Virus record (IMG/VR): IMGVR_UViG_3300025012_000071
Reading direction: 5' to 3' (one strand)
Source: an uncultured virus (IMG/VR IMGVR_UViG_3300025012_000071)
Taxonomy: Duplodnaviria > Heunggongvirae > Uroviricota > Caudoviricetes
Length of the DNA: 64,000 nt
Shown piece after piece: positions 1 through 64,000 of the stretch. Made by a program: the position numbers and the translations under genes. Under the pieces are notes generated by a model. It was not told the DNA's origin, did not search any database, and saw nothing but the letters and a program-made list of their open reading frames with translations. How positions within the stretch are numbered: position 1 is the first letter of the stretch; the number at the start of each line of letters is the position of its first letter.

Positions 1-2
1 CG

Positions 3-80
3 GGCGCTGACGGCGGCCCTGTAGATGTTCGCATAGCTGGGATGTCGGACGAGGAACTCGAAAAGTTGCTGGAGGATTAG
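3..80 (+). CDS. C-terminal end of terminase small subunit (partial)
   Basis: Frame 3 reads GADGGPVDVRIAGMSDEELEKLLED*, a typical TerS tail (G.DGGP...SDEEL), upstream of terL. Confidence 0.7.
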   Translation, partial: GADGGPVDVRIAGMSDEELEKLLED

Positions 81-95
81 CCCAAAAGTAGGACA

Positions 96-123
96 TGATC
101 CGATAATAAATATTATGTCAACT
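96..123 (+). other. dif-like XerC/XerD recombination site
   Basis: TGATCCGATAA-TAAATA-TTATGTCAACT has the 11-6-11 layout; right arm differs by one base from the B. subtilis dif arm TTATGTAAACT. Confidence 0.75.
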
Positions 124-488
124 AGCAGGAACCTTGTAACGTGCGTAGTTGCTGGGTTTCTCTGTTTACAGGTACTATTACTGGTACCAAAAACGCCAAT
201 TGTCCTGCTGTGGTGGACATTTCACCGTACCTGCTCCACTTCACAGGCGCAGGGTTGTGACACTGTATTGTACGCACAGAGCGCAGCGCATACATGAGCA
301 GGAGCGCGAGCGCACGTATTTAGCAGGATATTCGCCAAAAAGAGGGGGTGGGGGTCAAACACCCCCCGGTATGGATTGGCGGGACTCCTGGCGGTGGTAC
401 CTGTACCTTATGCTATCACCATCTAAACAGTTACGCATTTCATAAACTACCAAAAGTCAGTTAACTACGTAATAAGGAGAGAACTCAA

Positions 489-674
489 ATGATAGGCAAT
501 GAAATAGATGTTTCTGTATCTGAGGAAATAGACAGAGAATACATCAACATCAATATATCATTCAGCAGATTCGCCTTACTCGATATTGGTTATGACAATA
601 TTATCGACATAGCAAGAGATAAGGCAAAAAGTCTAGTTGACAATGATTCAGTTAAGTTTCCTAAGTACGATTAA
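489..674 (+). CDS. hypothetical protein
   Basis: 61-aa ORF with AAGGAG RBS. Confidence 0.6.
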   Translation: MIGNEIDVSVSEEIDREYININISFSRFALLDIGYDNIIDIARDKAKSLVDNDSVKFPKYD

Positions 675-694
675 TCGAGAACGGAGGTGTTATC

Positions 695-1162
695 ATGTGT
701 AGCAACGACATACATTATCAAACTCTTAAATCAGACAGTACCGCTAAGTCAAGTATTGATACATCTATGTGTATACCGTTTACGGTTGAACCTAATCCAT
801 TAAAGTTGACTAAAGAACAGAGTGATTTAATGAGAAGTAACATTACTTCAATGTTACGTAATTCTGTTAATAAAAACACTGACACTATATATGAAGTTGA
901 ACCAACTATCATTCTATGTCGCCCTGAATATTTAGATGCGGCAAAGCAAATATTGAATAATGCCAACCCTAAAATTGAGTGTGATAAAGGTTGGTTCTCT
1001 GTAACAGAAGAACATTTCAAAGAAGCACTTGTGGTAGCAAATGAAAGTTACATGCAGGTATATGTCAGTAGTGATTGGATATGTGACAAACCTAAACTCA
1101 TGGATCTAGTCAAATGGGCATACATCAACGGTATTGACTACAATGTTATACCGTTTAGTTAA
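695..1162 (+). CDS. hypothetical protein
   Basis: 155-aa ORF with GGAGGT RBS. Confidence 0.7.
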   Translation: MCSNDIHYQTLKSDSTAKSSIDTSMCIPFTVEPNPLKLTKEQSDLMRSNITSMLRNSVNKNTDTIYEVEPTIILCRPEYLDAAKQILNNANPKIECDKGWFSVTEEHFKEALVVANESYMQVYVSSDWICDKPKLMDLVKWAYINGIDYNVIPFS

Positions 1163-1185
1163 CTGATAAATAACAAGGTGATCTT

Positions 1186-2784
1186 ATGACCGATCAACAA
1201 AAGGAAAAGAAAAAACTATCCGCTCAGAAGTTAAGGGAAAAAGCGTCCTTAAAGGTTGAGTTGGAATTTCGTAAATCCTCCAAAAGTGTAGAGTATTTTA
1301 TAGATAAATACGCCTACATAGAGGATAGAGATGTTCCTGACTTAGTTGCTAAACTTAATCTATGGGACGGTCAGAAGGAAGCGTTAAGGAAGATTATTGA
1401 CAGTAAGTTGTCTATTATTCTTAAAGCGCGGCAGTTGGGTTTTACTTGGTTATCTCTTATTTACGGATTACACGGGGTTATATTCCGACCCGGTTATTCG
1501 GTTGTTGCTCTATCTAAGAGGGAAGAGGATGCTAAGGAACTTATCAGACGTATTTGCTTTATTCTGAGGTACTTACCTTCGTGGATGATTCGTCACGTTA
1601 AAGGTACTCCGAAGCAATATCCTAACCCTACATGGGATTCAACGGTATTGTCGATTACTATCTATCATAAAGGCAAGGAACCTGCTGTTTTTAACGCTAT
1701 GTCTGCCGGTCCCGATAGTGGACGTTCTTTTACGGCAAACCTTGTAATATTGGATGAATGGGCGTTTCAGATGTTTGCTAGAGATATTTGGTCTGCTGCT
1801 TATCCGACAATTAACCGTCCTACTGGTGGACAGGTTATTGGGTTGTCTACCGCTAAAAAAGGTACTTTATTTGAGGAAATATTTTGGAAGGCGTACAACG
1901 GTGAGAATACGTTTACGCCTATATTTATGCCTTGGAGTACCGACCCTAGACGTACTCAGGATTGGTATGAGCAGGTTAAAAAAGACTTACCTCATAGTTA
2001 TATGGCAGAGTATCCAGCGACTCCAGAAGAGGCGTTTACTGCCGGTGAAGGGCAGTTCTTTAAAGAGTTTCGTCGTGATGTGCATGTCGTTAAACCATTT
2101 AAGATACCGTCCTGGTGGAAAAGGTTCTGCTCTTTGGACTATGGACTTGATATGACCGCCTGTTATTGGTGGGCAGTTTCACCGGATGGCATTTTATATG
2201 CTTATCGTGAATTGTATCAATCAGACTTAACATTAAGTCAAGCGGCGAAAAAGATTATCTCCATGACACCTAAAGACGAGAAAATTAGTTATACGGTTGC
2301 TTCTCCTGACTTGTGGAATAGGCGGCAAGAGACAGGGACAAGCGGTAGGGAGATAATGAATCGTGCTGGACTTAATAACCTTAGAAAAGCAAAACATGAG
2401 CGCAAGGCAGGGTGGAGAGCAGTAAGAGAGTATCTGTTGGTTAGAGAGGAAAAGCAGGACGCTATAACCGATGAAGGTATAAAAACCGAGATTTCTTTTA
2501 CCGCTAAACTAAAGATATTCGATACCTGTAAAAATATGATACGTTGCTTGCCGTTGTTAGAGCATGACAAGAATGACTCTGAGGATGCGGCAGATACTCC
2601 ACACGAGGTGAGTCACAGTAACGAATCCCTTAGATATTCAGTAATGTCAAGACCTCCCATCTCTAAGGATGAAAAGTATTCATTTCCCGATGATATGTCT
2701 TTATCTGAGCAGTCAGCAGTTTTAAATAATATTGCGTTTGAGAAAGAATATGAGAAATTACAGGAACATATTGTAGGTTTTTAA
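1186..2784 (+). CDS. terL: terminase large subunit
   Basis: Walker A KARQLG, Walker B VILDE, coupling motif LST, C-terminal RNase H-like nuclease (LDYG). Confidence 0.95.
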   Translation: MTDQQKEKKKLSAQKLREKASLKVELEFRKSSKSVEYFIDKYAYIEDRDVPDLVAKLNLWDGQKEALRKIIDSKLSIILKARQLGFTWLSLIYGLHGVIFRPGYSVVALSKREEDAKELIRRICFILRYLPSWMIRHVKGTPKQYPNPTWDSTVLSITIYHKGKEPAVFNAMSAGPDSGRSFTANLVILDEWAFQMFARDIWSAAYPTINRPTGGQVIGLSTAKKGTLFEEIFWKAYNGENTFTPIFMPWSTDPRRTQDWYEQVKKDLPHSYMAEYPATPEEAFTAGEGQFFKEFRRDVHVVKPFKIPSWWKRFCSLDYGLDMTACYWWAVSPDGILYAYRELYQSDLTLSQAAKKIISMTPKDEKISYTVASPDLWNRRQETGTSGREIMNRAGLNNLRKAKHERKAGWRAVREYLLVREEKQDAITDEGIKTEISFTAKLKIFDTCKNMIRCLPLLEHDKNDSEDAADTPHEVSHSNESLRYSVMSRPPISKDEKYSFPDDMSLSEQSAVLNNIAFEKEYEKLQEHIVGF

Positions 2785-2807
2785 TAATAACCGAGGACGG
2801 TGTTATT

Positions 2808-2993
2808 ATGAAAGAGTATATATGTTTTTATCATCAAGAATTTGTAATGACTTATTGTGTTAAGGTAAAATCGCTAAGTTATGATGAATCTGAAAATAAG
2901 TTTAGAGAGTATTTGAAACAAAACGGCATTGCCTATATTAATGACAGTAATCTTATGATTGTTGAAGTTGATAATATATGTGAAATATTTTAA
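2808..2993 (+). CDS. small hypothetical protein inserted between terL and portal
   Basis: 61-aa AT-rich ORF preceded by the repeated ACCGAGGACGGTG element. Confidence 0.6.
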   Translation: MKEYICFYHQEFVMTYCVKVKSLSYDESENKFREYLKQNGIAYINDSNLMIVEVDNICEIF

Positions 2994-3005
2994 GGGTGTG
3001 TCTAA

Positions 3006-5117
3006 ATGGACTGGAAAAAACCATTTCGTGCTATTAAGAAGAAGGTGAAAGAAATAGTGGCACCTGTTGTAGAATACGATCAAGAGACTCTTGACTTGCT
3101 TAAATATTGGCAAGATCAGTTTGAGATTGACCGTCAGGCAAAGAAAAAATACGATCTTCTCATGGATTCATGGGAAAATATGTACAACGGTAATCGTGAG
3201 TTTGAGAATGTCAACAATCGGCAAGAAAAAGAAGCGAGAACGGTTGTTAACTTCCCTCGCTTAATTGTCGAAGCACTTATTGATATGACTATACCTGACC
3301 ACGACTTTAAACCCGTTACTGCTGCCGATGAAGTCCCTGTTAATGCCTTAAAGAGTTACGTCGGTTATGTGCTGAGAAGTTCCTCCCCTTCGCTTGAAGA
3401 AATGAATATGTCGGATGAGCGCAGAGTTTCAAAGTTAGGCGGTACGTTCAAAAAGGTTCACTGGAACAATAATATCAAACGTGCTGGGTATGTCGGTGAG
3501 ATTGAGATTAGTAACCCTCACCCGAAGGATATTATACCTAACAAGTCGTCTATTAACTTCGGCGACGATATGGAACATTATCATCATCCGGTTAACCGCA
3601 CACAGAAGTATATCCTCCGTAAATGGAAAGATATAACGAAGGATATGTTAGAGGAAAAGTCGATACTGTACGCCGAGTATGACGAGATTATGGGCGACCA
3701 AAGAATAACTACCGTTAACGACACTACCGGAGTTTCTAAGGATACTGGACTTGGTAAATATACTATCGTTGAGACTACCTACCGGGACGACGACGGAGAT
3801 ATTTGTAAACTGTGGTGGTCTGGTGATTTGCTAATTAAGCACCTTCCAAAGTTCTTTTATCGTAGGGACGAGGACGGGGAACCGTACAAAACTGAGACTA
3901 TTGAAGCAGGTACACAGGTTCGTAGGGGTTTGGACGATCAGGGCAATGTTGCCTATCGTGTTGTTGATACCGAAACTGAGGCAGAATACTACATACCTAC
4001 CTGCTGGGATATAGTCTATCAACCTTTTATTATGCGTGATAAGTGTTGTTGGGGTATATCCATTATGGAAGATGTTTGGGATTTGCAGGAGAGTATTAAG
4101 AAAGCGGTCCATATGTATGAAGAATCTTTCCTTCGTGGCAGGAAGAAGATTCTAACCTCTTCCACAGAAATAGCAAGAAAACTTATGGACCCAACATCTG
4201 AAATAATCCATGTTAATGACGTAGGAGAGGTTAAGGAAGTTGATTTAAGTACAAATATTGACGGCATTCAATTGGTTGATAAATTCAAAGAATGGTTGCA
4301 ACTTATAACCGGCGTAACCGATGCCTCGTTGGGCGTTCATCAACCGGGCGTAACATCAGGCGACCAGGCGCAGGCGTACATTAGTCAGTCAAGTAACAAA
4401 TTAGCAATTAAGTCTGCTTATAAGTCAACCTCATACAAGACACTTTACCGCACTATTGCGGAGTTTGCGTTGGCGTTTTGTGATGATGATCGTCCTTTCC
4501 GCATTACCGGAGAGAAGGGCGAGAACAAATACGGTCAGTTTAACCGCTTATCCATGCTTCGTGATGTTAACGGCGATTTAATCTATCCTGACTTTGATAT
4601 TGAGATTTCAGCAGAAGTTGGATTTATGAAGAATAAGTCTGAAATGATGAATTCTATTGTTTCTCTTGCAGGGCAGGGACGTTTTGAACCTACTCCCGGC
4701 AATATGCTGATACTGAAAATTCTTGATAAAATCGGTGTTCCGCACCTTAAAGAAGTTATCGGGCAGATGGAGCAGGACATACAGCAGGCACAAGAGGCCC
4801 AAGCGCAGCAGGAAGAGCAGGCAAAACAGATACAAGAACAGCAACTAAAGCAAAGTACTGATATGATGCTTGCTAAACAGCAGCATGAAAAAGAACTTGC
4901 CGTTATAAAGCAGCAGGGCGAATTAAACCGTCAGCAGCAATCGCACGACCTCGAAAGTGATAGAGAGGTTATGAGCGGAGAGTTGCAGCAGGACGCAGTT
5001 ATGCAGTTTATGGATAAGTTGAATCAGATTAAGGAGCAGGATCCCAATGCCTTTATGCAGATTATGCAGTTACCGACAGATCAGCAGGTACAGGCGGTAA
5101 TGAATTTAGCGAGTTAA
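3006..5117 (+). CDS. portal protein (P22-like, Gln-rich coiled-coil C-terminus)
   Basis: 703 aa after terL; motifs VNFPR..VE, G..KVHW, GISI.ED..DLQ, ITGV...SLG. Confidence 0.85.
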   Translation: MDWKKPFRAIKKKVKEIVAPVVEYDQETLDLLKYWQDQFEIDRQAKKKYDLLMDSWENMYNGNREFENVNNRQEKEARTVVNFPRLIVEALIDMTIPDHDFKPVTAADEVPVNALKSYVGYVLRSSSPSLEEMNMSDERRVSKLGGTFKKVHWNNNIKRAGYVGEIEISNPHPKDIIPNKSSINFGDDMEHYHHPVNRTQKYILRKWKDITKDMLEEKSILYAEYDEIMGDQRITTVNDTTGVSKDTGLGKYTIVETTYRDDDGDICKLWWSGDLLIKHLPKFFYRRDEDGEPYKTETIEAGTQVRRGLDDQGNVAYRVVDTETEAEYYIPTCWDIVYQPFIMRDKCCWGISIMEDVWDLQESIKKAVHMYEESFLRGRKKILTSSTEIARKLMDPTSEIIHVNDVGEVKEVDLSTNIDGIQLVDKFKEWLQLITGVTDASLGVHQPGVTSGDQAQAYISQSSNKLAIKSAYKSTSYKTLYRTIAEFALAFCDDDRPFRITGEKGENKYGQFNRLSMLRDVNGDLIYPDFDIEISAEVGFMKNKSEMMNSIVSLAGQGRFEPTPGNMLILKILDKIGVPHLKEVIGQMEQDIQQAQEAQAQQEEQAKQIQEQQLKQSTDMMLAKQQHEKELAVIKQQGELNRQQQSHDLESDREVMSGELQQDAVMQFMDKLNQIKEQDPNAFMQIMQLPTDQQVQAVMNLAS

Positions 5118-5143
5118 TAACGGAGAACCGAGGGGGATTAATC

Positions 5144-5419
5144 ATGGAAAATCATATCGAAGATGTGAAAAGAGCAAATAAAGTTCTTGTTACTTTACAG
5201 TTCTTTGATGGCGACGAATATATCTGTAAGTATAATAAGGGTATAGAGTTTGATAATTGCATCGGTACGTTTGGTAAAATTAAAACATTTCAATCCGTAG
5301 TAAAGGCGTTATATCGCACTTTTCAGCAACTTATTGGAGTTAACATCAAGGAAAAACATAGCACGGTTATTTTTACCAATATAACTGAATCAGCGGAGGT
5401 AAATAATGCAACTAACTGA
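5144..5419 (+). CDS. hypothetical protein
   Basis: 91-aa ORF with GAGGGG RBS. Confidence 0.6.
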   Translation: MENHIEDVKRANKVLVTLQFFDGDEYICKYNKGIEFDNCIGTFGKIKTFQSVVKALYRTFQQLIGVNIKEKHSTVIFTNITESAEVNNATN

Positions 5420-5540
5420 CCAAGAAAAAAAAATCATCGAAGAATTGCGCAACCTTGGAGGATGGGGAACGCTTACCGTCAAAGTGAAGGGCGGCAGGGC
5501 GGTTATGATTAGTCCTACCAAGGATATTAAACTTGACTAG
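5406..5540 (+). CDS. DUF2292/YezD-like small protein
   Basis: MQLTDQEKKIIEELRNLGGWGTLTVKVKGGRAVMISPTKDIKLD*, GGAGGT RBS; (F/W)G.+.+.+..G.+..I....+K+ pattern. Confidence 0.6.
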   Translation: MQLTDQEKKIIEELRNLGGWGTLTVKVKGGRAVMISPTKDIKLD

Positions 5541-5551
5541 AGGTGATAAGT

Positions 5552-5650
5552 ATGGCAGGTTGTAAAGGTAAAGGAAAGGGCATGAAGGGTATGCCTAAGT
5601 CTGATAAGAAGGAAATGGGCATGGGCAAGGGTTACGGTAAGAAGAAATAA
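5552..5650 (+). CDS. Lys/Gly-rich basic peptide
   Basis: MAGCKGKGKGMKGMPKSDKKEMGMGKGYGKKK*, GAGGTG RBS. Confidence 0.6.
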   Translation: MAGCKGKGKGMKGMPKSDKKEMGMGKGYGKKK

Positions 5651-5667
5651 CCGAGGACGGTGTTTAA

Positions 5668-5919
5668 ATGATGAAAATTTTTAAAGATAGTTTTAGTCTA
5701 TCCTACTTGTTAAGCGGAAGCAATTCAATTAATCCTGACCATGCATATGAATTATCTTGCGCTTTTTATGATTGGATGGTTGAAAATTGCGCAGACAGTA
5801 AAATGGTTCACGACGTAATGGTTTTAAATGGTTTTTATCAAACAGCAATGCCTAAACCTGTTTATGACAAAATTAAACCTTGGATTGATAGGTATAAACA
5901 AGAAACATCAATTAAATAA
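5668..5919 (+). CDS. hypothetical protein
   Basis: 83-aa ORF preceded by second copy of ACCGAGGACGGTG. Confidence 0.6.
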   Translation: MMKIFKDSFSLSYLLSGSNSINPDHAYELSCAFYDWMVENCADSKMVHDVMVLNGFYQTAMPKPVYDKIKPWIDRYKQETSIK

Positions 5920-5942
5920 CCAATCCTTAGTAGGAAAACCAC

Positions 5943-6005
5943 AGGGATAGGGTGTATCAGAGTGCCGTTATTGGTATTGTGATATGCTCTATCCCTATTT
6001 TTATT
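5943..6005 (+). terminator. long G-U-rich hairpin with U tract
   Basis: AGGGATAGGGTGTATCA..AGTGCCG / TGGTATT..TGATATGCTCTATCCCT followed by ATTTTTATT. Confidence 0.7.
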
Positions 6006-6023
6006 GCCTAAATTAAGGAAATA

Positions 6024-6164
6024 TCATGTCTTATTGTTTTGGTTATCTAGCCAATCTTTAAGTGCTATCATAACTGCTCCTTGCAATGTCATCCCGTTAT
6101 TGATGCATACTCTTTTTACCTGTTTAATTAATTCTTCATCAAGTCTTATATTGATCTGTTTCAT
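6024..6164 (-). CDS. ribbon-helix-helix regulator (copy 1)
   Basis: MKQINIRLDEELIKQVKRVCINNGMTLQGAVMIALKDWLDNQNNKT*, AAGGAGGT RBS; absent from the ORF track because <60 aa. Confidence 0.8.
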   Translation of the reverse strand: MKQINIRLDEELIKQVKRVCINNGMTLQGAVMIALKDWLDNQNNKT

Positions 6165-6244
6165 AAAATAACCTCCTTATAGCAATATATAGATTGCTAT
6201 ATTACATATATTCTGCTATAATTATAGCATAGGAGGGATGTTTT

Positions 6245-6859
6245 GTGAAGGAAGAAATTATCGGCAGGTCATGTACGGTATGTGGTGAGTGGAAATTGTT
6301 TTCCGATTTCAATAAAAACAGGGGAAGAAAATATGGATGTAGTAATGTTTGTAAAGTTTGCAAAAAGAAAATAGATAAACATTACTATGAGAAAAACAAG
6401 GAGAAAATAATAAGGCAAACAAGTGAATACCATAAGAAAAATCCAGAAGTAAAAAAGAAGTGTTGTGATAACTATAGGGCAAAAAATAAGGACAAAATTA
6501 GAGAAAGTGATAAATTATATCGAAAACATCATTTTAATGAAAGATATAAATATAATAAACTATATTTTTTAAAAAATCCTGATAAGATAAAAATATATGC
6601 CCAAAGGTATCGCAATAGATTACTTAACGCTTCTGGAAATTATACTCGCCAGGAATGGATAGATTTATGTAGTAAATGTGGTAATAGGTGTATTTGTTGC
6701 GGATTGGAAGTAAAATTAACAGTAGATCATATTATACCACTATCCAGGGGTGGTTCTAATTGCATAGACAATATACAACCATTATGTAAAAATTGCAATT
6801 CAAGTAAAAACAACAAAATAATAGATTATAGAAAAAAATTTACAAAAGATGCTCAATAG
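6245..6859 (+). CDS. HNH endonuclease
   Basis: N-terminal CxxC..CxxC; C-terminal CICCG...TVDHIIPLSRGGSN...NIQPLCKNCNSSK. Confidence 0.9.
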   Translation: MKEEIIGRSCTVCGEWKLFSDFNKNRGRKYGCSNVCKVCKKKIDKHYYEKNKEKIIRQTSEYHKKNPEVKKKCCDNYRAKNKDKIRESDKLYRKHHFNERYKYNKLYFLKNPDKIKIYAQRYRNRLLNASGNYTRQEWIDLCSKCGNRCICCGLEVKLTVDHIIPLSRGGSNCIDNIQPLCKNCNSSKNNKIIDYRKKFTKDAQ

Positions 6860-6893
6860 AGTGTCTTTTTTTTATTGAAAGGAGGTGATATTA

Positions 6894-7040
6894 GTGGCCA
6901 AAAATCTCGATAAACCTATGCCTTGTTCAGGCACCTTCACTTACGGAAATACAGGAAGCAGACAGACTGATGCGACTCGAGTAATCCGCGGTGGTGACTT
7001 ACGCAGTCGTCCCGGTAAAAACAACGGTGCTGTTAAATAG
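6894..7040 (+). CDS. small hypothetical protein
   Basis: MAKNLDKPMPCSGTFTYGNTGSRQTDATRVIRGGDLRSRPGKNNGAVK*, AAAGGAGGTGA RBS. Confidence 0.7.
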   Translation: MAKNLDKPMPCSGTFTYGNTGSRQTDATRVIRGGDLRSRPGKNNGAVK

Positions 7041-7179
7041 TTAAGGCAGGGTAAAACCTGCTTTTCCTATTTACCTACATAACATCGCTCCGCTTCAGGG
7101 TGACGGTTGGAAATAGACAACGGACACGCCGGAAAGACGGTGAATATATCGCTGGCGAGCGTAAACGTGGGGTGTAATC

Positions 7180-8016
7180 ATGGCAGAAGAATTAAACAAT
7201 GACAGCGTAAACACTGAGGTAGTCGCTGATCCTCAAACAGACATTGATACTAACGAACAAACCGATACCGGGGACGTAACCGGCACTCAACAAATGAGTG
7301 ATGCTGAGGTCGTTGAACAGCAGAAACAGAAGCAGACACAGGATCAGAACAGGGCGTTTGCTCAGATGCGTAGAGAGGCGCAAGAGGCAAAGCGTAAGGC
7401 AGACGAACTTGAACAGTGGAAACGTGACTTTGAGCAGAAGAATAACGCACAGCAACAGAAACAGTTGCAGGCAGATATGGACGCTCAAAGGAAGAAACTT
7501 GCTGCAGAGTTAGAAGAACAGGGATTTCCTGCCGCACAGATTAACGAGTATTTGAAGTTAGACCCTGCTTTTCAGCAGATGCAGTCAGAGTTAAACGCCA
7601 ATAAGCAACAGTTAGAGCAGGAAAGATACCTGAGAAATAGGCAGGCGGCAGAGCAGCAGATCGTGAAGGACCATGCTTATCTAAAGGGTAAATACGGTGA
7701 TATTGTGCCGGACTTGGACGCACTTGACCAAGCAACCGTTGATATGGTGCATAGCGGTATGCCGTTAAAATCGGCGTGGTTAACTGCTAATGAGGATGCT
7801 ATTGCCGAGGCGTTGCAGAAGAAGGCGGCGCAGAAGGTTATTAAACAGGTTGGCAGTAAGGCACACTTGGGTACTGAGAAGTCGAATGATAGTACCGACT
7901 TGGGTACTCAGGTTAGTTTGAGCGCGGAACAGATGAATGTCTGGAAAAATCTATTTCCCAATGATACCGATGCTCAGATTAAAAAACGTGTCTTGGGTAG
8001 GCAAAAGAAAAAATAG
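7180..8016 (+). CDS. capsid scaffolding protein
   Basis: Acidic N-terminus, N..FA..RR motif, long coiled coil, position before capsid genes. Confidence 0.8.
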   Translation: MAEELNNDSVNTEVVADPQTDIDTNEQTDTGDVTGTQQMSDAEVVEQQKQKQTQDQNRAFAQMRREAQEAKRKADELEQWKRDFEQKNNAQQQKQLQADMDAQRKKLAAELEEQGFPAAQINEYLKLDPAFQQMQSELNANKQQLEQERYLRNRQAAEQQIVKDHAYLKGKYGDIVPDLDALDQATVDMVHSGMPLKSAWLTANEDAIAEALQKKAAQKVIKQVGSKAHLGTEKSNDSTDLGTQVSLSAEQMNVWKNLFPNDTDAQIKKRVLGRQKKK

Positions 8017-8031
8017 TTTGGAGGGTTCAAA

Positions 8032-8457
8032 ATGACTTTAAAACATAGAGGAAATATTGACACTGGTGATTCAAAAGTAAAGATAATTGATCACTTTTAC
8101 ATGACAGATGCAGAGGCGGCTGTAGTGGGGCGTGCTTATAAATTAACTACAGCACGATGGACTAAGGCGGCAACAACAGACAGAATTTATGCAATTTGTA
8201 TTAAGGCAACTGTTGCCGGTACTGACGTTCTTGGCACTATGGCACTCGTTAAGTCTGGCGACATTATCGAGGCAGACTATACCGGAACCGCTGATGCCGC
8301 ATTTATAGAAGGACTTGAATTGGCCGTACTTGATGCAAACGGTGATAATGTTGATGCGGCAACCGTTACTGGTGGTCACTTGGTTGTCATTAATAAGGAT
8401 ACGGAAAACAAAAAGGTTAAGTGCGTTGCACTTAAAAACTTTACTCAGGCCGACTAA
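8032..8457 (+). CDS. head decoration/cement protein
   Basis: 141-aa beta-rich protein between scaffold and major capsid gene. Confidence 0.6.
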   Translation: MTLKHRGNIDTGDSKVKIIDHFYMTDAEAAVVGRAYKLTTARWTKAATTDRIYAICIKATVAGTDVLGTMALVKSGDIIEADYTGTADAAFIEGLELAVLDANGDNVDAATVTGGHLVVINKDTENKKVKCVALKNFTQAD

Positions 8458-8502
8458 TTGGTTGGTCTGTTTTATTTTTAAAAAAATTCGGAGGTGCAGT
8501 AA

Positions 8503-9474
8503 ATGACTGTAAATAACCAAAACACAGGTGCTTTTCAAAAGGCAATGGGTTTATATGAAGTACCGATCTTAGAATATTGGCAGCAGAAGTATGTTGATTC
8601 GATTAAAGAAAGTATGATCCCCATGCTTTTTTCCAGAGTAAATAGCAACAACCCTTCTGAGGCAATTAGTGAGCAGGTAGGTAAGGTAACATTCAATAAG
8701 TGGCAGGGTGAGTTTAACTACTACGATCTTAAAGACGGATCTGCCAGGACGTGGACCCCGGTGCCATGGGAGGCGGGACTTGCCTATGACAGGTTTACCC
8801 TTTCCAATATCAAACTTATTAACTTACAAAATGACACTTCTCACTTTGCTATTGAGGCCGCAAGGTTCCGCGAAAGATGCGCTGCCGGCATTTTTACCTA
8901 TGCAGATCAGACTTCTTTCTCGGTTGATGGAAACGTGTTGGATTGGACAAGAACTGCTAACGGACTACCTCTTGCCAGCAATGCTCAGACTTCTTCTAAT
9001 TATTCAACCACACAGGATAATTTGGAATCCTTGGAATTAAATGAGGAGAATCTCGAAATTTTATGTCAAAAAATGTTTGACCTGAAAGACGAGAACGGAC
9101 GCGAGGCTAACCTCCAGCCTGACTGCCTTGTAGTGCCTACAGCTTTGCGTAAGAAGGCTTTGGAGTTGATTGGTGGAGAAGGTAAGGTTGATACTAGCGA
9201 CAACAACCCCAATATTTACAATGGCAGTATGAAATTGATGGTTTGGAAAAACTTCCGTCGCCAAGCAGGAAAAACAGGTCAACCGTGGGCAGTTATTGAT
9301 TATGAAAGAGCAAAAGAGGCAATGAAGTGGATTAATCGTCTTGAATCAGGTGAGGATTTTGAGGTAACAAGTAATAAGGACTGGAAGAATCAGAAGTGGG
9401 AACTTGGTTCTATTATGTGGTTTAGCGCAGGCCCATACTCTTTTCACCCGTTCCAGTTTTCAATTCCGGCGTAA
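8503..9474 (+). CDS. major capsid protein (Mu gpT-like HK97 fold)
   Basis: Motifs NGLPLAS, L.EENLE......M...KDENG, PDCLVVP.AL...A, N..NIY. Confidence 0.85.
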   Translation: MTVNNQNTGAFQKAMGLYEVPILEYWQQKYVDSIKESMIPMLFSRVNSNNPSEAISEQVGKVTFNKWQGEFNYYDLKDGSARTWTPVPWEAGLAYDRFTLSNIKLINLQNDTSHFAIEAARFRERCAAGIFTYADQTSFSVDGNVLDWTRTANGLPLASNAQTSSNYSTTQDNLESLELNEENLEILCQKMFDLKDENGREANLQPDCLVVPTALRKKALELIGGEGKVDTSDNNPNIYNGSMKLMVWKNFRRQAGKTGQPWAVIDYERAKEAMKWINRLESGEDFEVTSNKDWKNQKWELGSIMWFSAGPYSFHPFQFSIPA

Positions 9475-9480
9475 TAGGGG

Positions 9481-9618
9481 TTATTTGCCCCCATTATCCT
9501 TTAACCATAATTCTAAGCCAATTTTAACTGCGTCTTGAATTGCTATGTCTTTGTCAATGCAAACCTTTTTTACAGTTTTGAGCAATTCTTCATCTAATCT
9601 AATGTTTAATTGTTTCAA
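9481..9618 (-). CDS. ribbon-helix-helix regulator (copy 2, paralog of 6024-6164)
   Basis: MKQLNIRLDEELLKTVKKVCIDKDIAIQDAVKIGLELWLKDNGGK*, TTG start, AAGGAGG RBS. Confidence 0.8.
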   Translation of the reverse strand: MKQLNIRLDEELLKTVKKVCIDKDIAIQDAVKIGLELWLKDNGGK

Positions 9619-9722
9619 CGCTAAAATCCTCCTTTTAGCTTGCTATAATTCTATACTTATGCTATAATAATAGTATAATAGAATTATAGCACTAAAACAT
9701 AAATAAGTCAAAGGAGTATTTT

Positions 9723-10715
9723 ATGGAACAAAAGGGCGCTATGTTTAGGAAGAATTTTTCTGATATACTTAACGGATTTAAGGAAAGGGACTGTATTCTG
9801 CTTATAGACAAGGAAGAATATGTAAATACTAAGCAAAAACTTCCATATATATGTAATAAGCATAAAGATAAAGGCGTTCAGTATACTCGCTGGGACAATT
9901 TTAGATTGTCGGTTGGTTGCTATTATTGCAGTTATGAATATAGGGGTAAAAATAGAAGGTTAAATTTTGAGGATGTTGAAAAAGCATTTTTAGATAGAGA
10001 CTATATTCTTTTATCCAATAAAAATAACTATAAAGGCAACAAAACAAAACTCGCGTACATTTGTCCAAAGCATAATGATAAAGGAATACAGCAAATATCA
10101 TGGGCAGACTTCAATTCTGGATGCGGTTGCTATTATTGTGGCAGGGAAAAGGTAGAGGAATTTAAGGTAAAATATACATTAGAACATTGGGAGAAAGAAT
10201 ACGCGGAGCGCGGTTATACTCTTTTGAATCCTGAATACAAGGGCACTAATAGTTTTTCCTATTTTGTTTGCGAAAAACATCCTGACAAGATACAAAGGGT
10301 TAAATTCGCAAATTTTGCATATCAGGGTGATGGATGCTCGTTTTGCGCCGAAGATCGAAGACCGAGAGGTAAAAATCATTATGCATGGACAGGAAACGCC
10401 CCTGAATATGAAAGAATAAGGAAAAGTAAAAAATATATTTTGTGGAAAATTTCTGTCCTTAAAAGAGATAATCGCACCTGCCAATGTTGCGGAAGTAGAA
10501 AAGGCAAGGATTTAAGGGCGCATCATATTAAGGGTTTTGCAAATTATCCAGAGTTAAGACTGGAAGTAAGTAATGGCATAACTCTTTGTAAATATTGTCA
10601 CGATACCAAGTATCACGGAAGTCTGCATAATGTTTGCGGATGCTGGAATGTTACCGAAGAACAACTAACTGAATATATAGCAAGTAGGAAGGAGGAATTA
10701 TTAAATGCAAATTGA
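9723..10715 (+). CDS. HNH endonuclease with three repeated zinc-binding modules
   Basis: Three C..H......W..F...GC..C type repeats, then RDNRTCQCCG...AHHI...NGITLCKYCH. Confidence 0.85.
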   Translation: MEQKGAMFRKNFSDILNGFKERDCILLIDKEEYVNTKQKLPYICNKHKDKGVQYTRWDNFRLSVGCYYCSYEYRGKNRRLNFEDVEKAFLDRDYILLSNKNNYKGNKTKLAYICPKHNDKGIQQISWADFNSGCGCYYCGREKVEEFKVKYTLEHWEKEYAERGYTLLNPEYKGTNSFSYFVCEKHPDKIQRVKFANFAYQGDGCSFCAEDRRPRGKNHYAWTGNAPEYERIRKSKKYILWKISVLKRDNRTCQCCGSRKGKDLRAHHIKGFANYPELRLEVSNGITLCKYCHDTKYHGSLHNVCGCWNVTEEQLTEYIASRKEELLNAN

Positions 10716-11088
10716 TAAGGGTATCCTTCCTATAGTTGAAGCGATGAACGCAACTAATTTCATGGAAACCTGTTCTAGTTGTCAGGGACATAGTAAAGGC
10801 ATCCACCGTTTACCGTATGTAGCTTTTTATTGTAGACAAAATGAGGTAAGAAAATTATCTGTAATACTCGATAATGCCGGCAGGGAGTTAGATGGAATTG
10901 GCGCACCGTTCTTTATAGATTGTTGCCTGGTGTTTGATTCAGATATAGGTGACAATACTGTGGACGCAAAACTTGGTTGGGCAGTTTTTAATATCAGACC
11001 GATAGAATGTAAGGGTTTCAGGATGAAAAAGACCGATAAGGAAATATTCGTACTTGTAATAGCAAATGCAATATTAGAGTCAAACTAG
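10705..11088 (+). CDS. TYW3-like N-terminal motif phage protein
   Basis: ID..I..IV...N....T.SSC.GH pattern. Confidence 0.45.
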   Translation: MQIDKGILPIVEAMNATNFMETCSSCQGHSKGIHRLPYVAFYCRQNEVRKLSVILDNAGRELDGIGAPFFIDCCLVFDSDIGDNTVDAKLGWAVFNIRPIECKGFRMKKTDKEIFVLVIANAILESN

Positions 11089-11131
11089 ACACCTAACGGT
11101 GTCTTTTAATTTTCCCACAAGGAGGTACAAA

Positions 11132-12082
11132 ATGCAATATTCACACTTTAACGCAGTATCCGGCATTAACGGTTTAGCAGTAGGTAAGGCAGGTTCAGAA
11201 AAGGTGATCGCAGACGCACTCGGTAGAATGTATCTTAACTTTGAACCCGGCAGCCAATTTTTTGTTGACTCTGCTACCGGCAGCGCATCCAACGACGGTC
11301 TGACATGGGCAACAGCACTGGCAAGCATTGACTCAGCAGTAGGAAAATGTACTGCTAATAAAGGTGACGTTATTTGGTTAGCACCAGGGCATAACGAGGG
11401 CATAACTACTGCCGCCGCCATTGACCTTGATGTAGCAGGAATAACCGTTATCGGTTTGGGTAGTGGTTCCCTAAAACCTACAATTGACTTTGACAACACC
11501 GCCGCTAGTGTAGTTATAGGTGCCAACGATATAACTATCAGTAATATCAGATTCAGGACTTCCGCTAATGCGGTAACGGTTGGACTTGATATTGAAGCAG
11601 GCAAGGACTATGCAAAAGTCTTGAACTGTGAGTTTGGATTTGCCGAAACAGCAACAGACGAGTTTGCAATTGCTCTGAGAAATAACGCAGGTTGTGACGG
11701 AACCGTAATTGACGGTTGTTTCTTTGGTGCAGGCGCACAGGCAGCAGTAACAGCAATAAGCATTACTGGTGCTTCTGATGATGTAATCATTAGGAATTGT
11801 CGCTTTACCGGATCACATTCTACCGCTTGCATTAACGGCATAACCACGCTTAGCACCAATCTACTCATAAAAGATAACATCATGCAACAAGGCGCAACCG
11901 AACCGGGTATTGAACTGCTCACTGGTACAACTGGTATTATCGCGAATAACTACATTGCAACAAACTTGGCGACTATTGCCGCTTCTATTGTTGCTGACGG
12001 TTGTTGGTTATTTGAGAACTACTACAGTGAGGTTGCCCCTGAGACTGGTGCGCTGATTGGTACTGCTTCCGCTAACGACTAA
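11132..12082 (+). CDS. virion protein with right-handed beta-helix
   Basis: FVDS.TGS.SNDG..W..A..SI..A and GDVIW.APGH.E pectin-lyase-like motifs; GGAGGT RBS. Confidence 0.75.
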   Translation: MQYSHFNAVSGINGLAVGKAGSEKVIADALGRMYLNFEPGSQFFVDSATGSASNDGLTWATALASIDSAVGKCTANKGDVIWLAPGHNEGITTAAAIDLDVAGITVIGLGSGSLKPTIDFDNTAASVVIGANDITISNIRFRTSANAVTVGLDIEAGKDYAKVLNCEFGFAETATDEFAIALRNNAGCDGTVIDGCFFGAGAQAAVTAISITGASDDVIIRNCRFTGSHSTACINGITTLSTNLLIKDNIMQQGATEPGIELLTGTTGIIANNYIATNLATIAASIVADGCWLFENYYSEVAPETGALIGTASAND

Positions 12083-12114
12083 AAGTAGGGGTTATTCGCC
12101 CCTACTTTATTTTT
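12083..12114 (+). terminator. rho-independent terminator
   Basis: AAAGTAGGGG-TTATTCG-CCCCTACTTT-ATTTTT. Confidence 0.75.
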
Positions 12115-12124
12115 GAGGTGCTTT

Positions 12125-12394
12125 ATGCAATACACCAAAAAACCGGAAAATTTCACCGATACAGAGAGACTTCTTTTAGGCATATTGGAGGAATTGCAGA
12201 AAATATCCTCACTTTTACATACACCAAAAGTAGTCGAAACGCCCAAGAAAGATGTTGTGCGTACTGTATCGGTGAAGAAGACTAAGTCAACAAAGAAATA
12301 TCCGTGTAGAAAGTGCGGCAGGGAATTTGATAATTCTCGTGTCCGCACTAACCACGAAAAGAACTGCAAGGGTGGTGTTAAAGATAGCAACTAA
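12125..12394 (+). CDS. small C2H2-type zinc finger protein
   Basis: YPCRKCGREF.......HEKNC; GAGGTG RBS. Confidence 0.65.
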   Translation: MQYTKKPENFTDTERLLLGILEELQKISSLLHTPKVVETPKKDVVRTVSVKKTKSTKKYPCRKCGREFDNSRVRTNHEKNCKGGVKDSN

Positions 12395-13331
12395 TATTCA
12401 AGGTAAAAATCCTGTTGGTACAACTGCCGCAAATACTAACCCCATCACCATTGCCGGTGTTGACGGTGATAATAAAATCAAGGGTTTAGTGCTTAACAAT
12501 GATGGAGCGGCAACTGTTGTCGTAACATCTAATAGTGATATTATGGGTGCTGTTCTTAATCACGGTGACATACCTAATATCGTTAAAAATACCCCATTAT
12601 TAGCCAATGCAACATTTACACAGGATACAATTGATAGGCAAGAACAAGTTATACCTATTGGTTCTACAAGAATATGGGTAAATGCAGATCAGTCAGGTAC
12701 ATTGTATCTTGAAGAATCTCATAATGGAACCAACTGGACAACTACGGCAACAAATGTCGTCAGCGCAGGAGTTCAGGTAATTAGGGATTGGACTGTATTG
12801 ACTCGCAGATATGTTCGCATTAGGTACGTTAATGGTGCAACAGCGCAGGGAAGTTTTAAAATTCAGCAGTATTTTATCGGCGTTGGTGTAACTCCTGTAA
12901 GGGCAGAAGATGGAACAATAGTCAGTATTGGTAGTAAAGCAGATGCTGCCGTTACAGATCCCTCTTTGTCCGGAAGTGAGATCGCATTGCTAAAGGGTCT
13001 GCTGACAAAATTAAACACTATCATTGACGGTACTACCCCTGCTACTACCGTACTAACTGGTAGTATAAATGGGAAAGGTGCGTTAGCAACTGTAACTACA
13101 GCAGGGACAAGAGTACAGTTACCTTCTTTTGCTTGTAGAGAAGTAACTATAACTGCTAAACGTACAAATACTGGTTATATTTACGCTAGTCCCGACAATC
13201 TTGTTTCTTCAACTGTTTATGGTATTGAATTAGCAACAAAAGATAGTTTTACTTTTAATGTGGCAAACGCTAATCAAATATGGATTGATGCCTCTGTGAG
13301 TGGGGAGGGGATTAGTTATGTCGCGGTTTAA
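12327..13331 (+). CDS. virion structural/fiber protein (start uncertain)
   Basis: Thr/Gly/Val-rich beta domains (RYVRIRY.NGA..Q..F), trimer-like IALLKGL segment. Confidence 0.65.
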   Translation: MIILVSALTTKRTARVVLKIATNIQGKNPVGTTAANTNPITIAGVDGDNKIKGLVLNNDGAATVVVTSNSDIMGAVLNHGDIPNIVKNTPLLANATFTQDTIDRQEQVIPIGSTRIWVNADQSGTLYLEESHNGTNWTTTATNVVSAGVQVIRDWTVLTRRYVRIRYVNGATAQGSFKIQQYFIGVGVTPVRAEDGTIVSIGSKADAAVTDPSLSGSEIALLKGLLTKLNTIIDGTTPATTVLTGSINGKGALATVTTAGTRVQLPSFACREVTITAKRTNTGYIYASPDNLVSSTVYGIELATKDSFTFNVANANQIWIDASVSGEGISYVAV

Positions 13332-15036
13332 TCCATCATTTAATGCTAAATTTGCAGAAATTGATAATTTTAAAAAGTTCAATGCCATAAATCCTATAAC
13401 TAATAGTGATATAAGCAATAATACTGTTGGTTGGGTTGGTACATCTAGTAGTTTAATATCGTCTATAAATAATGAATTGATATTTTTAGCTACTGCACAA
13501 AATGGCAGATATAGTAGTCCTACAGTCCCAGTAACAACAGGTCATAAATATTATTTTTTCGCAAATGTAAAAAGTACGTCTCCCTTAGTACAAGTATCAC
13601 TTTCTGGATTAGAAGTAAAATACCATACAGGAAGTGGTAATTATGAATACCTTTACGGCATTATTACTGCTGGTGGAACAACTAACTATCGGGTAACTAC
13701 ACAAGATACAAGAACGGATGGTTGGGATAATGTTTCTGTTAAATATATTGGGTGCATAGATTTAACTGTTTTATTTGGTGTTGGAAATGAAATACCTATG
13801 TATCAAATGTATTTGCTTATGTCTAATTATCCTAATGGATGGTTTAATGGTACAATAACTGATTTTATTTCTCATAAAAATATGTTTTTATATTTTCAAA
13901 AATATCAAACATATCCAGTTGACGGAGAGGATATTACAGAATATATACAGAACATTCTCAACCAAACAAATACTTTTGTGCTACAACGAAAAGGTATTTA
14001 TTATATAAACAATACTATTAAAATACCAAGTAACTCATCTCTTAAATTTGGGAGTAATACGAGATTAAAAATGAAACCGTCTGTAAATAAACCAATGTTT
14101 GAAAATAGCGACCCAATAAATGGCAATATAAATATATCTATAGATGGCGGTATTTTTGATGGTAGTAATGAAAGTAACACGTATGAATATGCTTTGCTAT
14201 ACGGTATATTTAGATTTGCTGGAATAACCTGTTTTACTTTTAAAAACCTAACTTTAAGAAATCCGGTTACATTTGGAACTCAATTTTGTAGATTGACTAA
14301 TTTCTTAATTGAGAATATAACATATGACTACAATCTTAATAATCTCAATATGGACGGTGTTCATTTACACGGTAAATGTTATAACGGTAGAATAATTAAT
14401 TTACAAGGAAATACCAACGACGATTTAGTAGCATTAAATGCTGATGACCAAATATTTAGAATGAGCAATGCAAGTTTTGCTACTCAAATGGAAAATGGCG
14501 ATATGGATAATATATTCGTAGATGGTATATATTCCGATAATGGATATAGAGGTGTTAGGATATTAAGCATTTCTGCTAGAATTGATAATATAAAAATACA
14601 AAACATACGTGGTATTTTCAATAAAGATACTGTTTTAATGGGAAGAATTGCGGTGGATGGAATGAGTGGTGATGGTAATATGGGTTCTATTGAGTTATCT
14701 AATATTTCATCTATTACAAAGCAAGCAGACAAAACAACTATCCATATTGACGGGAATTGTGAATATCTAAAAATATCGGATTTATCTATTGATTACTCTG
14801 ATATAGTAACAGATTCAACGGCTGTAGTAAAAGTCTTTTCTGGATATTCTGTTAATCACTTAAATATAAACAATATGTATTTAAAAAATACCGCAGGAAA
14901 TACTATTGTTCCTTTAGTCGTTGACGGTACTGTTGGAAATTTAATTTTTGATAATTTTATTTCTGATACAGTACAGGACATAACTGTAAATGGAACTGTA
15001 ACAAATTTTAGGTCTAATTCATTTACTTTAGAGTAG
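13318..15036 (+). CDS. tailspike/depolymerase (carbohydrate-binding module plus GH28-like beta-helix)
   Basis: NMDGVH...TNDD resembles the GH28 NTDG...GDD motifs; beta-helix periodicity; markedly AT-rich. Confidence 0.75.
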   Translation: MSRFNPSFNAKFAEIDNFKKFNAINPITNSDISNNTVGWVGTSSSLISSINNELIFLATAQNGRYSSPTVPVTTGHKYYFFANVKSTSPLVQVSLSGLEVKYHTGSGNYEYLYGIITAGGTTNYRVTTQDTRTDGWDNVSVKYIGCIDLTVLFGVGNEIPMYQMYLLMSNYPNGWFNGTITDFISHKNMFLYFQKYQTYPVDGEDITEYIQNILNQTNTFVLQRKGIYYINNTIKIPSNSSLKFGSNTRLKMKPSVNKPMFENSDPINGNINISIDGGIFDGSNESNTYEYALLYGIFRFAGITCFTFKNLTLRNPVTFGTQFCRLTNFLIENITYDYNLNNLNMDGVHLHGKCYNGRIINLQGNTNDDLVALNADDQIFRMSNASFATQMENGDMDNIFVDGIYSDNGYRGVRILSISARIDNIKIQNIRGIFNKDTVLMGRIAVDGMSGDGNMGSIELSNISSITKQADKTTIHIDGNCEYLKISDLSIDYSDIVTDSTAVVKVFSGYSVNHLNINNMYLKNTAGNTIVPLVVDGTVGNLIFDNFISDTVQDITVNGTVTNFRSNSFTLE

Positions 15037-15110
15037 TCAACTAACGAAGGTGCGAGAGTTTCAATCAGGGAGGCGTTTTGCCTCCCATTTTACATAAAGT
15101 AGGTGATCTA

Positions 15111-15950
15111 ATGTCATTCACCCTAACAAACTGCAAGGCACTCGTTGACTCATGGACACAAGAGGCGGTAAGCAATGCCGATCTTCTCCTATGGGGCAGG
15201 GAGTGTCTAAGAGATAATATACCATCGAGACTATGGTTAGAAAGCACAAAACTATTCAGAGCATCGGCAAAGAAATTCTACAGTCTGCCGAGTGACTTCG
15301 TGAGCATGGTTAGTCTATTCACAGGCATAGGTTATCCTGCCGGACTTACTGTAACCGCAGAAGGTACGACAGGTTCAACGGCATATGGATACCGAGTAAC
15401 CTCCATAAACGACGATAACGAAACAATTGCCTGTACTGAGATTAAGACTACCTCCGGCAATGCTACATTATCCGAAACAAACTACAACGCCCTCTCATGG
15501 ACAGCGGTAACAGGTGCATCCTCCTATGCCATATATCGCACGACAGGCGGTGCTACACAGGGGTTAATCGGTACAGCAACTACAACTACCTTTAGTGATA
15601 CAGGACTTGCAGGCGACGGCGAGAGCGTACCTATTGAGGATACGACAGGCATTAAATACACCAACTTCACTATTCGCAACCGCAAAATATCCTTCTATGA
15701 TGCAGACACATATGCTATGTCCTACATTGCACGTCCGACGGTTGCAAACATAACCGACAATGTACCACTAATTGATGCCTGCGAGTATGCAATAGCCAAA
15801 TATATTGCTTCTCGATACCGCAGCGCAGAAGATTCGGACGATGCCGACGCTTCAAGGTGGTTGCAGGAATTCTATAATTCCATTAAGAACCTTATCGATG
15901 AGAATGAACTCGATAGCAACGATTCATTTCAGATAAAGGCGGTGTGGTAA
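15111..15950 (+). CDS. head-tail adaptor with inserted Fn3/Ig-like domain
   Basis: YSLPSDF adaptor motif, LSWTAVTGASSYAIYR Fn3-like insert, helical C-terminus. Confidence 0.65.
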   Translation: MSFTLTNCKALVDSWTQEAVSNADLLLWGRECLRDNIPSRLWLESTKLFRASAKKFYSLPSDFVSMVSLFTGIGYPAGLTVTAEGTTGSTAYGYRVTSINDDNETIACTEIKTTSGNATLSETNYNALSWTAVTGASSYAIYRTTGGATQGLIGTATTTTFSDTGLAGDGESVPIEDTTGIKYTNFTIRNRKISFYDADTYAMSYIARPTVANITDNVPLIDACEYAIAKYIASRYRSAEDSDDADASRWLQEFYNSIKNLIDENELDSNDSFQIKAVW

Positions 15951-17401
15951 TGCCTCCTGTTATTCCTAAACGTACCGGAGCAACAAGAAAACAATCCATC
16001 GATATTAACGGATTTCGAGGCATAAACGCACAGCACACAAGAAAGATAAACGAGTTCTCAGATGCTAAGAATATCATCGTTACTAACGGCGTTATTGACA
16101 CAAGGGGCGGTTACTCCTTAGTCAGTGCGCCGTTTACTACTACCATTAAGAGTCTACACATGGGGGCAAAGGTAAGTTTAGGGTCTCGTATGCTTGCTGA
16201 GGTTGGCACGAGTTTGTGGTATAGGTTAACTTCTGCTGGCAGTTGGGTAGAGATAATTAGCGTGCCTTCCGCTAACTACGGTTTTGGTTCATGCACATGG
16301 ACAGACCCTGCTACCGGGACGAGTCACCTTATCTTGGCAGGTGGCACTACGTCGTGGGCGTATAACATTGATGTGGGTACTGGTGTGTCTCAGTTGATTA
16401 ATTTAGATTTGGGCGACGTGCCGTTCATGGAGTTTTGTTGTGTGTATATGGGGCATATTTTCGTTTGGGGACCTAATAGCGCATATCCGAACAGGGCGTA
16501 TTACTGCGGTGTAGATACTACTGTAGTGCCTAACCAGATAAGTAAAGATTATTGGCCGGAAGAAAATATATTTAAGATTTCAGACGCGAGTGAACCGATA
16601 CTAAATTGTATACCCTTTGCTGATCACTTACTCATCATAACTAAAAAGAGTTATTATCGCTTACTTAGCGATGAACATCCATTTCTAAATATTTACAAAA
16701 CGGGCGACATAGGCGCATACGGCGTGAAATGCTCGGTCAAGTTGGGCAACTATGCCTTCTGGTTAACTGATGAAAAACAGGTTGTCGCATACGAGGGCAA
16801 CACGGCAGAAGTCATTTCTGATAATATCGAGATCCTGCTTGCTGACCATAGTTTCACTAACGTATTTACCGTAGGTTTTGCTAATCAGTTTTGGCTAGTC
16901 CTGCCCAATAGTCCGGCAGGATATACAACCTGCTTCATTTTCGATACTCAGGAGAAGGCATGGTTTAAGTGGATATATGCAAAAGTATTCACTTCGGCAA
17001 CTGTTTTTGGCGAACCAATGGGAACGCAGACACTACAATTCGGTACTTCCGATGGCAAGATTATTAAGATGGACAGTTCTACCTTAGACGGTACTGTTGC
17101 TATAGAAAGTGAGTTTATCATCGGTCCGGTCAATTCGTCTAACCGCAAAAACAAGTTCAAGAAGATGTATTTCGTTGTTGAACCTACTACCGATTATACG
17201 CTAAATGTCTATTCTAAGAGCGACAGGGATGCGGAGAAAGCGGCGGTGGTAGTTACGGTAACTAATGGTAGTCAAGATAGCGTATACGCACGCTTAGGCG
17301 GTGTAAAGGGGCAGAACGTACAGTTCAGGGTTAACGGTACCAATAGGATAACGGGACTTAAATCTGCCTCTCTGGCGGAGATTTTGGGGGCGGTCAAATA
17401 G
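15944..17401 (+). CDS. tail nozzle/DNA stabilisation protein (P22 gp10/T7 gp12-like)
   Basis: F.GIN....I...E...AKN......G.I..R.G start; beta-propeller character; position. Confidence 0.7.
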   Translation: MVMPPVIPKRTGATRKQSIDINGFRGINAQHTRKINEFSDAKNIIVTNGVIDTRGGYSLVSAPFTTTIKSLHMGAKVSLGSRMLAEVGTSLWYRLTSAGSWVEIISVPSANYGFGSCTWTDPATGTSHLILAGGTTSWAYNIDVGTGVSQLINLDLGDVPFMEFCCVYMGHIFVWGPNSAYPNRAYYCGVDTTVVPNQISKDYWPEENIFKISDASEPILNCIPFADHLLIITKKSYYRLLSDEHPFLNIYKTGDIGAYGVKCSVKLGNYAFWLTDEKQVVAYEGNTAEVISDNIEILLADHSFTNVFTVGFANQFWLVLPNSPAGYTTCFIFDTQEKAWFKWIYAKVFTSATVFGEPMGTQTLQFGTSDGKIIKMDSSTLDGTVAIESEFIIGPVNSSNRKNKFKKMYFVVEPTTDYTLNVYSKSDRDAEKAAVVVTVTNGSQDSVYARLGGVKGQNVQFRVNGTNRITGLKSASLAEILGAVK

Positions 17402-17833
17402 ATGGCAAGCACAACACCTAACCTAATTAAGATAGGTCAGTCTAACATCAAGAATCCTAAAAAGATCGTCGATACTCACGATACCAATATGGAGAAAATG
17501 AAAGTTTTCATGACTACGGTTGCTGTTGCGGCAGGCATAGGTACGCCTACAAATGAAAGGGTTTATCTTGAAAGCGGTGAGGGTGCTTATAACTACACCG
17601 CTGCGGTTACATTTACCTTTGTTAATAGTTACACCGTCAAACCTGTAGTGACAGTATCAGCAGAATACAGTCTAGCAGACTTCCCGAGTCCATTGGTACC
17701 TGCTTTTCAATTGGTGCAGACTGGGGGCGTATATACAGGCGTTATCGTGACACCTCATAGCGATAATTTACCTGCTGTAGCAACTGCTTATTATCATGTC
17801 CATGCCGTGTGTCGTGGGAAGGTGACTGCATAA
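17402..17833 (+). CDS. tail-associated protein
   Basis: 143 aa, TF...Y..KP.VTVS motif, within structural operon. Confidence 0.55.
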   Translation: MASTTPNLIKIGQSNIKNPKKIVDTHDTNMEKMKVFMTTVAVAAGIGTPTNERVYLESGEGAYNYTAAVTFTFVNSYTVKPVVTVSAEYSLADFPSPLVPAFQLVQTGGVYTGVIVTPHSDNLPAVATAYYHVHAVCRGKVTA

Positions 17834-18936
17834 TGCCTAATGCAGCGTCACAGCGGACATGGGGAAAGGATATAAATGCTGTACTGTTAAACAAAGAATC
17901 AGGCGATAAGAGGTGTGTTGTGTGGAGAATTGGCAGAACGATTTACCTGGGTAAATCAGATACCGACGGAACAAACTGGGTACCTAAAATAGTTGTTACT
18001 TTGCCATACGACAGCATTGAACCTTATCCATTAGTTGCTCATATTTATAGCGGCGAAATTATAATATATGCCAATATCATTGACAATGGTTTTAATAAAG
18101 CAGCAGTAATTAGATTTGATTTAAATGGTGAAAATGTAACTTACAAAACTATTTTTGACTATTACCCATATAGGATTTATCTTGACTTAGATCATAATGA
18201 GGTTAGATATATTCGACCTGGCATTGGTGGTGTATGGGTAGGATTTAGTGATTTTTATGGAAATAACTATGCCGAAAATCAGTTTACCGCTAGGTCTCTC
18301 GGAGTATATTTTGAAATAATAAGAGCAGGTAATAAATTATTATATTTTTTTAGAGTCAGCACAACACTATATGTTGCTCAATCTGATTTGGACTGTACTA
18401 ATTTCGTTCAAAGGTCAACGGGTAAGGGAGTATCTAATATAGGATTTGTCGCTGTAGATGGTTCTTATGCTTATACCACGTATTTTACTGCAAGTGCTTT
18501 TGGTGTTGGTAGAGTTAGTTCAGTAACTTCTACAACCACAGATTTTTCATTTATTGAAACTACATCAATTGGTTTCACATACTATGATATGTTCAAAGAA
18601 AATGGCGAATTATACGTTATTGAAGTATCGCAGGATAATAACGGCGTAAACTATATAGTTGTTGGTACGTGTGATTTGGGATTATCTAGTTTTTCCGAAG
18701 AATCTTACGAGGTCGGTGACTTTATTGACGATGTAAAGGTTGATGCAAGCGGAGATTATTATAAATACACTTGGAGTCAAGAACAGTTATATAATGAAGG
18801 AAATATTAGTTCACTTCACTTGTGGACATACCCAGGCAACGGCGCAATAACCCCAATAACCGCACAATGTAAAATAACAGATATACTCACCGATGCAAGC
18901 ACAGGTAAGACGATTACACTTCTAGGAGGTGTTTGA
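17833..18936 (+). CDS. beta-rich tail/receptor-binding protein
   Basis: Aromatic beta-propeller-like repeats (SD.DG.N), AT-rich. Confidence 0.5.
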   Translation: MPNAASQRTWGKDINAVLLNKESGDKRCVVWRIGRTIYLGKSDTDGTNWVPKIVVTLPYDSIEPYPLVAHIYSGEIIIYANIIDNGFNKAAVIRFDLNGENVTYKTIFDYYPYRIYLDLDHNEVRYIRPGIGGVWVGFSDFYGNNYAENQFTARSLGVYFEIIRAGNKLLYFFRVSTTLYVAQSDLDCTNFVQRSTGKGVSNIGFVAVDGSYAYTTYFTASAFGVGRVSSVTSTTTDFSFIETTSIGFTYYDMFKENGELYVIEVSQDNNGVNYIVVGTCDLGLSSFSEESYEVGDFIDDVKVDASGDYYKYTWSQEQLYNEGNISSLHLWTYPGNGAITPITAQCKITDILTDASTGKTITLLGGV

Positions 18937-20365
18937 AATAGCAACAATTGATTACGACAAAATGATTTCCGCTAGGGCATTTGGCGAAGCGGCAGGGCAA
19001 CAGGTTAATTGGTTGGGTGGAGACGTTGGTAAAAGAAGTTTTACCATGGGAGATACTTTATACCGTGAGGATACCGGAGATTTTAGTATTAACCCAGCGA
19101 ATAACAGGGCATATGTCAATCCGAGTAAAGCGACGATGCTTAATCAGGCAAAGGCATACGGTAGTTTAAATGCCGATACGCTTAATCAATATAGACCAAT
19201 GGTTAGTGATATGGTCGGACAAACCTATAAACCTAAGTTCTCCGCACTTGAAAGGCAGTACAATAATCGAGAGACATTGGCGAACCAAAGACAAAGAGCA
19301 ATAGATAACGACTTTAGTTGGAGTAAGACTAAGACAGGCATTAACCAGAGAAACGACAGAGAAAAACAGGCATATAGTTTGGCTAAATATGGCGGTTCTG
19401 ACTATATGAGTCGTAAACTTGAAGAATCATATCAACCGATCTATGCTGAAATGGAAATGCAGAAAAATAACGCATTATTGAACCTTAGCGAAAACTATAA
19501 TATGGGTATGAGTGAACTTGATGGGCAGTATGGTGACTTACTGGATAGTCAAACAGCAGCAGAGAATAAGATGCTCATGGATATTTATGACAGAAACCAA
19601 AAGAACGCTTTAGGACTTGCCGACGCTACGAGCAACTACGGCAAAGACATTGCCGAAGCGGATAAAGCGGAGTTTGACAGGGATATTGATTATGCTACAA
19701 CATTTAAAAAGGATCGCAATACAGGAGAATATACCCTTGGTGGCAGGGGCGACATTATTGATATGACCGGAGTTGATCCGGAAACAGGTCAACCGTCATA
19801 TTCTGCAATGAAGGATGAAAGACAGTTTGCTTTAGATAAGGCAACGAAAGAAGCGCAGATCAATAAGTATAATCTCGATGCAAGCGGCAGGGATACGGTA
19901 AGCGAGAGACAGAACGCTGCTACTGCTGACCTTCTCAATAAGGCGGTTGGTCGGTACAATGAGAATATGCAGAATGGTTTGAAGTATCCCGGTTACTATA
20001 CAGTTAGTTCGTTGCTGAGTGATCCTGAATGGATGATTGAGGCGAAGAAGTCAGGCGCAAACAGCAAGGATGCTATTGATATGTTGTTGACTTCGATTGG
20101 GACAACTCCTTCTGAATTCTTTGCTGGGGAAACTGCAAAACTATTGCCGCTATATAACCAATTGGGCGGCGGTGATAGCGCATTAATGAGCAAAGCGTTA
20201 GCGGCAGCGCAGAAAGATCCGAACTTCGGTATTGACCCCGAAACGGATAGAGAACTGATTAACTACTACAAGGGCATATTAAGTGGCGGTAGTGGTGCTA
20301 TGACTACAGCAGGCACACCTACAACCGGCGCAACCGATGAAGAAATACAGCAATACCTCAAATAA
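18929..20365 (+). CDS. internal virion (ejection) protein
   Basis: 478 aa, helical Gln/Ala-rich, precedes giant protein as in podoviruses. Confidence 0.6.
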   Translation: MFEIATIDYDKMISARAFGEAAGQQVNWLGGDVGKRSFTMGDTLYREDTGDFSINPANNRAYVNPSKATMLNQAKAYGSLNADTLNQYRPMVSDMVGQTYKPKFSALERQYNNRETLANQRQRAIDNDFSWSKTKTGINQRNDREKQAYSLAKYGGSDYMSRKLEESYQPIYAEMEMQKNNALLNLSENYNMGMSELDGQYGDLLDSQTAAENKMLMDIYDRNQKNALGLADATSNYGKDIAEADKAEFDRDIDYATTFKKDRNTGEYTLGGRGDIIDMTGVDPETGQPSYSAMKDERQFALDKATKEAQINKYNLDASGRDTVSERQNAATADLLNKAVGRYNENMQNGLKYPGYYTVSSLLSDPEWMIEAKKSGANSKDAIDMLLTSIGTTPSEFFAGETAKLLPLYNQLGGGDSALMSKALAAAQKDPNFGIDPETDRELINYYKGILSGGSGAMTTAGTPTTGATDEEIQQYLK

Positions 20366-20379
20366 GCGAGGTGATATAA

Positions 20380-23300
20380 TTGTCTCAACAAAAACTATAT
20401 GAAGCGGTCAGGTCGGGTAGAGTTAAGTTAACTGATTTGAACGATGATGGTAAGCAGGCACTAAGGGAATATATGTCTACTAAAGACAAACCTGCTACAC
20501 CTAAACAATCTACCTATAGTAGAATTGATAGTAAGGTTGGCGGCATACTTCCGGGCGGTAGCGACTTTAAACCTTCTGAGTATGGCATAAGCGATAAGTT
20601 TGCGAAAGATAATCCGGCAATTAGTAGGGGATTGGCGACAGTCGTTAGTCCTCTAAAGGCGGTATTTGACATACCTTCCGTTGAACGTGCTAGTCAGGCA
20701 GGCAATGAAGTTAGATTCTTGACGGAAAATCCAGATAAGACGGACACAGGTTCAAGTACCAAAAACATGGTTGCTGACTTTATCGGGGGTGCTACTGGTT
20801 TTATTGGTGGCAGTCCCGGTAGCATTATGCCCTCTGCAGGTGGTGCGTTGTTTGGTGGTGGTGCTAAAGCAACAGGTAAGATATTACCTAAGACAACTAG
20901 ACCGATAGTAAGAACGGCGGCAGAAATGGCAGGAGGTAGCGTTGTCTATGATTTAGGTAATGCAGCAGCAAATGGACATTCACCTACAGTTGAGGACTTG
21001 GGAGTTGTGGCAGCGCAAAATGCTTTATTGGGTGCAGCAACCTATGGACTAGGTAAGGGTGTAAGTAGGTTGTTTAAGGATAAAACAGAGATACCTTTAA
21101 CAAAAAAAGAAGTCACCTCTCCAAAAGTCAAGCAGGACATACCTGCCGACATTAACTTAGCAAGAAACGTAGTCAAGAACACAACCAACTTAGGCAGGAT
21201 AAACAGGATAATTGATGCTTACCCTGAGTTAGCGGCAGAATACCCACAGTTTCGTTTACAGCAGGGCGACAAGGTTATCTTACCTAACGGCAAAGAAGCG
21301 ACCGTTAAAACAAATGACAGGATGATTATACAGGTTGATGTAGATGGTAAGGCTGCTAGTGTTGGGCGTAAGGTTGTTAATGTTCCGGAGGTTAAAACTG
21401 AGGCGGTATCTGAAGTAGCAACTCCTGAGATAAAACAGCAACCAGTTATCAACGATGTGCCGAGAGTAAATAACCGAAGCGGTGCTGATACTTTTGACGA
21501 TGCGGTTAGTGAAACAGTTAGCGACAACTACAATAAAGCGGTTGAACTTGTTACGCAAAACAATAGTCCTTCTATCTCATTACTACAAAGAAACCTAAAA
21601 ATAGGTTATGCCGAGGCAGCAAGACACATTAACCGCATGGAGTCAGAAGGTATTGTTAGTGCCTTTGATGGCAACGGTAGAACTGTTTTGAAGCAGGGCA
21701 ATAAAACAGCGACAGACATTGAAACTGCTTTTAACGATTTGGGCAATGCTGCACAAGAAGCAGGATACAAGAAAACTATGGATGATGTTGCTAAGCAGGG
21801 ATATGTGTCGTTTGCTAAGAAAGAATCTGCCGATTTATTCCGCAACGATCCTAGATATGAGGGATGGAAGGAAGAACAGGTTAATGGTGAATATCGGTTT
21901 AGTCCACAAGAGAACGTACCTTCCATTACTACTCAAATTAAGGTTAATCGTGGCAGTAAGGGCGTAGCAAACATAACACTACCCGATGCCGACCATGCCC
22001 TATTGTTTGAGTTAGATAAGCAAATGAAGATGCTTAATAACGAGAAAACATATTCGCAGGAATTGGAAGTCTTGGCGGAGCAAAACTACAACAAACTTAA
22101 AGACAAGTTTCCGGATCCCATCGGTACTGCCGACACTTACCGCAGGAGTGTTTTGAATGGTGCGAAGGATATTGAGAAGGACGGGACTTATGCGGCAGAA
22201 ACTTTTGAGGCGGTTAAGGCAAAACTTGATGCCGAGGCAAAACGATTTGATATTCCGGTAGATAAGAGAACATCTAAGAATGTCGGGGATAGAAAAGTTA
22301 ATGCTATGCAGTACAATCACCCCGAGTTGAAACCACATATTCAAGAACAGGCTAAAAACATCATGGGTGATCTTGCCGCATCATTAAAGGCAGCGCGTGG
22401 CGGTACTACCGTTTATGGCGAGAATACGGGCGGCGAAAACATTTCATTCGGTAATAAGCGCATGACTACTAATACTATTGCTAAGATATTGGACGAGCAG
22501 AAGGTTAGTTATGCCGACATTAATAACGCTTTACAGCGCATTATTGACGATGCAGGGCAGGAGAATGTTGCACTTGCTAAACGGATTGAGTTGCTAATTG
22601 ACGAGCATTTGACCGATGGATATACCGATATTTACGGTAATAAGTATCCTCCGAGTAAAGAATACGTCGATGCTAAAAACAAGGCGTATGGTACGGATAT
22701 TAAGTCAAAAGAACAGTATAAGGATATGTCAGACGAGGATTGGGCAGAGTTAGAACAGTTGCAGGGTGAGATAGAGGGTAAGGGTGACGTTAAGCAGGAA
22801 ACCCCTGAGTTATCCGCAGAGGTAGGCAATAAGTCTACATCGGAAGTTAAAACTATTCCTTCATATGATGAATTTAGTAATAAAGTCATGGATATATACA
22901 ATAAGCAAGAAAAGAAAGCATATGCCGAAGCAGACAAAAGGCAAGAGAAACTTATTGCCGAAAAAGAGAATATCCTTAACGGTATTATAGATGGCAGTAT
23001 TAGTCCCGACGAAATATTAAGCAAGCGTAAAGAATTGCGTATAACAAGAAACGATAACGGAACATATTCTTATAGTCGTGGTAGTAAAAAATATACCACA
23101 ACAGAACCTGTTGCCGATGTTGAAACTTTTAAACGAAACCTTGCTAGTGAATTAGTTGAGGATAATATTAAGAACATCAAGAGGAAAGATAAGTATGCAG
23201 GTGTTATTGATGCTGCAAGGAAAAATACGAATAAAGAATTAGGACTAGGTAGCGACACTATCTATGATAGTCATCAGGAAATGTACGATAAACTTTATGG

Positions 23301-26300
23301 CAGTAAAACTATGGCAGAGGACATTGGACTAAAACCGGAGAAAGCGGACGAGTTAATAATTGAAGGGAATAAGGTTACTGGTAGTGCTGAATCTATTCCA
23401 GGGCAGGCAGGCACATATGATCCCGGCACAATTGGGGCGGCAAGGTTAACCGTACCGGAAAAGCAAGCAACTCTCCCAGGCACTAATGAAAAGGTGCGGT
23501 CATTCCAGAGAACTGCCATTGATGCGCCTGTAACCGATTTAGATACCAAGGCAGGTCTACTGGTTGATATTTACACAGAAGGTCCGGGCGCATATAAATC
23601 CATAACCAATATCGAAACCGAGGCAGCAGCAAGAAAGTTTATCGAGGACATGGGAGAAGGAGAAGCACTTAGGTATGTTTTCGATGAAACTGAGGTATCG
23701 GCATTAAAACCTGCAATGGCAGGACAACTTGCATATGCGCTACAAAAACAGGGAAAGCATTATACATCAGTAGAATTGCTTGAAAGTATGGGCAAGCAAC
23801 TTACTTCTGCCGGTCAAATGGCGCAGGCAGTAAAAATATTTATGAACTTATCTCCCGAAGGTGTACTTATCAAGGCAAACAAAGAAACCAAAAAGGCGTT
23901 TAACGAACTACCGAAACAAACTAAAGATAAGCACGACGATCTGAGCGGCAAACTGCAAGAAGAATTTGACGGTATCGACAAAGAAGCAATTGACCAAGTG
24001 GTTAGCGAGACTCCCGAATTGGGCGGCAAGAAGCAACCGGACAAGAAAGGCAATAAACCCGGCAAACCTACTACCGAGAAGAAAGAGTTTGACCCTGCCG
24101 CCGTATTAGCGCAAAAGGTCGTTCAATGGACTAAACCGATGATGCCTAAAGCAATCACTTCTGAGATGCAAATGGTTAGGACATTGTTCAAAAAGGCGCA
24201 GGAGGTATTACCTAAAGATAAAGTTAAACCCGTTAAGACAAACGCATTAGACGAAATCGCAACCGCACTACAGCAAAGCGACAACTACCGCAAAACTTGG
24301 GAAGATTCAAAGAAGGTTATCCTGGAGCAGAACGGAGAAATACCGCAGGTCATGAAAGACGTTGAAGCATACGTTGAGCATTTCCTTAATGTGCCGTATT
24401 CTGAGAGATCGCTTAGTCGTGTATTAGTCGAAGCAATGAAGGATAAGAGTTTTGACTTAGAGCAGTCTGCATTTGGTCCAATGTCACCGAATTTCCGAGG
24501 AACTAAAGCAGAGAATAACGCCTTTATTCAGTCTATCGTTAAAGATAGTGGGTTGACCGGAAAGAACGCCGAAGTATTGTCCTTAGAATTAGGCAGTAAA
24601 CTTGATAAAGCGTTGAAGAAGAAGCGTGACGATAAGACTTCTGACTTAGCGAAAAGGATTATAGGTATGGCGGTTGACAGTCCGAAAGGTGCCGAGACTA
24701 ACCCCGTCAAAGAAATGTTTAATATTCTGATGCAGAAAGCAAAAGAGTCTATGCCGAAGGTAGAAGGTGCTAAGTCTGCCAAGGATGGCATGTTGCCGAT
24801 ATATAACGCCTTGAATAACCGCAAAATGTTTAATCAGGTATGGTCAGAGGCGAAGAAGGATATTGTTAAGCAGTTAGAAGCGAAGGGATTATCTGTTGAA
24901 GGTGTTAACCTTGACCAAATGTTTGCCGAACTTCTCTATCACCCCTACACTAAGGGACAGTTAAGTAGGGAGGTTACTAAGGGTATCAAGCAGTACGGTA
25001 TTGATGTGAATAACATTGTCCGGCAACACTTTACCGTAGTTGATAAAACAGGTCAGACGTTGGCTGAAAAGTTGACTACTCGCGGTATGTTACCAAAGGA
25101 CGAAGCGGCATTGTTGGCTCAGGACATTCAGGCCAGATTTGCCGAGATAGCGGAAATGAAGAAAGCGCAGATATTGAAGAATATGTTTCGCGAGAAGTCG
25201 TTGACTAAAGAACAGAGAACTATTGACCAGAAGATTGTTGAACTTTCAAATTTGGGCGCATTGTCTAAGGAGCAATACAGACGGTCGGTTGCTGAGAAGA
25301 TGGGGTTGCCGGTGTTGACCGAGGATATTGCTAATAGGTTGGTTGCGTTGGCAGAGCAGGCGCAGTTGGCGACTGGTCGGCGGTCGGAGATATTGAGGGC
25401 GCAGATGTTGAAAATACTAGCGGAACAAAAACCTGTATCGTTTACTAGAAAGTTTGATGCTTTGCGTAGAATTGCAATGCTACTAAACCCTAAAACACTA
25501 TTGGCGCGAAATATTGGCGGCAACGCTATATTGGGAACATTTGAGAATATTAAGGACATTCCAGGAAGTATTGCTGACAGAGCAACAACGGCATACCTTA
25601 AAAAGAAGGGCATTGATGCAAAAAGAACTACTCTTGCACCTTCAGTAGAGGGAATTGCTACACAGGCAAAGGGTATTGTAAAAGGTGCTAAATTAGTTAC
25701 GGAGGACATCAAACTTGGTGTTGATACTTCTCCTACAAGAGGACAGTACGAAATACCAGTCGGAAGAACCTTCGACAATAAGGTGCTTAATTTCTTAGAT
25801 AACGCTACAACGAGAGGTTTGCAATACGGAGATAGAACATTCTTTCAAGGTGCATATGACGACGCATTGCGGCAGCAAATGAAAATTAACAAGACAGATA
25901 AACCAACTCCCGAAATGGAGGATTTTGCATTAGAAGTAGCAAAAGACAGGACATTCCAGAATGATAGTGAAGTGTCTAACGCTATTATCTATTTGCGACA
26001 AGGGTTAAACAAACTTGGAGCAAAAGCAGGGATAGGCAATAAGGAATGGGGATTAGGAAATATCGCTATTCCATTCGCAAAGACACCTGGAAACATTATG
26101 GATAAAGCTATTGATTATAGTCCGTTAGGATTTATTAGTGCAGCAAAGGAAGCATATCGCGGTAGTAAGGGTGAATTTAATCAAAAGAAATTTGTCGATG
26201 CTATAGGCAGAGCAGTAACAGGAACCGGGTTGATTCTACTTGGTTACGATCTTGCCCGAAGTAATGTTATAACAGGGCAGCAAGATAAAAACTCCAACGT

Positions 26301-27216
26301 AGCTAGTTTTAAAAAGAACTTGGGCATGTCTCCTTATTCTTATAATATGAGTGCCGCTATTAGGTTGTTAAGCGGGGAAGATCCGAAACCTAAGAAGGGT
26401 GACGTAATAAGGACATATGATTTTGCCCAACCAATAAGCGTCGCATTGGCGGTTGGTGCTGATATATATTCTGGAATTAAAAACCGTAAACGCGCCTCAA
26501 ACTTGGTTGCCGAATCAATTAAAAGTGGTGGCAATGCACTTTTAAAGCAGTCAGTTTTGCAAGGTTTAACGCGAATGGTTGGCGGTTACGATACTATGCA
26601 GGGCGTACTTGATACTATATTTCAAGCACCATTACAGTTCATTCCTACAGTCAGCGGTCAGATAGCAAAGATAACTGACAAAAATGCCCGCGAAACAAGA
26701 AGTCAAAGCATGTATGAAGAAGTGATAAATAAAGGTAAGGCGAAAATACCTGGACTAAGTTCATCGTTGCCGAAAAAGGTTGATACTCTTGGTAGGGATA
26801 TAGAGTCAATATCAGGTGGAAATACATTCTTTAATTCTTTTATAAATCCAGGACTTACTAAGAAATTCAATCCTTCTGAAGTTGAGCAACGAGTTTTAGA
26901 TGTTTACGAAAAAACTGGCGACGCTTCAATATTGCCAAGGGTTGCCGATTCTTCCTTTAAGGTAAATAGGATTAATAAGAAAAGTGAACCTATTAGCATT
27001 GACCTTACAGGACAGGAAATGTCCGACTATCAAAAAAATATGGGTACTAAGGTGTTTGAAGGATATTCAAAGTTGTCGCCAAAAATGCGACCAGAGATCG
27101 CCGTTAAACGAATGAAAAGCATTTTGGATAGTGCTAATGAATATGCCAAGATACAACTACTAAAAAGCAGGGGTTATGTGGTGGTCAAAAGAAACGGTGG
27201 AGTAGTTGTCAGGTAA
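20380..27216 (+). CDS. giant internal virion/ejection protein with FtsK-gamma domain
   Basis: 2278 aa; C-terminal AMLLNPKT..RN and PFAKTP.N motifs of phage DNA-transfer/large polyvalent proteins; winged helix at 21523-21690. Confidence 0.75.
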   Translation: MSQQKLYEAVRSGRVKLTDLNDDGKQALREYMSTKDKPATPKQSTYSRIDSKVGGILPGGSDFKPSEYGISDKFAKDNPAISRGLATVVSPLKAVFDIPSVERASQAGNEVRFLTENPDKTDTGSSTKNMVADFIGGATGFIGGSPGSIMPSAGGALFGGGAKATGKILPKTTRPIVRTAAEMAGGSVVYDLGNAAANGHSPTVEDLGVVAAQNALLGAATYGLGKGVSRLFKDKTEIPLTKKEVTSPKVKQDIPADINLARNVVKNTTNLGRINRIIDAYPELAAEYPQFRLQQGDKVILPNGKEATVKTNDRMIIQVDVDGKAASVGRKVVNVPEVKTEAVSEVATPEIKQQPVINDVPRVNNRSGADTFDDAVSETVSDNYNKAVELVTQNNSPSISLLQRNLKIGYAEAARHINRMESEGIVSAFDGNGRTVLKQGNKTATDIETAFNDLGNAAQEAGYKKTMDDVAKQGYVSFAKKESADLFRNDPRYEGWKEEQVNGEYRFSPQENVPSITTQIKVNRGSKGVANITLPDADHALLFELDKQMKMLNNEKTYSQELEVLAEQNYNKLKDKFPDPIGTADTYRRSVLNGAKDIEKDGTYAAETFEAVKAKLDAEAKRFDIPVDKRTSKNVGDRKVNAMQYNHPELKPHIQEQAKNIMGDLAASLKAARGGTTVYGENTGGENISFGNKRMTTNTIAKILDEQKVSYADINNALQRIIDDAGQENVALAKRIELLIDEHLTDGYTDIYGNKYPPSKEYVDAKNKAYGTDIKSKEQYKDMSDEDWAELEQLQGEIEGKGDVKQETPELSAEVGNKSTSEVKTIPSYDEFSNKVMDIYNKQEKKAYAEADKRQEKLIAEKENILNGIIDGSISPDEILSKRKELRITRNDNGTYSYSRGSKKYTTTEPVADVETFKRNLASELVEDNIKNIKRKDKYAGVIDAARKNTNKELGLGSDTIYDSHQEMYDKLYGSKTMAEDIGLKPEKADELIIEGNKVTGSAESIPGQAGTYDPGTIGAARLTVPEKQATLPGTNEKVRSFQRTAIDAPVTDLDTKAGLLVDIYTEGPGAYKSITNIETEAAARKFIEDMGEGEALRYVFDETEVSALKPAMAGQLAYALQKQGKHYTSVELLESMGKQLTSAGQMAQAVKIFMNLSPEGVLIKANKETKKAFNELPKQTKDKHDDLSGKLQEEFDGIDKEAIDQVVSETPELGGKKQPDKKGNKPGKPTTEKKEFDPAAVLAQKVVQWTKPMMPKAITSEMQMVRTLFKKAQEVLPKDKVKPVKTNALDEIATALQQSDNYRKTWEDSKKVILEQNGEIPQVMKDVEAYVEHFLNVPYSERSLSRVLVEAMKDKSFDLEQSAFGPMSPNFRGTKAENNAFIQSIVKDSGLTGKNAEVLSLELGSKLDKALKKKRDDKTSDLAKRIIGMAVDSPKGAETNPVKEMFNILMQKAKESMPKVEGAKSAKDGMLPIYNALNNRKMFNQVWSEAKKDIVKQLEAKGLSVEGVNLDQMFAELLYHPYTKGQLSREVTKGIKQYGIDVNNIVRQHFTVVDKTGQTLAEKLTTRGMLPKDEAALLAQDIQARFAEIAEMKKAQILKNMFREKSLTKEQRTIDQKIVELSNLGALSKEQYRRSVAEKMGLPVLTEDIANRLVALAEQAQLATGRRSEILRAQMLKILAEQKPVSFTRKFDALRRIAMLLNPKTLLARNIGGNAILGTFENIKDIPGSIADRATTAYLKKKGIDAKRTTLAPSVEGIATQAKGIVKGAKLVTEDIKLGVDTSPTRGQYEIPVGRTFDNKVLNFLDNATTRGLQYGDRTFFQGAYDDALRQQMKINKTDKPTPEMEDFALEVAKDRTFQNDSEVSNAIIYLRQGLNKLGAKAGIGNKEWGLGNIAIPFAKTPGNIMDKAIDYSPLGFISAAKEAYRGSKGEFNQKKFVDAIGRAVTGTGLILLGYDLARSNVITGQQDKNSNVASFKKNLGMSPYSYNMSAAIRLLSGEDPKPKKGDVIRTYDFAQPISVALAVGADIYSGIKNRKRASNLVAESIKSGGNALLKQSVLQGLTRMVGGYDTMQGVLDTIFQAPLQFIPTVSGQIAKITDKNARETRSQSMYEEVINKGKAKIPGLSSSLPKKVDTLGRDIESISGGNTFFNSFINPGLTKKFNPSEVEQRVLDVYEKTGDASILPRVADSSFKVNRINKKSEPISIDLTGQEMSDYQKNMGTKVFEGYSKLSPKMRPEIAVKRMKSILDSANEYAKIQLLKSRGYVVVKRNGGVVVR

Positions 27217-27276
27217 AATAATACTTCTCGTTTTTGCTATGATGGAGTATAATTCAAATAAAAGGGGTTATGCTCT

Positions 27277-27480
27277 ATGAATATGAGAAGTAGGTTTGAA
27301 TTGTTTTGGTCTGGAGAAACTAAGTCGTCATTAAAAACACTGTTTTATATTTTTTGCATGGTTGGTACTTGGAATATTGTGGAGTCGTGCGAATGGGGCA
27401 TTTACTACGTCATTAAGCAAACACTTATCATATGGTTCGTTGGAACAGTTTCTTACTATATGGCTAATAGGTTAAAATAA
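27277..27480 (+). CDS. small membrane protein
   Basis: 67 aa with two hydrophobic segments; upstream TATAAT. Confidence 0.55.
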   Translation: MNMRSRFELFWSGETKSSLKTLFYIFCMVGTWNIVESCEWGIYYVIKQTLIIWFVGTVSYYMANRLK

Positions 27481-27565
27481 TTTTCTTCATCGACAAATTA
27501 TCCCTAGATTATGAACAAAGATTTTGCATATAATTAACTAATCAAATTTAGGGAGGTTTGTTGTT

Positions 27566-28108
27566 ATGAAAAAGTTACTAATCTTACTTACGGTCACACT
27601 TCTATTGTCGCTGTCTGTACCTGCATTTGCCGCTATCGGGATAAACGTCAACGGTCAAGATGTGTATTCTGATGTGTCAGCGCAAAACATTGGCGGCAGG
27701 GTAATGGTTCCGGTTCGTTTAATTGCTGAGATATTCGGCGCGAATGTATCGTGGGACGAATCAAGGCAAACGGTAAATATCGTGTGGCAACCAAAGCAGG
27801 TTATAAGTCAGCAGGTACAACCGCAGACATATAATGATACTGATTATGAAGAAGAATATGCCGCCGCTTATGAGGAAGAATTAGAGAACGCAAGGCAGTA
27901 CGTCATTGATATGTATGAGTCGCAGCGAATCGTTCTGCAAGCGCAGATGGATCAAGAGTGGAAGGATTATTGCAAGCAATACACTAAAAATTCTCAGACA
28001 GCTCCAGATAAAAACTCTTGGTCATACAGGGAATTACAGAAGGAATATGATCCATATTTCAAGTCTTTGGAAGTCCAAAGGGATGCAGAATTGAATAGAA
28101 TTAGGTAA
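27566..28108 (+). CDS. secreted protein with copper amine oxidase-like N-terminal (stalk) domain
   Basis: Signal peptide ending AFA-A, then GRVMVPVRLIAEIFGANVSWD. Confidence 0.85.
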   Translation: MKKLLILLTVTLLLSLSVPAFAAIGINVNGQDVYSDVSAQNIGGRVMVPVRLIAEIFGANVSWDESRQTVNIVWQPKQVISQQVQPQTYNDTDYEEEYAAAYEEELENARQYVIDMYESQRIVLQAQMDQEWKDYCKQYTKNSQTAPDKNSWSYRELQKEYDPYFKSLEVQRDAELNRIR

Positions 28109-28148
28109 ACAAAAAGCACCCGAAAGGGTGTTTTCTTGTTAATAATTG

Positions 28149-28260
28149 TGGTATAATATACATATGGGACATCATGGATTAGCTACCTATGATGGTGCGG
28201 AAACTCCTATCCGCACTCCCATATTAAATAATTAGGAGAATACGCCTTTAGGAGGGGTGA
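28149..28260 (+). promoter_or_regulatory. extended -10 promoter and structured 5' leader of rep-like gene
   Basis: TGGTATAAT at 28149-28157, then three-stem junction 28162-28224. Confidence 0.65.
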
Positions 28261-28266
28261 TTTTTT

Positions 28267-29130
28267 ATGCAACAAGAGAAAACAGTCAGAGAATTGCTTT
28301 TATCCGAAAACTACATACAGGTAAATAAGTTGCTTATTCATGCTATCGGACTACATGAAACAATACTGTATTGCGAATTATGCTCAAGGCAAAAGTATTT
28401 TGCCGATAAAGGGTTATTGTCTGATGAAGGTTACTTTTTTAATACCGTAAATGACTTATACGCAGGGACAGGCATTACCGAAAAACAACAGAGGGCAGCA
28501 ATTAAGAATTTGGTAAAGATTAAGTTGTTGCATGTGGTTGTAAAAGGTTTGCCGGCAAAAAGGTATTTTAAAATTAACGACAACGATAATATGATAATTG
28601 ACCTGATTAAGAAGGGTAAAGACGCTCATAATGCAATAAAAGAGTCGTCAGCCCTTAAATATCAACAGTTACGCCAAAATGGAGGAAGTACATCGGATAA
28701 AATAGCAGAAGTACCTCCGCAATATGGGCGGAGTAATAAGAACAATCTTAATAAAACCAATCAAGAAGAAAAATCTTATAATGTATATAATGTTGCTTTT
28801 ACTGAAAAGCGTAAAAGCAATGTGTCATATAGAATATTTATAGATATAATTAAAAGCAGTATTTATCCGTCTGACCCATTAGAAATTCAATGCGTTAAAT
28901 ATTTCTTTTCTAAATACCGTAATCTATTAGAAGAAGATCATCCTGCCATGAAGGACGAGCAGATGCAAAATGCCATCGACATTATAGGGATACATTTAAT
29001 ATCTGCTGAGTCAGCAACGGAGATAATTGACGAATACTTTGATGCAGAAATGGATTGTGACTATAACCTTAATCATTTTGTTAGCGGAGATATAATCCAG
29101 AACAGAATGTATAGTACCGGAAATTATTAA
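28267..29130 (+). CDS. replication initiator-like winged-helix protein (second rep)
   Basis: VNK.LI..IGL.E.IL..EL, GYFF.T...L...TG.T.KQQR.AI..L, KGLPAKRYFKIN. Confidence 0.7.
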   Translation: MQQEKTVRELLLSENYIQVNKLLIHAIGLHETILYCELCSRQKYFADKGLLSDEGYFFNTVNDLYAGTGITEKQQRAAIKNLVKIKLLHVVVKGLPAKRYFKINDNDNMIIDLIKKGKDAHNAIKESSALKYQQLRQNGGSTSDKIAEVPPQYGRSNKNNLNKTNQEEKSYNVYNVAFTEKRKSNVSYRIFIDIIKSSIYPSDPLEIQCVKYFFSKYRNLLEEDHPAMKDEQMQNAIDIIGIHLISAESATEIIDEYFDAEMDCDYNLNHFVSGDIIQNRMYSTGNY

Positions 29131-29158
29131 AAAGAAATAACCACTCTCAACAGGGTGG

Positions 29159-29374
29159 TTATTTTTCGTCCGACACATATTCAAATAAGTCGCCCGGTTG
29201 GCATTTGAGAACCTGACACAGTTTGCCGATTTGCTCTATTTCTATTCTCTTTGTTGTGCCATGCCATAGTTGCGAAACAGTACCGGGGCGTATTCCTGTT
29301 AATGCGGTCAACTCTCTTTGGTTTATGCGATGCCTACCCATTAACTCGGAAACTTTGATTACTACTTTAGCCAT
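29159..29374 (-). CDS. XRE-family HTH regulator (YozG-like)
   Basis: ELTALTGIRPGTVSQL...LCQVLKCQPGDLFEY; GGAGGTG RBS. Confidence 0.9.
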   Translation of the reverse strand: MAKVVIKVSELMGRHRINQRELTALTGIRPGTVSQLWHGTTKRIEIEQIGKLCQVLKCQPGDLFEYVSDEK

Positions 29375-29458
29375 AACTTTTCCACCTCCTACCGTATTCA
29401 GTATAACACTTAGGGTTATAGAATTGCAACTATTTTTTAATATATTACTTTTGTCGTA

Positions 29459-29487
29459 TTGACATACTACCATAAGAGTAGTATAAT
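29459..29487 (+). promoter_or_regulatory. consensus sigma-A promoter with internal palindromic operator
   Basis: TTGACA-17-TATAAT; ATACTAC..GTAGTAT inverted repeat across the spacer. Confidence 0.85.
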
Positions 29488-29532
29488 TTTAATTAGAAGT
29501 AACACAGATATAAGTTGTGGGGAGGCAGAGAG

Positions 29533-29817
29533 ATGGATAAAAGTTTCAGAGAATGTTTTGCGGAGTTGTGTGCAGACCGGGCGAGTGATGCTATTGTATC
29601 GGCACGACAGAAGGATGATGAGTATATCGAAGCAATGGACAAACTGAAAATTGCCAGTAATCAGGTTAGTCAATTGTTGAGTGTGGAGAATCAGGGGTTA
29701 TTTACACAACTACTTGACGCTTACAGTAACAGACAGATATGCGAAACTCGTCTGGCGTATGAGCAGGGTATGCGTGACGGGTTGCGGTTAAATAAAATAG
29801 TTGGAGGAGTAGCATGA
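29533..29817 (+). CDS. DUF6809-like protein
   Basis: C-terminal [12 protein letters not shown] motif; GGAGG RBS. Confidence 0.6.
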
Positions 29818-30677
29818 ATAAAACTTTGAGATTAGTTGGTACGACGACTATTTGCGGTGTCAGTGTTCCTAAAATTGCAGGCGGTTTCGGTGAAGATAAG
29901 AAGGCAATGTTGGCTAAGACTATTGCCGAAATTCACGGCAGGGAATTGAAACGTGTTAACGAAGATATTAATAATAACCGAGATAGATTCAAAGACGGTA
30001 TAGACATTATTGATTTAAAGAGAACTAATTTCGAGGTCAATTTGGTCGACCACGGAATTATGAGTCAAAATTCTGTTAATCGCTCAGAAACTATCTACCT
30101 CCTATCCGAAAGAGGTTACGCCAAACTCCTAAAGATTTTTGACGATGATCTTGCGTGGGACAAGTACGAAGCAATCCTGGATGAATATTTTCATATGAGG
30201 GATGAAATCGTATATCCATTGACAACCGGCAGACACAACTATTTACAGATAGCACCAATAATTGAGGACGAACTTGCCATAGCAAAACTAATTGCTGATG
30301 CGACTGGAATAAAACCAGGAATAGCAAATTCTATAGCCATAAATAGGATAGAACGCAAAACTGGTGAGTCTATGGAAGAATACAAGAAGGCACTACCTTC
30401 CGCAGAACATGAAACTGGTATTTACACCGCTACTGAGTTGGGACTGAAGATAGGCGGTATCCGTGCGGTAGATATGAATAAGAAACTTTCAAGTCTTGGG
30501 TTACAGTATCGAGATACGTATACCCGCACATCAAAGAAAACCGGAGATAGGAAGACAGAGAAACAATGGCGACTATCTGAGGAAGGTCGAAAATACGCAG
30601 AAGAATTTCCATACGAAAGAAACGGTCATAGCGGTTATCAGATAAAGTGGAATGATTCGGTTATGCAGTTATTGTAA
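29814..30677 (+). CDS. ORF6N-domain antirepressor
   Basis: [19 protein letters not shown]...[27 protein letters not shown]. Confidence 0.85.
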
Positions 30678-30865
30678 GGTATTAGTTAGTCAATATAAGC
30701 ACTCCTTCGGGGGTGTTTTTATTTTGCGGAAATGAGGTGATAAACTGTGCAGACACCGCCTCCAGGGAAGCGGTTCTACAGGGACGTTACCCCTGTGTCT
30801 GCAAGGACATGATACCATTACCCGGTCAGGGAAGCAATACTGATACCGCCAGGGGGTGTATTGAA

Positions 30866-31102
30866 TTGAGTGATAATGTTCGTCTAGAGGAGCAAGTAAA
30901 AACGCTTTTCGTCAACTTGGAAAAATTAGAGACATATCAAAAGAAGCATGAAGACGACGACAGGGAAGCGTTTTCGGGGGTGCTTGATAAATTGGAAGAT
31001 ATGAGAAAGGATTTTCAGAACAGGTTGCCTGTGTGGGCAACTTTTTTAATCGCCGCATTAACATCTATTTGCGGCATGTTAGGTGGGATGGCAATAAAAT
31101 GA
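30866..31102 (+). CDS. holin-like protein (coiled coil plus C-terminal TM)
   Basis: RLEEQVKTLF coiled coil, RLPVWATFLIAALTS TM segment, start of lysis module. Confidence 0.55.
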   Translation: MSDNVRLEEQVKTLFVNLEKLETYQKKHEDDDREAFSGVLDKLEDMRKDFQNRLPVWATFLIAALTSICGMLGGMAIK

Positions 31103-31383
31103 GAGTTAACTCAAAATTAGCCATTGTTATTGCGCTTATAATTGCTGTTTGCGTTTTCTCCGTTTCGTTATCTTATGCGGAAGATACGAAGTTAGACATT
31201 AACCAGTTGACAGACAAACAACTTACCGCCGAATTAGTGTCCATAAAGGGCATAGGGCAGGTTACAGCGCAGAGGATAATCAAGTATAGGCAGGAGAATA
31301 AACCCGTCACTGTGGACGAACTGGACGCGATTAAGGGCATCGGAGAGAAGCGATTGACCTTGATAAGAAAGAAATTTAGGTAG
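31099..31383 (+). CDS. ComEA-like helix-hairpin-helix DNA-binding protein with signal/TM anchor
   Basis: LDIN......L..IKGIG...A.RII.YR......VDEL..IKGIGEK. Confidence 0.85.
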   Translation: MRVNSKLAIVIALIIAVCVFSVSLSYAEDTKLDINQLTDKQLTAELVSIKGIGQVTAQRIIKYRQENKPVTVDELDAIKGIGEKRLTLIRKKFR

Positions 31384-31446
31384 TATAATTTAGCGTTTTT
31401 GCAAGTTACCAGCAAGTTAAAAAAACGACAATAGGAGGAATAACCC

Positions 31447-32028
31447 ATGTTAATAGTCATAGATCCCGGTCATGGTGGAAAAGACCCCGGAGCAGTAGGA
31501 AACGGATTGCAAGAGAAGCAACTTAATTGGACGGTTGCAAACTTAGTCAAGGATAAACTCGCTAAGTACGATGTAGAGGTTACTATATCCCAACCATCCT
31601 GTACTAATCCGAACTCTGATAAGAATACCGAGTTAAGCGGTCCGGTCAATGATGCAATACGTTTGGGAGCAGATTATTATTTATCCATCCATACCAACGC
31701 AGGTGGTGGAACTGGTTTTGAGTCATTCATACACAACAACGCGAGCAGGGCAACTGACTTGATACGTAACATTATTCACGACAATACTGCCCCGGTATTT
31801 ACTAAGAACAATATGCCGGACAGGGGCAAGAAACGTGCTAACTTCTATGTGTTGCGGAAGATGCAGGAGAAAGGTATACCTGCCATGTTGATTGAGAACG
31901 GTTTTATCGATACCAAGAAAGATGCTGATAAACTAAAAGATTCGGCATTTCTTAGTAAGTTGGCAAATGAGATCGCTTATGGCATGGTGTTGGCGTTCAA
32001 TCTAAAAACTAAAAGTGGGGTGGCATAA
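31447..32028 (+). CDS. endolysin, N-acetylmuramoyl-L-alanine amidase (Amidase_3)
   Basis: IDPGHGG.DPGA, EK, SIHTNA, LIENGFID. Confidence 0.95.
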   Translation: MLIVIDPGHGGKDPGAVGNGLQEKQLNWTVANLVKDKLAKYDVEVTISQPSCTNPNSDKNTELSGPVNDAIRLGADYYLSIHTNAGGGTGFESFIHNNASRATDLIRNIIHDNTAPVFTKNNMPDRGKKRANFYVLRKMQEKGIPAMLIENGFIDTKKDADKLKDSAFLSKLANEIAYGMVLAFNLKTKSGVA

Positions 32029-32514
32029 ATGGATTATCAAAACATAGCAACGGTAGCACTTGAAGTAGTAGCAACGGCAGCAATACCGTCACTCATATAC
32101 ATTATAAAGAAGGTAGCAAGTGACTTCATTGCACAGCACTTCGATGTTAAGAAAATGCAATTAGAGTTATCTCATGCCGGTATCAACTTCACCTCTGAAA
32201 AGGTATCCGAGATAGTAAATAGCACTATCGAGAACGCAATTAAGGCATTAAATTTGCCTGCTATAGTAAATGTACCAGTAGAGGATAAAGAGTCGCTAAA
32301 ACAGGCTGAAAATGCGCTTACACAGGAGGTTAGTGGTAATACAGAATGGATAGTCGGCGAAGACTTTATCGTTAAGATTAACGGAACTCAGAAGGATTTC
32401 TATACTCCTAAGAGTGTCGGGGAGGATACCTTTAATATATTAGTCGAAAGGGTTTACTTGATTGACGGAGTAGTTAAAACTAACCGTCCGTTTGTGGAAT
32501 ATTTAATGTCTTAG
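32029..32514 (+). CDS. holin-like protein (single N-terminal TM)
   Basis: N-terminal hydrophobic helix, IE.AIK motif, follows endolysin. Confidence 0.5.
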   Translation: MDYQNIATVALEVVATAAIPSLIYIIKKVASDFIAQHFDVKKMQLELSHAGINFTSEKVSEIVNSTIENAIKALNLPAIVNVPVEDKESLKQAENALTQEVSGNTEWIVGEDFIVKINGTQKDFYTPKSVGEDTFNILVERVYLIDGVVKTNRPFVEYLMS

Positions 32515-32550
32515 GTGGTTAAACTAAAATACGAGAATTAATTTTTATAC

Positions 32551-32584
32551 CCCCGGTGACTTCGGTTGCCGGGTTTTTATTTTT
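32551..32584 (+). terminator. terminator ending late operon
   Basis: CCCGGTGAC-TTCG-GTTGCCGGG-TTTTTATTTT. Confidence 0.8.
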
Positions 32585-32656
32585 GGACAAAAAACAAAAC
32601 TACCCTTAGTATAATCTAAAAGGTAGTTTTGTCGTCATGTCCTTCATAGGGACTAC

Positions 32657-32732
32657 TGGCTGTGAAGGTAGGTCTCGAACCTACGACAAGCTGATTAATA
32701 GTCAACCACTCTACCAACTGAGTTACTTCACA
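32657..32732 (-). tRNA. tRNA-Asn with anticodon AUU
   Basis: 76-nt cloverleaf TGTGAAG..CTTCACA-G-CCA; D arm ACTC/GAGT; anticodon loop CT-ATT-AA; T arm GTAGG-TTCGAGA-CCTAC. Confidence 0.9.
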
Positions 32733-32868
32733 ATACGGAGGGACTAACTTCATATTAATCCTAATTTTGAATTTGTTATTGCTGATTCGCCACGAATTCT
32801 AATTAATTCCCTGTCTGCCACAGTTGCTTTTTGGGTAAAAAAAGAACGCTCTCGCGTCCATCTAAAGG

Positions 32869-32925
32869 CTAAATTTTTTCAACGGAATACACTACTACTA
32901 GATTCAATAACAATGCTAATTCCAC
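32869..32925 (-). CDS. 18-aa hydrophobic peptide, type I toxin-like
   Basis: GTG start MELALLLNLVVVYSVEKI*; own promoter 33021-33049, hairpin over RBS, terminator 32838-32859. Confidence 0.45.
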   Translation of the reverse strand: MELALLLNLVVVYSVEKI

Positions 32926-33020
32926 ACGGAGGTATTCACTTCCTTTCGCCTCAGATTATCGGAGTAACCGCCATGTACGCATATCACGCGAAGACAGAGG
33001 CGTAGCGGTTCGATGTGAAT

Positions 33021-33049
33021 ATTATACCACCGAGTTAATTGTGTTGCAA
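33021..33049 (-). promoter_or_regulatory. sigma-A promoter
   Basis: TTGCAA-17-TATAAT with extended TG. Confidence 0.75.
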
Positions 33050-33107
33050 CTGTTTACGGTAGAAGAATACTGTATACAGTTTATGGGTAAATAAAAAACT
33101 CCCTCAG

Positions 33108-33446
33108 TTAGAGAGAGTTTGTGTGTTGTTGGTTGACTACTTCCCAGTCATCGGCAAGCAGATCGGTTATGCTCGGAACCCATGTGTTGTATTTACAGTT
33201 GACATTAAATAGAACGAGACATTTGTTATCAATCGGAACATTGTCGGCAGTATATAGACTAAGCATACTAACGTGCATATTTTTGCCGTTCCAACCTTTC
33301 CTTGATATACAGTCACCTTTTTTCAGAGCATCCAGCGCCTGACCGAAGTTCAGTCCCGTCTTTTGGGTGCTTTCCGTTTCACCATCAGCATCATCATATG
33401 TAGCCTCGAAAATATCAGGTTTGCAGGGGTATTTCTTCGGTAACAC
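33108..33446 (-). CDS. DUF2829 (Tad2-family) protein
   Basis: NFGQAL.ALKKG..ISRKGWNGKNM...WVPSITDLLADDWEVV; own promoter TTGAAT-17-TATAAT at 33482-33510. Confidence 0.85.
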   Translation of the reverse strand: MLPKKYPCKPDIFEATYDDADGETESTQKTGLNFGQALDALKKGDCISRKGWNGKNMHVSMLSLYTADNVPIDNKCLVLFNVNCKYNTWVPSITDLLADDWEVVNQQHTNSL

Positions 33447-33536
33447 TATTTATCCCTCCATAATCCTCTATTCGTCATTCAATTATACTACTAAGCAAAT
33501 AAAAATTCAACCGTTTACGGTATATTTATACCGTTT

Positions 33537-33564
33537 GCAGGAGAAATAATCTCCGGCATAGAAT
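33537..33564 (+). promoter_or_regulatory. sigma-H-type promoter
   Basis: GCAGGAGAA-12-ATAGAAT is close to consensus RNAGGAWWW-11/12-RNNGAAT. Confidence 0.6.
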
Positions 33565-33660
33565 AGTTATAGTATCACCGGATTATCTTACTAGCATAAA
33601 TAATCCCGAAGTATATCTACTAAAGGTCGCCTTCCACGGTCGGCCTCTTTTTTTTACTCA

Positions 33661-33775
33661 AAACAAAACTCCCCACACATACCCTATTTTTAAAGTGCGC
33701 GCCATGGTGTACGTCAAGGTTCGCTGTGCTTACACACCCACACTTTAAAGATAAGATACGTTGGAGAGTTTTGTC
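33661..33775 (-). ncRNA. rod-like structured RNA
   Basis: About 115-nt hairpin with stacked stems and G-U pairs that work on the minus strand. Confidence 0.5.
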
Positions 33776-33960
33776 ACCATCAATGCCGTATACTGCATCT
33801 CTTGGGTGTTTATGAGATTTTTATTCGCTTATTTACTACTCCGGTATGCTAAAACCTCTTAATATCAACCGTCTGTAGTGTCGCTTTAAGGTACGATCAA
33901 GACCTATCATGTCTGACCAATAATGTCCATCAAATAGGGTTCTTTCGTTCCCATAACCGT

Positions 33961-34081
33961 TAAGCGGGCAAGGAATCAAACCTTGCAATTGCCGGGCACT
34001 AGTCACTAGACTCTATGTCCGAATTGCCACGGACTCACTTCCCGGTCTTAGATATAGCGTCACTCTTTGCGCCTCCGCTTA
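33961..34081 (-). ncRNA. tRNA-like RNA with expanded central domain
   Basis: Acceptor TAAGCGG/CCGCTTA, T arm GCAAGG-TTTGATT-CCTTGC, D-like GGCG/CGCT; no CCA. Confidence 0.55.
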
Positions 34082-34141
34082 TTTACCGTCCCACCATGGT
34101 GCGCCTGATTTAGACAGAGGCGTGGTGGGATCTGTTGATGT

Positions 34142-34170
34142 ATTATACCACCCAGCAAAAACAATTTCAA
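34142..34170 (-). promoter_or_regulatory. sigma-A promoter of RNA island
   Basis: TTGAAA-17-TATAAT with extended TG. Confidence 0.75.
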
Positions 34171-34197
34171 CAACTTTTTCCCTAAAACTTACCTGCA

Positions 34198-34225
34198 ATA
34201 TGGACAAATTCTATCCGCATAAACT
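34198..34225 (+). promoter_or_regulatory. sporulation sigma (sigma-E-like) promoter
   Basis: ATA-17-CATAAACT about 30 nt before the FtsK start; no sigma-A -10 on this strand. Confidence 0.5.
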
Positions 34226-34256
34226 TAACGAACAGCATAGCGAACGGAGGTATGTT

Positions 34257-35384
34257 ATGGAGAAAAAAAATAACCTTCTTGCCGATGGCATAGATGCCCT
34301 TAAAATAGCATGGAGACACCGTAAGGGCAACGAAATACCTGCAACCATACTAGACACTATAGACATACTTTATCCCCCAAATAAACCCCGTATATTGCCT
34401 ATACGGAAGGGGATTAAGAAAACTCCTACAGGTTGGCATATGATATTTACTATGCGCCCCGGCACCTCATTTAACGCATTAAAAAGTCAGCAAGACTACT
34501 TTGAGGATGCTACCGGGTTGAATGTGGAAATGATTAAGAAGGGGAGGTTTTTGTACATGGACATAAACACTAACGAGATACCAAGTAAGTTAGAATACGT
34601 TTGGGATTATAGCGGAAAATTAGACTTGCCTATACCTGTCGGAATTAGCAAGCAGGGACTAGAAGTGCTACCGCTTGAAGAATCTCCGCATCTACTTGTT
34701 GCCGGAGTACCGGGGTATGGAAAATCAAACTTTCTGCATGTCCTTATTGCTTCATTGCTGCCAGTAGCACGAATAGGAATTATTGACCTAAAGCGGTTAG
34801 AATTCGCCTATTTGAAGGATTATGCGGCATTAGCAAAGACAGAGGAAGAAGCGTTATTGTTGATGCAGTCTGTCGAGAAAGGCATGGAGCAGCGTATAAG
34901 GACATTAGAAAAGGCAAAGGTAGTTAAAATTCAAGACTACAATAAAACAGCGAAAGAACCATTACCATTTATTGTTGTCGTGATTGACGAACTAGCAGAA
35001 ATATCTTGCAAGGATACAATCAAGTTAGTTGACCGCATAACCAGACTTGCTAGGGCGGTTGGAATATCTGTAATAGCGGCAACACAAAGACCGTCAACAA
35101 AGGTTTTGCCGGGCGACACAAGGGCAATGTTCCAAGCGAGGTTATGCTTTCAAGTTGCCGACGAATTAAATAGTCGCATGGTGCTAGGTGAAAATTGCTC
35201 TATTGCCGCACATTTGCCGGGAATAAAAGGCAGGGCGATATATAAGTTTGGTATGGATACCAAGGAAGTACAGACAATGCACCTGCCAGTCAAACAGGCA
35301 AAAAATCTATTGAAAGGCAGGGATATGGATGTTTTTAACGAGTGGTGCAATGTCTCACAGAAAACACGGCTATTGCCGCGATAA
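34257..35384 (+). CDS. FtsK/SpoIIIE-family ATPase (no gamma domain)
   Basis: PHLLVAGVPGYGKS (Walker A), IDLK, VVVIDELAE (Walker B), ARAVGI...ATQRP. Confidence 0.92.
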   Translation: MEKKNNLLADGIDALKIAWRHRKGNEIPATILDTIDILYPPNKPRILPIRKGIKKTPTGWHMIFTMRPGTSFNALKSQQDYFEDATGLNVEMIKKGRFLYMDINTNEIPSKLEYVWDYSGKLDLPIPVGISKQGLEVLPLEESPHLLVAGVPGYGKSNFLHVLIASLLPVARIGIIDLKRLEFAYLKDYAALAKTEEEALLLMQSVEKGMEQRIRTLEKAKVVKIQDYNKTAKEPLPFIVVVIDELAEISCKDTIKLVDRITRLARAVGISVIAATQRPSTKVLPGDTRAMFQARLCFQVADELNSRMVLGENCSIAAHLPGIKGRAIYKFGMDTKEVQTMHLPVKQAKNLLKGRDMDVFNEWCNVSQKTRLLPR

Positions 35385-35994
35385 CGAAATAGCATGGCGC
35401 GTAGGTAGTCATAAATGTCTTAACGCCGAACAGGTACAGGTATTACTATTCCCATTGACCGCATCTGGTAAAAGAAAATGTCAGCAAAGATTAAAGAGGT
35501 TGACCGATCAGTTAAGGTTACGACGTTTCCGTTATTCGCCAGAAGAACCATACGCATACTTCCAGAAGGAAATTAAACAGATAGAGCATACCGTATTGCT
35601 TAATTGGGCGGTTATCTGGATAGAGCGACAATTGAAGTCATGGGAGGAAATTTACTCCGTAGACTTCAATTATGACATGAAAATACTAATTACAGATTGC
35701 TTTATTGCTATTAAAAATACAATCACGGGTCAGTTTAGGTTTCTGTTTATCGAAATGGACATTCATCATCCGGGTAACGAGTTTGATAAGGTGCGGAAAT
35801 ATAATAAGTTGTACGATAATTTACCAGATCAATGGTGGGTAAAGCATACTAAGCGGTTTCCTGCCGTTTTAATAGTCACTAACGACGAGCGAAAGTTAAA
35901 GGAAATTAACAAAATGATTAAGTCGGAGAATAAAAACGGGTTGGAGTTTAGAAGTTATCTTGTGGGAAATTTACGCCGGGAGGTGCTGGGATGA
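35350..35994 (+). CDS. replication-relaxation (Replic_Relax) protein
   Basis: RD.EI, winged-helix N-terminus with RLKRL, EH...LN, TD, FIEMD, K..KY..LY, FPAVLIVT. Confidence 0.8.
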   Translation: MSHRKHGYCRDNEIAWRVGSHKCLNAEQVQVLLFPLTASGKRKCQQRLKRLTDQLRLRRFRYSPEEPYAYFQKEIKQIEHTVLLNWAVIWIERQLKSWEEIYSVDFNYDMKILITDCFIAIKNTITGQFRFLFIEMDIHHPGNEFDKVRKYNKLYDNLPDQWWVKHTKRFPAVLIVTNDERKLKEINKMIKSENKNGLEFRSYLVGNLRREVLG

Positions 35995-36287
35995 GGTATA
36001 TTGCGGCAATAATCGGGTTACTACTATCTCCAATGGTTGCGTTTGCATTGTCGGAAGGTTTGCGAAATACGATGTCTAAAACTTTTGGCTGGGGTGGTGT
36101 AGGTAACAAGATAGTCATTCTCATGGTAATAGCGGTAGGGAGTTGGGTTGCTGAAATGGTTGCCGGTGCTGTTGGCAAGGGTAACTTTTGTGCCGTGATA
36201 AAAATAGTAGCAACTTTTCTGGCCATAATATTAGTTATCGGGGTTGCCTTAGATTTATTAGATCACGTATCAAGAATATTTGTGTAG
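35991..36287 (+). CDS. SpoIIIAC/AD-like small membrane protein
   Basis: C-terminal IAVG..VAE.V....GK......I.IV.....I..VI....DL...V..IF resembles SpoIIIAC. Confidence 0.55.
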   Translation: MRYIAAIIGLLLSPMVAFALSEGLRNTMSKTFGWGGVGNKIVILMVIAVGSWVAEMVAGAVGKGNFCAVIKIVATFLAIILVIGVALDLLDHVSRIFV

Positions 36288-36295
36288 GTGATGCT

Positions 36296-36517
36296 ATGTT
36301 TACTATTATACAGGTTATAGTTTTTGTCATTGTATGTGTGTGTTTGCCTGAGTTGATGCTGTTGGCGTTGGTTGGTCTAATTGGTTTTATCGTCTGTAAG
36401 GTGACAAATAGGAGAAGTATAGGACAAATGATATTGCTATTAGTTGTGTTCTTAGGACTGGATATTATTGTTAGTAGGGTGCAGGAGATAATTGACTTTG
36501 GGAAGTTCATTAATTAA
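36296..36517 (+). CDS. small polytopic membrane protein
   Basis: 73 aa, largely hydrophobic, AGGTGA RBS. Confidence 0.7.
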   Translation: MFTIIQVIVFVIVCVCLPELMLLALVGLIGFIVCKVTNRRSIGQMILLLVVFLGLDIIVSRVQEIIDFGKFIN

Positions 36518-36519
36518 CG

Positions 36520-36560
36520 AGTTAGTCGGTCGGTTGTTTGGTCGGTTAGTCGGTCAGTCA
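36520..36560. repeat. tandem GTCG/GTTA/GTTG tetramer array
   Basis: GTTAGTCGGTCGGTTGTTTGGTCGGTTAGTCGGTCAGTCA. Confidence 0.7.
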
Positions 36561-36747
36561 ACTTGTCCACGTTTCGCGCTGCTGCCATTAATCCGTCGTT
36601 CCTCCTGATTATATACCGGAATTTTACGCTTGTCCATTTTGCTGTATTTGCTGGGTTTTTAAGGTGTTATCCGTTCTTTAGGTGTGTAGGGGTGCGAATA
36701 GGTTAACGAATGGAGAACGATCAGTATGACGAATAATTTAAAAGGAG

Positions 36748-36954
36748 TTGTTTTTAATGAAAAGAGAAGATTTTTCTAAGGTATTTGAAATTTTCCATGC
36801 CAAAATAGATAAACTTGATACTGACTATGAAAATGGCGTCGAGGAATTCGACAAGGCAATGGATGTTTGTATGTCTTTACTTGCTATATGCGAGGTATTT
36901 GCCGAGAATATGCCCGATGAAGTATTAGATGCGATTGATATTAAATGGGAATAG
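36748..36954 (+). CDS. small acidic protein
   Basis: ORF with AAAGGAG RBS followed by terminator 36964-36988. Confidence 0.6.
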   Translation: MFLMKREDFSKVFEIFHAKIDKLDTDYENGVEEFDKAMDVCMSLLAICEVFAENMPDEVLDAIDIKWE

Positions 36955-37020
36955 GAAAGTCTGTAACCCGAAAGGGTTATTTTTTTTGAGTAACTTTGTG
37001 CTGGATACGGTAGAAAAGTG

Positions 37021-37049
37021 TTGCATTGTATGTCTAAACGGTATATAAT
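37021..37049 (+). promoter_or_regulatory. sigma-A promoter of early small-gene operon
   Basis: TTGCAT-17-TATAAT. Confidence 0.75.
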
Positions 37050-37068
37050 ATATGTGAGGTGAGCAGAA

Positions 37069-37212
37069 TTGAAGCGCAGAAGTATTTTTATGGATGATGA
37101 AAGACACGGTAAATTAAAGAAGGAGGCATGTAAGCAGAAGTTAAAAGTTTCAGAGTTAATTCGTCGGATTATTGATGAATGGTTGGATAATAGAAAGGAT
37201 GATAACCAATGA
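37069..37212 (+). CDS. ribbon-helix-helix (CopG-like) regulator
   Basis: MKRRSIFMDDERHGKLKKEACKQKLKVSELIRRIIDEWLDNRKDDNQ*; GAGGTGA RBS. Confidence 0.8.
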   Translation: MKRRSIFMDDERHGKLKKEACKQKLKVSELIRRIIDEWLDNRKDDNQ

Positions 37213-37524
37213 ACCCATACGGAACACTTGCTACTGCATGGATTGGTGTTAGTGTCTGCGTTATTGCCGCACCATATTTAACGCATAATGCTAATTGTTT
37301 ATGGGCGTTTATGATACCTGCGCTAATTGGGGTGAAAAGTTAGCAATAAGAAGGAAGGAGGAAAGTTAATGAACATTATTGATGCTATTGTAGAATTAAA
37401 CTCCGAGATTTGCGAGGATAATCCAAAACTATGCGGCGAAGGTATTCAGTTCATGTATTACACAAATGGTTTTGCCGATATAGTAAATTTCCTATGATAT
37501 GAAGTCTATAGCTCCGACAGTGAC

Positions 37525-40500
37525 ATGGAGGAAGATGTTGAGGCGGCAGGTGGCATTAAGCAGTTTCTTATCGTTAAAGTTAGGGAGTATGTTGACATTG
37601 TTAGTAGTGTTGAAGTATTTCAGAATAAGAAGGGAGATTCTAACGAATTCTTCTTTCAACTTGTTCGTAGTTTTCTAGTCATGACACCATGTGTTGTTAG
37701 GGCGAGAAGTGACCATGCCTGTGCTGATTGCGCTATTACAGATAGTTGTGATTGGTATAAATCTATGATTGATATTGCTAGTAAATTAAAGGTGAGGGAG
37801 AAGGACTAATGGAAGTAGGTCAGAGGGTTTATGTGAAAGACCACTACAGCAGCAACAAAGAACCGAATGAATATGAGGTTATGAAGGTTGGAAGGAGTTA
37901 TTTTTACATTGCTATAAATAACACTTCTAGACTATTCAAATGTGAGATTAAATCTCTTAGGTGCATTGATAGTCCTGGATTTAAGATATGCCTGTCAATG
38001 CAGGAGTATCTTGATGAGCAGGAGTTTACTTCCGTTCTAAGATACATAGAGAGGAAGATTGGGTGTCCTTATAAGAACAATATCACTCTTGGTAAGTTGC
38101 GGAGGATTAGGCGCATCATTGACGGAGGGGAGGAAGTAGAGTGAAATACAAAGAACTTATGAAGCACAGTCAGACACTAGAACGCAAAGTTGCCGCATTA
38201 AAGGAAGAAAACAAGTCATTCATTGGGCAGATTGACGAGTTGGTGCGCATTGAACCGATCGACTTAGAGAAAGATTCATTTGAATGGTATTGCCCATATT
38301 GTGCAGACAAAAACATTGAACAGGGGATATTATCTGTTTATGATGAAATTAAGTGTAGTAACTGCTCTATGGTATTTAGAATAACTATTGAAAGGAAGAA
38401 GTAAAGTTAACATGACCTTCGACTACAACAAAACAGAATCGGAACACTGCCTTGGGTGCGGTAGAAAGTTGACCGCTGCGGAGAGGGCAGAGGGGAAATG
38501 CGATAAATGTGGGGAGGAAGTATGAATGGGTGTATACGACCAGGTAATACAGGAACCATGCCCTAAGTGTGGCGAAGCAATGTACTCAGAAGGAGTTTCC
38601 AACGACATAGGTTATTGCTATCCACCGTTTCATTGTGAAAAATGCGGATACTCTGAAAGATGCGGATATGAGGGTATGAATTGTAATAAATGCGACCAAT
38701 ACGAGAAATGTTTTGGTGAATTGGAGGTGTAAAATGAAAACAACACCAATTCGTAACTGCCAGTCGTGCGGCAAACAATTTACTGATGGCGATATAGTGT
38801 ATTATGCACGGTTGGACAACAACATCGTTTGCCCTGAGTGTTCGTATGGGCATAGCATCAGGGAGAAAAGACTTGTTGAGATAGAAAACTATTGCAGTCC
38901 TCCGATTGCTCGCTACAATGCCCTTGTGAAGATTTTAAAAGGTGTCGGTATTACTCCTACTCATGCCGAGGAAAAGTTTTTACTGTGGTTTAGTACGTGG
39001 GATAATGAAACTTCTGCAACCTTGCGTGGGTTACTGGAGAAGTGCTTGGGGGTGGGTGGTAATGGTGAATAGTCAAATTAAATTCTACTCAATACCGAAA
39101 TGGGCGAAGTATATTGCTCAGGATGGCAGATCGGAACATGTGTCTGTCGTGGTTAGTAGTACCTTGAAGGAGGTTAGTCGTTGAGCAATCAACTCCTAAA
39201 TAACATTACTGAGGCAGAGATTGAAGAGCAGGGCAAAGCAATGGTCGATATTTACTGTGAAGATTGCGACTACACTACAGGATACATGGACTATAAGAGT
39301 GCTGTGTTTAAGATAAATATGCAGGGCGGTTACTTTATGTATGACGGTGAGGGTGGGGATGAAAACAGGTGTCCTATGTGTAAGAATGATAGTTTAGTCA
39401 TTACGGATTAGGGGGAGGTTAACCGTTGAGTAAATGCCAAACATGCATACACTATCGTTATTCTGCCGGTGTTGCCCCATCATTAGCCAAAATACTAAAT
39501 AAGAAGTTGCCGTCAAGGGCAACAAATTACTGTGATTATGCTGAAATTAGTTGGCAAAGAAATTCTGCCGAAGTTAAAAAACCGAGAAGCATTAAATGTG
39601 ATTATAGGATGAAAGAAATGTACTGTGATGATTGCGGTAAATCAATAAAGAATAACTCTGATGTGTGGATGATTCTTTCGTCAAAATCTTATATATGCAA
39701 GAAATGCGGTAAGGAGAAGGAGAATAATGAGCAACCTTAAATCCAAAATACATACGTGCCGAGAGAAATTGGCGTATGTAAGAGAAGTATTACAGGACAG
39801 GAAGGATGATCGGTTAGCGGAAATGGTTGGCGAGGTAAGTAACACGTTGAATAGTATGTACCCTGAGATTAACAGGTTCAAGCAACATATTAACCGATTG
39901 ACAAGTAAATTGTAGGGGTGATTATTTGGATATAGATAAAAGATGGCGCAAAAGAAGAAAAATATTAAAAGACAATGACTGGCAGTACGACCGACAAAGC
40001 GAGTCTTATTCTTCTCCTGTCGGAAGTTGTGATTTTGCTTATGATCTAAAGACGTATTCTGATGATAAGTTTAGTGCAGTAATTGAAGATAATAGAATTG
40101 AATAAATTAAACTCTTAACAACTTCCTCCACCACGGCAATTTCTTCTCTGACCGCCAATGCTCGATAAATTCATCGACACGAGAAACACGATTAATAAGA
40201 TGCTCAACTTTTTTGACGAGTTGGGCATCAGAAGGTAGGTATTTATGGGATTAAGAAAAATGACAATGGGTAAATTCTCTTGGAATGAGAGATGTAAAAT
40301 ATGTGGTCAACATATTTTAGAAGGTGAAAAATTTTATGTAGTATATCCTTCACATAATAAAGATGAAACATTAACATGGGGAATTGTTCATGCAAAAGAA
40401 TTAGACTGTATATCTGAAGGATTATCAGAAGAAGAAAAAATGGATAAGTTGCGCGGCATTAAAAAACCAAGGTTCAAAGGTTTCACCGAAGAGCAAAAGG

Positions 40501-40808
40501 TAAATGCCGAATTATTTAAAGAATTGTGCCGCAAGAGAGGTTACGTAAAAAGCACAATCTCAAAAAGAACTATGAAGTTTAGTAAAAGAGGTACATCTTT
40601 TAAGATTACATATGACGTGATTACAGAAAGCATATCATATGATTATAGGTGCAAAGGATTATTTGACGGACTATTTATAATGACAATCATATCTGAATTA
40701 AAGCATGAATTTGATAAATTGCAGGGCAAGGAACCATGTGAAATAGTAACCGTGAGCAGTATTATTGGTGAAGCAATTAAAAAGGCAAATGAAATTATGG
40801 GTAAGTGA
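37525..40808 (+). other. operon of small hypothetical, many Cys-rich, early genes
   Basis: Tightly packed ORFs 37525-37809, 37809-38144, 38141-38404, 38526-38732, about 38735-39072, 39181-39411, 39426-39740, 39727-39915, 40245-40808 with RBSs. Confidence 0.7.
40107..40250 (-). pseudogene. startless C-terminal remnant of a coiled-coil protein ending PWWRKL
   Basis: Minus frame SDAQLVKKVEHLINRVSRVDEFIEHWRSEKKLPWWRKLLRV*, in-frame stop upstream. Confidence 0.45.
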
Positions 40809-40825
40809 TAACCGCTTTGGCGGTT

Positions 40826-41713
40826 TTACTTTTTCCAGAACTTCCACCAGGACCGCTTACTTTGTGCCGCCAAAATATCTTCATTCTGTTTCTTAATCCA
40901 CTCATATTCCTTTAGGATATTCTCAGCATTACTATAACTATCATTCTTAACATTTTCTATGACGGTCAGGACTTCTTTTTTCTCCATGTCCTTTTCTCTC
41001 TTTAATTCCTCAAACATGGATACGGTCAATTCCTGTTGCTGCGCCAAAAGTTTCTCAAAATATTCTCTCTGTTTATCTAATTCATGCCTACTTTCCTGCT
41101 TAATGTCGGACAAGGCAATAGTAAAATCTTTTATAGCGGAGGTGTATGCGTTTAATTCGTCACGGGTAACGAAATTTTCTACAACGGAAGGAATATATTC
41201 TACCTCATTAGAGTTATCCACAGTTTCCACTTCTATTTCTATGTCCTGCTCTAATTCTTCTACCTCTTCTATTGATGGAATTTCAACGCCATCAGGTTTT
41301 CCATGCTGCCACTTTTCCAGGTTTTCTATGCTGATCATCTTCTTGTTTCTATCCCATAGATAGGGCATACCATCTTTATTTATGCGGTTTCTAATAGTCT
41401 TTGTAGTACAGTCAAGATACTTGGCCGCTTCTTCTACGCTGAGATATTCATTTTCTGCTTTTCCTACTAATCTGATTGTCACTTTTCCCACTTCCTCCGT
41501 GTTTTCTATCTTATTTCTATCTAAATTTCTAGCTAAATACATCTTAATTGCATTACTCTTATTAATTAAAACCTTATAATCATAATCATCATTATCAAGA
41601 TTATTATATATGTGCGAATTTTCTATGAATTTTCTATGCAATTTCTCACTAAATCCGTTCCTACTTCCTACATTCTCATAGAAACTTTCTAACTTCGCAA
41701 GTGCCTGTCCCAT
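40826..41713 (-). CDS. MerR/excisionase-type HTH plus coiled coil with amphipathic WWKFW tail
   Basis: YLSVEEAAKYLDCTTKTIRNRI, long coiled coil, KRSWWKFWKK*. Confidence 0.75.
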   Translation of the reverse strand: MGQALAKLESFYENVGSRNGFSEKLHRKFIENSHIYNNLDNDDYDYKVLINKSNAIKMYLARNLDRNKIENTEEVGKVTIRLVGKAENEYLSVEEAAKYLDCTTKTIRNRINKDGMPYLWDRNKKMISIENLEKWQHGKPDGVEIPSIEEVEELEQDIEIEVETVDNSNEVEYIPSVVENFVTRDELNAYTSAIKDFTIALSDIKQESRHELDKQREYFEKLLAQQQELTVSMFEELKREKDMEKKEVLTVIENVKNDSYSNAENILKEYEWIKKQNEDILAAQSKRSWWKFWKK

Positions 41714-41951
41714 CAATTTTCCCTCCACATCTAAAATTTCCACAGCGGAGAGTCTTGACATTTTGGCTGCATTTGCGTAAAATAATAAACAGCAAAGCAG
41801 GCAGGGGCAACGCCTCCGCTTTTGGATAAAAACCACCTTCACCTTGGCCGGGAGGGGTGGTTTTCGGCTTTAATTGACAATAATTTTAGCATTACCCGGT
41901 AAGTAATGCAATACATTATTAAACCCCTCCGCGATGGAAGGGGTTTTTGTT

Positions 41952-42158
41952 TTACCTTACAGACCCGGCGCAGGCGTATTCTTCCCTGGCATCAACCAGG
42001 GACATATCCTGCTTCGTATGACCATACCTTACTATCTTATTTACCTCATTGATACCTTCATGGGTGATGTTCTTGTCAACGGTAATATTTTCACCGTCAA
42101 CCACACAATGGAAAAGACCGCCGTAGTCTGCAACTGCATTTACTCGAATAACAATCAT
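41952..42158 (-). CDS. small hypothetical protein, possibly SOS-regulated
   Basis: 68 aa with AGGGGG RBS; LexA-like box upstream. Confidence 0.55.
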   Translation of the reverse strand: MIVIRVNAVADYGGLFHCVVDGENITVDKNITHEGINEVNKIVRYGHTKQDMSLVDAREEYACAGSVR

Positions 42159-42172
42159 CCCCCTTTTTTTTG

Positions 42173-42186
42173 CGAACACTTGTTTT
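42173..42186. promoter_or_regulatory. LexA (Cheo-type) box
   Basis: CGAAC-ACTT-GTTTT matches the Firmicute GAAC-N4-GTTY pattern. Confidence 0.55.
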
Positions 42187-42256
42187 GTATTTATAATAAT
42201 ACACGCAAACATTCGCAAATTCAAGAAGTTAGTTTCTCATAATTCCGACAAAGTTA

Positions 42257-42658
42257 TTACATATTTCTTACTTTAGTGATTGTTTTTAATAATTCTTCGA
42301 CAATCTCAGGCGGTATTTGTTCGGTGTACGCCTTTTTAGCCAGCAACAGGTAAGGCAATGTTTCCTTATCAAGTAGCATTTGCTTTATTTCGTCGGTTAA
42401 TACCTCGTTAACCTGTGAAATGTCAAAAACAGTACGAGCGTTTTCGGAAAAAAAGTACATAGGTGATACATTTAATGCGGTAGCAAGTCTCTCAATAACT
42501 TTAATGCCAGGACTTTGCCTTTTTCCGCTTTCAATTTCGGCAATGGTGTTAGTTGATATGGCCTTTGGTTCTCTTGCTGTAACTGTTCTTAGTGATAATT
42601 CATCCATACTTAAACCCCTGTTATTCCTGAGATTATACAACTTATATTTAATTTCCAC
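42257..42658 (-). CDS. CI-like XRE repressor
   Basis: LRNNRGLSMDELS...ISTNTIAEIESGKRQSPG...IERLATALNV; divergent from Cro. Confidence 0.85.
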   Translation of the reverse strand: MEIKYKLYNLRNNRGLSMDELSLRTVTAREPKAISTNTIAEIESGKRQSPGIKVIERLATALNVSPMYFFSENARTVFDISQVNEVLTDEIKQMLLDKETLPYLLLAKKAYTEQIPPEIVEELLKTITKVRNM

Positions 42659-42873
42659 CCGATATTCCCCCTTTATTATATGTTTAATTATATTTCCCGT
42701 CCTCAATTCAGTATACAGGTTGTTGTTGGTAGCGACAATTTCACGGGAAAATATACTTAATTCAGTTGACTTTATACTTTTTAAAGTATATAATGGACAT
42801 AGTTGAAAGAACTTATTTTTTTGCATAGTTATACTGTTTGCAGTAACATTTTACTGAAAGGAGGACAAGTAGT

Positions 42874-43107
42874 TTGGATTTAACAGCGATTGGGTTAAAT
42901 ATCATTAAACGTCGTAAATCATTGAATTTAACCCAGGACGATATTTCAGAAAAAACTGGCATAACACAACCTAATATTTGCAAGATTGAAAACGGTCTTA
43001 ATTCTAACCCGTCAGTCAATACGCTGCAACGTATCGCTGATGCCCTTGGTTGCGACTTACTGTATCTATTAGAAACTGAATCCGGTTCCGACTTGCTGAA
43101 TTCATAA
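42874..43107 (+). CDS. Cro-like XRE regulator
   Basis: RRKSLNLTQDDISEKTGITQPNICKIENG..NPSVNTL.RIADALG. Confidence 0.9.
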   Translation: MDLTAIGLNIIKRRKSLNLTQDDISEKTGITQPNICKIENGLNSNPSVNTLQRIADALGCDLLYLLETESGSDLLNS

Positions 43108-43188
43108 TAGCACACATTTTTTTATAAGTCTGTGACCGTCATCACATTTTTGAAGTTTTTTTGAATTATTTTTAGGGGTGAGATAGTT

Positions 43189-44668
43189 ATGACTAATCCG
43201 TATGTCGTTATCGAACGCAAGGCATACAAAACCTACTGCGATGATATGGGCGAAGGTAATACCTGTATATGGCAGGGCATAAATGACGGAAGGACTTGTG
43301 GAAAGAATTACGACCATTGCTGTGTAGTTTGTCCTGACTACAATTTCTGTGGTTTACCTGAAAGTTACGGTTGCTACACTGCCGATCAAATCTATCAAAT
43401 GCACATCGAAAGAAAGTTATTCTAGACATTAACAGATTGAGGTGTTTGATTTTTGAATCTTTTTGAGCAAGATTATTTTGTAGTTAGGTTTGCAGATGGA
43501 ACATACCGGGCAGCATCATATAATACCCTTTCCTCGTGTGGTGACATTTCCAGGGCAATGAAATACCGCTACTTAGAAGATGCAAAAGACGCTGCTGCTG
43601 ATTTCAACAAGTACGGTCGTAAATGTGAGATAGTTCCGATTACTATAACTATTAAAGAGAAGGAGCACAACCATAAAGACCTTTTGGTTTATCACTTCTC
43701 ACATAGATTTAATCAGAATGAAACTGGTTGGACTATCAGAACAGATCAGTATATGTGGTCTTATTGGAATATTCATGCTTTATGTGACAATAATTTTCCA
43801 TACGATAACGGTTTTAATTATGGAGCATTAACGGATTGAGGTGACTAAATGAACTTAGATAAAAAACTTCACAATATGCACGAAACCGCTTTCCTGTGTC
43901 AGACTTATTGTGATTTGAGGGAAGTTGCGGTAAAGGTACATGAATTGGACGATAATGTGACTACCGAATTGCTTGCGGTCATGGATAAAATACACGCTGC
44001 AATTTGCGAGCAAGATTAAGAAAGTGGGTGCATCGGTGAGTAATGCAATAGTTGAAACCTGCGCTAACTGTAAGTTTTGGAAAGAAGTCGAAGGAAATAT
44101 ACCGTTTAAATGCGAGAAATGCGGCATAAAGTTTTTCACGCCGGGATGCAATCCGTGTTATTCATTTGAAGCGAAGGAGGACAAGCAGGATGTTTAAGGA
44201 GTGGGATCGGGTTGTTGTTAATGAACCAGACACGGATATAGTAAACGTCAAGGGTACTGTTATATGTGCTAGAGAAGGGCGTTTTCAGCAGTTATGTGAC
44301 GTTATATTAGACGATATGGTGGCAACTTGGGATAGTCTTGAAAGATGTTTTCTACAGGAAGAACTAACTATAATCACCAACAAAGAATCATGAACACAAG
44401 CGATTATTCAGAACTAGCAAAACATACCGCATCGTGGGCGCAGGGTATCCGTGAGGGACAAGCAATATTAGTCGCGGAAACACTTGAAAGAGTGTCGGCG
44501 TACTGTTTGGAGCAGGCGAGTGTGCCGGATTTATACACAAGGGAGTCGTTCAAATGTCCGTGTGTCCATTCTGTGGAAGTAAGTTGGTGGAAGTTACTAT
44601 CCCCGAAACCGATATGGAAATGGTTGCAGGGATTTTGGTCGAGAGGGAAACGCAAGACTACCGCCTGA
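43189..44668 (+). other. cluster of small hypothetical early genes
   Basis: ORFs 43189-43425, 43453-43839, about 43973-44197, 44190-44393, 44390-44668. Confidence 0.6.
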
Positions 44669-44744
44669 TGTGTCCTGTATCGGATTGTTATGAGGCGGCG
44701 GAGAGTGAACCGGATACAATACCATTTTAAGGGAGGTTATTGTT

Positions 44745-44960
44745 TTGAAAACTGCTAGTGATAGACTTAGTATTAGTGACGCACCTGATGTTTTAGGGCC
44801 AAAAGAGGTTGGTAGAATAGCGGGAGTTGCCGCAAGAACAGCTTATGAGTGGTTTGAATTAGAAGGTTTTCCGGGCAAAAAATATGGCAAGAAATATTTG
44901 GTGACAAAGAGGTCTTTTATTGAGTGGTTAGAAAATGGTTGTAAAAATAAGGAGGATTAA
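44745..44960 (+). CDS. excisionase-like HTH_17 protein
   Basis: PDVLGPKEV..I.G.....AYE.....GFP..K.GKKYLV.K..FIEWL. Confidence 0.8.
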   Translation: MKTASDRLSISDAPDVLGPKEVGRIAGVAARTAYEWFELEGFPGKKYGKKYLVTKRSFIEWLENGCKNKED

Positions 44961-44962
44961 CT

Positions 44963-46909
44963 TTGAAAATACAAAACCTTGTGTTAAGAAATTTCAAGGG
45001 CATTAAGGAATTTGAGTTGAATGCAGGCGGCAAAGATGTTTCTGTTTATGCCGACAATGGACTTGGGAAAACAACTATTGCCGATTCATTTAACTGGTTA
45101 CTATTCGGCAAAGATTCGTTAGGCAGAGCAAAGTTTGAAATTAAGACGCTTGACAGTAACGGCAATGTCATTCATGGACTAGAGCATGAGGTAGAAGGAA
45201 CTTTTGATGTAGGCGGCAAGCAGTTGAAACTTAAAAAAGTCTACAAGGAGAAGTGGACTAAGAAAAAGGGACAAGCAACCGCCACATTCACCGGACATAC
45301 AACCGACCATTTTATTGACGATGTGCCGGTTAATGAAAAAGTTTTTGCCGCCAAAATTGCCGAGATAGTCAACGAGGATATTTTTAGACTATTGACCAGT
45401 CCTTTATTCTTCAACGAGCAATTGCATTGGGAGAAGCGCAGGGAAATAATCTTGCAGGTTTGCGGTGACGTTTCGGATGATGAAGTCATTTCCTCAGATA
45501 AAGCACTTGTAGATTTACCGAGCATCCTTAACGGCAGATTATTAGACGACCATAGAAAGGTTGTTGCTGCACAAAAGGCCAAGATTAACGGTGAATTGAA
45601 AGATATTCCTATTCGCATAAATGAGGTTAACCGTTCCTTGCCTGACGTATTAGAGTTAAATGGTTTTGAGATTGAAGGTAAGGTTATCGATCTAAAGGCT
45701 AAATTAGAGACTAAGCGGCAGGAAATAATGACAATCCAAAGCGGCGGCGAGGTTGCCGAAAAGGTTAAGGAATTAAGGGAATTGGAAAGTAAGATTCTCG
45801 ACATTCAAAATGAGCATAAGAAAAAGCAGCATGAGTTAACCTTTGCCAAGCGGTCAGAACTGTTGGAGGTTAAGGGCAGACTACAAGAAGTAGAGCAAAA
45901 CATTAAAAGCAAGAACCGCATTATTGAAGCAAATACCGAAAATGTAACCAGCAGAGAAAATACAATAAAGGAACTCCGAAATTTATGGACTGCGACAAAT
46001 GACGAGCAATTTAACCTTGTCATGGAAAGCATTTGTCCTACATGCAAACAGGAGTTACCAGAAGAAGAAATAGAAAACGCCAGATCGTGCGCTATTGCCA
46101 ACTTTAATCACTTAAAGGCAGTTAAATTGACCAACATTTCTACTGATGGGAAAAAGTATAGTAAAATTGTCGCTGATTTAAAAGACGAAAATATTTATCT
46201 AAGAGAAGAAATCGAAAGATTTGAGTCTCAAAAAATAACTTTACTTAGTCAAGAAACTACACTACAAACCGAACTTGACGAGCTAAGCGCAGGCGTTACC
46301 GATATAACCGCCAATACCGAGTATATGGCGGCAGGTAAAGAAAAGTCAGAACTGATAAATAAGATTGAGCAGTTAAAAACCAGTAACCATGACTTATTGC
46401 TTACCGCTAAATCTGAGGCGGCATTTATTGAGCAGGAACTTAATGTCTATCAAGGACAAGTTAAAGACATTGAGACACACACTAAAGGACAAATACGCAT
46501 AGAAGAACTGATGGCGCAGGAGAAGAAACTTGCCGGTGAATACGAGAAACTTGAAAGAGAGTCTTACCTATGCGATCAGTTTATCAAGACCAAAGTTTCT
46601 ATACTGGAGGTAAGAATAAATAACTTCTTTAAGATGGCACGTTTTAAGATGTTCAATGTATTAGTTAATGGTGCAATTGAACCAATGTGTTCGGTAACTT
46701 ACGGTGGTGTACCTTTTGAATCTCTGAATAATGCCGGACGTATTAATGTGGGACTGGACATCATAAATACACTAGCAGCACACTACAAATTTAATGCGCC
46801 GATAATAGTTGACAATGCAGAGGCGGTCAATGAATTATTGCCAGTGGATGCTCAGTTAATTAGATTGATTGTAAGTAGGGACAAAAATTTACGGGTGGAG
46901 GTTTTATAA
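44963..46909 (+). CDS. SbcC/Rad50-like AAA ATPase
   Basis: NFKGI, DNGLGKTT, coiled coils, CPTC zinc hook, IIVDNAE. Confidence 0.9.
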   Translation: MKIQNLVLRNFKGIKEFELNAGGKDVSVYADNGLGKTTIADSFNWLLFGKDSLGRAKFEIKTLDSNGNVIHGLEHEVEGTFDVGGKQLKLKKVYKEKWTKKKGQATATFTGHTTDHFIDDVPVNEKVFAAKIAEIVNEDIFRLLTSPLFFNEQLHWEKRREIILQVCGDVSDDEVISSDKALVDLPSILNGRLLDDHRKVVAAQKAKINGELKDIPIRINEVNRSLPDVLELNGFEIEGKVIDLKAKLETKRQEIMTIQSGGEVAEKVKELRELESKILDIQNEHKKKQHELTFAKRSELLEVKGRLQEVEQNIKSKNRIIEANTENVTSRENTIKELRNLWTATNDEQFNLVMESICPTCKQELPEEEIENARSCAIANFNHLKAVKLTNISTDGKKYSKIVADLKDENIYLREEIERFESQKITLLSQETTLQTELDELSAGVTDITANTEYMAAGKEKSELINKIEQLKTSNHDLLLTAKSEAAFIEQELNVYQGQVKDIETHTKGQIRIEELMAQEKKLAGEYEKLERESYLCDQFIKTKVSILEVRINNFFKMARFKMFNVLVNGAIEPMCSVTYGGVPFESLNNAGRINVGLDIINTLAAHYKFNAPIIVDNAEAVNELLPVDAQLIRLIVSRDKNLRVEVL

Positions 46910-47734
46910 ATGGCAGTACAAAATGCAGTAGCGGTTAAACCAGTAGCAAAGTTAAAAGCAATGATCAATGTTGGTAGTGTGCAGGAACAGTTTAAAAACG
47001 CACTCAAAGAAGGTTCGTCTTTGTTCGTTGCTTCACTGATCGACATTTATAGCAATGACACTAAATTGCAGGCGTGTGAACCTCATGCCGTTATTGCCGA
47101 AGCACTAAAGGCAGCAACATTAAAACTACCCATAAATAAAAACCTTGGGTTTGCCTATATTGTTCCTTATAAAAACAAGGGCAACAGCGAACCGCAGTTT
47201 CAAATTGGATACAAGGGGTATATTCAGTTAGCAATGAGAACAGGTCAGTATAAGTTTATTAATGCTGATGTGGTGTATGAGGGAGAATTAAAAGGTCACA
47301 ACAAATTGACCGGAGAAATGGATTTATCCGGCGAGGCCAAGAGTGACAAAATAATTGGCTACTTTGCCTACATCGAAACAGTTAACGGGTTCAAAAAACC
47401 GCTTTATTGGAGTAAAGAAAAGGTTACTGCCCATGCCAAAAGATATAGTAAGTCATTTACTTACAGTTCTTCGCCCTGGCAGAGTAACTTTGACGAAATG
47501 GCACTTAAAACAATGCTGAGAAGTATTTTAAGTCACTATGGAGTTATGTCGGTCGAAATGGTTAACGCTTTTACTGCCGATTCTGCCGACGAAAGAACCG
47601 CAGAGGCGCAGGCGCAGGATGAAATTAAGCAGAACGCTAATGCCGAAACTATTGATGTTGAGTTTAGTGAAAATGCCGGACAAGCAGAGGAAGGCAAAGA
47701 TACACCACCCCCTACTGACGGCCCTGATTTTTAG
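46910..47734 (+). CDS. recT: RecT-family single-strand annealing protein
   Basis: LGFAYIVPY, QFQIGYKGYIQLAMRTGQY, W..NFDEMALKT. Confidence 0.92.
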   Translation: MAVQNAVAVKPVAKLKAMINVGSVQEQFKNALKEGSSLFVASLIDIYSNDTKLQACEPHAVIAEALKAATLKLPINKNLGFAYIVPYKNKGNSEPQFQIGYKGYIQLAMRTGQYKFINADVVYEGELKGHNKLTGEMDLSGEAKSDKIIGYFAYIETVNGFKKPLYWSKEKVTAHAKRYSKSFTYSSSPWQSNFDEMALKTMLRSILSHYGVMSVEMVNAFTADSADERTAEAQAQDEIKQNANAETIDVEFSENAGQAEEGKDTPPPTDGPDF

Positions 47735-47735
47735 G

Positions 47736-48446
47736 ATGGAGATTACCGTTTTAGCAAGCGGAAGTAAGGGTAACTGCTACAGAATTTCTGATGGCAGTAC
47801 CCCACTAATTATAGAATGTGGAATTTCTTTTAAGAATATTCAGCGCGGATTAAACTTTAAGACTTCTGAAATTGCCGGTTGTCTTGTTACTCACGAACAT
47901 ATGGACCATTCTAAAGCCGTTAAAGACGTTTTAAAAGCAGGCATAGACGTTTATACCTCACAGGGAACTATTGACGCTTTAGGACTGTCTGGACACCGAT
48001 TAAGTGCATTGAAAAGTAAGGAGCAAATAGACATAGGCACATGGACAGTATTGCCCTTCGATACAGAGCATGATGCCGCCGAACCGTTAGGATTTTTGTT
48101 AGTAAGCAGGTTTGCCGATATTAAGTTTCTTTTTGCTACGGATACCTTTTATGTGCGGTATAAGTTTCAAGGACTAACGCATATTGCCATAGAGTGTAAT
48201 TATGCCGACGATATTTTAAGGGCAAATGTGGATGCCGGACTGATACTGACGGATCTAAAAAACAGGTTACTAAAAAGTCACTTCTCTCTTGAAAATGTTA
48301 AGGAATTTCTTAGGGCGAATGATTTATCGAAGGTGCGAGAGATTCATTTGATACATTTAAGTGAAAATAACGCTGACCCTGAGAGGTTTAAAAGGGAGAT
48401 ACAGGAGTTAACAGGAAAACCAGTCTATATTGCCGGTGGTAAGTAA
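47736..48446 (+). CDS. metallo-beta-lactamase-fold nuclease
   Basis: LASGSKGNCY, THEHMDH, HDA, TDT, ECNY, HLS. Confidence 0.9.
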   Translation: MEITVLASGSKGNCYRISDGSTPLIIECGISFKNIQRGLNFKTSEIAGCLVTHEHMDHSKAVKDVLKAGIDVYTSQGTIDALGLSGHRLSALKSKEQIDIGTWTVLPFDTEHDAAEPLGFLLVSRFADIKFLFATDTFYVRYKFQGLTHIAIECNYADDILRANVDAGLILTDLKNRLLKSHFSLENVKEFLRANDLSKVREIHLIHLSENNADPERFKREIQELTGKPVYIAGGK

Positions 48447-48678
48447 ATTGAATATTATCGAGCAGATTATTGAGGTATTAGAAAAGTATAGTGATGACTT
48501 AGGAAAATGGTTGGAGGATGATAATAATGGCTAAATGTTATGACTGCAAGACTTCAGATGCTAAATTTTCTATTGATAGGGTCGGTATGAGCGTTGCTTT
48601 GTGTCCCTATTGCGCCAATAAGGAATTAAAGAAACAGGGGCGCGAACAGATTAAATAAACCAACAAAGGAGGCAACAC

Positions 48679-49700
48679 ATGGACAACCCATACGATCAAG
48701 GTTTTCGCGCAGGTTATTTGGGCGGTCACAAACTGCCTCCTGTCGGCAAGCACGAACATAAATTATACTGTAAAGGTTACTCTGATGGGCGTATATCGGC
48801 AAGGAGAAATGTCGTGGTTGCCCGATGGGTACAGGGTGCGGTTAGAGGGAGGGCGATTTAATGGGCATGTCGTGTGATTGTAGCATTTATGACGATGATT
48901 ATAGCGTCGCTGAGTTTTATAATAAATCATACCCTAAAGCACGCAAAGAACATACCTGTTGCGAGTGTAGGGATAAAATTGTGGTTAATAGTATATATGA
49001 AAAAATAACCGGAAAATGGGATGGCAAAATAAGTACATTTAAGACATGTATGCCATGTGTAGCGATTAGAAATCATTATTGCCCTAACGGTGTTGTTTTT
49101 GAAAATCTAAGAACTCAGATAAAAGATTGTTTAGGTTTTGACTATACAGAAGTACCGGAGGAGGACGATTAAATGCCATTCGTAACAGTTGAGGTTGAAA
49201 GCGGTAGATTAACTCTACTCGGCGGTGACGAGGTAATGCGTGAAGTTATCGAGAAGGAATGTCCCATCGACCTGGCGTTTGACGATAAATTGTTCAAGGA
49301 AATTTACCACCACCCCGACGGTACGAGGTTGAATGTGTACGGCAGCGTTCGCGGCAGGGGACTAAATGAGCATATACTTTGGTCTAATGTGGAGGCAATT
49401 AGTTAGTCACAGAATGACCGGAAACAGCATTTTAAGGACTGTACGCAAGAGTAAATGTAATTTAGGTAGTCTAAGTAGTTGATAAGATGAATAGGGGGTT
49501 GTATGGTGAGTTCAGAAAGAATACTTGCCGCAGAGGTTGAGAGGTTGCGGAAAGAAAAAGAACGTCTAATGATTGTTCTAAACACCATCAACGACATTGT
49601 TTCAGATAGTGACGGAGTTGCCGGTTATCACTTGAACGGTGATATTGCTTCTTGGGATTCATTTGGATTTATGGATGCGATGCAGGATGCTTTAAAGTAG
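48679..49700 (+). other. small hypothetical genes (48679-48861, 48861-49172, 49173-49406, 49503-49700)
   Basis: RBS-preceded ORFs; 48861 carries ARKEH.C.EC...GKWDG.....KTC..C. Confidence 0.65.
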
Positions 49701-49764
49701 GGTGATTAATTTATCCTAACCTACTGTATCCGGTAGGCAGAAACTTTTAACGGGAGGTAATCAA

Positions 49765-49920
49765 ATGTCCGAATCAGAAAGACAAGCATTGATGCAGCAG
49801 ATTAAAGCAGGGCAACGTAAAATGTATAGCGCAGCAGATAGGTTTGGTCGTGACTCTATCGAAGCGTTGGAAGTTTCGCAGGAGTTGGACAAGTTGATTG
49901 TGCAGTATATGAGGGGGTAA
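49765..49920 (+). CDS. Spo0E-family aspartyl-phosphate phosphatase
   Basis: MSESERQALMQQIKAGQRKMYSAADRFGRDSIEALEVSQELDKLIVQYMRG*; SQELD signature; GGGAGGT RBS. Confidence 0.85.
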   Translation: MSESERQALMQQIKAGQRKMYSAADRFGRDSIEALEVSQELDKLIVQYMRG

Positions 49921-50101
49921 GCATGGACATTAGAGATCCGAGAAGTACGCTGAAACTGGCAGGTATTGACTACTTTATTGACTGGGAAGAAAATGTCGTT
50001 TATGTGGATAACCTACAAAAGTTATCCGAGCATTGCGGCATGAATTGGTCGGTGCTGGCCGAGGAAGTTGAGTGGAGAGGTTGGAAGTGGAGGAATTTGG
50101 A

Positions 50102-50368
50102 GTGATTAAATTATGTCGTAAGTGCGGAGAGACTTACCCGTTAACCTCTGAACATTTTCATAGAATGAGTAAGTCTAGGGACGGTTTTCATAGTCTATGC
50201 AAAAACTGTAGGGCAAAGTATATGAGTCAGTATCAGATCGATAATGCTGAGTTACTTAAGGAAAAGTCCAGAGCTTATTTTCTCGCTAACAGAGAAGTTC
50301 TTATAAAGAAAATGTCTATCTATAACAAAAGAAGAAGTGTAGAAAGAAGATTGTCTGAGTCGATATAG
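50102..50368 (+). CDS. zinc-binding protein resembling an HNH endonuclease N-terminus (no HNH domain)
   Basis: CRKCG...F......DGFHSLCKNC. Confidence 0.55.
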   Translation: MIKLCRKCGETYPLTSEHFHRMSKSRDGFHSLCKNCRAKYMSQYQIDNAELLKEKSRAYFLANREVLIKKMSIYNKRRSVERRLSESI

Positions 50369-50371
50369 GAG

Positions 50372-50533
50372 TTAACCCCGTTGCCGGGGTTGCTCCTTGT
50401 GAGAGAGGGCGTTAATGTAATCACCCATGACCTTACTTATTTGTTGACTTACATTTCTATTTTCTTTAATGGAAATATCCTTAATTTGTTTAAGCAATTC
50501 TTCGTCGATTGATATTGTAGTTTTAACTTTCAC
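50372..50533 (-). CDS. ribbon-helix-helix regulator (copy 3)
   Basis: MKVKTTISIDEELLKQIKDISIKENRNVSQQISKVMGDY; GGAGGTG RBS. Confidence 0.8.
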   Translation of the reverse strand: MKVKTTISIDEELLKQIKDISIKENRNVSQQISKVMGDYINALSHKEQPRQRG

Positions 50534-50645
50534 GTTAATACACCTCCGCATAAATAATATCATACTCAATACGAAATGGCAAGAAGTAGGCTATTGTATT
50601 GCAAAGTATGTCGAAGTGTGGTATAATATTACTGAGGTGGTAAGA

Positions 50646-51152
50646 GTGAACGACAAAAAATTCTATTATACACACGAAAAACAACTACACAACTATATAG
50701 AAAATAACTTTGAATCTATATTTGGGTTTGAATTTATTTCAAGAGAGGAATTAGTAGCAGGAAGTCGTCCTGATTTTATTGGATTGGATAAAGATATACT
50801 TTGTTTTATTGAAGTAAAAAATATAGCAACAATTAAAATAATTCCTCAATTAGAGAGATATTTAGGTATGATTAAGGAAATAAAGAGGGGTTATAACTAT
50901 TATAGTAGATATAATAATCACAAATTAATGCTAGTTAGTCCAATAGTAGAGGGCGATGAATTAATATTTTTCTGTAAAAATAATGGTATACCCATAAAAA
51001 TAATTGATAATGTTATTTATTGCGGAGATAGCAACGATAAAATCAGCAAAACTAAGGTATTTGATAAGTATATGTATTTAAAGCAGTATTTTTCTAATGA
51101 AGAAATCAACCAATTGGTTTGTTTATTGAATAGCGGAACGATTATTTTCTGA
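50646..51152 (+). CDS. PD-(D/E)XK endonuclease, NucS C-terminal-like
   Basis: E..LH.YI..N, RPDFIG.D, IEVK, QLERY; promoter TTGCAA-17-TATAAT at 50599-50627. Confidence 0.75.
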   Translation: MNDKKFYYTHEKQLHNYIENNFESIFGFEFISREELVAGSRPDFIGLDKDILCFIEVKNIATIKIIPQLERYLGMIKEIKRGYNYYSRYNNHKLMLVSPIVEGDELIFFCKNNGIPIKIIDNVIYCGDSNDKISKTKVFDKYMYLKQYFSNEEINQLVCLLNSGTIIF

Positions 51153-51166
51153 TTGGGAGGCAATAG

Positions 51167-51922
51167 ATGGCAGTATATAGACAAATACAAGTTTCCTTTT
51201 GGCAGGATACATTTGTCCTTGATTTAACTCCAGAAGAAAAATACTTCTATCTTTACCTTATGACAAACTCTAAAACTAGACAGTGTGGAGTCTACGAGGT
51301 ATCCCGAAGGGTTATGGAGCTGGAAACTGGTTATAACCGCGAGACAGTTGAGAAGTTAATTAAAAGGTTTATTGAATACGGAAAAATAGATTACTGTGAA
51401 GAAACTAAAGAAGTTTTGCTTAGAAATTGGTTTAAATATAACTCTTCTAAAAGCCCAAAAGTCCTACAGTGTATCATGTCGGAAGTGGCTAAAATAAAGC
51501 ACTTACCGTTTAAAGAATACACTATGGATAGTCTATCTATAGACTCAGGGGAAGAAAAAGAAAAAGAAAAAAAAGAAGAACAAAAAAAAGAAAAAGAACA
51601 ATATATATTATTTGTTGAATGGTTCAATGAAAAATTTAAAACTAACTATAAACCATCAACTTACAAAGATAAAATTAATACTCGCTTAAAGGAATTCACC
51701 TTAGATCAACTAAAGCAGGCAAGTCTAGCAATGAAAGCGGATAAGCATATGATGGGCATTAACGATAATAAGAAAGTTTATGCCACTATCGAGTATATCA
51801 CTAGAAATGAAAAAAACGTCGATAAGTGGTTGGTGCAAGTAAAACCAGATATAGAACCACCTCAAGAAACCCCCGAAGAAAAAGCAAGGCGCGAGAGATA
51901 CGATAGATTATACGGTAATTAG
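51167..51922 (+). CDS. phage replication initiator (replisome organiser/DnaD-like)
   Basis: MAVYRQIQ.SFW.D......TPEEKYFYLYLMTN; internal GAAAAA repeats 51551-51601; upstream of DnaC. Confidence 0.85.
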   Translation: MAVYRQIQVSFWQDTFVLDLTPEEKYFYLYLMTNSKTRQCGVYEVSRRVMELETGYNRETVEKLIKRFIEYGKIDYCEETKEVLLRNWFKYNSSKSPKVLQCIMSEVAKIKHLPFKEYTMDSLSIDSGEEKEKEKKEEQKKEKEQYILFVEWFNEKFKTNYKPSTYKDKINTRLKEFTLDQLKQASLAMKADKHMMGINDNKKVYATIEYITRNEKNVDKWLVQVKPDIEPPQETPEEKARRERYDRLYGN

Positions 51923-51933
51923 GTGATTAACAT

Positions 51934-52644
51934 ATGTGTGATATATGCGGAGATCGCGGAATAGTGCAGGTAGAATGTACAACCTTTAAAATCTGCGACT
52001 GTATGGTAAAACGCAAAATACTAAACAAATTCAAGGACAGCAAACTTTCAAAGCAAATGCTGTCAAGTTCTTTCGCTAATTTTAATTATGACTATTACAA
52101 AAAGAATATAGTCTACATCAAAAAAGCGGTTCAATTAGCGCAGGACTTCGCTAACTCGGTAGTCAATGGACAAGCAACCGATGGACTAATGCTTACCGGA
52201 CGTGCAGGGCATGGGAAAACTTACTTGGCCTGCTGTATAGCAAACGTACTTATCCGCAAAAACATAGCAACCCTTTTCACCGTAGTACCGGACCTGTTAG
52301 ACCAAATTAAGAGTACATACAACAAAGGCGAAGGTCAACCGGAGTACAACGAAAAGGATTTACTCGATACTGCGAGAGAAGTACAGGTGCTAATACTTGA
52401 CGACCTGGGGGCGCATCAATACACAGAATGGGCGCAGGGGAAACTGTTCACTATTTTAAACCACAGGATCAACTTTAACCTGCCGACGGTCATAACGACT
52501 AATCTTGATTTAAAGGATATGGACAAGACAATCGGCGAACGTGCAGCAAGTAGAATTATTCAACTCTGCCAACCGATAAAGATTGAGGCAGACGACGACA
52601 TAAGGATGCAGAAAAGACTTGCTAAGTGGAATGATGCTACTTAA
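51934..52644 (+). CDS. dnaC: DnaC/IstB-like helicase loader ATPase
   Basis: CxxC..C.C, GRAGHGKT, LILDDLG, TVITTN. Confidence 0.9.
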   Translation: MCDICGDRGIVQVECTTFKICDCMVKRKILNKFKDSKLSKQMLSSSFANFNYDYYKKNIVYIKKAVQLAQDFANSVVNGQATDGLMLTGRAGHGKTYLACCIANVLIRKNIATLFTVVPDLLDQIKSTYNKGEGQPEYNEKDLLDTAREVQVLILDDLGAHQYTEWAQGKLFTILNHRINFNLPTVITTNLDLKDMDKTIGERAASRIIQLCQPIKIEADDDIRMQKRLAKWNDAT

Positions 52645-52699
52645 CCACGCCCCGACCAACCGTAAGCAGTAGGATTTATCTGAATTTAGGAGGATTGCT

Positions 52700-53587
52700 A
52701 TGGAACCAATAGTTAAATACCATTGTCCGGTATGTGATAAAGAATACGAAACACCGGAAGAAGCGGAAAACTGTTTTGTGCCGTTAAATGAGAGATTTAA
52801 GCAGGGAGATATAATTGTTCTTGGTTATATTAATAGTCCCAAAAGGGTTATGTATCCCATAAGACCAAATGAAATGGGCATAACGGCAGAGTTAATTGCA
52901 GAACATAGCATTGCCACATATCAACCAGTTAAGAAAGGCATTGATGCTAGAGGTTATTATTGCGGATCCGGAATGACTCTCTGTAAGGCTAAAAAATACC
53001 CTCTTGAAGATGCTAAGAAGTTAGTCAGCGATTTACGCCGCCGGCTGAAAAATGCCGAGAAGTTTTTAGAAATGGTAAAGAAGATGTATGAGGAGGAAGT
53101 CAAATGAGAACATGCCGCATTAACGCATCGCCGGATCAGATTAAGCAGATAGTGGAAACTATCAAGGGTGCTAATCCCGACAGTCTCTTAGTGTTACCGC
53201 CTGTCAATCCTATCAGCGTATATTCACCGACCAAGAAAAAGAAGTATCACCGGATAACCGTTGAACTCGTAATACCGGAGGGTGCTTTAAATAGTTCTGC
53301 CGACCTTACTGATTTCGGAGTTTTCGCTGTGCTGAGGATACCCGAAAAACATATTTCAGAGCAGTATTTAGTGGATAAAAAGAAGGAGGATACCACTAAT
53401 GCCGAAACAGAAACGCCACAAACAACCTAAACTAAAAATCATCGTTGACCTGCCGAACGAGAGCAACCGGAAATGGTACGACGAGAAATACCGGAATATG
53501 TTCAAAGATCGCCGGGGTGTTTTACACGATTACCGGGATGGAATGTCGCCGGGGTATTGCGTGGCAGCGGTGGAGGTAGTGAGTTGA
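52700..53587 (+). other. three hypothetical genes (52700-53107, 53104-53430, 53399-53587)
   Basis: Overlapping stop/start ORFs with RBSs. Confidence 0.65.
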
Positions 53588-55188
53588 TTAACGAAATGAC
53601 GATGGGTTCACTATTTGACGGAGTGGCAATGTTCCCACTAGCCGCAGAACGCAACGGAATTAAGGCAGTTTGGGCGAGTGAGATAGAAAAATTTCCGATG
53701 GCGGTTAGTCGGTTAAGATTTCCCGACATGAAACACCTTGGCGATATTAAAGATATAGGATTATGTACCTATATCACACATTTCAAAGGTACTAAATGTA
53801 ATTTTTATATAAATACATCTAAAGACGTTTTAGTTAAACCTGTGGATATAATCACTTTCGGCAGTCCATGTCAGGATCTAAGCGTAGCAGGTAAGCGTGA
53901 GGGGATGGCAGGAGAACGATCAGGATTGTTTAGTCAGGCGATACGGATAATTAGAGAAATGAGGTTTGTGACAAATGGAGAATACCCTCGATACGCAATA
54001 TGGGAGAACGTACCCGGAACATTTAGCAGCAACTCGGGACAGGATTTTAGAACCGTGCTTGAAGAAATCACAGCGGCCGAAATTCCAATGCCTAAGTCTG
54101 GAAAGTGGGCAAAAGCCGGAATGGTCAGAGGGAATGGGCATAGTGTTGCTTGGAGAACACTCGATGCGCAATACTGGGGAGTCGCCCAGCGTCGTAAGAG
54201 AATCTTTCTTGTCGCAGATTTTAGAGGTCAACGTGCCGGCGAAATACTTTTTGAGCGCGAAAGCATGTCAGGGGATTTTGAGACGAGCGGAGAAACGAGG
54301 AAAGAAGTTGCCGGAAGTGTTGGAAATGGCATTGAGACAACAATCCTCTTTGAACCACGAAGTCAGGACGGAGTACCAAGAATTCACGAAAGCGGAATCT
54401 GCCCAACTCTTAACACAGCACAGGGGGGGCAACGGCAACCATGTATAGCGCAACCGATGGCATACTCTTTTGATGCACTCGGAAGTAACTCGATGAAGTC
54501 AAGCAACCCCCATAGTGGAGGAAGATTTATTGATACCTGTTACTGTTTGGATACGTCAGTTCCAGAACCTTCTAAAAATCAGGGCGGTATTGCAATACTT
54601 GAACCTAAAGCATACGTTATTCAATCCGCAACCATGAGCGGAGATAAGAAACAAAACGGTTTAGGTGTGTCAGATGGTCCGTGCTATACGCTTGATTGTC
54701 GGGCGGATCATGCGGTTGCTTATGGCATTAGGAACGCTCCGAAACCCAACATAGGAACTATTTGCGCAAGCGGAGCAGGGACAAACAGACCAGCAGGGCA
54801 GGGGAATGAAACTGATTTAGTTATCTGTTATCCCGAACCTGCAAACGCTCTGCTTGCAAAAGGTAATCTGTCATACCGTGCCGATGTGGATAATTTAGTT
54901 TGTGCTGTAGATGTCAGAAACCTTTACGAAACCGAGGAATTAAGCGGAACACTGCAAAGCAAAAACACAGGTGGTTATTCGCTTAACTATCAAAATCCTG
55001 TTAGGGTTGGTTATGCGGTAAGGCGACTCCTGCCAATCGAAACGGAGCGCTTAATGGCGATGCCGGACGGTTGGACCAATATTCCCGGAGCGAGTGACAC
55101 GGCACGTTACAAGGCGATTGGCAATTCATTGGTTATGCTGATACCTGATTGGATATTTAGTCAGATAGTTAAACTGCATGTCAATTAG
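53584..55188 (+). CDS. DNA cytosine-5 methyltransferase
   Basis: SLFDG (I), GSPCQD (IV), ENV (VI), QRRKRIF (VIII), RRL.P.E.ERL (IX), KAIGNS (X). Confidence 0.92.
   Translation: MINEMTMGSLFDGVAMFPLAAERNGIKAVWASEIEKFPMAVSRLRFPDMKHLGDIKDIGLCTYITHFKGTKCNFYINTSKDVLVKPVDIITFGSPCQDLSVAGKREGMAGERSGLFSQAIRIIREMRFVTNGEYPRYAIWENVPGTFSSNSGQDFRTVLEEITAAEIPMPKSGKWAKAGMVRGNGHSVAWRTLDAQYWGVAQRRKRIFLVADFRGQRAGEILFERESMSGDFETSGETRKEVAGSVGNGIETTILFEPRSQDGVPRIHESGICPTLNTAQGGQRQPCIAQPMAYSFDALGSNSMKSSNPHSGGRFIDTCYCLDTSVPEPSKNQGGIAILEPKAYVIQSATMSGDKKQNGLGVSDGPCYTLDCRADHAVAYGIRNAPKPNIGTICASGAGTNRPAGQGNETDLVICYPEPANALLAKGNLSYRADVDNLVCAVDVRNLYETEELSGTLQSKNTGGYSLNYQNPVRVGYAVRRLLPIETERLMAMPDGWTNIPGASDTARYKAIGNSLVMLIPDWIFSQIVKLHVN
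53975..54448 (+). CDS. nested alternative-frame protein inside the MTase
   Basis: LSQILE..VP.KYFLS.KAC.GILRRA.KRGK.LP..L..AL, a motif I recognise from overlapping frames of phage C5-MTases. Confidence 0.6.
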   Translation: MENTLDTQYGRTYPEHLAATRDRILEPCLKKSQRPKFQCLSLESGQKPEWSEGMGIVLLGEHSMRNTGESPSVVRESFLSQILEVNVPAKYFLSAKACQGILRRAEKRGKKLPEVLEMALRQQSSLNHEVRTEYQEFTKAESAQLLTQHRGGNGNHV

Positions 55189-55297
55189 TCAACCATAATC
55201 CAAAATAACCGCAGTAGCGACTCCGTACAGCGACGTAAAACTACAGGACATGCTTTTATACCTGTTGTCGTGATTGGGGAGTAAAAGGGGGTTTGAA

Positions 55298-56128
55298 ATG
55301 GCAAGACCGTCAAGGGTTTTACTTAAAGAAGAATTGGCGTATATGAAGCAATGGGCAGCCAAAGCGTCCTGCGCTAACATCGGTGAAAACTTGCTAATGT
55401 CGGAGCAACAATTGGGCGCATATATGAAAAAACACGGTATGTCGAGAGCGAATAAGGGTGCTAGATACCTTGTTGTGCCGGATAGATATACAGGTCCGAC
55501 TTCCTATGTGCAGCGAGGTAGAGACAATAGGTTTGTAAACCTCTTTACTAGACATAAAATCGAAGGAAATGTCAAGTTGCCGGAAAAACCTTGGAGCATT
55601 GAGCAGAGTTTTGAAAACCCTATCTTGTTGGTGAGTGCAACCGCAGGGGTGATGATTTGGCGCAATAGCGGTAAGGGTGAATGTCTATGACTACAGGCGA
55701 CACGGTAAAAGTTGTCAGGATGCCGAAAGGAGTCAGGAAAACTAAGCACAAATTTGCCATTGGTGATATTGGCGAGGTTAGAAATATTTACGGCAAATGT
55801 GCTTACGTGTGGTTTGATGTTGGCAGGGGCGCACCAATTAGCACGATAAATTTGGAGGTGGTTGGTGGTAGGGAGGAAGAGCGCAGTAAAGAGGGAACAG
55901 GAAATAGGTAAGTTGAAAACCGAAGTAAGTGTTTTACAAACTAGATTTGCAGTTTTGAGTGGTGCATACAACTATCTGCGCGAGGAAAATTTAAGACTTG
56001 ATAGTTTCGACTACCAGATTAAGTTGCTAAGCAAAAACTTGGACGAGGCGCAGGTAATTATCGACAGACTGCAAAATACAGCATGGAGAAGGTTTTGTCG
56101 ATGGGTACGTCTACTGTTTACGGTATAA
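55298..56128 (+). other. three hypothetical genes (about 55298-55690, 55681-55911, 55862-56128)
   Basis: Contiguous ORFs. Confidence 0.55.
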
Positions 56129-56163
56129 TGTAGTTGAGAAGGGGAGAAAATTAGGGTGATTTA

Positions 56164-56443
56164 ATGCACATTAAAACATACAAAATCTCTCATATAACTC
56201 AATATCCCTACTAAGGGTTGTCGAAATCGGACATTGAGACTAAATCAGTCAACAGATAACTACCCTCAGTCGAGAGGATGTCCGTAGAAGTTCCGGAGAT
56301 ACACCGGGCGCCATATGTGCTAGACGTAAAATTGAGCATGGTTAGGGTTATCTATAGCGGTTCGTTGCCGTAGGATGTCAATACGGTCCTGCAATCCCAC
56401 TTAATCTGATAAATCAGGTTATGGTGGCGCAGGTATATGAGAG
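56164..56443 (+). ncRNA. large structured leader with 16-codon uORF
   Basis: Closing stem 56187-56199/56431-56443, many internal hairpins, possible pseudoknot. Confidence 0.55.
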
Positions 56444-57123
56444 TGGTTGTAAGTGTGTCGGGAGGCAAAGACTCTACTTATTTAACGGCATATGCTCTTT
56501 ATAGATATGGTCGAGAAAATTGTATCTTTGTTAGTGCTGACACTGGTTGTGAGTTTCCAGAAACATACGAATACCTGAACTATCTCGAAATAAAGTTGGG
56601 TATAAAAATACATCGCATTAAAAGCGATAAGTGGGATTATTTTTCTTACTGCCGACATAGAAGTAAGTTTCCTGATGCTAGAAATAGATTTTGTACGTCA
56701 GACTTAAAACAAGCACCATTAACTAAATGGATAACTAGCGCAGGTATAGACCGATACGATGACATAATGCTAACAGGTGAGCGCAGAGAGGAAAGTAAAA
56801 AGAGGTCAACTTATCAGGAACATTATTATAACCAAAAATTGAGAATTGGCGGTTGTCGTCCGCTATTAAACCTAACAACCGGAGATATATTTACGGGGAT
56901 TAGACAGGCGGGACTTGTGCCCAATCCGGTGTATAAGCATTTTACTAGACTTGGTTGTTATGGATGCATTTTTAATACTATTGACGAGTGGGTTCAGTTG
57001 AGTAAATTCTACCCTGACTTATTTAGTAAAATTGCAGATCTGGAAAATGAGATTGGTTACACTGTCCGGCAAGGAGAAACATTGAGGCAGTTAATTAGTC
57101 GCAAAGAAAGGGATTCAGCATGA
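56437..57123 (+). CDS. phosphoadenosine phosphosulfate reductase-family protein
   Basis: SVSGGKDS PP-loop, DTG.E, RFCT..LK..P, G.RREES..R, RLGCYGC. Confidence 0.9.
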   Translation: MRVVVSVSGGKDSTYLTAYALYRYGRENCIFVSADTGCEFPETYEYLNYLEIKLGIKIHRIKSDKWDYFSYCRHRSKFPDARNRFCTSDLKQAPLTKWITSAGIDRYDDIMLTGERREESKKRSTYQEHYYNQKLRIGGCRPLLNLTTGDIFTGIRQAGLVPNPVYKHFTRLGCYGCIFNTIDEWVQLSKFYPDLFSKIADLENEIGYTVRQGETLRQLISRKERDSA

Positions 57124-57311
57124 CACCAAAACAAGGGCAAACATACAGACATTTTAAGGGCAGCGTATACGATATTGTTTCGGTCAAAAATGACAACGTG
57201 AAATATCGTGCGCGCAGTACCGGCGTAGTTTGGAATAGGAGTTTGGAGGAATTTACCGACTATGTTTTTAGGGGATTTAAGTTAATGCGGAGATTTGAGA
57301 GGTTGATTTGA
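57120..57311 (+). CDS. DUF1653-like protein
   Basis: YRHFKG..Y, W.R...EF. Confidence 0.7.
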   Translation: MTPKQGQTYRHFKGSVYDIVSVKNDNVKYRARSTGVVWNRSLEEFTDYVFRGFKLMRRFERLI

Positions 57312-57413
57312 TGGGCAGAAAAGTGAGCAGACCAAAGCAAGACCGGCAGACACTTTACAAAGAATTCAAGTCTGCTGCCGAGAAAAATTTACCTAAGAAG
57401 GGGGAGAAGTAGT

Positions 57414-58139
57414 TTGTTAAAACCGACAATTTTAACTTGTTTCGATATACCGGAAGTATGGTACAGGTCGCTTTCTGAGTTATACCATGCTCATAGCGGA
57501 GGCGATAATCGGGAATACCTTGTACAACATGGAAGTTTTGAGAATCAACATAAGCGCAAGGAACTTGACTATTTTATGGCGGTTATTACTAATCCAGGCA
57601 ATAGACCGCTAACACCGATTATGCCGGAGGGTTTGAGTGTTGCGCCTCCTACAGATATGGATAAAATTGAGAAGTATTTTGCCGATTACATTATTGGTGC
57701 TGAGGTTGCCGACAATGAGGATTACACCTACGGAGAGCGCATAAGTATTAGTTTGCAGAATGTCATAGAGATTCTAAAAATAACTCCAGACACCAACCAG
57801 GCTATTATTGAAGTTGGGCAACCTTTAGATATTTATCTGAATGACCCGCCTTGCCTGAGGATGATCGATTGCCGGATTAAAGACGGTATGCTACATTTCA
57901 TAATCTACTTTAGGTCATGGGATATATTTGCCGCATTACCTGAGAATCTGGGAGGGTTGCAACTCTTAAAAGAATACATGGCGGCAGAAATTGGGGTAAG
58001 GGATGGCGGCATGATAATTTCCTCTAAGGGCGCACACGTTTACGACTATGCCTGGGATCAGGTTAAGCAGTTAGTTAGGTTTAGGGATAAGACAGACCCT
58101 ATCATCATAGACAATCCCGACGAAGGAGATATTGAGTAA
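57414..58139 (+). CDS. thymidylate synthase-like (short archaeal-type) protein
   Basis: YTYGERI, PPCL, YFRSWD, P.N, AHVY. Confidence 0.85.
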   Translation: MLKPTILTCFDIPEVWYRSLSELYHAHSGGDNREYLVQHGSFENQHKRKELDYFMAVITNPGNRPLTPIMPEGLSVAPPTDMDKIEKYFADYIIGAEVADNEDYTYGERISISLQNVIEILKITPDTNQAIIEVGQPLDIYLNDPPCLRMIDCRIKDGMLHFIIYFRSWDIFAALPENLGGLQLLKEYMAAEIGVRDGGMIISSKGAHVYDYAWDQVKQLVRFRDKTDPIIIDNPDEGDIE

Positions 58140-58522
58140 TGTCAATATATAATGTACGCAAATTAGGGCGCGAATACTGTCAAACAGAAGGTTCCGCGCA
58201 CTATAAAGGCGGTGGTGTTGAACCCATAGACTTAATGATTTCTAAGGGCATCATCGAGGACTTTTGTATCGGCAATATAGTTAAGTACGCAACACGTTTT
58301 AAGCATACGCGCAACCTTGAGGATTTGAAGAAAGTTTCCGACTACTCGCATATTTTGGCCGGTGTGGAGTTGGAGAAGGTACAACCAAAACTGGAAATTA
58401 TACCAGATGAAATGTGTTCGAGTTGTAATAAACAAAACTTTTCCAATTTAAGTTATTGTAATCTAGTATTATCCAAGACCAAAGAGTGTAAGGAAAATAA
58501 CTTCTGTTATTGGGAGGGTTAA
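58139..58522 (+). CDS. DUF3310-like protein
   Basis: HY..GGVEPID....FCIGNIVKY..R......EDLKK. Confidence 0.75.
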   Translation: MSIYNVRKLGREYCQTEGSAHYKGGGVEPIDLMISKGIIEDFCIGNIVKYATRFKHTRNLEDLKKVSDYSHILAGVELEKVQPKLEIIPDEMCSSCNKQNFSNLSYCNLVLSKTKECKENNFCYWEG

Positions 58523-58705
58523 CATGAACTTCATCGAGGAACTCGAAAACGCTCCTTGGCCTAAGTTTTGCCGAGAAGCGGCAGAGCAGCGAAAATGTGA
58601 AATTTGCACTAATCCAGAACATGCTAACTCTATCAATACGCTTACTGGTGCTATAAGAAAACCAATGTTCTGCCATATAGACTGTGATAAGAGGGAGAAA
58701 AGTAA

Positions 58706-58954
58706 ATGAAAGGTCACTTCCCACAGATTAAATTTGTCAAACTAAACACAGCATCAGAGCAATGGAAACACGTTGAATCTGAGTGGAGAGAAGTTAAATT
58801 AGCAACATATCCAGAAGATAGATTGATGGAAAAAGTAGACTTGTTTCACTCTCTGGAAACTTACTTTCGTAGGTTGGAATTTGAGGGCGTAGACGTTGAA
58901 GCATTATTCGGCAAGGTAGTACAGAAGAACCATGAGCGAGGATATTACAAATGA
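58706..58954 (+). CDS. MazG-like nucleotide pyrophosphohydrolase
   Basis: Q..H..SE..E, E..DL.HS.ET, V..KN..RGYY. Confidence 0.55.
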   Translation: MKGHFPQIKFVKLNTASEQWKHVESEWREVKLATYPEDRLMEKVDLFHSLETYFRRLEFEGVDVEALFGKVVQKNHERGYYK

Positions 58955-59579
58955 TCGCAAAAATGGACATGCGAGTGCGGAAAGGAAAATCAGGCCAACG
59001 TATTCTCATCGGGGGCAACGACAGTAAAATGCTCCCGGTGCTATGAGGATCACATCATGGAAACGAAAACTATCGTAACTAAGTTGAGTTTCGGTAGAAC
59101 GGAGATTAAAGGGAGTTGATTTTATGTCTAAAGGAACTCCTTGGAGCGCAGAGGAAAAGGAAATAGCGAGTCGCAACTTAACGATTAACGATATATATAA
59201 TCTATTCCTCCGTAATGAATTTAATCGTAGTAGAGAGAATATCCGCAGATGGAGAAATACAAACGGTATGGGCAGTTTGAAAAAGTCTGACTTAATAACT
59301 GTGCCTAAAATAGATAAAAAACCGAAAGAGCGTAAACGCTTTCCGGTGGGACTTCGGGATTGGTTGATGTTCGGATGAAAAAACGCAAAGTAAAGAAAAC
59401 TCCCCATTGTGGGTGGTGTCTCTCAAAACTCCACCCCGGCAAGATGGGGTGGATTAGGGTACTAAGTAAAAACTGCTTGCACAAGAACGGCAGGTTTAAG
59501 TCGTGTAGGCATTTTAGGCCGAACATGGATCATCCTAAGTGGAAATATGAAGGATTTAAGGATTTTGGAGGGTGTTAAT

Positions 59580-60110
59580 TTGAAAGTATGCGGAATTGAT
59601 GCGTCCTTAACGAGTACAGGGATAGCAATATTGCATTGCAATAATGAACCGATAACTACAGCAGTAAAGAATAATTTAACCGGGATACCGAGACTAATCT
59701 ATGTGCGCGACTATGTTAAGCAGGTTATCGAGGGCGCAGACTTAGCGGTTATCGAAGGATATGCTTTCAGTAAGGGAGATTTTGCCCATGCTAAGGGTGA
59801 ATTGGGTGGAGTATTGCGCCTGATGATTGTTGATAGCGGAATGAAATTATTGGAAGTTACACCTAATCAACTAAAGAAGTTTGCAGTAGGCGATCACAAT
59901 GCAAGCAAGGAAAAGGTTGCCGTAGGTGTATATAAGCGTTGGGGTAAGGAATTTAAGGAGAATGACGAAACGGACGCTTATGTATTGGCTGAAATCGGCA
60001 GGGCATATTTAGGACTAACCGATAAACTGACCGCATATCAGCAGGAGGTTATTGACGCTCTGCATGGCAAGTCGGAGGTCAGGAAGAGAAAAGCAAGGGG
60101 AGGAAAATAG
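59580..60110 (+). CDS. RuvC-like Holliday junction resolvase
   Basis: GIDASLTSTG, VIEGY, GELGG, P..LKKF..G...A.K, DETDA. Confidence 0.88.
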   Translation: MKVCGIDASLTSTGIAILHCNNEPITTAVKNNLTGIPRLIYVRDYVKQVIEGADLAVIEGYAFSKGDFAHAKGELGGVLRLMIVDSGMKLLEVTPNQLKKFAVGDHNASKEKVAVGVYKRWGKEFKENDETDAYVLAEIGRAYLGLTDKLTAYQQEVIDALHGKSEVRKRKARGGK

Positions 60111-60113
60111 ATT

Positions 60114-60719
60114 ATGGGTTGCGATATTCATGTTTACTTAGAGGTTAAAAAACATATAAACGACATAGAAGAATGGGTAAGTGCTGATTTATTTAAACTA
60201 AATCCATATTATCCTGGAGACGAAGAAGACTGTGAGCAACAATATGAAATTTGCCATGCATATAGAAATAGAGACTACGAACTATTTGCAACATTGGCAG
60301 ATGTGAGAAATTATAACGGCATAGCACCCATATCGGAACCAAAAGGAATGCCCGATGATTGCTGTCAAATGGTCATTAATGAGTGTAGAAGATGGGGCGG
60401 GGATGGGCACTCTCATAGTTACTTTACGTTAAGAGAATTACAGCAATATGCAGACAGTAAGATTAAGACAAAATACCAGGGATATATGTCACAAGAAGAA
60501 GCTGAAAAGGTAGATAAGGGAGAAATGCCTACCATGTGGTGCGGTTGGGCAAATGAAAAATTAGGATTTGTTTACCGAGAATGGGAATACGAAGATAATA
60601 TTCTTGATTCACTTATTAGTTCTATGGTAAGGAGAGTTCATGAAACACACTGGCTTAATGAGGAATATTTGAAAGAAAACCCAGATAAGCTAAGAATGGT
60701 TTTCTGGTTTGATAATTAA
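60114..60719 (+). CDS. conserved phage protein (MGCDIH family)
   Basis: MGCDIH, R.Y.LF..LADVRN, HSHSY.TL.EL, R.VFWFDN. Confidence 0.7.
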   Translation: MGCDIHVYLEVKKHINDIEEWVSADLFKLNPYYPGDEEDCEQQYEICHAYRNRDYELFATLADVRNYNGIAPISEPKGMPDDCCQMVINECRRWGGDGHSHSYFTLRELQQYADSKIKTKYQGYMSQEEAEKVDKGEMPTMWCGWANEKLGFVYREWEYEDNILDSLISSMVRRVHETHWLNEEYLKENPDKLRMVFWFDN

Positions 60720-61111
60720 CAATAATATGACCGATCAAGAAAACCAACTAACCAGTGAGTTTATCGCGTTCTGCGAGACTCACCGGGAAAAGTTAGCAGG
60801 GATGAAGGATAACTCAACTAGGATGAATTTTATGCAGGAGAAGTTGCCGCATATACCGCAATACCTCGTATTGAGGGCGGTTAGACCTTATTTGGTTAAG
60901 GGGGTTTGATGTTGCGTAGTATTGTTATTGAAACTGTACTTTTAGTTTACGGTTGCTCACTGGAAATACATTTACCGCTTTGGAAACAGCACTCATTCAA
61001 CGGCAGAGCAAATTTCCGCAGCAATGGCAGTAACTTTTGCCGGAGTCATTTTCGCAGGCCTCGCGCTAATCTGTGGTCGGGGCAGAGAAAAAGGCAACAA
61101 AGTGATCAACA

Positions 61112-61969
61112 ATGTTAAAGTTTTATGTATCTAAAAACAATAACAGACTTAACCGCCGCCCGTGGGTTCCTGAGTATATAACTGACAACCTTTGCCTTAA
61201 CCCTATATATAAGACGGTGAGAATATATAGGGGGGGGGTGAACGTCCTCCTTGACTCAGGAGCGTTCCAAGATGTTGATAAGGATAAAAGACTGACGTAT
61301 GAAGAAGCACTTAATCGTCAACTCAATTTTGAGCAGGCGGCAGGTTTTGTGTCTCAGCGAATAGTCAGTTATGACAGGTTAGTTGACGAGCAGTTGAAAG
61401 AAGGTAAAAAGGTAAAATGTCGCGTTGACGAGGACAACGGTTGGGAATACGTCAAAGACACTGTGGGAGCTGCACAGTATTTAGTTAGTCAACGGGATAA
61501 ATTAGCACCTCGTCAGTTAGTTTTGTCTAATCAGGGTACGACTACAGAACAATATTTGACCTGTCTAAAAGAGGTGTTACGCATAGCGCAACCGCAGGAC
61601 TGTATTGGGATGGGTGGGTTTTGTATAATCGGGGCGAGAAAAACACTACAACCGCAATTTTTTGAAATACAGGAGAAGTCATTTCCGCTAATAAAAGATG
61701 CCGGCATAACCGATATTCACCTGTTCGGGGTAACTGCTATACCTGTACTTGAAAGATGGGTAGAAATAGCAAGACCATATGATTTTAATCTCAGCGTTGA
61801 CAGTTCATCAGCAGAGCGCAGATCAGTTTTTGGTGGTGTATTTAGTCCCGACACTGGCAAATGGGAAGCGAAATACACCAGACAAGACAAGTATATTAAC
61901 TATCATCCGAGGGACTTAGCATTAATCAATACAATAAACTTTAGGGATTATTTGGAGGGCATAGCGTGA
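61112..61969 (+). CDS. TGT-fold deazaguanine DNA transglycosylase (DpdA-like)
   Basis: LLDSGAFQ, SYD, QG, GMGG, IHLFG, SVDSSS; adjacent to preQ transporter. Confidence 0.7.
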   Translation: MLKFYVSKNNNRLNRRPWVPEYITDNLCLNPIYKTVRIYRGGVNVLLDSGAFQDVDKDKRLTYEEALNRQLNFEQAAGFVSQRIVSYDRLVDEQLKEGKKVKCRVDEDNGWEYVKDTVGAAQYLVSQRDKLAPRQLVLSNQGTTTEQYLTCLKEVLRIAQPQDCIGMGGFCIIGARKTLQPQFFEIQEKSFPLIKDAGITDIHLFGVTAIPVLERWVEIARPYDFNLSVDSSSAERRSVFGGVFSPDTGKWEAKYTRQDKYINYHPRDLALINTINFRDYLEGIA

Positions 61970-62481
61970 TAGTATTTCTTTACGTAGCGGCAATTTTGGC
62001 CGGAAATTGGTTATCTAGCACCTTCGCACCCGTAAACATTGGCCCATTTTTAATAAGTTTAGGCACATTTACGATAGGGGCAACTTTTATTCTCAGGGAC
62101 TTAGTGCAACAAAAACATGGCAGATATATGACATATGCGTTCATAAGTGTAGCACTTCTTTTATCACTGATACAATCGGCAACAATGGGACAGGGTTTAC
62201 CCGTGGTCATTGCTTCTATAATAGCATTTGCGGTAAGCGAAACAACCGACACTGAGATTTACACGAGGTTAAAACTGCCGGTCCACTGGCGTGTGTGGTG
62301 GTCAGGTTTCGTTGGAGGAATACTTGACAGTACGGTGTTTATTGTGCTTGGACTATCACCTTGGGGTATGGGATTTATGCCTTGGTCAGTAGTTCCGATG
62401 GCGATAATTGGACAATCGCTGATAAAGTTAACTATGCAGGCAGTCGGGGCAGGTATGGTAAAAATGGGAGGTCGTAAATGA
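61966..62481 (+). CDS. queuosine precursor transporter (VUT/YhhQ-like)
   Basis: G.TF.LRDLVQ..HG, AS..AF.VSE..D..IY, S..VG..LDS.VF. Confidence 0.88.
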   Translation: MIVFLYVAAILAGNWLSSTFAPVNIGPFLISLGTFTIGATFILRDLVQQKHGRYMTYAFISVALLLSLIQSATMGQGLPVVIASIIAFAVSETTDTEIYTRLKLPVHWRVWWSGFVGGILDSTVFIVLGLSPWGMGFMPWSVVPMAIIGQSLIKLTMQAVGAGMVKMGGRK

Positions 62482-62918
62482 GTAAAATACCTCTCGCTGA
62501 TCCGTTCAAACAAGAAAAACTAATAGTCGCTAACTATCTAATCAACTATCACGACATAAAACATCAGTACGAGCAGGACCGGGAGAGAATACTCGAAAAC
62601 TCTCCCCCACCTCCCGACGGTATGCCAAGAGGTAGCACGACAGGCAATAGGACGGCATCGGCAGGGATCGCATTGGCATCGTTAGCGGTAACGGAAACGT
62701 GGTTGCAGGTAGTTAAGGAATTGGTAGCAGGTTTGAATGATGATGATAAACTACTGTTGGGATTAAAGCGGACGCATAAGGATTATGTGCGCGGAAGTTC
62801 GGTGAAAAAACTAATTGTCATGGAACTTGGGGTAAGTATGAGAACGGTTTATAATCGCTGGCAGGTGATATTGGAGCAGGGACGGACGTTGGCGGTTAGA
62901 AGGGGATTATTGCGGTGA
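62478..62918 (+). CDS. ArpU/RinA-like late transcriptional regulator
   Basis: GMPRGS.TG..T, C-terminal HTH ELGVS.RTVY; end of early/middle operon; terminator 62918-62942. Confidence 0.75.
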   Translation: MSKIPLADPFKQEKLIVANYLINYHDIKHQYEQDRERILENSPPPPDGMPRGSTTGNRTASAGIALASLAVTETWLQVVKELVAGLNDDDKLLLGLKRTHKDYVRGSSVKKLIVMELGVSMRTVYNRWQVILEQGRTLAVRRGLLR

Positions 62919-62945
62919 GCAGGGGAGAGATCCCCTGCTTTGCTG

Positions 62946-63326
62946 TTATTGCGAAAAAGGTAAATAATTCGTAAGAAAATCAACTAATTTCTTACCTTCG
63001 GGAGTAAGTATTTTACCTCTCCACAAACATCTATTACACCTACCGCGGTCATTCTTGTCTGGTGAATTATCAGGATCGCCATTGCAGACGGGGCAAACCT
63101 CTTCCATAACAATACCTTGGAAAGAGTAAAATTTAGGGCGATTAAGCAACTTAAATATCTCCACATGATGTTTCTTAATAGCGTCAACTGCCTGCTCTAC
63201 TGATATTTCCATGATATGTCTACCGAGCGGTAAACCTACTTCAAACTTAATGATGTCCTCAATGTCAGGACTTTTAATAATTCCTGACAAGATATCTCCA
63301 ACTAATTTATTAATCTTATCTTGCAT
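62946..63326 (-). CDS. hypothetical protein with DnaJ-like CxxCxG zinc motif
   Basis: CPVCNG...CNRC...G..LTPEG..L..FL. Confidence 0.65.
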   Translation of the reverse strand: MQDKINKLVGDILSGIIKSPDIEDIIKFEVGLPLGRHIMEISVEQAVDAIKKHHVEIFKLLNRPKFYSFQGIVMEEVCPVCNGDPDNSPDKNDRGRCNRCLWRGKILTPEGKKLVDFLTNYLPFSQ

Positions 63327-63375
63327 AATTATTCCTCCCCTGGGGTTTAAGGTTCACCCCGAACCGTTTTAATAA

Positions 63376-63708
63376 CTAAGGTATCATAAACCTTTTGACT
63401 CCTGCTATCAACCCCTTACCGTCCCTAACTGCCGAATCAGGGCCAGTGTCGGGGCAAATAACGTCTGACCTGGAACCGCCCAAAACCTGAGCGACAAGTA
63501 GGGCAACTATATAGATTGTTCCTTCCACCTGTTCGGGAAGGTTTTCAATGCTCCCGTAAATGGTTTTGTGTACGGGCAGACCATTGACGGTATGAGAAAA
63601 TTCTGATCTTGAAGCAACACGAGCAGCCGTTCCGGCATTAGGGAAAACATACTCTTCGCCGCCGTAACACAACTTTACGTCGTGTGGGGTAAGGTTGATA
63701 ATGTTCAT
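63376..63708 (-). CDS. NLTPH-family protein, candidate ring nuclease
   Basis: INLTPH, ARV, LP....GT.YIV..LVA, R.DV..P, AVRD..G.I.GV. Confidence 0.55.
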   Translation of the reverse strand: MNIINLTPHDVKLCYGGEEYVFPNAGTAARVASRSEFSHTVNGLPVHKTIYGSIENLPEQVEGTIYIVALLVAQVLGGSRSDVICPDTGPDSAVRDGKGLIAGVKRFMIP

Positions 63709-63756
63709 TTTTCCTCCTTCATGGTCGGTATTTTTAGCCCCGACCGGCTATTTATT

Positions 63757-63921
63757 TTAGTCTACGTAAACTTTAAACATATTTAGGTTGTGGTGATATG
63801 AAACTCCGGCAACTTTAACCGCAGTGTCTACGGTATGAATAAACATACCGATTTGCGGCACAAAACATAGATTAAGCGCAAATATAAGACGTTTACCTGT
63901 GTAAAATTCGCATGTATACAT
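63757..63921 (-). CDS. small hypothetical protein
   Basis: MYTCEFYTGKRLIFALNLCFVPQIGMFIHTVDTAVKVAGVSYHHNLNMFKVYVD*; AAGGGGG RBS. Confidence 0.6.
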   Translation of the reverse strand: MYTCEFYTGKRLIFALNLCFVPQIGMFIHTVDTAVKVAGVSYHHNLNMFKVYVD

Positions 63922-64000
63922 CTAAAAATCCCCCTTGTTTTAATCCTTCGGCATCCCCTGACAAGGCAGGAGATAACGAAAGACTAACGCTGTCCTTGAA

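Follow-up and report, generated by a model that had tools for sequence, protein, structure and literature searches.

The locus and its dif-like site

The stretch of DNA analyzed here, called the window, comprises 64,000 nucleotides of an uncultured tailed phage and opens inside the gene for the small terminase subunit, terS. The features at this end, in window coordinates, are as follows.

1..80, + strand: 3' end of terS; the window begins within the gene and the frame closes at TAG 78-80
96..123, + strand: dif-like Xer core site, with XerC-type arm 96-106, central region 107-112 and XerD-type arm 113-123
124..430, no strand assigned: conserved block that follows the site immediately, spans about 300 nt and lacks a convincing ORF; its role is a matter of guesswork (origin, promoter or accessory region)
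1186..2784, + strand: terL, large terminase (phrog_2, E 1.2e-33)

The site reads TGATCCGATAA-TAAATA-TTATGTCAACT and has the full 11-6-11 layout, including the inner ATAA/TTAT symmetry of its two 11-bp arms around the 6-bp center, a design kept in every variant of the clade. A gap of 15 nt separates it from the terS stop codon. The complete terS gene, present in the near-identical record G007, encodes a 147-aa protein (phrog_4044 small terminase, E 1.1e-37); the terS genes of relatives belong to other families (phrog_309 in L002, phrog_606/GP3_package in L012) and share the C-terminal end.

The site agrees at 24 of 28 bases with the predicted chromosomal dif of Desulfotomaculum acetoxidans, and its bases 5-26, a run of 22, equal the predicted dif of Thermobifida fusca (both from the PMC3025954 supplement). 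Scanning the window with a loose dif pattern gave one exact match, the chance expectation being 0.51 at no more than one mismatch. There is no second full dif-like site in the window, where the runner-up has an arm score of 16/22; a half-site at 15087-15107, considered as a second dif and rejected, sits in the conserved leader of the adaptor gene. The first-pass annotation had reported a dif-like site just after terS, and layout, chromosomal match and spacing all bear it out. Judged by its sequence, 96-123 is a genuine, selected, host-type Xer site adjoining terS.

Conservation of the site and the block behind it

In an alignment of nine sequences, 18 of the 28 site columns are invariant and the flank towards terS is rich in indels, so that the site stands as a conserved island amid variable DNA in every relative covering the spot. 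The block at 124..430 aligns in nine relatives, both of its outer flanks being divergent, and 199-426 shares 92% identity with G002. Rfam searches of the whole window and of 1-1200 returned a tRNA as the sole match, with none in the block, and an RNA fold of 124-440 across eight relatives found no support from covariation (term +2.74).

All 14 metagenome contigs with the conserved block also carry a site, about 155-170 nt upstream of it in 13 and about 635 nt upstream in L299. Among these contigs the arms are unchanged and the central region varies. Across the site copies compared, the XerD-type arm is better kept than the XerC-type arm, as is likewise the case in chromosomal dif sites.

Genome content and recombinases

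Two further features of the window are needed here.

13300..15036, + strand: GH28-type tailspike, just upstream of an SU10-adaptor-like gene
42257..42826, − strand: candidate CI-like HTH repressor (Pfam HTH_3; phrog_3 transcriptional repressor, E 2.6e-9)

The window and G007, which bridges the unseen 6252 bp, together reconstruct a genome of about 70.25 kb. No recombinase family was found among the 75 window ORFs of at least 80 aa, and PF00589 and PF00239 are both absent from G007 and from G001, a truncated twin of the window. The earlier claim that the phage lacks a tyrosine or serine recombinase thus holds for the whole genome of about 70.25 kb, including the part outside the window. The phage also encodes an anti-repressor, and this gene together with the CI-like repressor candidate suggests lysogeny. 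No partition genes were found in the window phage, and megablast of window positions 1-20000 against GenBank phages gave no match.

The relatives G002 and G003 carry an Xer-like recombinase (219, 203 and 194 bits on the XerA, XerC and XerD models), whose cassette occupies the slot that holds the tailspike in the window phage. A role for the G002 enzyme as a tail-fiber invertase was rejected, there being no convincing inverted repeats around the gene.

The giant protein and its FtsK-gamma cassette

A second element with a possible link to Xer recombination lies at the end of the structural module.

20380..27216, + strand: giant protein of 2278 aa; probable injected polyvalent/cargo protein
21496..21933, + strand: swappable cassette holding gamma (about residues 373-518), with flanks conserved in G003 and G063
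21523..21684, + strand: FtsK-gamma winged-helix domain (Pfam PF09397), residues 382-435

The PF09397 match has an E value of 1.5e-17 and 63.5 bits against a cut-off of 30.6, and solved FtsK gamma chains in the PDB (2j5o, 2ve8, 2j5p and 5dcf, the last a XerD-gamma fusion) match at E 4e-7 to 8e-6. It is the single domain that passes in Pfam on the 2278-aa protein, which shows no ATPase family. Gamma is accordingly not joined to an FtsK/SpoIIIE motor; an FtsK/SpoIIIE ATPase is encoded elsewhere in the phage, as a 420-aa protein of its own (34122-35384). For the C-terminal 829 aa of the giant protein the nearest clusters are viral (Atlas), and the nearest named one, LPD38 with a score of 0.96, is a lead only. 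In passages of Iyer et al. 2017 (PMC5512222), LPD38 is described as phage-specific, and the FtsK wHTH appears among the DNA-binding domains that polyvalent proteins carry infrequently.

The slot that holds gamma is variable. The giant protein of G003 has unrelated sequence between the same conserved flanks, while the G063 homologue lacks the cassette and has just about 42 residues separating them. G002 encodes in the same gene slot another polyvalent protein of 1063 aa with an LPD38 domain (E 4.6e-33). Gamma is thus probably a DNA-binding cassette inserted at a variable place in a giant polyvalent protein that is itself probably injected. Where the first-pass annotation had placed FtsK-gamma inside a giant ejection protein, the domain is clear from its Pfam and PDB matches; packaging and injection of the protein are what we infer.

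Distribution of the site, gamma and recombinases

Four sub-lineages retain the site, and gamma occurs in that of the window alone. The site is found without gamma in G002, G003, G063, G059 and G054, while G004 has a free-standing gamma ORF of 72 aa and no site. G002 and G003 combine their own recombinase with a diverged site (central TGTGCA and TATACA, respectively) and no gamma. G063 has an identical site core, no gamma cassette and no PF00589 in 46.7 kb, its genome being 66% complete. G059, an unrelated phage that is 100% complete by CheckV, has terS followed by dif, with neither gamma nor a recombinase. The central TAAATA is kept by recombinase-less phages, including unrelated ones from the same samples.

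These distributions bear on a model in which the injected giant protein delivers FtsK-gamma and thereby activates host XerD at the dif-like site of the phage. Both site and domain are real, and sections of PMC3130261 report that isolated gamma can activate XerCD at dif, which makes such coupling mechanistically possible. Furthermore, gamma occurs without a recombinase in the window lineage, whereas the gamma-less G002 and G003 carry one; this complementary pattern, which is based on three lineages, could reflect alternative drivers of the same site. The model is nonetheless unlikely. G063 and G059 have the site with neither partner, and G004 has gamma without the site. In a word-limited homologue search of shorter proteins only, the closest gamma, 63% identical, belonged to an Mrr-type nuclease fusion, which points to a generic DNA-binding module. 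Some recognition-helix positions also differ from Pseudomonas gamma: the helix alignment sets GYAEAARHINRME of the phage against GYNRAARMIEAME of Pseudomonas, with TESRRA aligned with TQNNSP.

The co-occurrence of site and gamma across relatives that the first-pass annotation had proposed as a check therefore fails, since gamma is limited to the window sub-lineage and G004 has it without a site. Its two-part device of dif plus injected gamma is not supported, as relatives keep the site with a recombinase (G002, G003) or with neither (G063, G059). As far as these genomes can be read, gamma is an optional add-on and not a fixed partner of the site.

Possible integration at the host dif

CTX-phi, VGJ-phi, TLC-phi, gokushoviruses and some tailless vibriophages integrate at the host dif through XerCD. 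An IMEX-type lysogeny, in which the window phage enters the host chromosomal dif using host XerCD, would explain why a whole genome without an integrase yet encodes a repressor and an anti-repressor. In sequence the site cannot be told from a chromosomal dif, given its 24/28 match to D. acetoxidans and the 22 bases equal to those of T. fusca, and TAAATA is common to unrelated phages of the same samples, as if all matched one host dif. This sharing favors integration, because a common host-dif partner would select the central sequence while self-recombination would permit drift.

Against these points, no integrated copy or host junction was seen in a search that covered GTDB species genomes, the 14 metagenome contigs and loose contig ends, a 142-kb contig behind L296 being covered over 8 kb. 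Phage DNA flanks both sides of every site copy seen in the viral contigs and the 14 metagenome contigs. In the GTDB species genomes the TerL relatives were all distant (62% identity or less), and the loose site pattern is matched there by L057 (exactly) and L104 (one mismatch) only. In X1 and X5 a loose contig end directly behind the site was rejected as a junction, because it belongs to another phage (G059-G061). A related phage contig lies in a single MAG, where the site of the phage has the center TGAACA and the likely chromosomal dif TAGATA. A host dif with central TAAATA occurs in none of 401 genomes from the phylum of the Pelotomaculum MAG, a sample from which absence is not implied. Finally, a prophage bracketed by two fully canonical copies of dif would presumably be excised by FtsK-activated XerCD at division. 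The prophage at host dif suggested as a check by the first-pass annotation was thus found in none of the species genomes, metagenome contigs or loose ends, and we regard integration as an improbable explanation of the site.

Possible docking or a replication terminus

The site might also act without recombination, as a dock that stops or directs an FtsK-type pump or unloads SMC-type complexes, or as the terminus of a circle that replicates in one direction from an origin in the adjoining block. The cumulative GC skew climbs across the window, interrupted only by small dips at 32-34 and 40-42 kb. Among the phage proteins is an FtsK/SpoIIIE-type ATPase, and a conserved non-coding block abuts the site. 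GCAGGG, which resembles the KOPS word quoted in a portion of PMC3130261, occurs 57 times on the + strand and 5 times on the − strand, in all three frames, a strand skew second to that of the overlapping CAGGGA among frequent hexamers. As a KOPS- or Chi-like word GCAGGG was rejected: a maximal-order Markov model does not single it out, and purine-rich words in general show a skew of 4-7 to 1 on this strand. The retention of both arms and of the 6-bp spacing points instead to a complete recombination site, and FtsK/SpoIIIE ATPases occur in just 5 of the 46 records searched (42 contigs with a dif-like site, plus G004, G005, G006 and G001, which have no confirmed one). On the same count, we rejected the idea that dif-like sites generally go together with FtsK/SpoIIIE ATPases in phages. 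Docking or termination is the least probable of the explanations weighed here, and very doubtful.

dif-like sites beside terminase genes in other viral contigs

Sites resembling dif turn up commonly in viral contigs and often near terminase genes. Of 46 loci, 18 have such a gene within −1.5/+2.5 kb, and the other 28 have none nearby. Among contigs of at least 30 kb, 7 of 27 have a terminase nearby against 2.9 expected (P ~0.02). Overall the link is moderate, and short viral contigs are biased towards hallmark genes. The terS stop is followed by a site in the same orientation in the unrelated lineages L168, L171, L194, L234 and G059, and a site adjoins terS in opposite orientation in L158 and L174. 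The G059 site matches the predicted dif of Pelotomaculum thermopropionicum at 27 of 28 bases (PMC3025954 supplement). In L157 and L230 the dif-like site adjoins ParA.

These cases raise the speculation that many tailed phages, from unrelated lineages and host phyla, carry a host-type dif where the packaging module begins, in order for Xer recombination to close or monomerize their DNA, and that the clade of the window would use three interchangeable drivers: injected FtsK-gamma (window), a phage Xer-like recombinase (G002, G003) and host factors alone (G063, G059). In this full form we think the proposal is probably wrong.

A proposed model for host Xer recombination of phage DNA

The explanation that fits best, to which we give a probability of about one half, is that host XerC and XerD would recombine the phage's own DNA through the site, for circularization or multimer resolution, with gamma accessory in one sub-lineage. 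Since the phage has no recombinase of its own, recombination would most likely be carried out by host Xer proteins, between two copies of its site. The site at 96-123 would be the target of host XerC/XerD-type recombinases, kept right behind terS by this podophage clade. Recombination could take place within the terminally redundant ends of a first headful cut near terS, which would circularize the DNA after injection, or between the units of replicating or plasmid-like multimers, which would reduce these to monomers. Gamma, in the window sub-lineage only, may aid by activating XerD away from the septum; in the relatives the site would work without it. What we infer are the binding of Xer proteins, the recombination itself, the geometry of packaging and the delivery of the giant protein in the virion.

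Three uses had been proposed for the site at the outset. Circularization and dimer resolution fit the data best; integration at host dif, for which no prophage was found in the genomes and contigs searched, is the less probable use. A point that counts against circularization is that the site would lie in the terminal redundancy of first headfuls only.

Plasmids and small non-tailed phages are documented users of the host Xer machinery. Full-text literature searches found no description of Xer use by large tailed phages or of a dif copy beside terS. If the sites work, they would add a host-dependent step, be it genome closing, multimer resolution or integration, for many integrase-less phages, with a bearing on host range, lysogeny prediction and the classing of 'lytic' metagenomic phages. 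The clade itself offers a natural comparison of what the site needs, with site plus gamma, site plus own recombinase, and site alone.

Comparison with known systems

The phage site shares with the chromosomal dif/XerCD/FtsK system a 28-bp 11-6-11 sequence, 24/28 identical to D. acetoxidans dif, but it lies behind terS and not at a chromosome terminus. With IMEXs the phage has in common that an integrase-less virus bears a dif-like site. Those elements, in contrast, are small, non-tailed and integrated at dif, while the window phage is a 70-kb tailed phage with a fully canonical site. According to parts of PMC9226527, TLC-phi supplies its own XerD activator, XafT. The gamma of the window phage is unrelated to XafT.

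Plasmid Xer sites (cer, psi) and the Xer-related recombinases of plasmid prophages, as treated in excerpts of PMC8026635, resemble the system proposed here in resolving multimers of an extrachromosomal replicon; unlike cer and psi, the phage site has no recognized accessory-protein region on its XerC side, and the phage has no partition genes. The phage polyvalent proteins described in passages of PMC5512222 provide a parallel for a giant multi-part protein that closes the virion module and contains an FtsK wHTH, although in the window protein, known here from its sequence, gamma alone passes in Pfam.

Phage P1 offers a further parallel. Cre/loxP cyclizes the terminally redundant DNA of P1 and resolves dimers of its plasmid prophage, and loxP lies near the packaging start. 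The window phage likewise has its recombination site near what is predicted to be the packaging start, and G002 and G003 even have an Xer-like recombinase of their own. Unlike P1, the window phage lacks a recombinase gene, and its host would have to supply the enzyme for this step.

The dif-like site and its conservation

Window positions 96-123 read TGATCCGATAA-TAAATA-TTATGTCAACT, a dif-like site in which a 6-bp centre lies between two 11-bp arms with inner ATAA/TTAT symmetry. The site begins 15 nt beyond the stop codon (78-80) of terS, whose full form in the near-identical record G007 has 147 aa (phrog_4044, E 1.1e-37). A loose dif pattern fits the window exactly once, with 0.51 expected by chance at one mismatch or fewer, and no second full dif-like site is present there. 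Among the chromosomal dif predictions of Kono et al. (supplement of PMC3025954), that of Desulfotomaculum acetoxidans is identical at 24 of 28 bases, and that of Thermobifida fusca over 22 consecutive bases. The variant in another viral contig, L234, agrees with the D. acetoxidans prediction at 27 of 28 bases, and the site of the unrelated phage G059 with that of Pelotomaculum thermopropionicum, likewise at 27/28.

A TerL search gave 55 viral loci. The site lies just 3' of terS, in the same orientation, in all close relatives that cover the place (L002-L006, L010, L012-L015, L019 and L055), and it is found behind terS, again in that orientation, in the more distant L023 and L057, the latter a contig of a Pelotomaculum MAG. 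Its 15-position core is confined to those loci in the 1.58 Mb fetched, save one 1-mismatch match elsewhere. An alignment of nine sequences has 18 of 28 site columns invariant and the DNA from terS to the site rich in indels. The right arm is near-constant across variants, TTATGT[A/C/T]AA[C/G]T, and the left arm is more variable; the centre differs by sub-lineage (TAAATA, TATACA, TGTGCA, TGAGCA, TAGGTA, TGAACG). The terS genes ahead of the site belong to three PHROG families (4044, 309 and 606) that have only the C-terminal end in common, with the site kept, as if the DNA-recognition half of terS had been swapped freely.

Copies of terS compared; the last ~26 codons are common
window 1-80
L002 4396-4866
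L012 3635-4102
L278 1289-1732

On these sequence comparisons, the terS-proximal dif is a real, conserved feature, under selection and of host type.

Directly 3' of the site lies a block of ~300 nt (window 124-430) with no convincing ORF, conserved across the clade (92% identity to the relative G002 over 199-426); both outer flanks diverge. All 14 metagenome contigs with this block also carry the site, ~155-170 nt upstream in 13 and ~635 nt upstream in L299. The block has no Rfam match and its RNA fold no covariation support; possible roles are origin, promoter region or accessory DNA. Its position adjoining the site, a GC skew that is near-monotonic along the window and the strand-skewed word GCAGGG would all suit a non-recombinational or architectural role of the site, which is improbable. 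GCAGGG, which resembles an FtsK-orienting word, occurs 57 times on the plus strand and 5 times on the minus; copies fall in each of the three reading frames as well as outside coding DNA. Of the frequent hexamers only CAGGGA, which overlaps it, has a stronger strand skew (40 vs 3). The skew of GCAGGG is lower in G002 (29:10) and in another relative, G003 (20:6), and a high-order Markov model does not single the word out.

Gene content and the FtsK-gamma cassette

The window belongs to a tailed phage of podovirus type.

Genes of the window
1186-2784, terL
3006-5117, P22-like portal
15078-15950, SU10-adaptor-like gene
20380-27216, giant protein, 2278 aa
29814-30677, anti-repressor
42257-42826, minus strand, CI-like repressor

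The CI-like repressor and anti-repressor hint at a temperate lifestyle. In window orientation, G007 agrees at 99.94% with window 34729-64000 and then, after a further 6252 bp, at 97.6% with window 1-1339; because it bridges both window ends, the closed genome would measure ~70.25 kb. The 6.25 kb beyond the window hold terS and small ORFs of no assigned function. The first-pass annotation described the phage as lacking an integrase, and the family search bears this out: none of the window's 75 ORFs of 80 aa or longer belongs to a recombinase family, and PF00589 and PF00239 are absent from G001, also near-identical, and G007. No ParA/ParB-type partition gene was seen among the phage's genes.

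Other genes include a tRNA-Asn (32657-32732, minus strand; anticodon ATT per ARAGORN; Rfam tRNA, 62 bits); bacterial anticodons do not usually begin with A. A protein with a Tad2-like (Thoeris anti-defence 2) domain is encoded at 33108-33446 (minus strand; Pfam E 2.8e-20). At 34122-35994 a 420-aa FtsK/SpoIIIE-type ATPase without gamma overlaps a Replic_Relax protein; this pair, 91-94% conserved in G002, looks like a plasmid or conjugative-element module within the phage.

The gamma domain occupies residues 382-435 of the giant protein (nt 21523-21684). Pfam FtsK_gamma (E 1.5e-17, 63.5 bits, cut-off 30.6) and matches to FtsK gamma chains of known structure and to the XerD-gamma fusion 5dcf confirm its presence there, and the first-pass annotation had located both it and the site correctly. 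The homologue in G003 has conserved flanks and unrelated sequence, without a Pfam gamma match, in place of ~residues 373-518. In that of a further relative, G063, ~42 residues separate the flanks and gamma is absent; G002 lacks the giant homologue, its slot being filled by a 1063-aa LPD38 protein. The distant relative G004, rated 100% complete, lacks the site and has a giant homologue without gamma, its own 419-aa integrase and a free gamma ORF.

Free-standing gamma ORF
G004 48317-48502, 72 aa

A word-limited search for cassette homologues had P0002, a 286-aa Mrr-nuclease-gamma fusion, as its sole match (63% identity). Gamma without the FtsK motor is found both in this Mrr-type fusion and in the free ORF of G004. 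By these alignments gamma is an optional cassette. In the available text of Iyer et al. 2017 (PMC5512222), the FtsK wHTH is named as a dsDNA-binding domain found infrequently in the polyvalent proteins of phages and plasmids. The C-terminal 829 aa of the giant protein are nearest to viral clusters, the nearest named cluster, LPD38, being a lead only. It is reasonable to suppose that the giant protein is delivered in the virion.

Distribution of site, gamma and recombinase

Four sub-lineages retain the site, and gamma occurs in the window's alone.

Gamma, recombinase and site in the window lineage and relatives
Window lineage (also G001, G065): gamma present; recombinase absent; centre TAAATA
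G063: gamma absent; PF00589 absent in 46.7 kb (66% complete); site core identical to the window's
G003: gamma absent; 282-aa Xer-like recombinase, 20921-21769 (L148); centre TATACA
G002: gamma absent; 281-aa Xer-like recombinase, 18172-19017 (L144); centre TGTGCA

The two recombinases are 51% identical, and their genes lie just upstream of the adaptor gene, in the slot of the window's GH28 tailspike. That of G002, preceded by a 376-nt gap after the previous ORF, scores 219 bits on the XerA model, 203 on XerC and 194 on XerD, each under the equivalog cut-off. G059, from the same kind of samples and rated 100% complete, has terS then dif, and gamma, tyrosine recombinase and serine recombinase are all absent.

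Co-distribution of site and gamma, a check set beforehand, failed: the site occurs without gamma in G063, G003, G002 and G059, and gamma without the site in G004. The first-pass annotation had combined the two into a two-part system; sequence matches uphold both observations, and the distribution in relatives does not support the system as proposed. What remains is a complementarity of gamma or own recombinase, from three lineages, with other cases having neither. Isolated gamma suffices to activate XerCD at dif in E. coli, according to the available text of PMC3130261, and the domain might act likewise here as an accessory activator; the same distribution makes this doubtful.

Dif-like sites in other viral contigs

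Scanning viral contigs for a degenerate Clostridia-type dif yielded at least 120 stretches, of which 80 loci were fetched (L155-L234). The left-arm free position is T in most matches listed, as is also usual in real dif sites. PF00589 occurs in 9 of 50 contigs among the matches listed, and in 3 of the 19 with a completeness of 90% or more. PHROGs were run on 150 of the 155 ORFs that reach 125 aa and lie within -1.5/+2.5 kb of the site at 46 loci, leaving out the window relative L159 and two further ORFs. Among the matches listed, a terminase gene lies near the site in 18 of the 46 loci, from at least six TerL PHROG families; in contigs of at least 30 kb, 7 of 27 have one, with 2.9 expected (P ~0.02). 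The order terS stop, site, terL is also that of L168, L171, L194 and L234, in the same orientation, and of L158 and L174, where the orientation is opposite.

The site lies less than 500 nt from a contig end in 15 of the 80 loci listed, and the window begins 95 nt ahead of its own. Such ends may reflect assembly and not true termini of the DNA, since the contigs are mostly short and a variable flank breaks assemblies.

Proposed recombination partners and the search for integrated copies

On the simplest reading, XerC/XerD of the host would recombine two copies of the phage site with each other. Cyclisation of terminally redundant DNA would need the site beside terS, a placement that neither dimer resolution nor integration calls for; the link to terminase genes thus favours cyclisation. 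Resolving multimers of a circular or plasmid-like form would involve the same chemistry and is not separable here from cyclisation. The diverged centres in G002 and G003 fit a site that follows the phage's own Xer-like recombinase.

One observation speaks against recombination between phage copies: the centre TAAATA is common to unrelated phages, as selection to match a shared partner, the host dif, would make it; integration of the phage at host dif is, all the same, unlikely. A scan of species genomes gave only distant TerL relatives (at most 62% identity) in Clostridia MAGs. The runs containing the window come from metagenomes of groundwater, soil and sediment, as assembled contigs, and no host-phage junction was seen in them. 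Alignment to L002 gave a loose end exactly 3' of the site in X1 and X5, rejected as a host junction: it belongs to phages G059-G061, which have a similar terS end and site and then diverge. In the Pelotomaculum MAG (G068) the phage-contig site has the centre TGAACA and the likely chromosomal dif TAGATA, and none of 401 sampled genomes of that phylum has a dif with centre TAAATA. The metagenome contig L296 (142,368 bp, ~2x genome length) holds a clade member with terS, a site at ~90,071 (centre TGAGCA) and terL in the 8 kb read; the contig may represent a prophage with host DNA on its flanks or two genome copies in tandem.

The unrelated phage G054 (26% GC; dif-like site with centre TAAAGA) matches the GH28 tailspike region at window 13052-15060 with its positions 67870-69878, at 99.85% over 2 kb of DNA. 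This suggests recent exchange of the region and, the tailspikes being near-identical, the two phages probably have the same host.

Comparison with known systems

A full-text literature search, with subscription journals outside its scope, found in the available text no description of a host-type dif beside terS of tailed phages. Two unrelated viral contigs have the site adjoining a ParA gene (L157, ~9998-11528; L230, ~10001-11518), a layout that would be expected for plasmid prophages resolved by host Xer; one of them is 39 kb long, with terminal repeats and without an integrase. Xer-related recombinases occur in plasmid prophages, according to the available text of PMC8026635, and the full-text literature, as far as available, describes Xer use by filamentous phages, gokushoviruses, tailless vibriophages and plasmids. 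Beside these stands the host-type dif next to terS, apparently not previously described.

Follow-up and report, generated by a model that had tools for sequence, protein, structure and literature searches.

The FtsK-gamma-like winged helix encoded in this viral DNA is genuine in both identity and fold, and it is an interchangeable module in a variable slot of a giant phage protein. By the window we mean the whole stretch of DNA that was analysed, 64,000 nucleotides long. The giant protein and the parts of it that are discussed below lie in the window as follows:

20380..27216, + strand: gene of the giant phage protein, 2278 aa, assigned to the polyvalent or internal-virion type (open reading frame list and sequence)
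21502..21906, + strand: 135-aa cassette, residues 375-509, consisting of the gamma winged helix and an alpha/beta extension of roughly 70 aa (alignment of the flanks, tblastn)
21523..21690, + strand: FtsK-gamma winged helix-turn-helix, residues 382-437 (Pfam PF09397, phmmer against PDB, AlphaFold2 with Foldseek)
21586..21642, + strand: equivalent of E. coli FtsK 1288-1306, residues 403-421, comprising the end of helix 2, the turn and the recognition helix (alignment)
25327..27129, + strand: C-terminal module, about residues 1650-2250 (BLASTP coverage)

The gamma domain, its slot and the giant protein

An earlier note on this DNA had quoted 56 residues as a match to the gamma consensus, and these residues are the exact translation of 21523-21690 on the plus strand. 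The consensus match held in a search with the FtsK_gamma HMM. PF09397, which has a curated gathering cut-off of 30.6 bits, scored 70 bits with the 56-mer (E 1.3e-19) and 63.5 bits with the whole open reading frame (E 1.5e-17), and it reached 69.5 bits when the nearest virus record was searched in six frames. Six distinct PDB sequences were found by phmmer at E <= 0.01, every one of them with an FtsK gamma domain, among them those of P. aeruginosa (2j5o/2ve8, E 4e-9) and of E. coli (2j5p, E 1.4e-8).

Residues 362-520 were modelled with AlphaFold2, and across the gamma domain the pLDDT is 95-97. A structural match, the lack of which the earlier note would have counted against its assignment, was found with Foldseek. 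At E <= 0.001 there are 12 matches, each of them to a P. aeruginosa FtsK gamma chain, with a target TM-score of 0.71-0.85, and ranks 1-13 are FtsK gamma chains throughout (target TM-score 0.71-0.85, rmsd 0.8-3.1 Å), the structures matched including 2ve9, 2ve8, 2j5o and 2j5p. Compared with chains A and B of the KOPS-bound gamma structure 2VE9, the rmsd is 1.0-1.1 Å over 56 columns and the target TM-score 0.83-0.85. The conserved framework QR..IGY..AAR..ME is retained, with all of its residues intact. Residues 367-471 are matched by PHROG families of stand-alone gamma open reading frames (13700, 6576 and others), and residues 384-471 by a 310-aa protein of Pseudomonas phage YMC11/07/P54. When relatives are ranked by per-domain score, canonical gamma domains of the GYNRAAR type come nearest, at about 50% identity, which makes a cellular origin of the domain plausible.

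The slot was compared among eight related loci that hold both of its flanks. Alignment, and tblastn of the flanks, showed that the flanks are conserved while the content varies: a single locus, from the same phage as the window, carries the gamma cassette of 405 nt, four have a linker of 45-60 nt, two have an unrelated insert of 387 nt, and the remaining one has an insert of 573 nt that is a RamC_N domain (E 9e-24). Since close relatives do without the cassette, its function is dispensable. In the AlphaFold2 model the extension behind the winged helix forms extra helices and a hairpin, with a pLDDT of 78-89. The sole other protein with the cassette is P0006, which is 98.5% identical over residues 1-804; its copy is 100% identical to the 96-residue gamma query, even though the C-terminal half of P0006 differs.

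The gene of the giant protein starts with TTG, and GAGGTGA is found 6 nt upstream. Homologues of the protein (n=115) range from 1252 to 3987 aa. A Pfam scan of 19 of them gave at least one family in 11, and in 10 of these 11 there were polyvalent-protein families, those among the scanned homologues being LPD38, ART-PolyVal, LPD23, LPD3, PBECR5, PBECR3 and MuF_C. The C-terminal module is common to nearly all homologues, with BLASTP aligning it in 106-109 of 114. Atlas look-alikes of residues 1600-2278 are viral hypothetical-protein clusters only, the nearest named one carrying LPD38, and residues 1897-1988 match 'internal virion protein D' of Pelagibacter phage HTVC011P (E 4e-6, 36.6% identity).

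In the giant protein of the window itself FtsK_gamma is the sole Pfam match, and no LPD or enzymatic Pfam family was matched; its filing among the polyvalent proteins is therefore by kinship with the homologues, and by this kinship it is akin to them. In other searches with the protein PHROGs gave gamma-related families only, NCBIfam matched only the gamma end of FtsK, residues 510-980 had no usable Atlas match, a hydropathy scan found no hydrophobic segment, and no relative of the protein was found across a genome collection of 185,579 species.

The recognition helix

The residue numbering of the window domain could be fixed because Keller et al. (2016) give FtsK 1289-1297 as RQFRIGYNR. In the phmmer alignment IGYAEAARHINRME from the window is paired with IGYNRAARIIEQME from E. 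coli, and the equivalences are N1296 to A411, R1297 to E412, R1300 to R415, E1303 to N418 and E1306 to E421. The residues named as reading KOPS are N1296, R1300 and E1303 (PMC2533119), and the statement of the earlier note that two of these three are substituted proved to be correct: A411 and N418 are changed, and R415 is the one member of the triad that is kept. E421, the equivalent of E1306, is retained as well.

To place these changes we used 276 gamma domains taken from the 149 best-scoring other proteins. The triad N-R-[D/E] is kept in only 36 of the 276, and alanine is the commonest residue at the position of N1296 (90/276). Glutamate at the R1297 position and asparagine at the E1303 position are uncommon, occurring in 9 and 10 of the 276 others, respectively. 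Going by these domains, departure from N/R/E is the rule among the relatives of the window gamma domain. The patch before helix 2 reads QNNSP in the window as compared to EKRKA in E. coli and ESRRA in P. aeruginosa; a loop without basic residues at this place is also found in 71 of the 276 relatives. Over 52 aligned columns the net charge is +1, a value within the range of the relatives that 106 of 257 do not exceed, and the electrostatics argue neither for nor against DNA binding. Two of the three KOPS-reading residues are changed, R1297 has become glutamate and the basic patch is lost, and the affinity for DNA could therefore be lower.

Among the E. coli residues that contact XerD, Keller et al. 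(2016, Table 1) list Q1288, R1289, R1292, I1293, G1294 and N1296. In the window Q403, R404, I408 and G409 are kept at these positions, while R1292 corresponds to K407 and N1296 to A411. At these positions gamma domains at large are most conserved, and the kept residues do not discriminate, since they are conserved in almost all gamma domains; they speak neither for nor against the retained protein-interaction role that the earlier note thought possible.

Phage context and possible roles

Three further features of the window bear on the role of the domain:

96..123, + strand: dif-like 28-mer, immediately following the gene of the terminase small subunit (match to a degenerate core, shuffles)
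34122..35384, + strand: phage FtsK/SpoIIIE-like ATPase, a separate gene without a gamma domain (PF01580, E 4.9e-20; PHROG 1358)
35329-35994: Replic_Relax gene, next after the FtsK-like ATPase (PF13814, E 2.7e-8)

Upstream of the giant-protein gene and on the same strand there are genes for TerL, a P22-like portal, the capsid, a GH28 tailspike and an SU10-type adaptor. By this gene content the source phage is podovirus-like, and the giant gene sits behind the tail genes. The FtsK-like ATPase resembles those of Bacillus, Clostridium and Enterococcus plasmids and of Bacillus phages, at 25-30% identity, and a Cu_amine_oxidN1 domain is encoded in the window (Pfam); the two together only suggest a Firmicutes-like host. 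The pair of ATPase and Replic_Relax genes is also present in the related contigs L009 (83% and 86% identity) and L016 (30% and 27%). Genes for a repressor and an anti-repressor are present in the window, and an Rfam search of it gave one tRNA and nothing else.

Sites of the dif type consist of two 11-bp arms and a 6-bp centre. The dif-like 28-mer has one mismatch to a 21-base degenerate dif core, and none of 100 shuffles matched. It has 20 of its 28 bases in common with the dif of Frankia alni as given by Kono (2011, PMC3025954). A 20-base core of the site is common to eight viral-contig loci, one of which belongs to a phage with a different terminase family, and in other contigs the sequences part ways at the site's borders. 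This comparison drew in part on short contigs of four sequencing runs, and those parts of 1-1500 that had no contig cover in runs X13 and X14 were excluded from the evidence. No tyrosine integrase was found in the eight site-bearing records (18-84% complete) and no serine recombinase in the three that were searched for one. The gamma domain is absent from all six other site-bearing records, G004 and G005-G009, which are fragments, 18-66% complete. An exact 27-mer of the site occurs in none of 185,579 species genomes. The site adjoins terS, within a conserved element of 178 bp (95-272), and may instead be part of the packaging signal.

With chances that we put somewhat above even, the gamma module of an injected giant polyvalent protein serves as a dsDNA-binding tether to phage or host DNA. 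The giant protein, encoded with the tail genes, probably travels inside the capsid and enters the host together with the ejected DNA. The gamma recognition helix would then bind double-stranded DNA, probably either reading sequence loosely or reading a motif other than KOPS/SRS. At entry or shortly afterwards the module would hold the giant protein, whole or as a fragment, on the phage genome or on host DNA. That the protein travels in this way, that the domain binds dsDNA and which DNA it would bind are all inferences. A scan of 7- and 8-mers of the window for a target motif gave no candidate, with no z above 3.8. On the plus and minus strands of the window GGGNAGGG occurs 4 and 0 times, GAGAAGGG 3 and 0 times, and GAAGAAG 20 and 2 times, a purine-rich skew that goes with the coding strand.

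It is conceivable, but unlikely, that gamma, once injected, acts as a stand-in for host FtsK-gamma and switches on the host's XerD-type recombinase at the dif-like site of the phage. Without FtsK, the phage would then either integrate at the host dif or be resolved as a circular prophage of plasmid type. E. coli gamma alone, or a 9-residue peptide of residues 1289-1297, activates XerCD recombination according to Keller et al. (2016), and Q403, R404, I408 and G409, with K407 for R1292, are among the six contact positions. However, the N1296 that Keller et al. (2016) describe as the hydrogen bond partner of XerD E119 is alanine in the window, and the kept residues are shared by almost all gamma domains. 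The site itself speaks for such a role through its single mismatch and the failure of all shuffles, its recurrence in eight loci with diverging borders, the records in which no tyrosine integrase (eight searched) or serine recombinase (three searched) was found, and the presence of repressor and anti-repressor. XafT of the TLC satellite phage, which reportedly is a phage-encoded Xer activation factor, counts in the same direction. Against it, none of the other six records has the gamma domain, the exact 27-mer is in none of the species genomes, and the position of the site right behind terS possibly marks a packaging signal. The complete course of events, in which a phage that shows no integrase of its own in the roughly 60 kb visible injects the gamma domain and thereby switches on the host XerD-type recombinase at entry, is a shade less likely still. 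It is similarly improbable that the domain reads the host chromosome, through a polar motif that in a Firmicutes-like host would be the equivalent of KOPS/SRS, and places the other modules of the giant protein on host DNA or interferes with host FtsK/SpoIIIE. The canonical nearest relatives would fit this, as would the finding that the motif read by gamma differs between bacteria (PMC3384302), but the recognition residues are unlike those of every characterised reader, and the cassette is missing from close relatives.

The chance that the cassette was shuffled in and is a decaying or purely structural passenger, with no specific DNA or protein binding left, is equally small. The unusual glutamate and asparagine, the lost basic patch and the dispensability in relatives are what such a passenger may look like, but a Pfam score twice the cut-off, the high pLDDT, the intact framework and the identical gamma copy in P0006, despite its different C-terminal half, argue against decay. 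Only about half that chance remains for a split FtsK, in which the cassette acts in trans as guide domain of the phage's gamma-less ATPase (34122-35384). The phage does encode an FtsK-like motor without gamma, and motor and gamma are found together in both records of the source phage. The ATPase/Replic_Relax pair is, however, conserved in L009 and L016 while the cassette is sporadic, although the loci of these two contigs carry the ATPase and do not include the slot; the ATPase was not found in the gamma-less relatives G003 and G004, which are fragments, 46% and 66% complete. The gamma domain is furthermore buried in a virion-module protein of 2278 aa, and we know of no gamma-motor interaction in trans. 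A cellular FtsK/SpoIIIE translocase with a drifted gamma domain, the frame implied by the earlier note, has next to no probability. The gamma match itself favours it and nothing else does: the protein has no FtsK_SpoIIIE, FtsK_alpha or 4TM domain, with PF01580 and PF17854 giving no match at E <= 0.1 in its 2278 aa, the domain lies at residues 382-437 and not at the C-terminus, and the neighbours are phage structural genes. The frame was dropped, as the domain is an internal cassette of a phage protein without an ATPase domain. Because it sits in a cassette of a phage virion module, reading of KOPS was never to be expected.

Known systems

The slot is a clean case of domain shuffling, as one and the same place can hold a gamma winged helix, RamC_N, unrelated inserts or nothing. 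FtsK-gamma is here used well outside chromosome segregation, and what is known of FtsK itself is unchanged by the finding. The dif-like site keeps activation of Xer alive as a reading, at low odds. The finding would matter more if gamma did act on host Xer at this site. The phage would then be the tailed equivalent of Xer-exploiting filamentous elements, with an activator injected as a protein and not expressed. Neither tailed phages exploiting Xer nor an injected recombinase activator are described in the literature consulted. That a dif-like site is common to unrelated integrase-less phage contigs of the same habitats is notable whatever gamma does. The likeness to XafT is one of concept, a phage factor that replaces FtsK-gamma in XerD activation, and its sequence is not known to be related to that of the window gamma domain.

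The giant protein resembles gp16 of the T7 type and 'internal virion protein D' in its large size and in the place of its gene, behind the tail genes of a podovirus. The local sequence similarity, however, covers 4% of the protein, in which neither a lytic transglycosylase nor any other gp16 feature was detected.

Gamma domains outside FtsK are also found in other phages, and what they have in common with the window is that a phage carries the gamma winged helix. In the Bacillus phages Sam46 and Sam112 the domain is fused to the small terminase (PMC8190038), the stand-alone gamma open reading frames (PHROG 13700, 6576 and others) are small proteins, and the FtsK-like proteins of Cluster J mycobacteriophages have a motor-linked gamma (PMC3706429), whereas in the window gamma is a cassette in a giant protein. 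The Sam46 gamma is reported to have conserved DNA-binding residues (PMC8190038), unlike the window domain. With the gamma domains of FtsK/SpoIIIE (2J5P, 2J5O, 2VE8, 2VE9) the window domain shares the Pfam family, the three-helix winged-helix fold, 43-49% identity and the equivalents of R1300 and E1306. It differs from them in not being at the C-terminus of a motor, in the changes N1296 to A, R1297 to E and E1303 to N, and in the extra alpha/beta extension of roughly 70 aa that follows it.

The closest likeness in arrangement is to the polyvalent proteins (PMC5512222). The giant protein is, like these, a very large multi-domain protein in the virion module of a phage with terminase and portal, its homologues share LPD and effector domains, and domains are swapped as cassettes. 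It differs in that its only Pfam match is FtsK_gamma, with no LPD or enzymatic family. The paper's example is from Cupriavidus while the window appears to come from a Firmicutes-like podovirus from metagenomes, and the two are likened by description. Iyer et al. (2017, PMC5512222) count an FtsK wHTH among the rare domains of polyvalent proteins and predict that it binds dsDNA, and a gamma domain in a protein of polyvalent type is thus an arrangement already described in general terms.

Gamma domain inside a giant phage protein

Positions 21523-21690 (+) of the window translate into the 56 residues that the earlier note had assigned to an FtsK-gamma domain. Pfam FtsK_gamma matches them with E 1.3e-19 (70 bits) as a fragment and E 1.5e-17 (63.5 bits, against a cut-off of 30.6 bits) within the full 2278-aa ORF, and phmmer returned six distinct PDB sequences at E <= 0.01, all six with an FtsK gamma domain from P. 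aeruginosa or E. coli. A structure model of residues 362-520, folded from an alignment of 27 sequences, had a pLDDT of 95-97 across the gamma part, and when it was compared with the PDB in Foldseek the first 12 ranks were P. aeruginosa FtsK gamma chains, free and KOPS-bound (E 8e-5 to 5e-4, TMt 0.71-0.85), with E. coli 2j5p at rank 13. The gamma domain is genuine, well past chance.

The domain forms residues 382-437 of an ORF that starts with TTG and has the ribosome-binding site GAGGTGA upstream. Judged by its genes, the window is a phage; in the database searched, a virus contig of 59,949 bp came closest to it.

Genes around the giant ORF
1186-2784, large terminase
3006-5117, P22-like portal
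8503-9474, Mu gpT-like capsid protein
13300-15036, GH28 tailspike
15078-15950, SU10-type adaptor
20380-27216 (+), giant ORF
31447-32028, endolysin
34122-35384, FtsK/SpoIIIE-like ATPase without gamma
35329-35994, Replic_Relax protein
42257-42826 (-), repressor-like gene
46910-47734 and beyond, RecT, DnaD/DnaC-like loaders, C5 methyltransferase, RuvC

Several other features were observed in this map. Two HNH/endonuclease VII-type genes, likely homing endonucleases, lie in the head-gene block, one between portal and capsid (6245-6859) and one after the capsid gene (9723-10715). Behind the portal gene there is another non-coding block, 5144-5408, which has 88.7% identity to L020, a related phage contig, although the genes beside it have diverged; no ORF of at least 100 aa was found between 5117 and 6245, and the block had no Rfam match. 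The ATPase and Replic_Relax genes make up a plasmid- or ICE-like pair, kept in the related contigs L009 (83%/86% identity) and L016 (30%/27%), the nearest named relatives, with 25-30% identity, being in Firmicutes plasmids and in Bacillus phages. A lone tRNA gene found with Rfam, 32660-32732 (-), is located between the lysis genes and this ATPase. Right after the giant gene, a Cu_amine_oxidN1 domain (E 3.9e-13) was matched in a 180-aa ORF (27566-28108); such domains typically occur in Firmicutes surface proteins, which gives a hint of the host group.

In Pfam the 2278-aa protein has a single match below E 0.09, FtsK_gamma, with neither an FtsK/SpoIIIE ATPase nor an alpha or membrane domain. 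With these domains missing and phage genes around it, an FtsK-translocase frame is ruled out. A database search with the giant protein (7999 candidates scored) gave 115 hits at E <= 0.001, their lengths ranging over 1252-3987 aa, and at least one Pfam family was present in 11 of the 19 homologues scanned, none in the other 8.

Pfam families in the 19 scanned homologues
LPD38: four
ART-PolyVal: two, one also with LPD23
LPD3, PBECR5, PBECR3, MuF_C: one each
Zeta_toxin + DnaJ: one

In BLASTP, a C-terminal module (about residues 1650-2250) is common to 106-109 of 114 homologues and a second module (about residues 600-800) to some 50. Only two align over residues 401-500. For residues 1897-1988 there is also a match (E 4e-6) to a protein from a T7-like Pelagibacter phage named 'internal virion protein D'. 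By these relatives, the giant protein belongs to the 'polyvalent proteins' of Iyer et al. 2017 (PMC5512222), which are predicted there to be delivered together with DNA. The same paper names 'the FtsK wHTH domain' among infrequent polyvalent-protein domains, predicted to bind dsDNA, and the arrangement is therefore a further example of a kind already published.

A second giant protein, P0006 (1792 aa), is 98.5% identical to the product of 20380-22791 over its residues 1-804, including the cassette around the gamma domain, and beyond residue 804 it has a different C-terminal half with LPD38. Whole N-terminal blocks thus recombine too, and the match points to recent recombination between polyvalent-protein genes.

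Recognition helix

In the phmmer alignment with PDB sequences, the stretch reads IGYAEAARHINRME in the window, IGYNRAARIIEQME in E. coli and IGYNRAARMIEAME in P. aeruginosa. The E. coli numbering follows from Keller et al. 2016 (PMC5052618), where RQFRIGYNR is placed at FtsK 1289-1297.

E. coli FtsK residues and their window counterparts
N1296: A411
R1297: E412
R1300: R415
E1303: N418
E1306: E421

The KOPS-recognition residues are given as N1296, R1300 and E1303, the triple alanine mutant being KOPS-blind (PMC2533119); a second 'blind' allele is R1300A/E1303A/E1306A (PMC2680272). With A411 and N418 changed and R415 kept, the earlier note was correct that two of the three are substituted. Its interpretation is partly right, for the residues, but fails for the frame, as the domain is part of a phage polyvalent protein with no FtsK motor.

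When residues 362-457 were searched against the full library with phmmer, 3761 proteins scored E <= 0.001, and local re-alignment of the best 150 gave 277 gamma domains, 276 besides that of the window, in a sample biased towards proteins with two or three gamma domains by the summed-score ranking. Among the 276, the N1296 position is Ala in 90 and Asn in 51 (Gly in 46 and Ser in 31 when all 277 are counted), so Ala at 411 is ordinary for non-canonical gamma domains. The R1297 position is basic in 233 and Glu in 9, the R1300 position Arg in 151, and the E1303 position acidic in 244 and Asn in 10; the N-R-[D/E] triad occurs in only 36. By these counts the unusual features are Glu412 and Asn418, combined in one other domain only, that of P0258, a protein matching phage PHROG families. 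By per-domain score the domain comes closest to canonical GYNRAAR domains, with which it shares about 50% identity, and its net charge is unremarkable. The FtsK-type ATPase was present in 19 of 81 Pfam-scanned proteins, and many in the sample carry a fusion, with TIR, Mrr_cat, DUF4062, T5orf172 or H-NS domains or with a soluble FtsK-like motor. Among the hits, small proteins with two or three FtsK-gamma domains in tandem make up a large class (P0117-P0265). Some of them are fused to these same domains, to response-regulator domains, or to soluble FtsK-like motors that lack the membrane part, and the class has the look of conflict or defence proteins.

Dif-like site at 96-123

A dif-like site came up during testing of the Xer idea. 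The query, a degenerate dif core, matches 103-123 with one mismatch, as against 0 of 100 shuffles with any such match. Compared with the Frankia alni dif given by Kono et al. 2011 (PMC3025954), the 28-mer at 96-123 agrees at 20 of 28 bases, among them the inner XerC arm and the greater part of the XerD arm. It lies 16 nt past the stop codon of an ORF that has a full-length homologue in a related phage contig, and this homologue is a small terminase subunit (PHROG 4044, E 4.5e-39). The 28-mer is part of a 178-bp non-coding block (95-272) with 84% identity to that same related phage, where the flanks of the block no longer align and the giant protein has 58% identity.

The 20-base core was present in eight viral-contig loci, behind a terminase-small-subunit-like stop codon in six and with a common right-hand block in six. 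The right flank is different in L025, and both flanks in L028, a phage with another terminase family (Terminase_3) and another portal. In the public sequencing run X13, contig depth was 260-383 over 101-250 as compared to 8 over 1-50, and one contig from run X14 matches the window at 94-125 only, with unlike DNA on either side. A six-frame search found no tyrosine integrase in the eight site-bearing records (18-84% complete), and the three incomplete records searched for serine recombinases had none. The lack of an integrase in these records, together with the sequence and spread of the site, fits a candidate Xer-type site that resolves plasmid-prophage multimers or serves integration. Lying behind the terminase gene, it might instead belong to a packaging signal, or be no more than a mosaic boundary. 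A gamma domain was absent from the other six site-bearing records, all incomplete, and the tie between the candidate Xer-type site and the cassette is therefore weak; the site is worth a follow-up of its own.

Variable slot and proposed role of the cassette

The cassette spans 135 aa and consists of the gamma domain and an alpha/beta extension, which the model gives a pLDDT of 78-89. In the alignment it fills a slot between two conserved flanks, the upstream one ending NRSGA(D/E)TF and the downstream one starting TQIKVNRGSKG.ANITLPDADH; eight of the 13 metagenome loci examined have both, and four of them have only a linker of 15-20 aa.

Slot content at loci with both flanks
L007 (same phage as the window): 405 nt, gamma cassette
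L008, L013, L014: 60 nt, linker
L015: 45 nt, linker
L010, L011: 387 nt, unrelated 129-aa insert, no Pfam match better than E 0.09
L012: 573 nt, RamC_N domain (E 9e-24)

Another long insert is found in the homologue P0009. From this comparison the slot, 21502-21906, is a hot spot of domain exchange.

The best supported role for the cassette is a predicted dsDNA-binding anchor of an injected protein, because of the fold, the kept framework with R415 and E421, the known activity of the family, and the prediction of Iyer et al. The carrier protein would travel with the phage genome, anchored through putative dsDNA binding by the cassette, which may read a motif other than KOPS/SRS, or read loosely; no candidate target motif was found within the 64-kb window. 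Stand-alone phage gamma proteins (PHROG 6576, 4212 and 6152; gp72 of Pseudomonas phage YMC11/07/P54) resemble the cassette, in that they too have the gamma domain followed by part of the extension, up to about residue 471.

What the first reader, a model, noticed from the sequence alone, without database searches (positions are those of the whole stretch)
34198..36615. Sporulation-linked DNA-transfer operon: FtsK ATPase, Replic_Relax, SpoIIIAC-like and membrane proteins
Four coupled genes follow a sigma-E-like promoter. The set resembles a minimal coupling-protein plus relaxase plus channel module without a T4SS, and one membrane protein resembles a component of the mother-cell-to-forespore SpoIIIA complex. 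FtsK-relaxase pairs are known in phages of spore formers but, to my knowledge, lack an assigned function. Inference: it moves phage DNA into the forespore.
Basis: partly seen in the sequence, partly recalled or inferred. Interest (0 to 1): 0.8.

Follow-up and report, generated by a model that had tools for sequence, protein, structure and literature searches.

The report
Phage DNA-pump module with SpoIIIAC-like hairpins
An uncultured phage of spore-forming bacteria carries a tightly linked gene set (a DNA-pumping ATPase, a site-specific DNA-cutting protein and two tiny membrane proteins that resemble a sporulation-channel component) whose job is unknown but looks like moving phage DNA across a membrane.

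Summary
Four translationally coupled + strand genes lie at 34257-36517: a soluble FtsK/TcpA-like ATPase, a Replic_Relax (MOBC-class, wHTH + PD-(D/E)XK) protein, and two paralogous 2-TM hairpin proteins. The ATPase, the Replic_Relax protein and a hairpin are found together in every related locus I examined, although gene order varies. In two lineages the second hairpin is fused to an M23 peptidoglycan hydrolase. No type IV secretion genes were seen in any flank.

The module sits after the endolysin. In relatives it lies before the integrase and repressor, the same place as the known FtsK-Replic_Relax pair of Bacillus phages (Fah, A16R4, GBSV1). The pair itself is therefore already known, with no assigned function.

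The SpoIIIAC resemblance fails Pfam's cut-off but holds up at profile level (hhalign 80%, P 1.5e-5; natural 2-TM decoys score far lower). The sigma-E-like motif exists and is conserved in one 75%-identical relative, but it is unproven.

Delivery into the forespore remains untested. The Fah homologue is a delayed gene of vegetative infection, and host restriction to spore formers could not be discriminated.

My best reading (about 0.4) is a T4SS-independent phage DNA-translocation module whose destination is unknown. Rivals are defence or exclusion, and replication or plasmid-prophage maintenance.

The parts
34175..34267 (+). Upstream control region. It holds an inverted repeat (arms 34175-34194 and 34248-34267) that brackets the sigma-E-like motif and overlaps the RBS and start codon of the ATPase gene.
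   Evidence: 20-nt arms, 80% complementary. The stretch 34175-34252 is conserved in L010 and 34116-34251 in L007. In L010 a TnpB-type gene lies between this element and the ATPase gene.
34198..34225 (+). Sigma-E-like promoter motif (ATAT, 16 nt, CATAAACT)
   Evidence: 5 matches in the window against 1.28 expected; the pattern is post hoc; the same motif lies at -60 in L008 with a diverged spacer, was not found in 9 distant loci, and occurs in 0.3% of 1928 background windows. The sigma-E consensus is recalled, not taken from a call.
34257..35384 (+). Soluble FtsK/TcpA-like hexameric-type ATPase, 375 aa. It has no membrane anchor and no FtsK gamma-domain match.
   Evidence: best PDB chain 6o1z 'DNA translocase coupling protein' 4.8e-22, above FtsK 2iuu 3e-17; the Walker A G155/K156 and the D244/E245 pair are invariant in 8 relatives; no N-terminal TM.
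35329..35994 (+). Replic_Relax protein (MOBC class): an N-terminal winged-helix part and a C-terminal PD-(D/E)XK nuclease-like domain. The true start is possibly 35350.
   Evidence: PF13814. D123, E142, D144 and K154 are invariant in 15 sequences. AF2 model pLDDT 77, pTM 0.71; fold matches include FokI, MunI, Shedu, Can2, PaqCI and HamA.
35991..36287 (+). Hairpin 1: 98 aa, a signal-peptide-like N-terminus, a TFGxGG motif and 2 TM. Distantly SpoIIIAC/AD-like.
   Evidence: (family A2).
36296..36517 (+). Hairpin 2: 73 aa, 2 TM, a paralogue of hairpin 1. In L092, L094 and L112 its counterpart is fused to an M23 peptidase.
   Evidence: 25.5 bits to the hairpin-1 family HMM. (M23 fusions).
36521..36558 (.). 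Three 12-nt-period direct repeats with a GTCGGTC core directly after the operon. Candidate cis site (binding or nick site), unproven.
   Evidence: TCGGTC occurs within 200 nt downstream of the module in 5 of 9 loci, against 0.02-0.07 expected per locus. The motif was chosen post hoc.
36608..36636 (-). Sigma-70-like promoter (TGGACA, 17 nt, TATAAT) that faces back into the operon.
   Evidence: 11 of 12 positions. Both hexamer blocks are conserved in L015, L010 and L008.
37069..37212 (+). Small ribbon-helix-helix protein, ParG-like. It lies after a terminator-like hairpin, so membership of the module is uncertain.
   Evidence: ParG 5.8e-4 and RHH_1 1e-3, both just under their cut-offs. (terminator-like site 36963-36980). 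Novomoskovsk has the same order: FtsK, Replic_Relax, membrane protein, ParG-like.

Best explanation
The locus is a phage-borne DNA-translocation module that works without a type IV secretion system.

Inferred mechanism: the Replic_Relax protein (winged helix plus PD-(D/E)XK nuclease, the MOBC relaxase class) recognises, and possibly nicks, a site on the phage genome. A candidate site is the GTCGGTC repeat array right behind the operon. The protein then hands the DNA to a soluble FtsK/TcpA-like ATPase. Two paralogous SpoIIIAC/AD-type membrane hairpins would supply the membrane part. In some lineages the second hairpin carries an M23 peptidoglycan hydrolase that would open the wall. DNA would then be moved across a membrane or septum.

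Shown here: the domain identities; the strict co-occurrence of ATPase, Replic_Relax and hairpin; the M23 fusions; the position at the lysis-lysogeny junction; and the absence of T4SS genes in the flanks examined.

Inferred only: that the four proteins act as one machine, that DNA is the substrate, that the repeats are the site, and where the DNA goes. Candidate destinations are the forespore, a neighbouring cell, or a daughter cell at division. I put roughly 0.15 on the forespore within the overall 0.4.
For: - Domains: FtsK_SpoIIIE 3.5e-20 and Replic_Relax 2.7e-8.
- The ATPase is closest to the solved 'DNA translocase coupling protein' 6o1z, 81.8 bits, above FtsK at 66 bits. Review PMC12857230 (passages read) names the TcpA structure of pCW3 (Traore 2023). 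It describes MOBC relaxases as PD-(D/E)XK relatives and says coupling-protein and relaxase genes usually lie side by side.
- PMC5357655 (passages read) equates PF13814 with MOBC and describes FtsK-like TcpA plus non-canonical relaxase modules in mobilizable elements.
- The Replic_Relax model has a restriction-endonuclease-like fold and invariant D, E, D and K residues.
- The triad is conserved in all related loci, with permuted order in L019 and L111.
- Hairpin 2 is fused to an intact-looking M23 peptidase in L092, L094 and L112.
- The hairpins match SpoIIIAC/AD at profile level. SpoIIIAD is part of a membrane secretion complex (PMC2703783, passages read).
- The phage has a separate replication module: DnaD-like, DnaC-like, RecT and SbcC-like genes.
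- A conserved repeat and promoter region lies directly downstream.
Against: - There are no expression, localisation or binding data.
- The ATPase has no membrane anchor, and the hairpins would expose only short basic loops to the cytoplasm (my reading and of the M23 fusion topology). How the motor docks is therefore unexplained.
- The ATPase has no gamma domain for sequence-directed pumping (no such Pfam hit at E<=0.1).
- The Bacillus phage versions (A16R4, GBSV1, Fah) have no hairpin of this family. They carry a different 2-TM protein next to the ATPase gene, and Novomoskovsk's showed no similarity by hhalign. The membrane partner is therefore not universally homologous.
- The GTCGGTC site is post hoc and is missing in 4 of 9 loci.
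- A PD-(D/E)XK nuclease, an ATPase and membrane proteins at a prophage end are equally typical of defence systems.
Confidence: 0.4

Rival explanations
1. One reading: the module is switched on in the sporulating mother cell by sigma-E and pumps phage DNA through the sporulation septum into the forespore, so that the phage rides in the spore.
For: - The sigma-E-like motif at 34198-34225 is conserved with a diverged spacer in L008.
- The hairpins resemble SpoIIIAC/AD, a family otherwise seen only in the spoIIIA operon matches of these genomes.
- The M23 fusion recalls SpoIIQ, which is among the M23 matches at 1e-12, though 28th in the list.
- All 8 genomes with the module have spoIIIAC/AD.
- The A16R4-type Replic_Relax is found in 26 phage records: 23 from Bacillus, Geobacillus or Cytobacillus hosts. 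The other 3 carry other host labels but are 69-99.5% identical to Bacillus phage proteins.
- Of 5 FtsK-positive phage records sampled, only Fah had PF13814. Mycobacterium LittleE, Ralstonia YO079_2, Listeria LIS04 and one faecal contig had none.
- Genome papers voice the same speculation.
Against: - The Fah homologue is a delayed gene of vegetative infection (review PMC4113786).
- The motif is loose, post hoc and absent upstream of 9 distant module loci. In L010 an insertion separates it from the operon.
- Spo0A-box-like heptamers are not enriched: 6 against 6.84 expected.
- The spore-former background in the sampled phylum is 52 of 61, so 8 of 8 says little.
- The host of this phage is unknown.
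- The ATPase is closer to a conjugative coupling protein than to FtsK/SpoIIIE.
- SpoIIIE and SpoIIIA are functionally separate (established knowledge).
Confidence: 0.15
2. Prophage-encoded defence or superinfection exclusion: a membrane-associated ATPase-nuclease system that detects or expels incoming foreign DNA.
For: - The module sits at the lysis-integrase junction, where accessory genes sit in relatives.
- Its neighbours are a Tad2-like anti-defence gene in the window and an Abi_2 gene in L108.
- The ATPase domain matches the defence proteins SspH (1.1e-26) and mad8 (5.4e-21) in PADLOC.
- Fold matches of the nuclease include Shedu, Can2, Cap4, HamA and LmuA.
Against: - Only the ATPase domain matches PADLOC; the other three proteins match nothing, so no known system is recognised.
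- The FtsK-Replic_Relax-membrane-protein set also occurs in Novomoskovsk. Its authors suggest that phage has lost the ability to form a plasmid prophage.
- The Fah gene is expressed during lytic growth.
- PD-(D/E)XK folds and FtsK-like domains are generic.
Confidence: 0.2
3. Replication or plasmid-prophage maintenance: the Replic_Relax protein nicks an origin to start replication. The ATPase and the RHH protein resolve or segregate copies, as some database annotations and the Novomoskovsk and Izhevsk papers suggest.
For: - PHROG labels 'replication initiation by nicking' (1.2e-8) and 'replication initiation protein'.
- RefSeq names the A16R4-type protein 'replication initiation protein'.
- PMC9658697 and PMC7685451 (passages read) group Replic_Relax, FtsK, ParG-like and ParM-like genes as plasmid functions.
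- A ParG-like RHH gene lies nearby.
- No integrase was found among 51 ORFs of 100 aa or more, although a CI-like repressor is present. An extrachromosomal prophage is therefore possible.
Against: - The phage has its own DnaD-like and DnaC-like replication genes.
- Related modules sit in prophages with serine recombinases.
- Membrane hairpins and an extracellular M23 hydrolase have no obvious role in replication.
- The family labels are annotation, not tests.
Confidence: 0.15

Closest known systems
FtsK/SpoIIIE-like plus Replic_Relax pair of temperate Bacillaceae phages (Fah of the Wbetavirus genus, vB_BanS-A16R4, Geobacillus GBSV1)
   Same: The gene order is the same: endolysin, small genes, FtsK-like ATPase, a Replic_Relax protein of about 200-225 aa, then the integrase and repressor region. 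A small 2-TM protein lies next to the ATPase gene. The function is unassigned in the papers read.
   Different: The ATPase is only 24-27% identical. The window's Replic_Relax gives no tblastn match in 50,697 phage records. The membrane partner belongs to a different family: none of these phages hit the hairpin HMM. The window shows no integrase.
Andromedavirus cluster (Bacillus pumilus phage Novomoskovsk): FtsK/SpoIIIE, Replic_Relax, TrbC/VirB2-like and ParG-like genes
   Same: The four kinds of genes occur in the same order (PMC9658697). The membrane protein has a signal-anchor-like N-terminus plus 2 TM.
   Different: There, Replic_Relax is a 91-aa remnant (0.06). The membrane protein shows no similarity to the hairpin family by hhalign; it leans weakly to T4SS_pilin (0.015), not to SpoIIIAC. 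The module lies among early genes, not after the endolysin.
TcpA-type coupling protein plus non-canonical relaxase modules of Bacillota ICEs and IMEs (pCW3, Tn916/ICEBs1 family, streptococcal IMEs)
   Same: An FtsK-like ATPase gene lies directly upstream of a non-HUH relaxase-class gene. The best solved relative of the ATPase is the chain titled 'DNA translocase coupling protein'. PF13814 is counted as the MOBC relaxase class. RHH accessory proteins are usual in such modules.
   Different: The ATPase has no N-terminal membrane domain. No VirB4/TcpF or other mating-pore genes were seen in any flank. The carrier is a tailed phage. Relaxase activity is untested.
SpoIIIAC/SpoIIIAD of the SpoIIIA-SpoIIQ complex
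   Same: The proteins are 2-TM hairpins of about 65 residues, encoded as adjacent paralogues. Profile similarity covers the whole SpoIIIAC domain. An M23-family partner occurs in some lineages, as SpoIIQ does in sporulation.
   Different: Pfam's cut-off is not reached. Many members have a signal peptide and a TFGxGG motif that the SpoIIIAC sequences I aligned lack. The partners are an FtsK-like ATPase and a nuclease, not the SpoIIIAA-AH set. The genes lie in phages and prophages, while each host keeps its own spoIIIA operon elsewhere.
Streptomyces TraB/clt double-stranded DNA conjugation (recalled; only a reference-list entry seen)
   Same: It is a T4SS-independent transfer that relies on one FtsK-like ATPase and a short repeat array as the cis site. 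It is an analogy for how a minimal module could work.
   Different: TraB is membrane-anchored and recognises its repeats itself (recalled). Here a separate nuclease-type protein and separate hairpins are present. No relatedness beyond the ATPase domain was tested, apart from a weak NCBIfam plasmid_TraB domain hit (6.4e-16, far under its cut-off).

Membership tests
FtsK/SpoIIIE family (PF01580) | ATPase motor domain with Walker A and B motifs | tested here: met
   72.8 bits against a cut-off of 24. G155/K156 and D244/E245 are invariant in 8 relatives.
FtsK/SpoIIIE family (PF01580) | N-terminal multi-pass membrane anchor | tested here: not met
   No hydrophobic segment in residues 1-159. The only segment above threshold is 160-178, inside the ATPase core.
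FtsK/SpoIIIE family (PF01580) | C-terminal gamma (winged-helix) domain that reads polar DNA motifs | tested here: not met
   No such Pfam family among hits at E<=0.1. The FtsK matches in PDB stop at query residue 313.
TcpA-type type IV coupling protein | Motor domain closest to TcpA | tested here: met
   6o1z/6o1w/6o1x 'DNA translocase coupling protein', 81.8 bits, is the best of 10 PDB matches. That this chain is pCW3 TcpA rests on review PMC12857230 and on recall.
TcpA-type type IV coupling protein | N-terminal transmembrane domain and an accompanying mating-pore (VirB4/TcpF-type) gene set | tested here: not met
   No N-terminal TM. No T4SS family in 51 window ORFs (PHROGs) or in 94 flanking ORFs of 8 related loci (Pfam).
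Replic_Relax / MOBC relaxases (PF13814) | Match to the family model above its cut-off | tested here: met
   34.6 bits against a cut-off of 25.3. All 14 homologues carry PF13814 in precomputed annotation.
Replic_Relax / MOBC relaxases (PF13814) | PD-(D/E)XK restriction-endonuclease-like catalytic core | tested here: met
   Fold matches to FokI, MunI, Shedu, PaqCI and HamA (E 8e-4 to 0.1, probabilities mostly 0.8-0.99). D123, E142, D144 and K154 are invariant. That these are the catalytic residues is inferred.
Replic_Relax / MOBC relaxases (PF13814) | Site-specific nicking at an oriT and transfer through a mating pore | not testable with these tools
   Only a candidate repeat array at 36521-36558 was found.
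SpoIIIAC/AD family (PF06686) | Match to the family model above its cut-off (24 bits) | tested here: not met
   The window protein has no hit at E<=10. Best members: P0022 at 21.8 bits and the L019 hairpin at 17.6 bits. 2 of 29 members hit at E<=1.
SpoIIIAC/AD family (PF06686) | Profile-level similarity over the whole hairpin, above natural 2-TM decoys | tested here: met
   hhalign gives 36.5%, P 3.7e-4 for the 29-sequence profile, and 79.7%, P 1.5e-5 over 60 columns for 13 context-verified hairpins. Controls: reversed alignment 10.7; 60 column shuffles reached at most 16.3. By HMM, the top 30 of 139 pooled ORFs are all SpoIIIAC/AD, best 30.2 bits against the best decoy at 10.1, AUC 0.94. The reciprocal search is weaker: best member 17.4 bits, window 10.3, best decoy 11.1.
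SpoIIIAC/AD family (PF06686) | Location in a spoIIIA operon | tested here: not met
   The gene lies in a phage module. The hosts' own spoIIIAC/AD genes lie on other contigs.
TrbC/VirB2 pilins (PF04956) | Match to the family model | tested here: not met
   PF04956 is not among the 25 families listed for the 29 members at E<=1. There is no TrbC match in G002, which carries the module.

The most novel reading that the evidence does not exclude
Phages of endospore formers carry a self-contained double-stranded-DNA translocon. It is built from a soluble FtsK/TcpA-like motor, a PD-(D/E)XK site-recognition protein and SpoIIIAC/AD-type membrane hairpins, with an M23 wall hydrolase in some lineages. 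It actively pumps the phage genome across the sporulation septum into the forespore. If so, SpoIIIAC/AD-type hairpins would be a general membrane platform for translocation ATPases, older than or borrowed from the sporulation 'feeding tube'.
Probability: 0.13. Interest if true: 0.85.

Novelty: new variant of a known kind. Interest (0 to 1): 0.6.

Why it matters
The FtsK/SpoIIIE-like genes of Bacillus phages have been remarked on in genome papers for years without a function.

This work shows that the ATPase is one part of a fixed three- to four-part module: a TcpA-like motor, a MOBC-class nuclease and paired membrane hairpins, sometimes with a wall hydrolase. It also links the hairpins to SpoIIIAC/AD. 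That turns a vague annotation into a concrete machine that can be tested by deletion in culturable phages.

If the module moves DNA, it would be a second T4SS-free DNA-transfer device besides the actinomycete TraB system. It could explain how phages get into spores, spread between cells or stay in lysogens.

Full-text searches for Replic_Relax with FtsK (3 papers), for SpoIIIAC with prophage (3 papers seen only as a listing, none about phage homologues by title or abstract start), and for phage, entrapment, spore and FtsK (1 unrelated paper) found no description of this module. Subscription journals are not covered by these searches.

Tried and rejected
- Nucleotide search of the locus against 50,697 phage records: no match.
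- tblastn of the Replic_Relax protein against the same records: no match.
- Rfam on the whole window and a permissive scan of 32400-34400: only the tRNA reached threshold. A weak abiF-like hit (27.2 bits against a gathering score of 37) was discarded.
- Hairpin profile against PDB sequences: nothing at E<=10.
- Hairpin profile against the Novomoskovsk TrbC/VirB2-like protein: no similarity.
- TrbC search in 61 genomes: only 4 matches, none in the module genome G002. The pilin idea was dropped for this family.
A 10-sequence subset worked.
- Profile search of the 5.8-billion-protein set with the hairpin alignment: 10 unnamed proteins and no new information.
- PADLOC: no system recognised.
- Spo0A-box-like heptamer count: at chance level.
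- Complex prediction of the ATPase with the Replic_Relax protein: 'no answer' (score 0.31, mark 0.32). This is not used as evidence either way.
- ESM Atlas: a SpoIIIAC-named cluster at rank 4 with score 0.77, which the tool rates as a lead only.
- Spore-former restriction test: 8 of 8 module genomes have spoIIIAC/AD against a background of 52 of 61, which is not informative. The phylum of G003 turned out to be the same as that of G002, so no contrast group of non-sporulating Bacillota was searched.
- The host of the window phage could not be named. The single genome-contig scan gave two unnamed Bacillota MAGs and a Candidatus Desulfosporosinus genome at 30-37% identity.
- A 24-codon minus-strand ORF over the repeat array (my reading) is not conserved in L008 and was dropped as a gene.

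Full report
**What the window is.** The window is a tailed-phage genome from a metagenome. The nearest held record is a viral contig that shares 94% of sampled words. PHROG matches give a terminase, portal, head genes, a tail region, an endolysin (31447-32028), a CI-like repressor (42257-42826, minus strand) and a replication and recombination block: SbcC-like, RecT, DnaD-like and DnaC-like genes. No integrase was seen among the 51 ORFs of 100 aa or more that I scanned. The locus has no nucleotide match in 50,697 deposited phage records.

**The observation.**
- Four + strand genes run from 34257 to 36517 and are translationally coupled.
- Gene 1 is a 375-aa FtsK_SpoIIIE-domain ATPase (3.5e-20). 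It has no N-terminal membrane segment.
- Gene 2 is a Replic_Relax protein (PF13814, 34.6 bits against a cut-off of 25.3).
- Genes 3 and 4 are 98-aa and 73-aa membrane proteins. The second starts at 36296, not at the longer ORF start.
- The finding's coordinates are therefore right. Its end at 36615 also takes in a repeat array and part of a promoter-like site downstream.

**The ATPase.** Among solved structures the best match is 6o1z/6o1w/6o1x, 'DNA translocase coupling protein' (4.8e-22, 81.8 bits). It ranks ahead of FtsK (66 bits) and of the type VII secretion ATPases. Review PMC12857230 (passages read) describes the TcpA structure of plasmid pCW3 as more FtsK-like than VirD4-like. It notes that coupling-protein and relaxase genes usually lie side by side. 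Unlike TcpA and FtsK, this protein has no membrane domain, and no gamma domain was detected.

**The Replic_Relax protein.**
- The family around the window protein is small: 14 homologues at 47-94% identity, all from metagenomes.
- D123, E142, D144 and K154 are invariant.
- An AlphaFold2 model (pLDDT 77, pTM 0.71) matches restriction-endonuclease-fold proteins (FokI, MunI, Shedu, Can2, PaqCI, HamA) at modest E-values (8e-4 to 0.1). An N-terminal helical part resembles winged-helix repressors (BlaI; PagR at 0.092).
- PF13814 is treated as the MOBC relaxase class in PMC5357655. MOBC relaxases such as TraX of pAD1 are PD-(D/E)XK relatives (PMC12857230).
- 'Relaxase' is thus a fair family label, but nicking activity is untested here.

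**The hairpins.**
- An exhaustive HMMER search found 25 representatives of hairpin 1.
- The alignment shows optional signal peptides, a TFGxGG motif and two hydrophobic helices.
- Hairpin 2 scores 25.5 bits against the hairpin-1 family model, so the two are paralogues.

**The SpoIIIAC test.**
- Pfam level: the window protein has no PF06686 hit even at E<=10. 2 of 29 family members hit at E<=1. One hits at 2e-4 with 21.8 bits, under the cut-off of 24. The L019 hairpin gives 17.6 bits.
- Reference set: I collected SpoIIIAC and SpoIIIAD from 30 spoIIIA loci.
- hhalign of the 29-sequence family against SpoIIIAC gave 36.5% probability, P 3.7e-4, over 59 columns. The reversed alignment gave a score of 10.7. 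Sixty column shuffles gave a mean of 9.8 and a maximum of 16.3, against the observed 24.5.
- Shuffles destroy helices, so I also built a pool of 139 natural small ORFs with two or more hydrophobic segments. It holds 62 SpoIIIAC/AD; the other 77 come from ATP-synthase-c, TrbC, spoIIIA and Novomoskovsk loci. The family HMM put SpoIIIAC/AD in all 25 top places (12.9-25.6 bits). The best other ORF scored 7.5 bits and the best ORF from an ATP-synthase-c locus 6.2 bits.
- To guard against contamination of the family by true SpoIIIAC relatives, I rebuilt the model from 13 hairpins, all of which sit next to an FtsK-like gene and a Replic_Relax gene. The result grew stronger: the top 30 are all SpoIIIAC/AD, best 30.2 bits against the best decoy at 10.1, AUC 0.94, and hhalign gives 79.7%, P 1.5e-5.
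- The reciprocal search is weaker. With the SpoIIIAC model the best family member scores 17.4 bits, the window protein 10.3 and a decoy 11.1.
- The ESM Atlas gave a SpoIIIAC-named cluster at 0.77, which counts only as a lead.
- Conclusion: there is a genuine but distant similarity to SpoIIIAC/AD. It falls short of family membership by Pfam's own rule.

**Conservation of the module.**
- Close relatives: L007/L015, L008 and L010 at 71-91% Replic_Relax identity.
- More distant viral contigs: L092 and L094.
- Genomic relatives: three loci from the genome collection (two Bacillota MAGs and Candidatus Desulfosporosinus nitrosoreducens, 30-37% identity), plus five further loci found with the Replic_Relax profile in 6 of 301 genomes of that phylum.
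- All carry the ATPase, Replic_Relax and at least one hairpin.
- The order changes: the hairpins lie between the ATPase and Replic_Relax genes in L019 and upstream of the ATPase gene in L111.
- L007 and L010 have an extra 153-aa gene. L008 lacks hairpin 2.
- In L092, L094 and L112 the hairpin-2-type N-terminus is fused to a Peptidase_M23 domain (Pfam 2.8e-32 and 1.5e-31; PDB M23 matches up to 9e-23).
- Flanks show an endolysin upstream (window, L019, L109). Downstream lie a serine recombinase with a repressor or ImmA-like protease (L020, L111), or chromosomal genes. No T4SS family was seen.

**Relation to known phages.**
- The ATPase finds 386 phage records, all under 60% identity: 266 Bacillus, 52 Mycobacterium, 8 Geobacillus, 8 Listeria, 6 Staphylococcus, 5 Ralstonia and others.
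- In B. anthracis phages A16R4 and Fah, and in Geobacillus GBSV1, the ATPase gene follows the lysis cassette. It is itself followed by a Replic_Relax protein (5.2e-11, 60 bits and 3.3e-8 respectively) and then by the integrase region.
- These phages have no hairpin of the window's family. They have a different 2-TM protein beside the ATPase gene, and it shares an N-terminal motif with the 'TrbC/VirB2' protein of Novomoskovsk.
- Novomoskovsk has FtsK, Replic_Relax, that membrane protein and a ParG-like gene in a row. Its authors read them as remnants of plasmid functions (PMC9658697).
- The A16R4-type Replic_Relax occurs in 26 phage records, 23 from Bacillus, Geobacillus or Cytobacillus. The other 3 are labelled Staphylococcus or Stenotrophomonas but are 69-99.5% identical to Bacillus phage proteins.
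- Of five FtsK-positive records sampled, only Fah has PF13814.
- Genome papers call the role of the phage FtsK homologue undetermined and speculate about sporulation (PMC3853048 and PMC4113786, passages read). The same review lists the Fah FtsK gene in the 'delayed' class of vegetative infection.

**Regulatory and cis elements.**
- The sigma-E-like motif (ATAT, 16 nt, CATAAACT) is at 34198-34225. My pattern was fitted to it, so the count of 5 against 1.28 expected carries little weight.
- More telling, L008 keeps both halves at the same distance from the start codon while the spacer differs. The strict pattern occurs in only 0.3% of 1928 background windows.
- It was not found upstream of the module in nine more distant loci. 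In L010 a TnpB-type insertion separates the conserved element from the operon.
- An inverted repeat (34175-34194 and 34248-34267) could pair the RBS with upstream sequence.
- Downstream of hairpin 2 lie three 12-nt-period repeats with a GTCGGTC core (36521-36558).
- The hexamer TCGGTC, rare in these loci, occurs within 200 nt after the module in 5 of 9 loci, against 0.02-0.07 expected per locus. The 5 include the distant L021, L092 and L094. The motif was picked after seeing it.
- A sigma-70-like promoter on the minus strand (36636 to 36608, 11 of 12 positions) faces into the operon. It is conserved in L015, L010 and L008.
- Spo0A-box-like heptamers are at chance level.

**Interpretation.** The parts list is a TcpA/FtsK-like motor, a MOBC-class site-specific nuclease, paired membrane hairpins, an occasional wall hydrolase, an RHH protein nearby and a repeat array. 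That is what one expects of a DNA-processing and translocation device. The lack of any mating-pore genes, and the phage's own replication genes, argue for a self-contained accessory function. I commit to DNA translocation across a membrane or septum at about 0.4. Defence or exclusion (0.2) and replication or plasmid-prophage maintenance (0.15) remain serious rivals. How a soluble motor would dock onto hairpins with very short cytoplasmic loops is unexplained.

**Limits.**
- The host is unknown.
- All module-bearing genomes I found lie in one largely spore-forming phylum sample (52 of 61 with spoIIIAC/AD). The host-restriction test was therefore uninformative (8 of 8).
- No non-sporulating Bacillota were searched.
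- Supplements of the cited papers were not opened.
- The sigma-E, Spo0A-box and M23 motif consensuses, and the TraB/clt analogy, are recalled rather than taken from a call.

Noticed in passing
window 33655-34135, mainly minus strand: A 481-nt non-coding stretch lies between the Tad2-like gene and the operon. It folds better than shuffles on the minus strand (z -3.5, 0 of 100 shuffles; plus strand z -2.3). A strong sigma-70-like minus-strand promoter at 34170 to 34142 (11 of 12 positions, with TG) sits just upstream of it. No Rfam family matches (weak abiF-like hit at 34089-34129, 27.2 bits against a gathering score of 37). The segment 33656-34115 has no blastn match in relative L007. It may be a phage non-coding RNA.
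   Followed up: partly
window 33108-33446 (-): A Tad2-like (Thoeris anti-defence 2) domain protein (2.8e-20) is encoded divergently, just upstream of the module.
   Followed up: no
window 32657-32732 (-): ARAGORN calls a tRNA-Asn with the unusual anticodon ATT (Rfam tRNA 62.2 bits). In relative L007 the tRNA lies in a different position relative to its neighbours.
   Followed up: no
L010 2668-3798 (-): A 376-aa TnpB-like ORF (IS200/IS605-type by its sequence features; not scanned against a family library) is inserted between the conserved upstream element and the ATPase gene in this relative.
   Followed up: no
window 20380-27216 (+): A giant 2278-aa ORF lies in the tail region. Its residues 367-448 match a PHROG labelled FtsK/SpoIIIE-like (phrog_13700, 3.5e-15). 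This is probably a shared small domain rather than an ATPase.
   Followed up: no
window 37500-40100 (+): A run of small ORFs downstream of the module has paired CxxC motifs, so they look like zinc ribbons. This is read by eye from the translations. Only three of these ORFs were scanned, against PHROGs only: one matches a function-unknown family (phrog_3032, 2.6e-13) and two match nothing.
   Followed up: no
window 6245-6859 and 9723-10715 (+): Two HNH or endonuclease-VII-type homing-endonuclease-like genes sit inside the head-gene block (4.8e-29 and 3.4e-19).
   Followed up: no
window 36514-36588 (-): A 24-codon ORF with a good RBS lies behind the conserved minus-strand promoter and reads across the GTCGGTC repeats. 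The peptide is not conserved in L008, so the DNA or RNA is more likely what is conserved. An antisense RNA over the 3' end of the operon is possible.
   Followed up: partly
L017 3123-3449, L018 2951-3385, L066 43953-44366: The Bacillus and Geobacillus phage modules share their own 2-TM protein family, with a conserved N-terminal (I/V)IPFR(D/E)F motif. It lies next to the FtsK-like gene and is annotated TrbC/VirB2 in Novomoskovsk. Pfam gives only a weak T4SS_pilin hit (0.015).
   Followed up: partly
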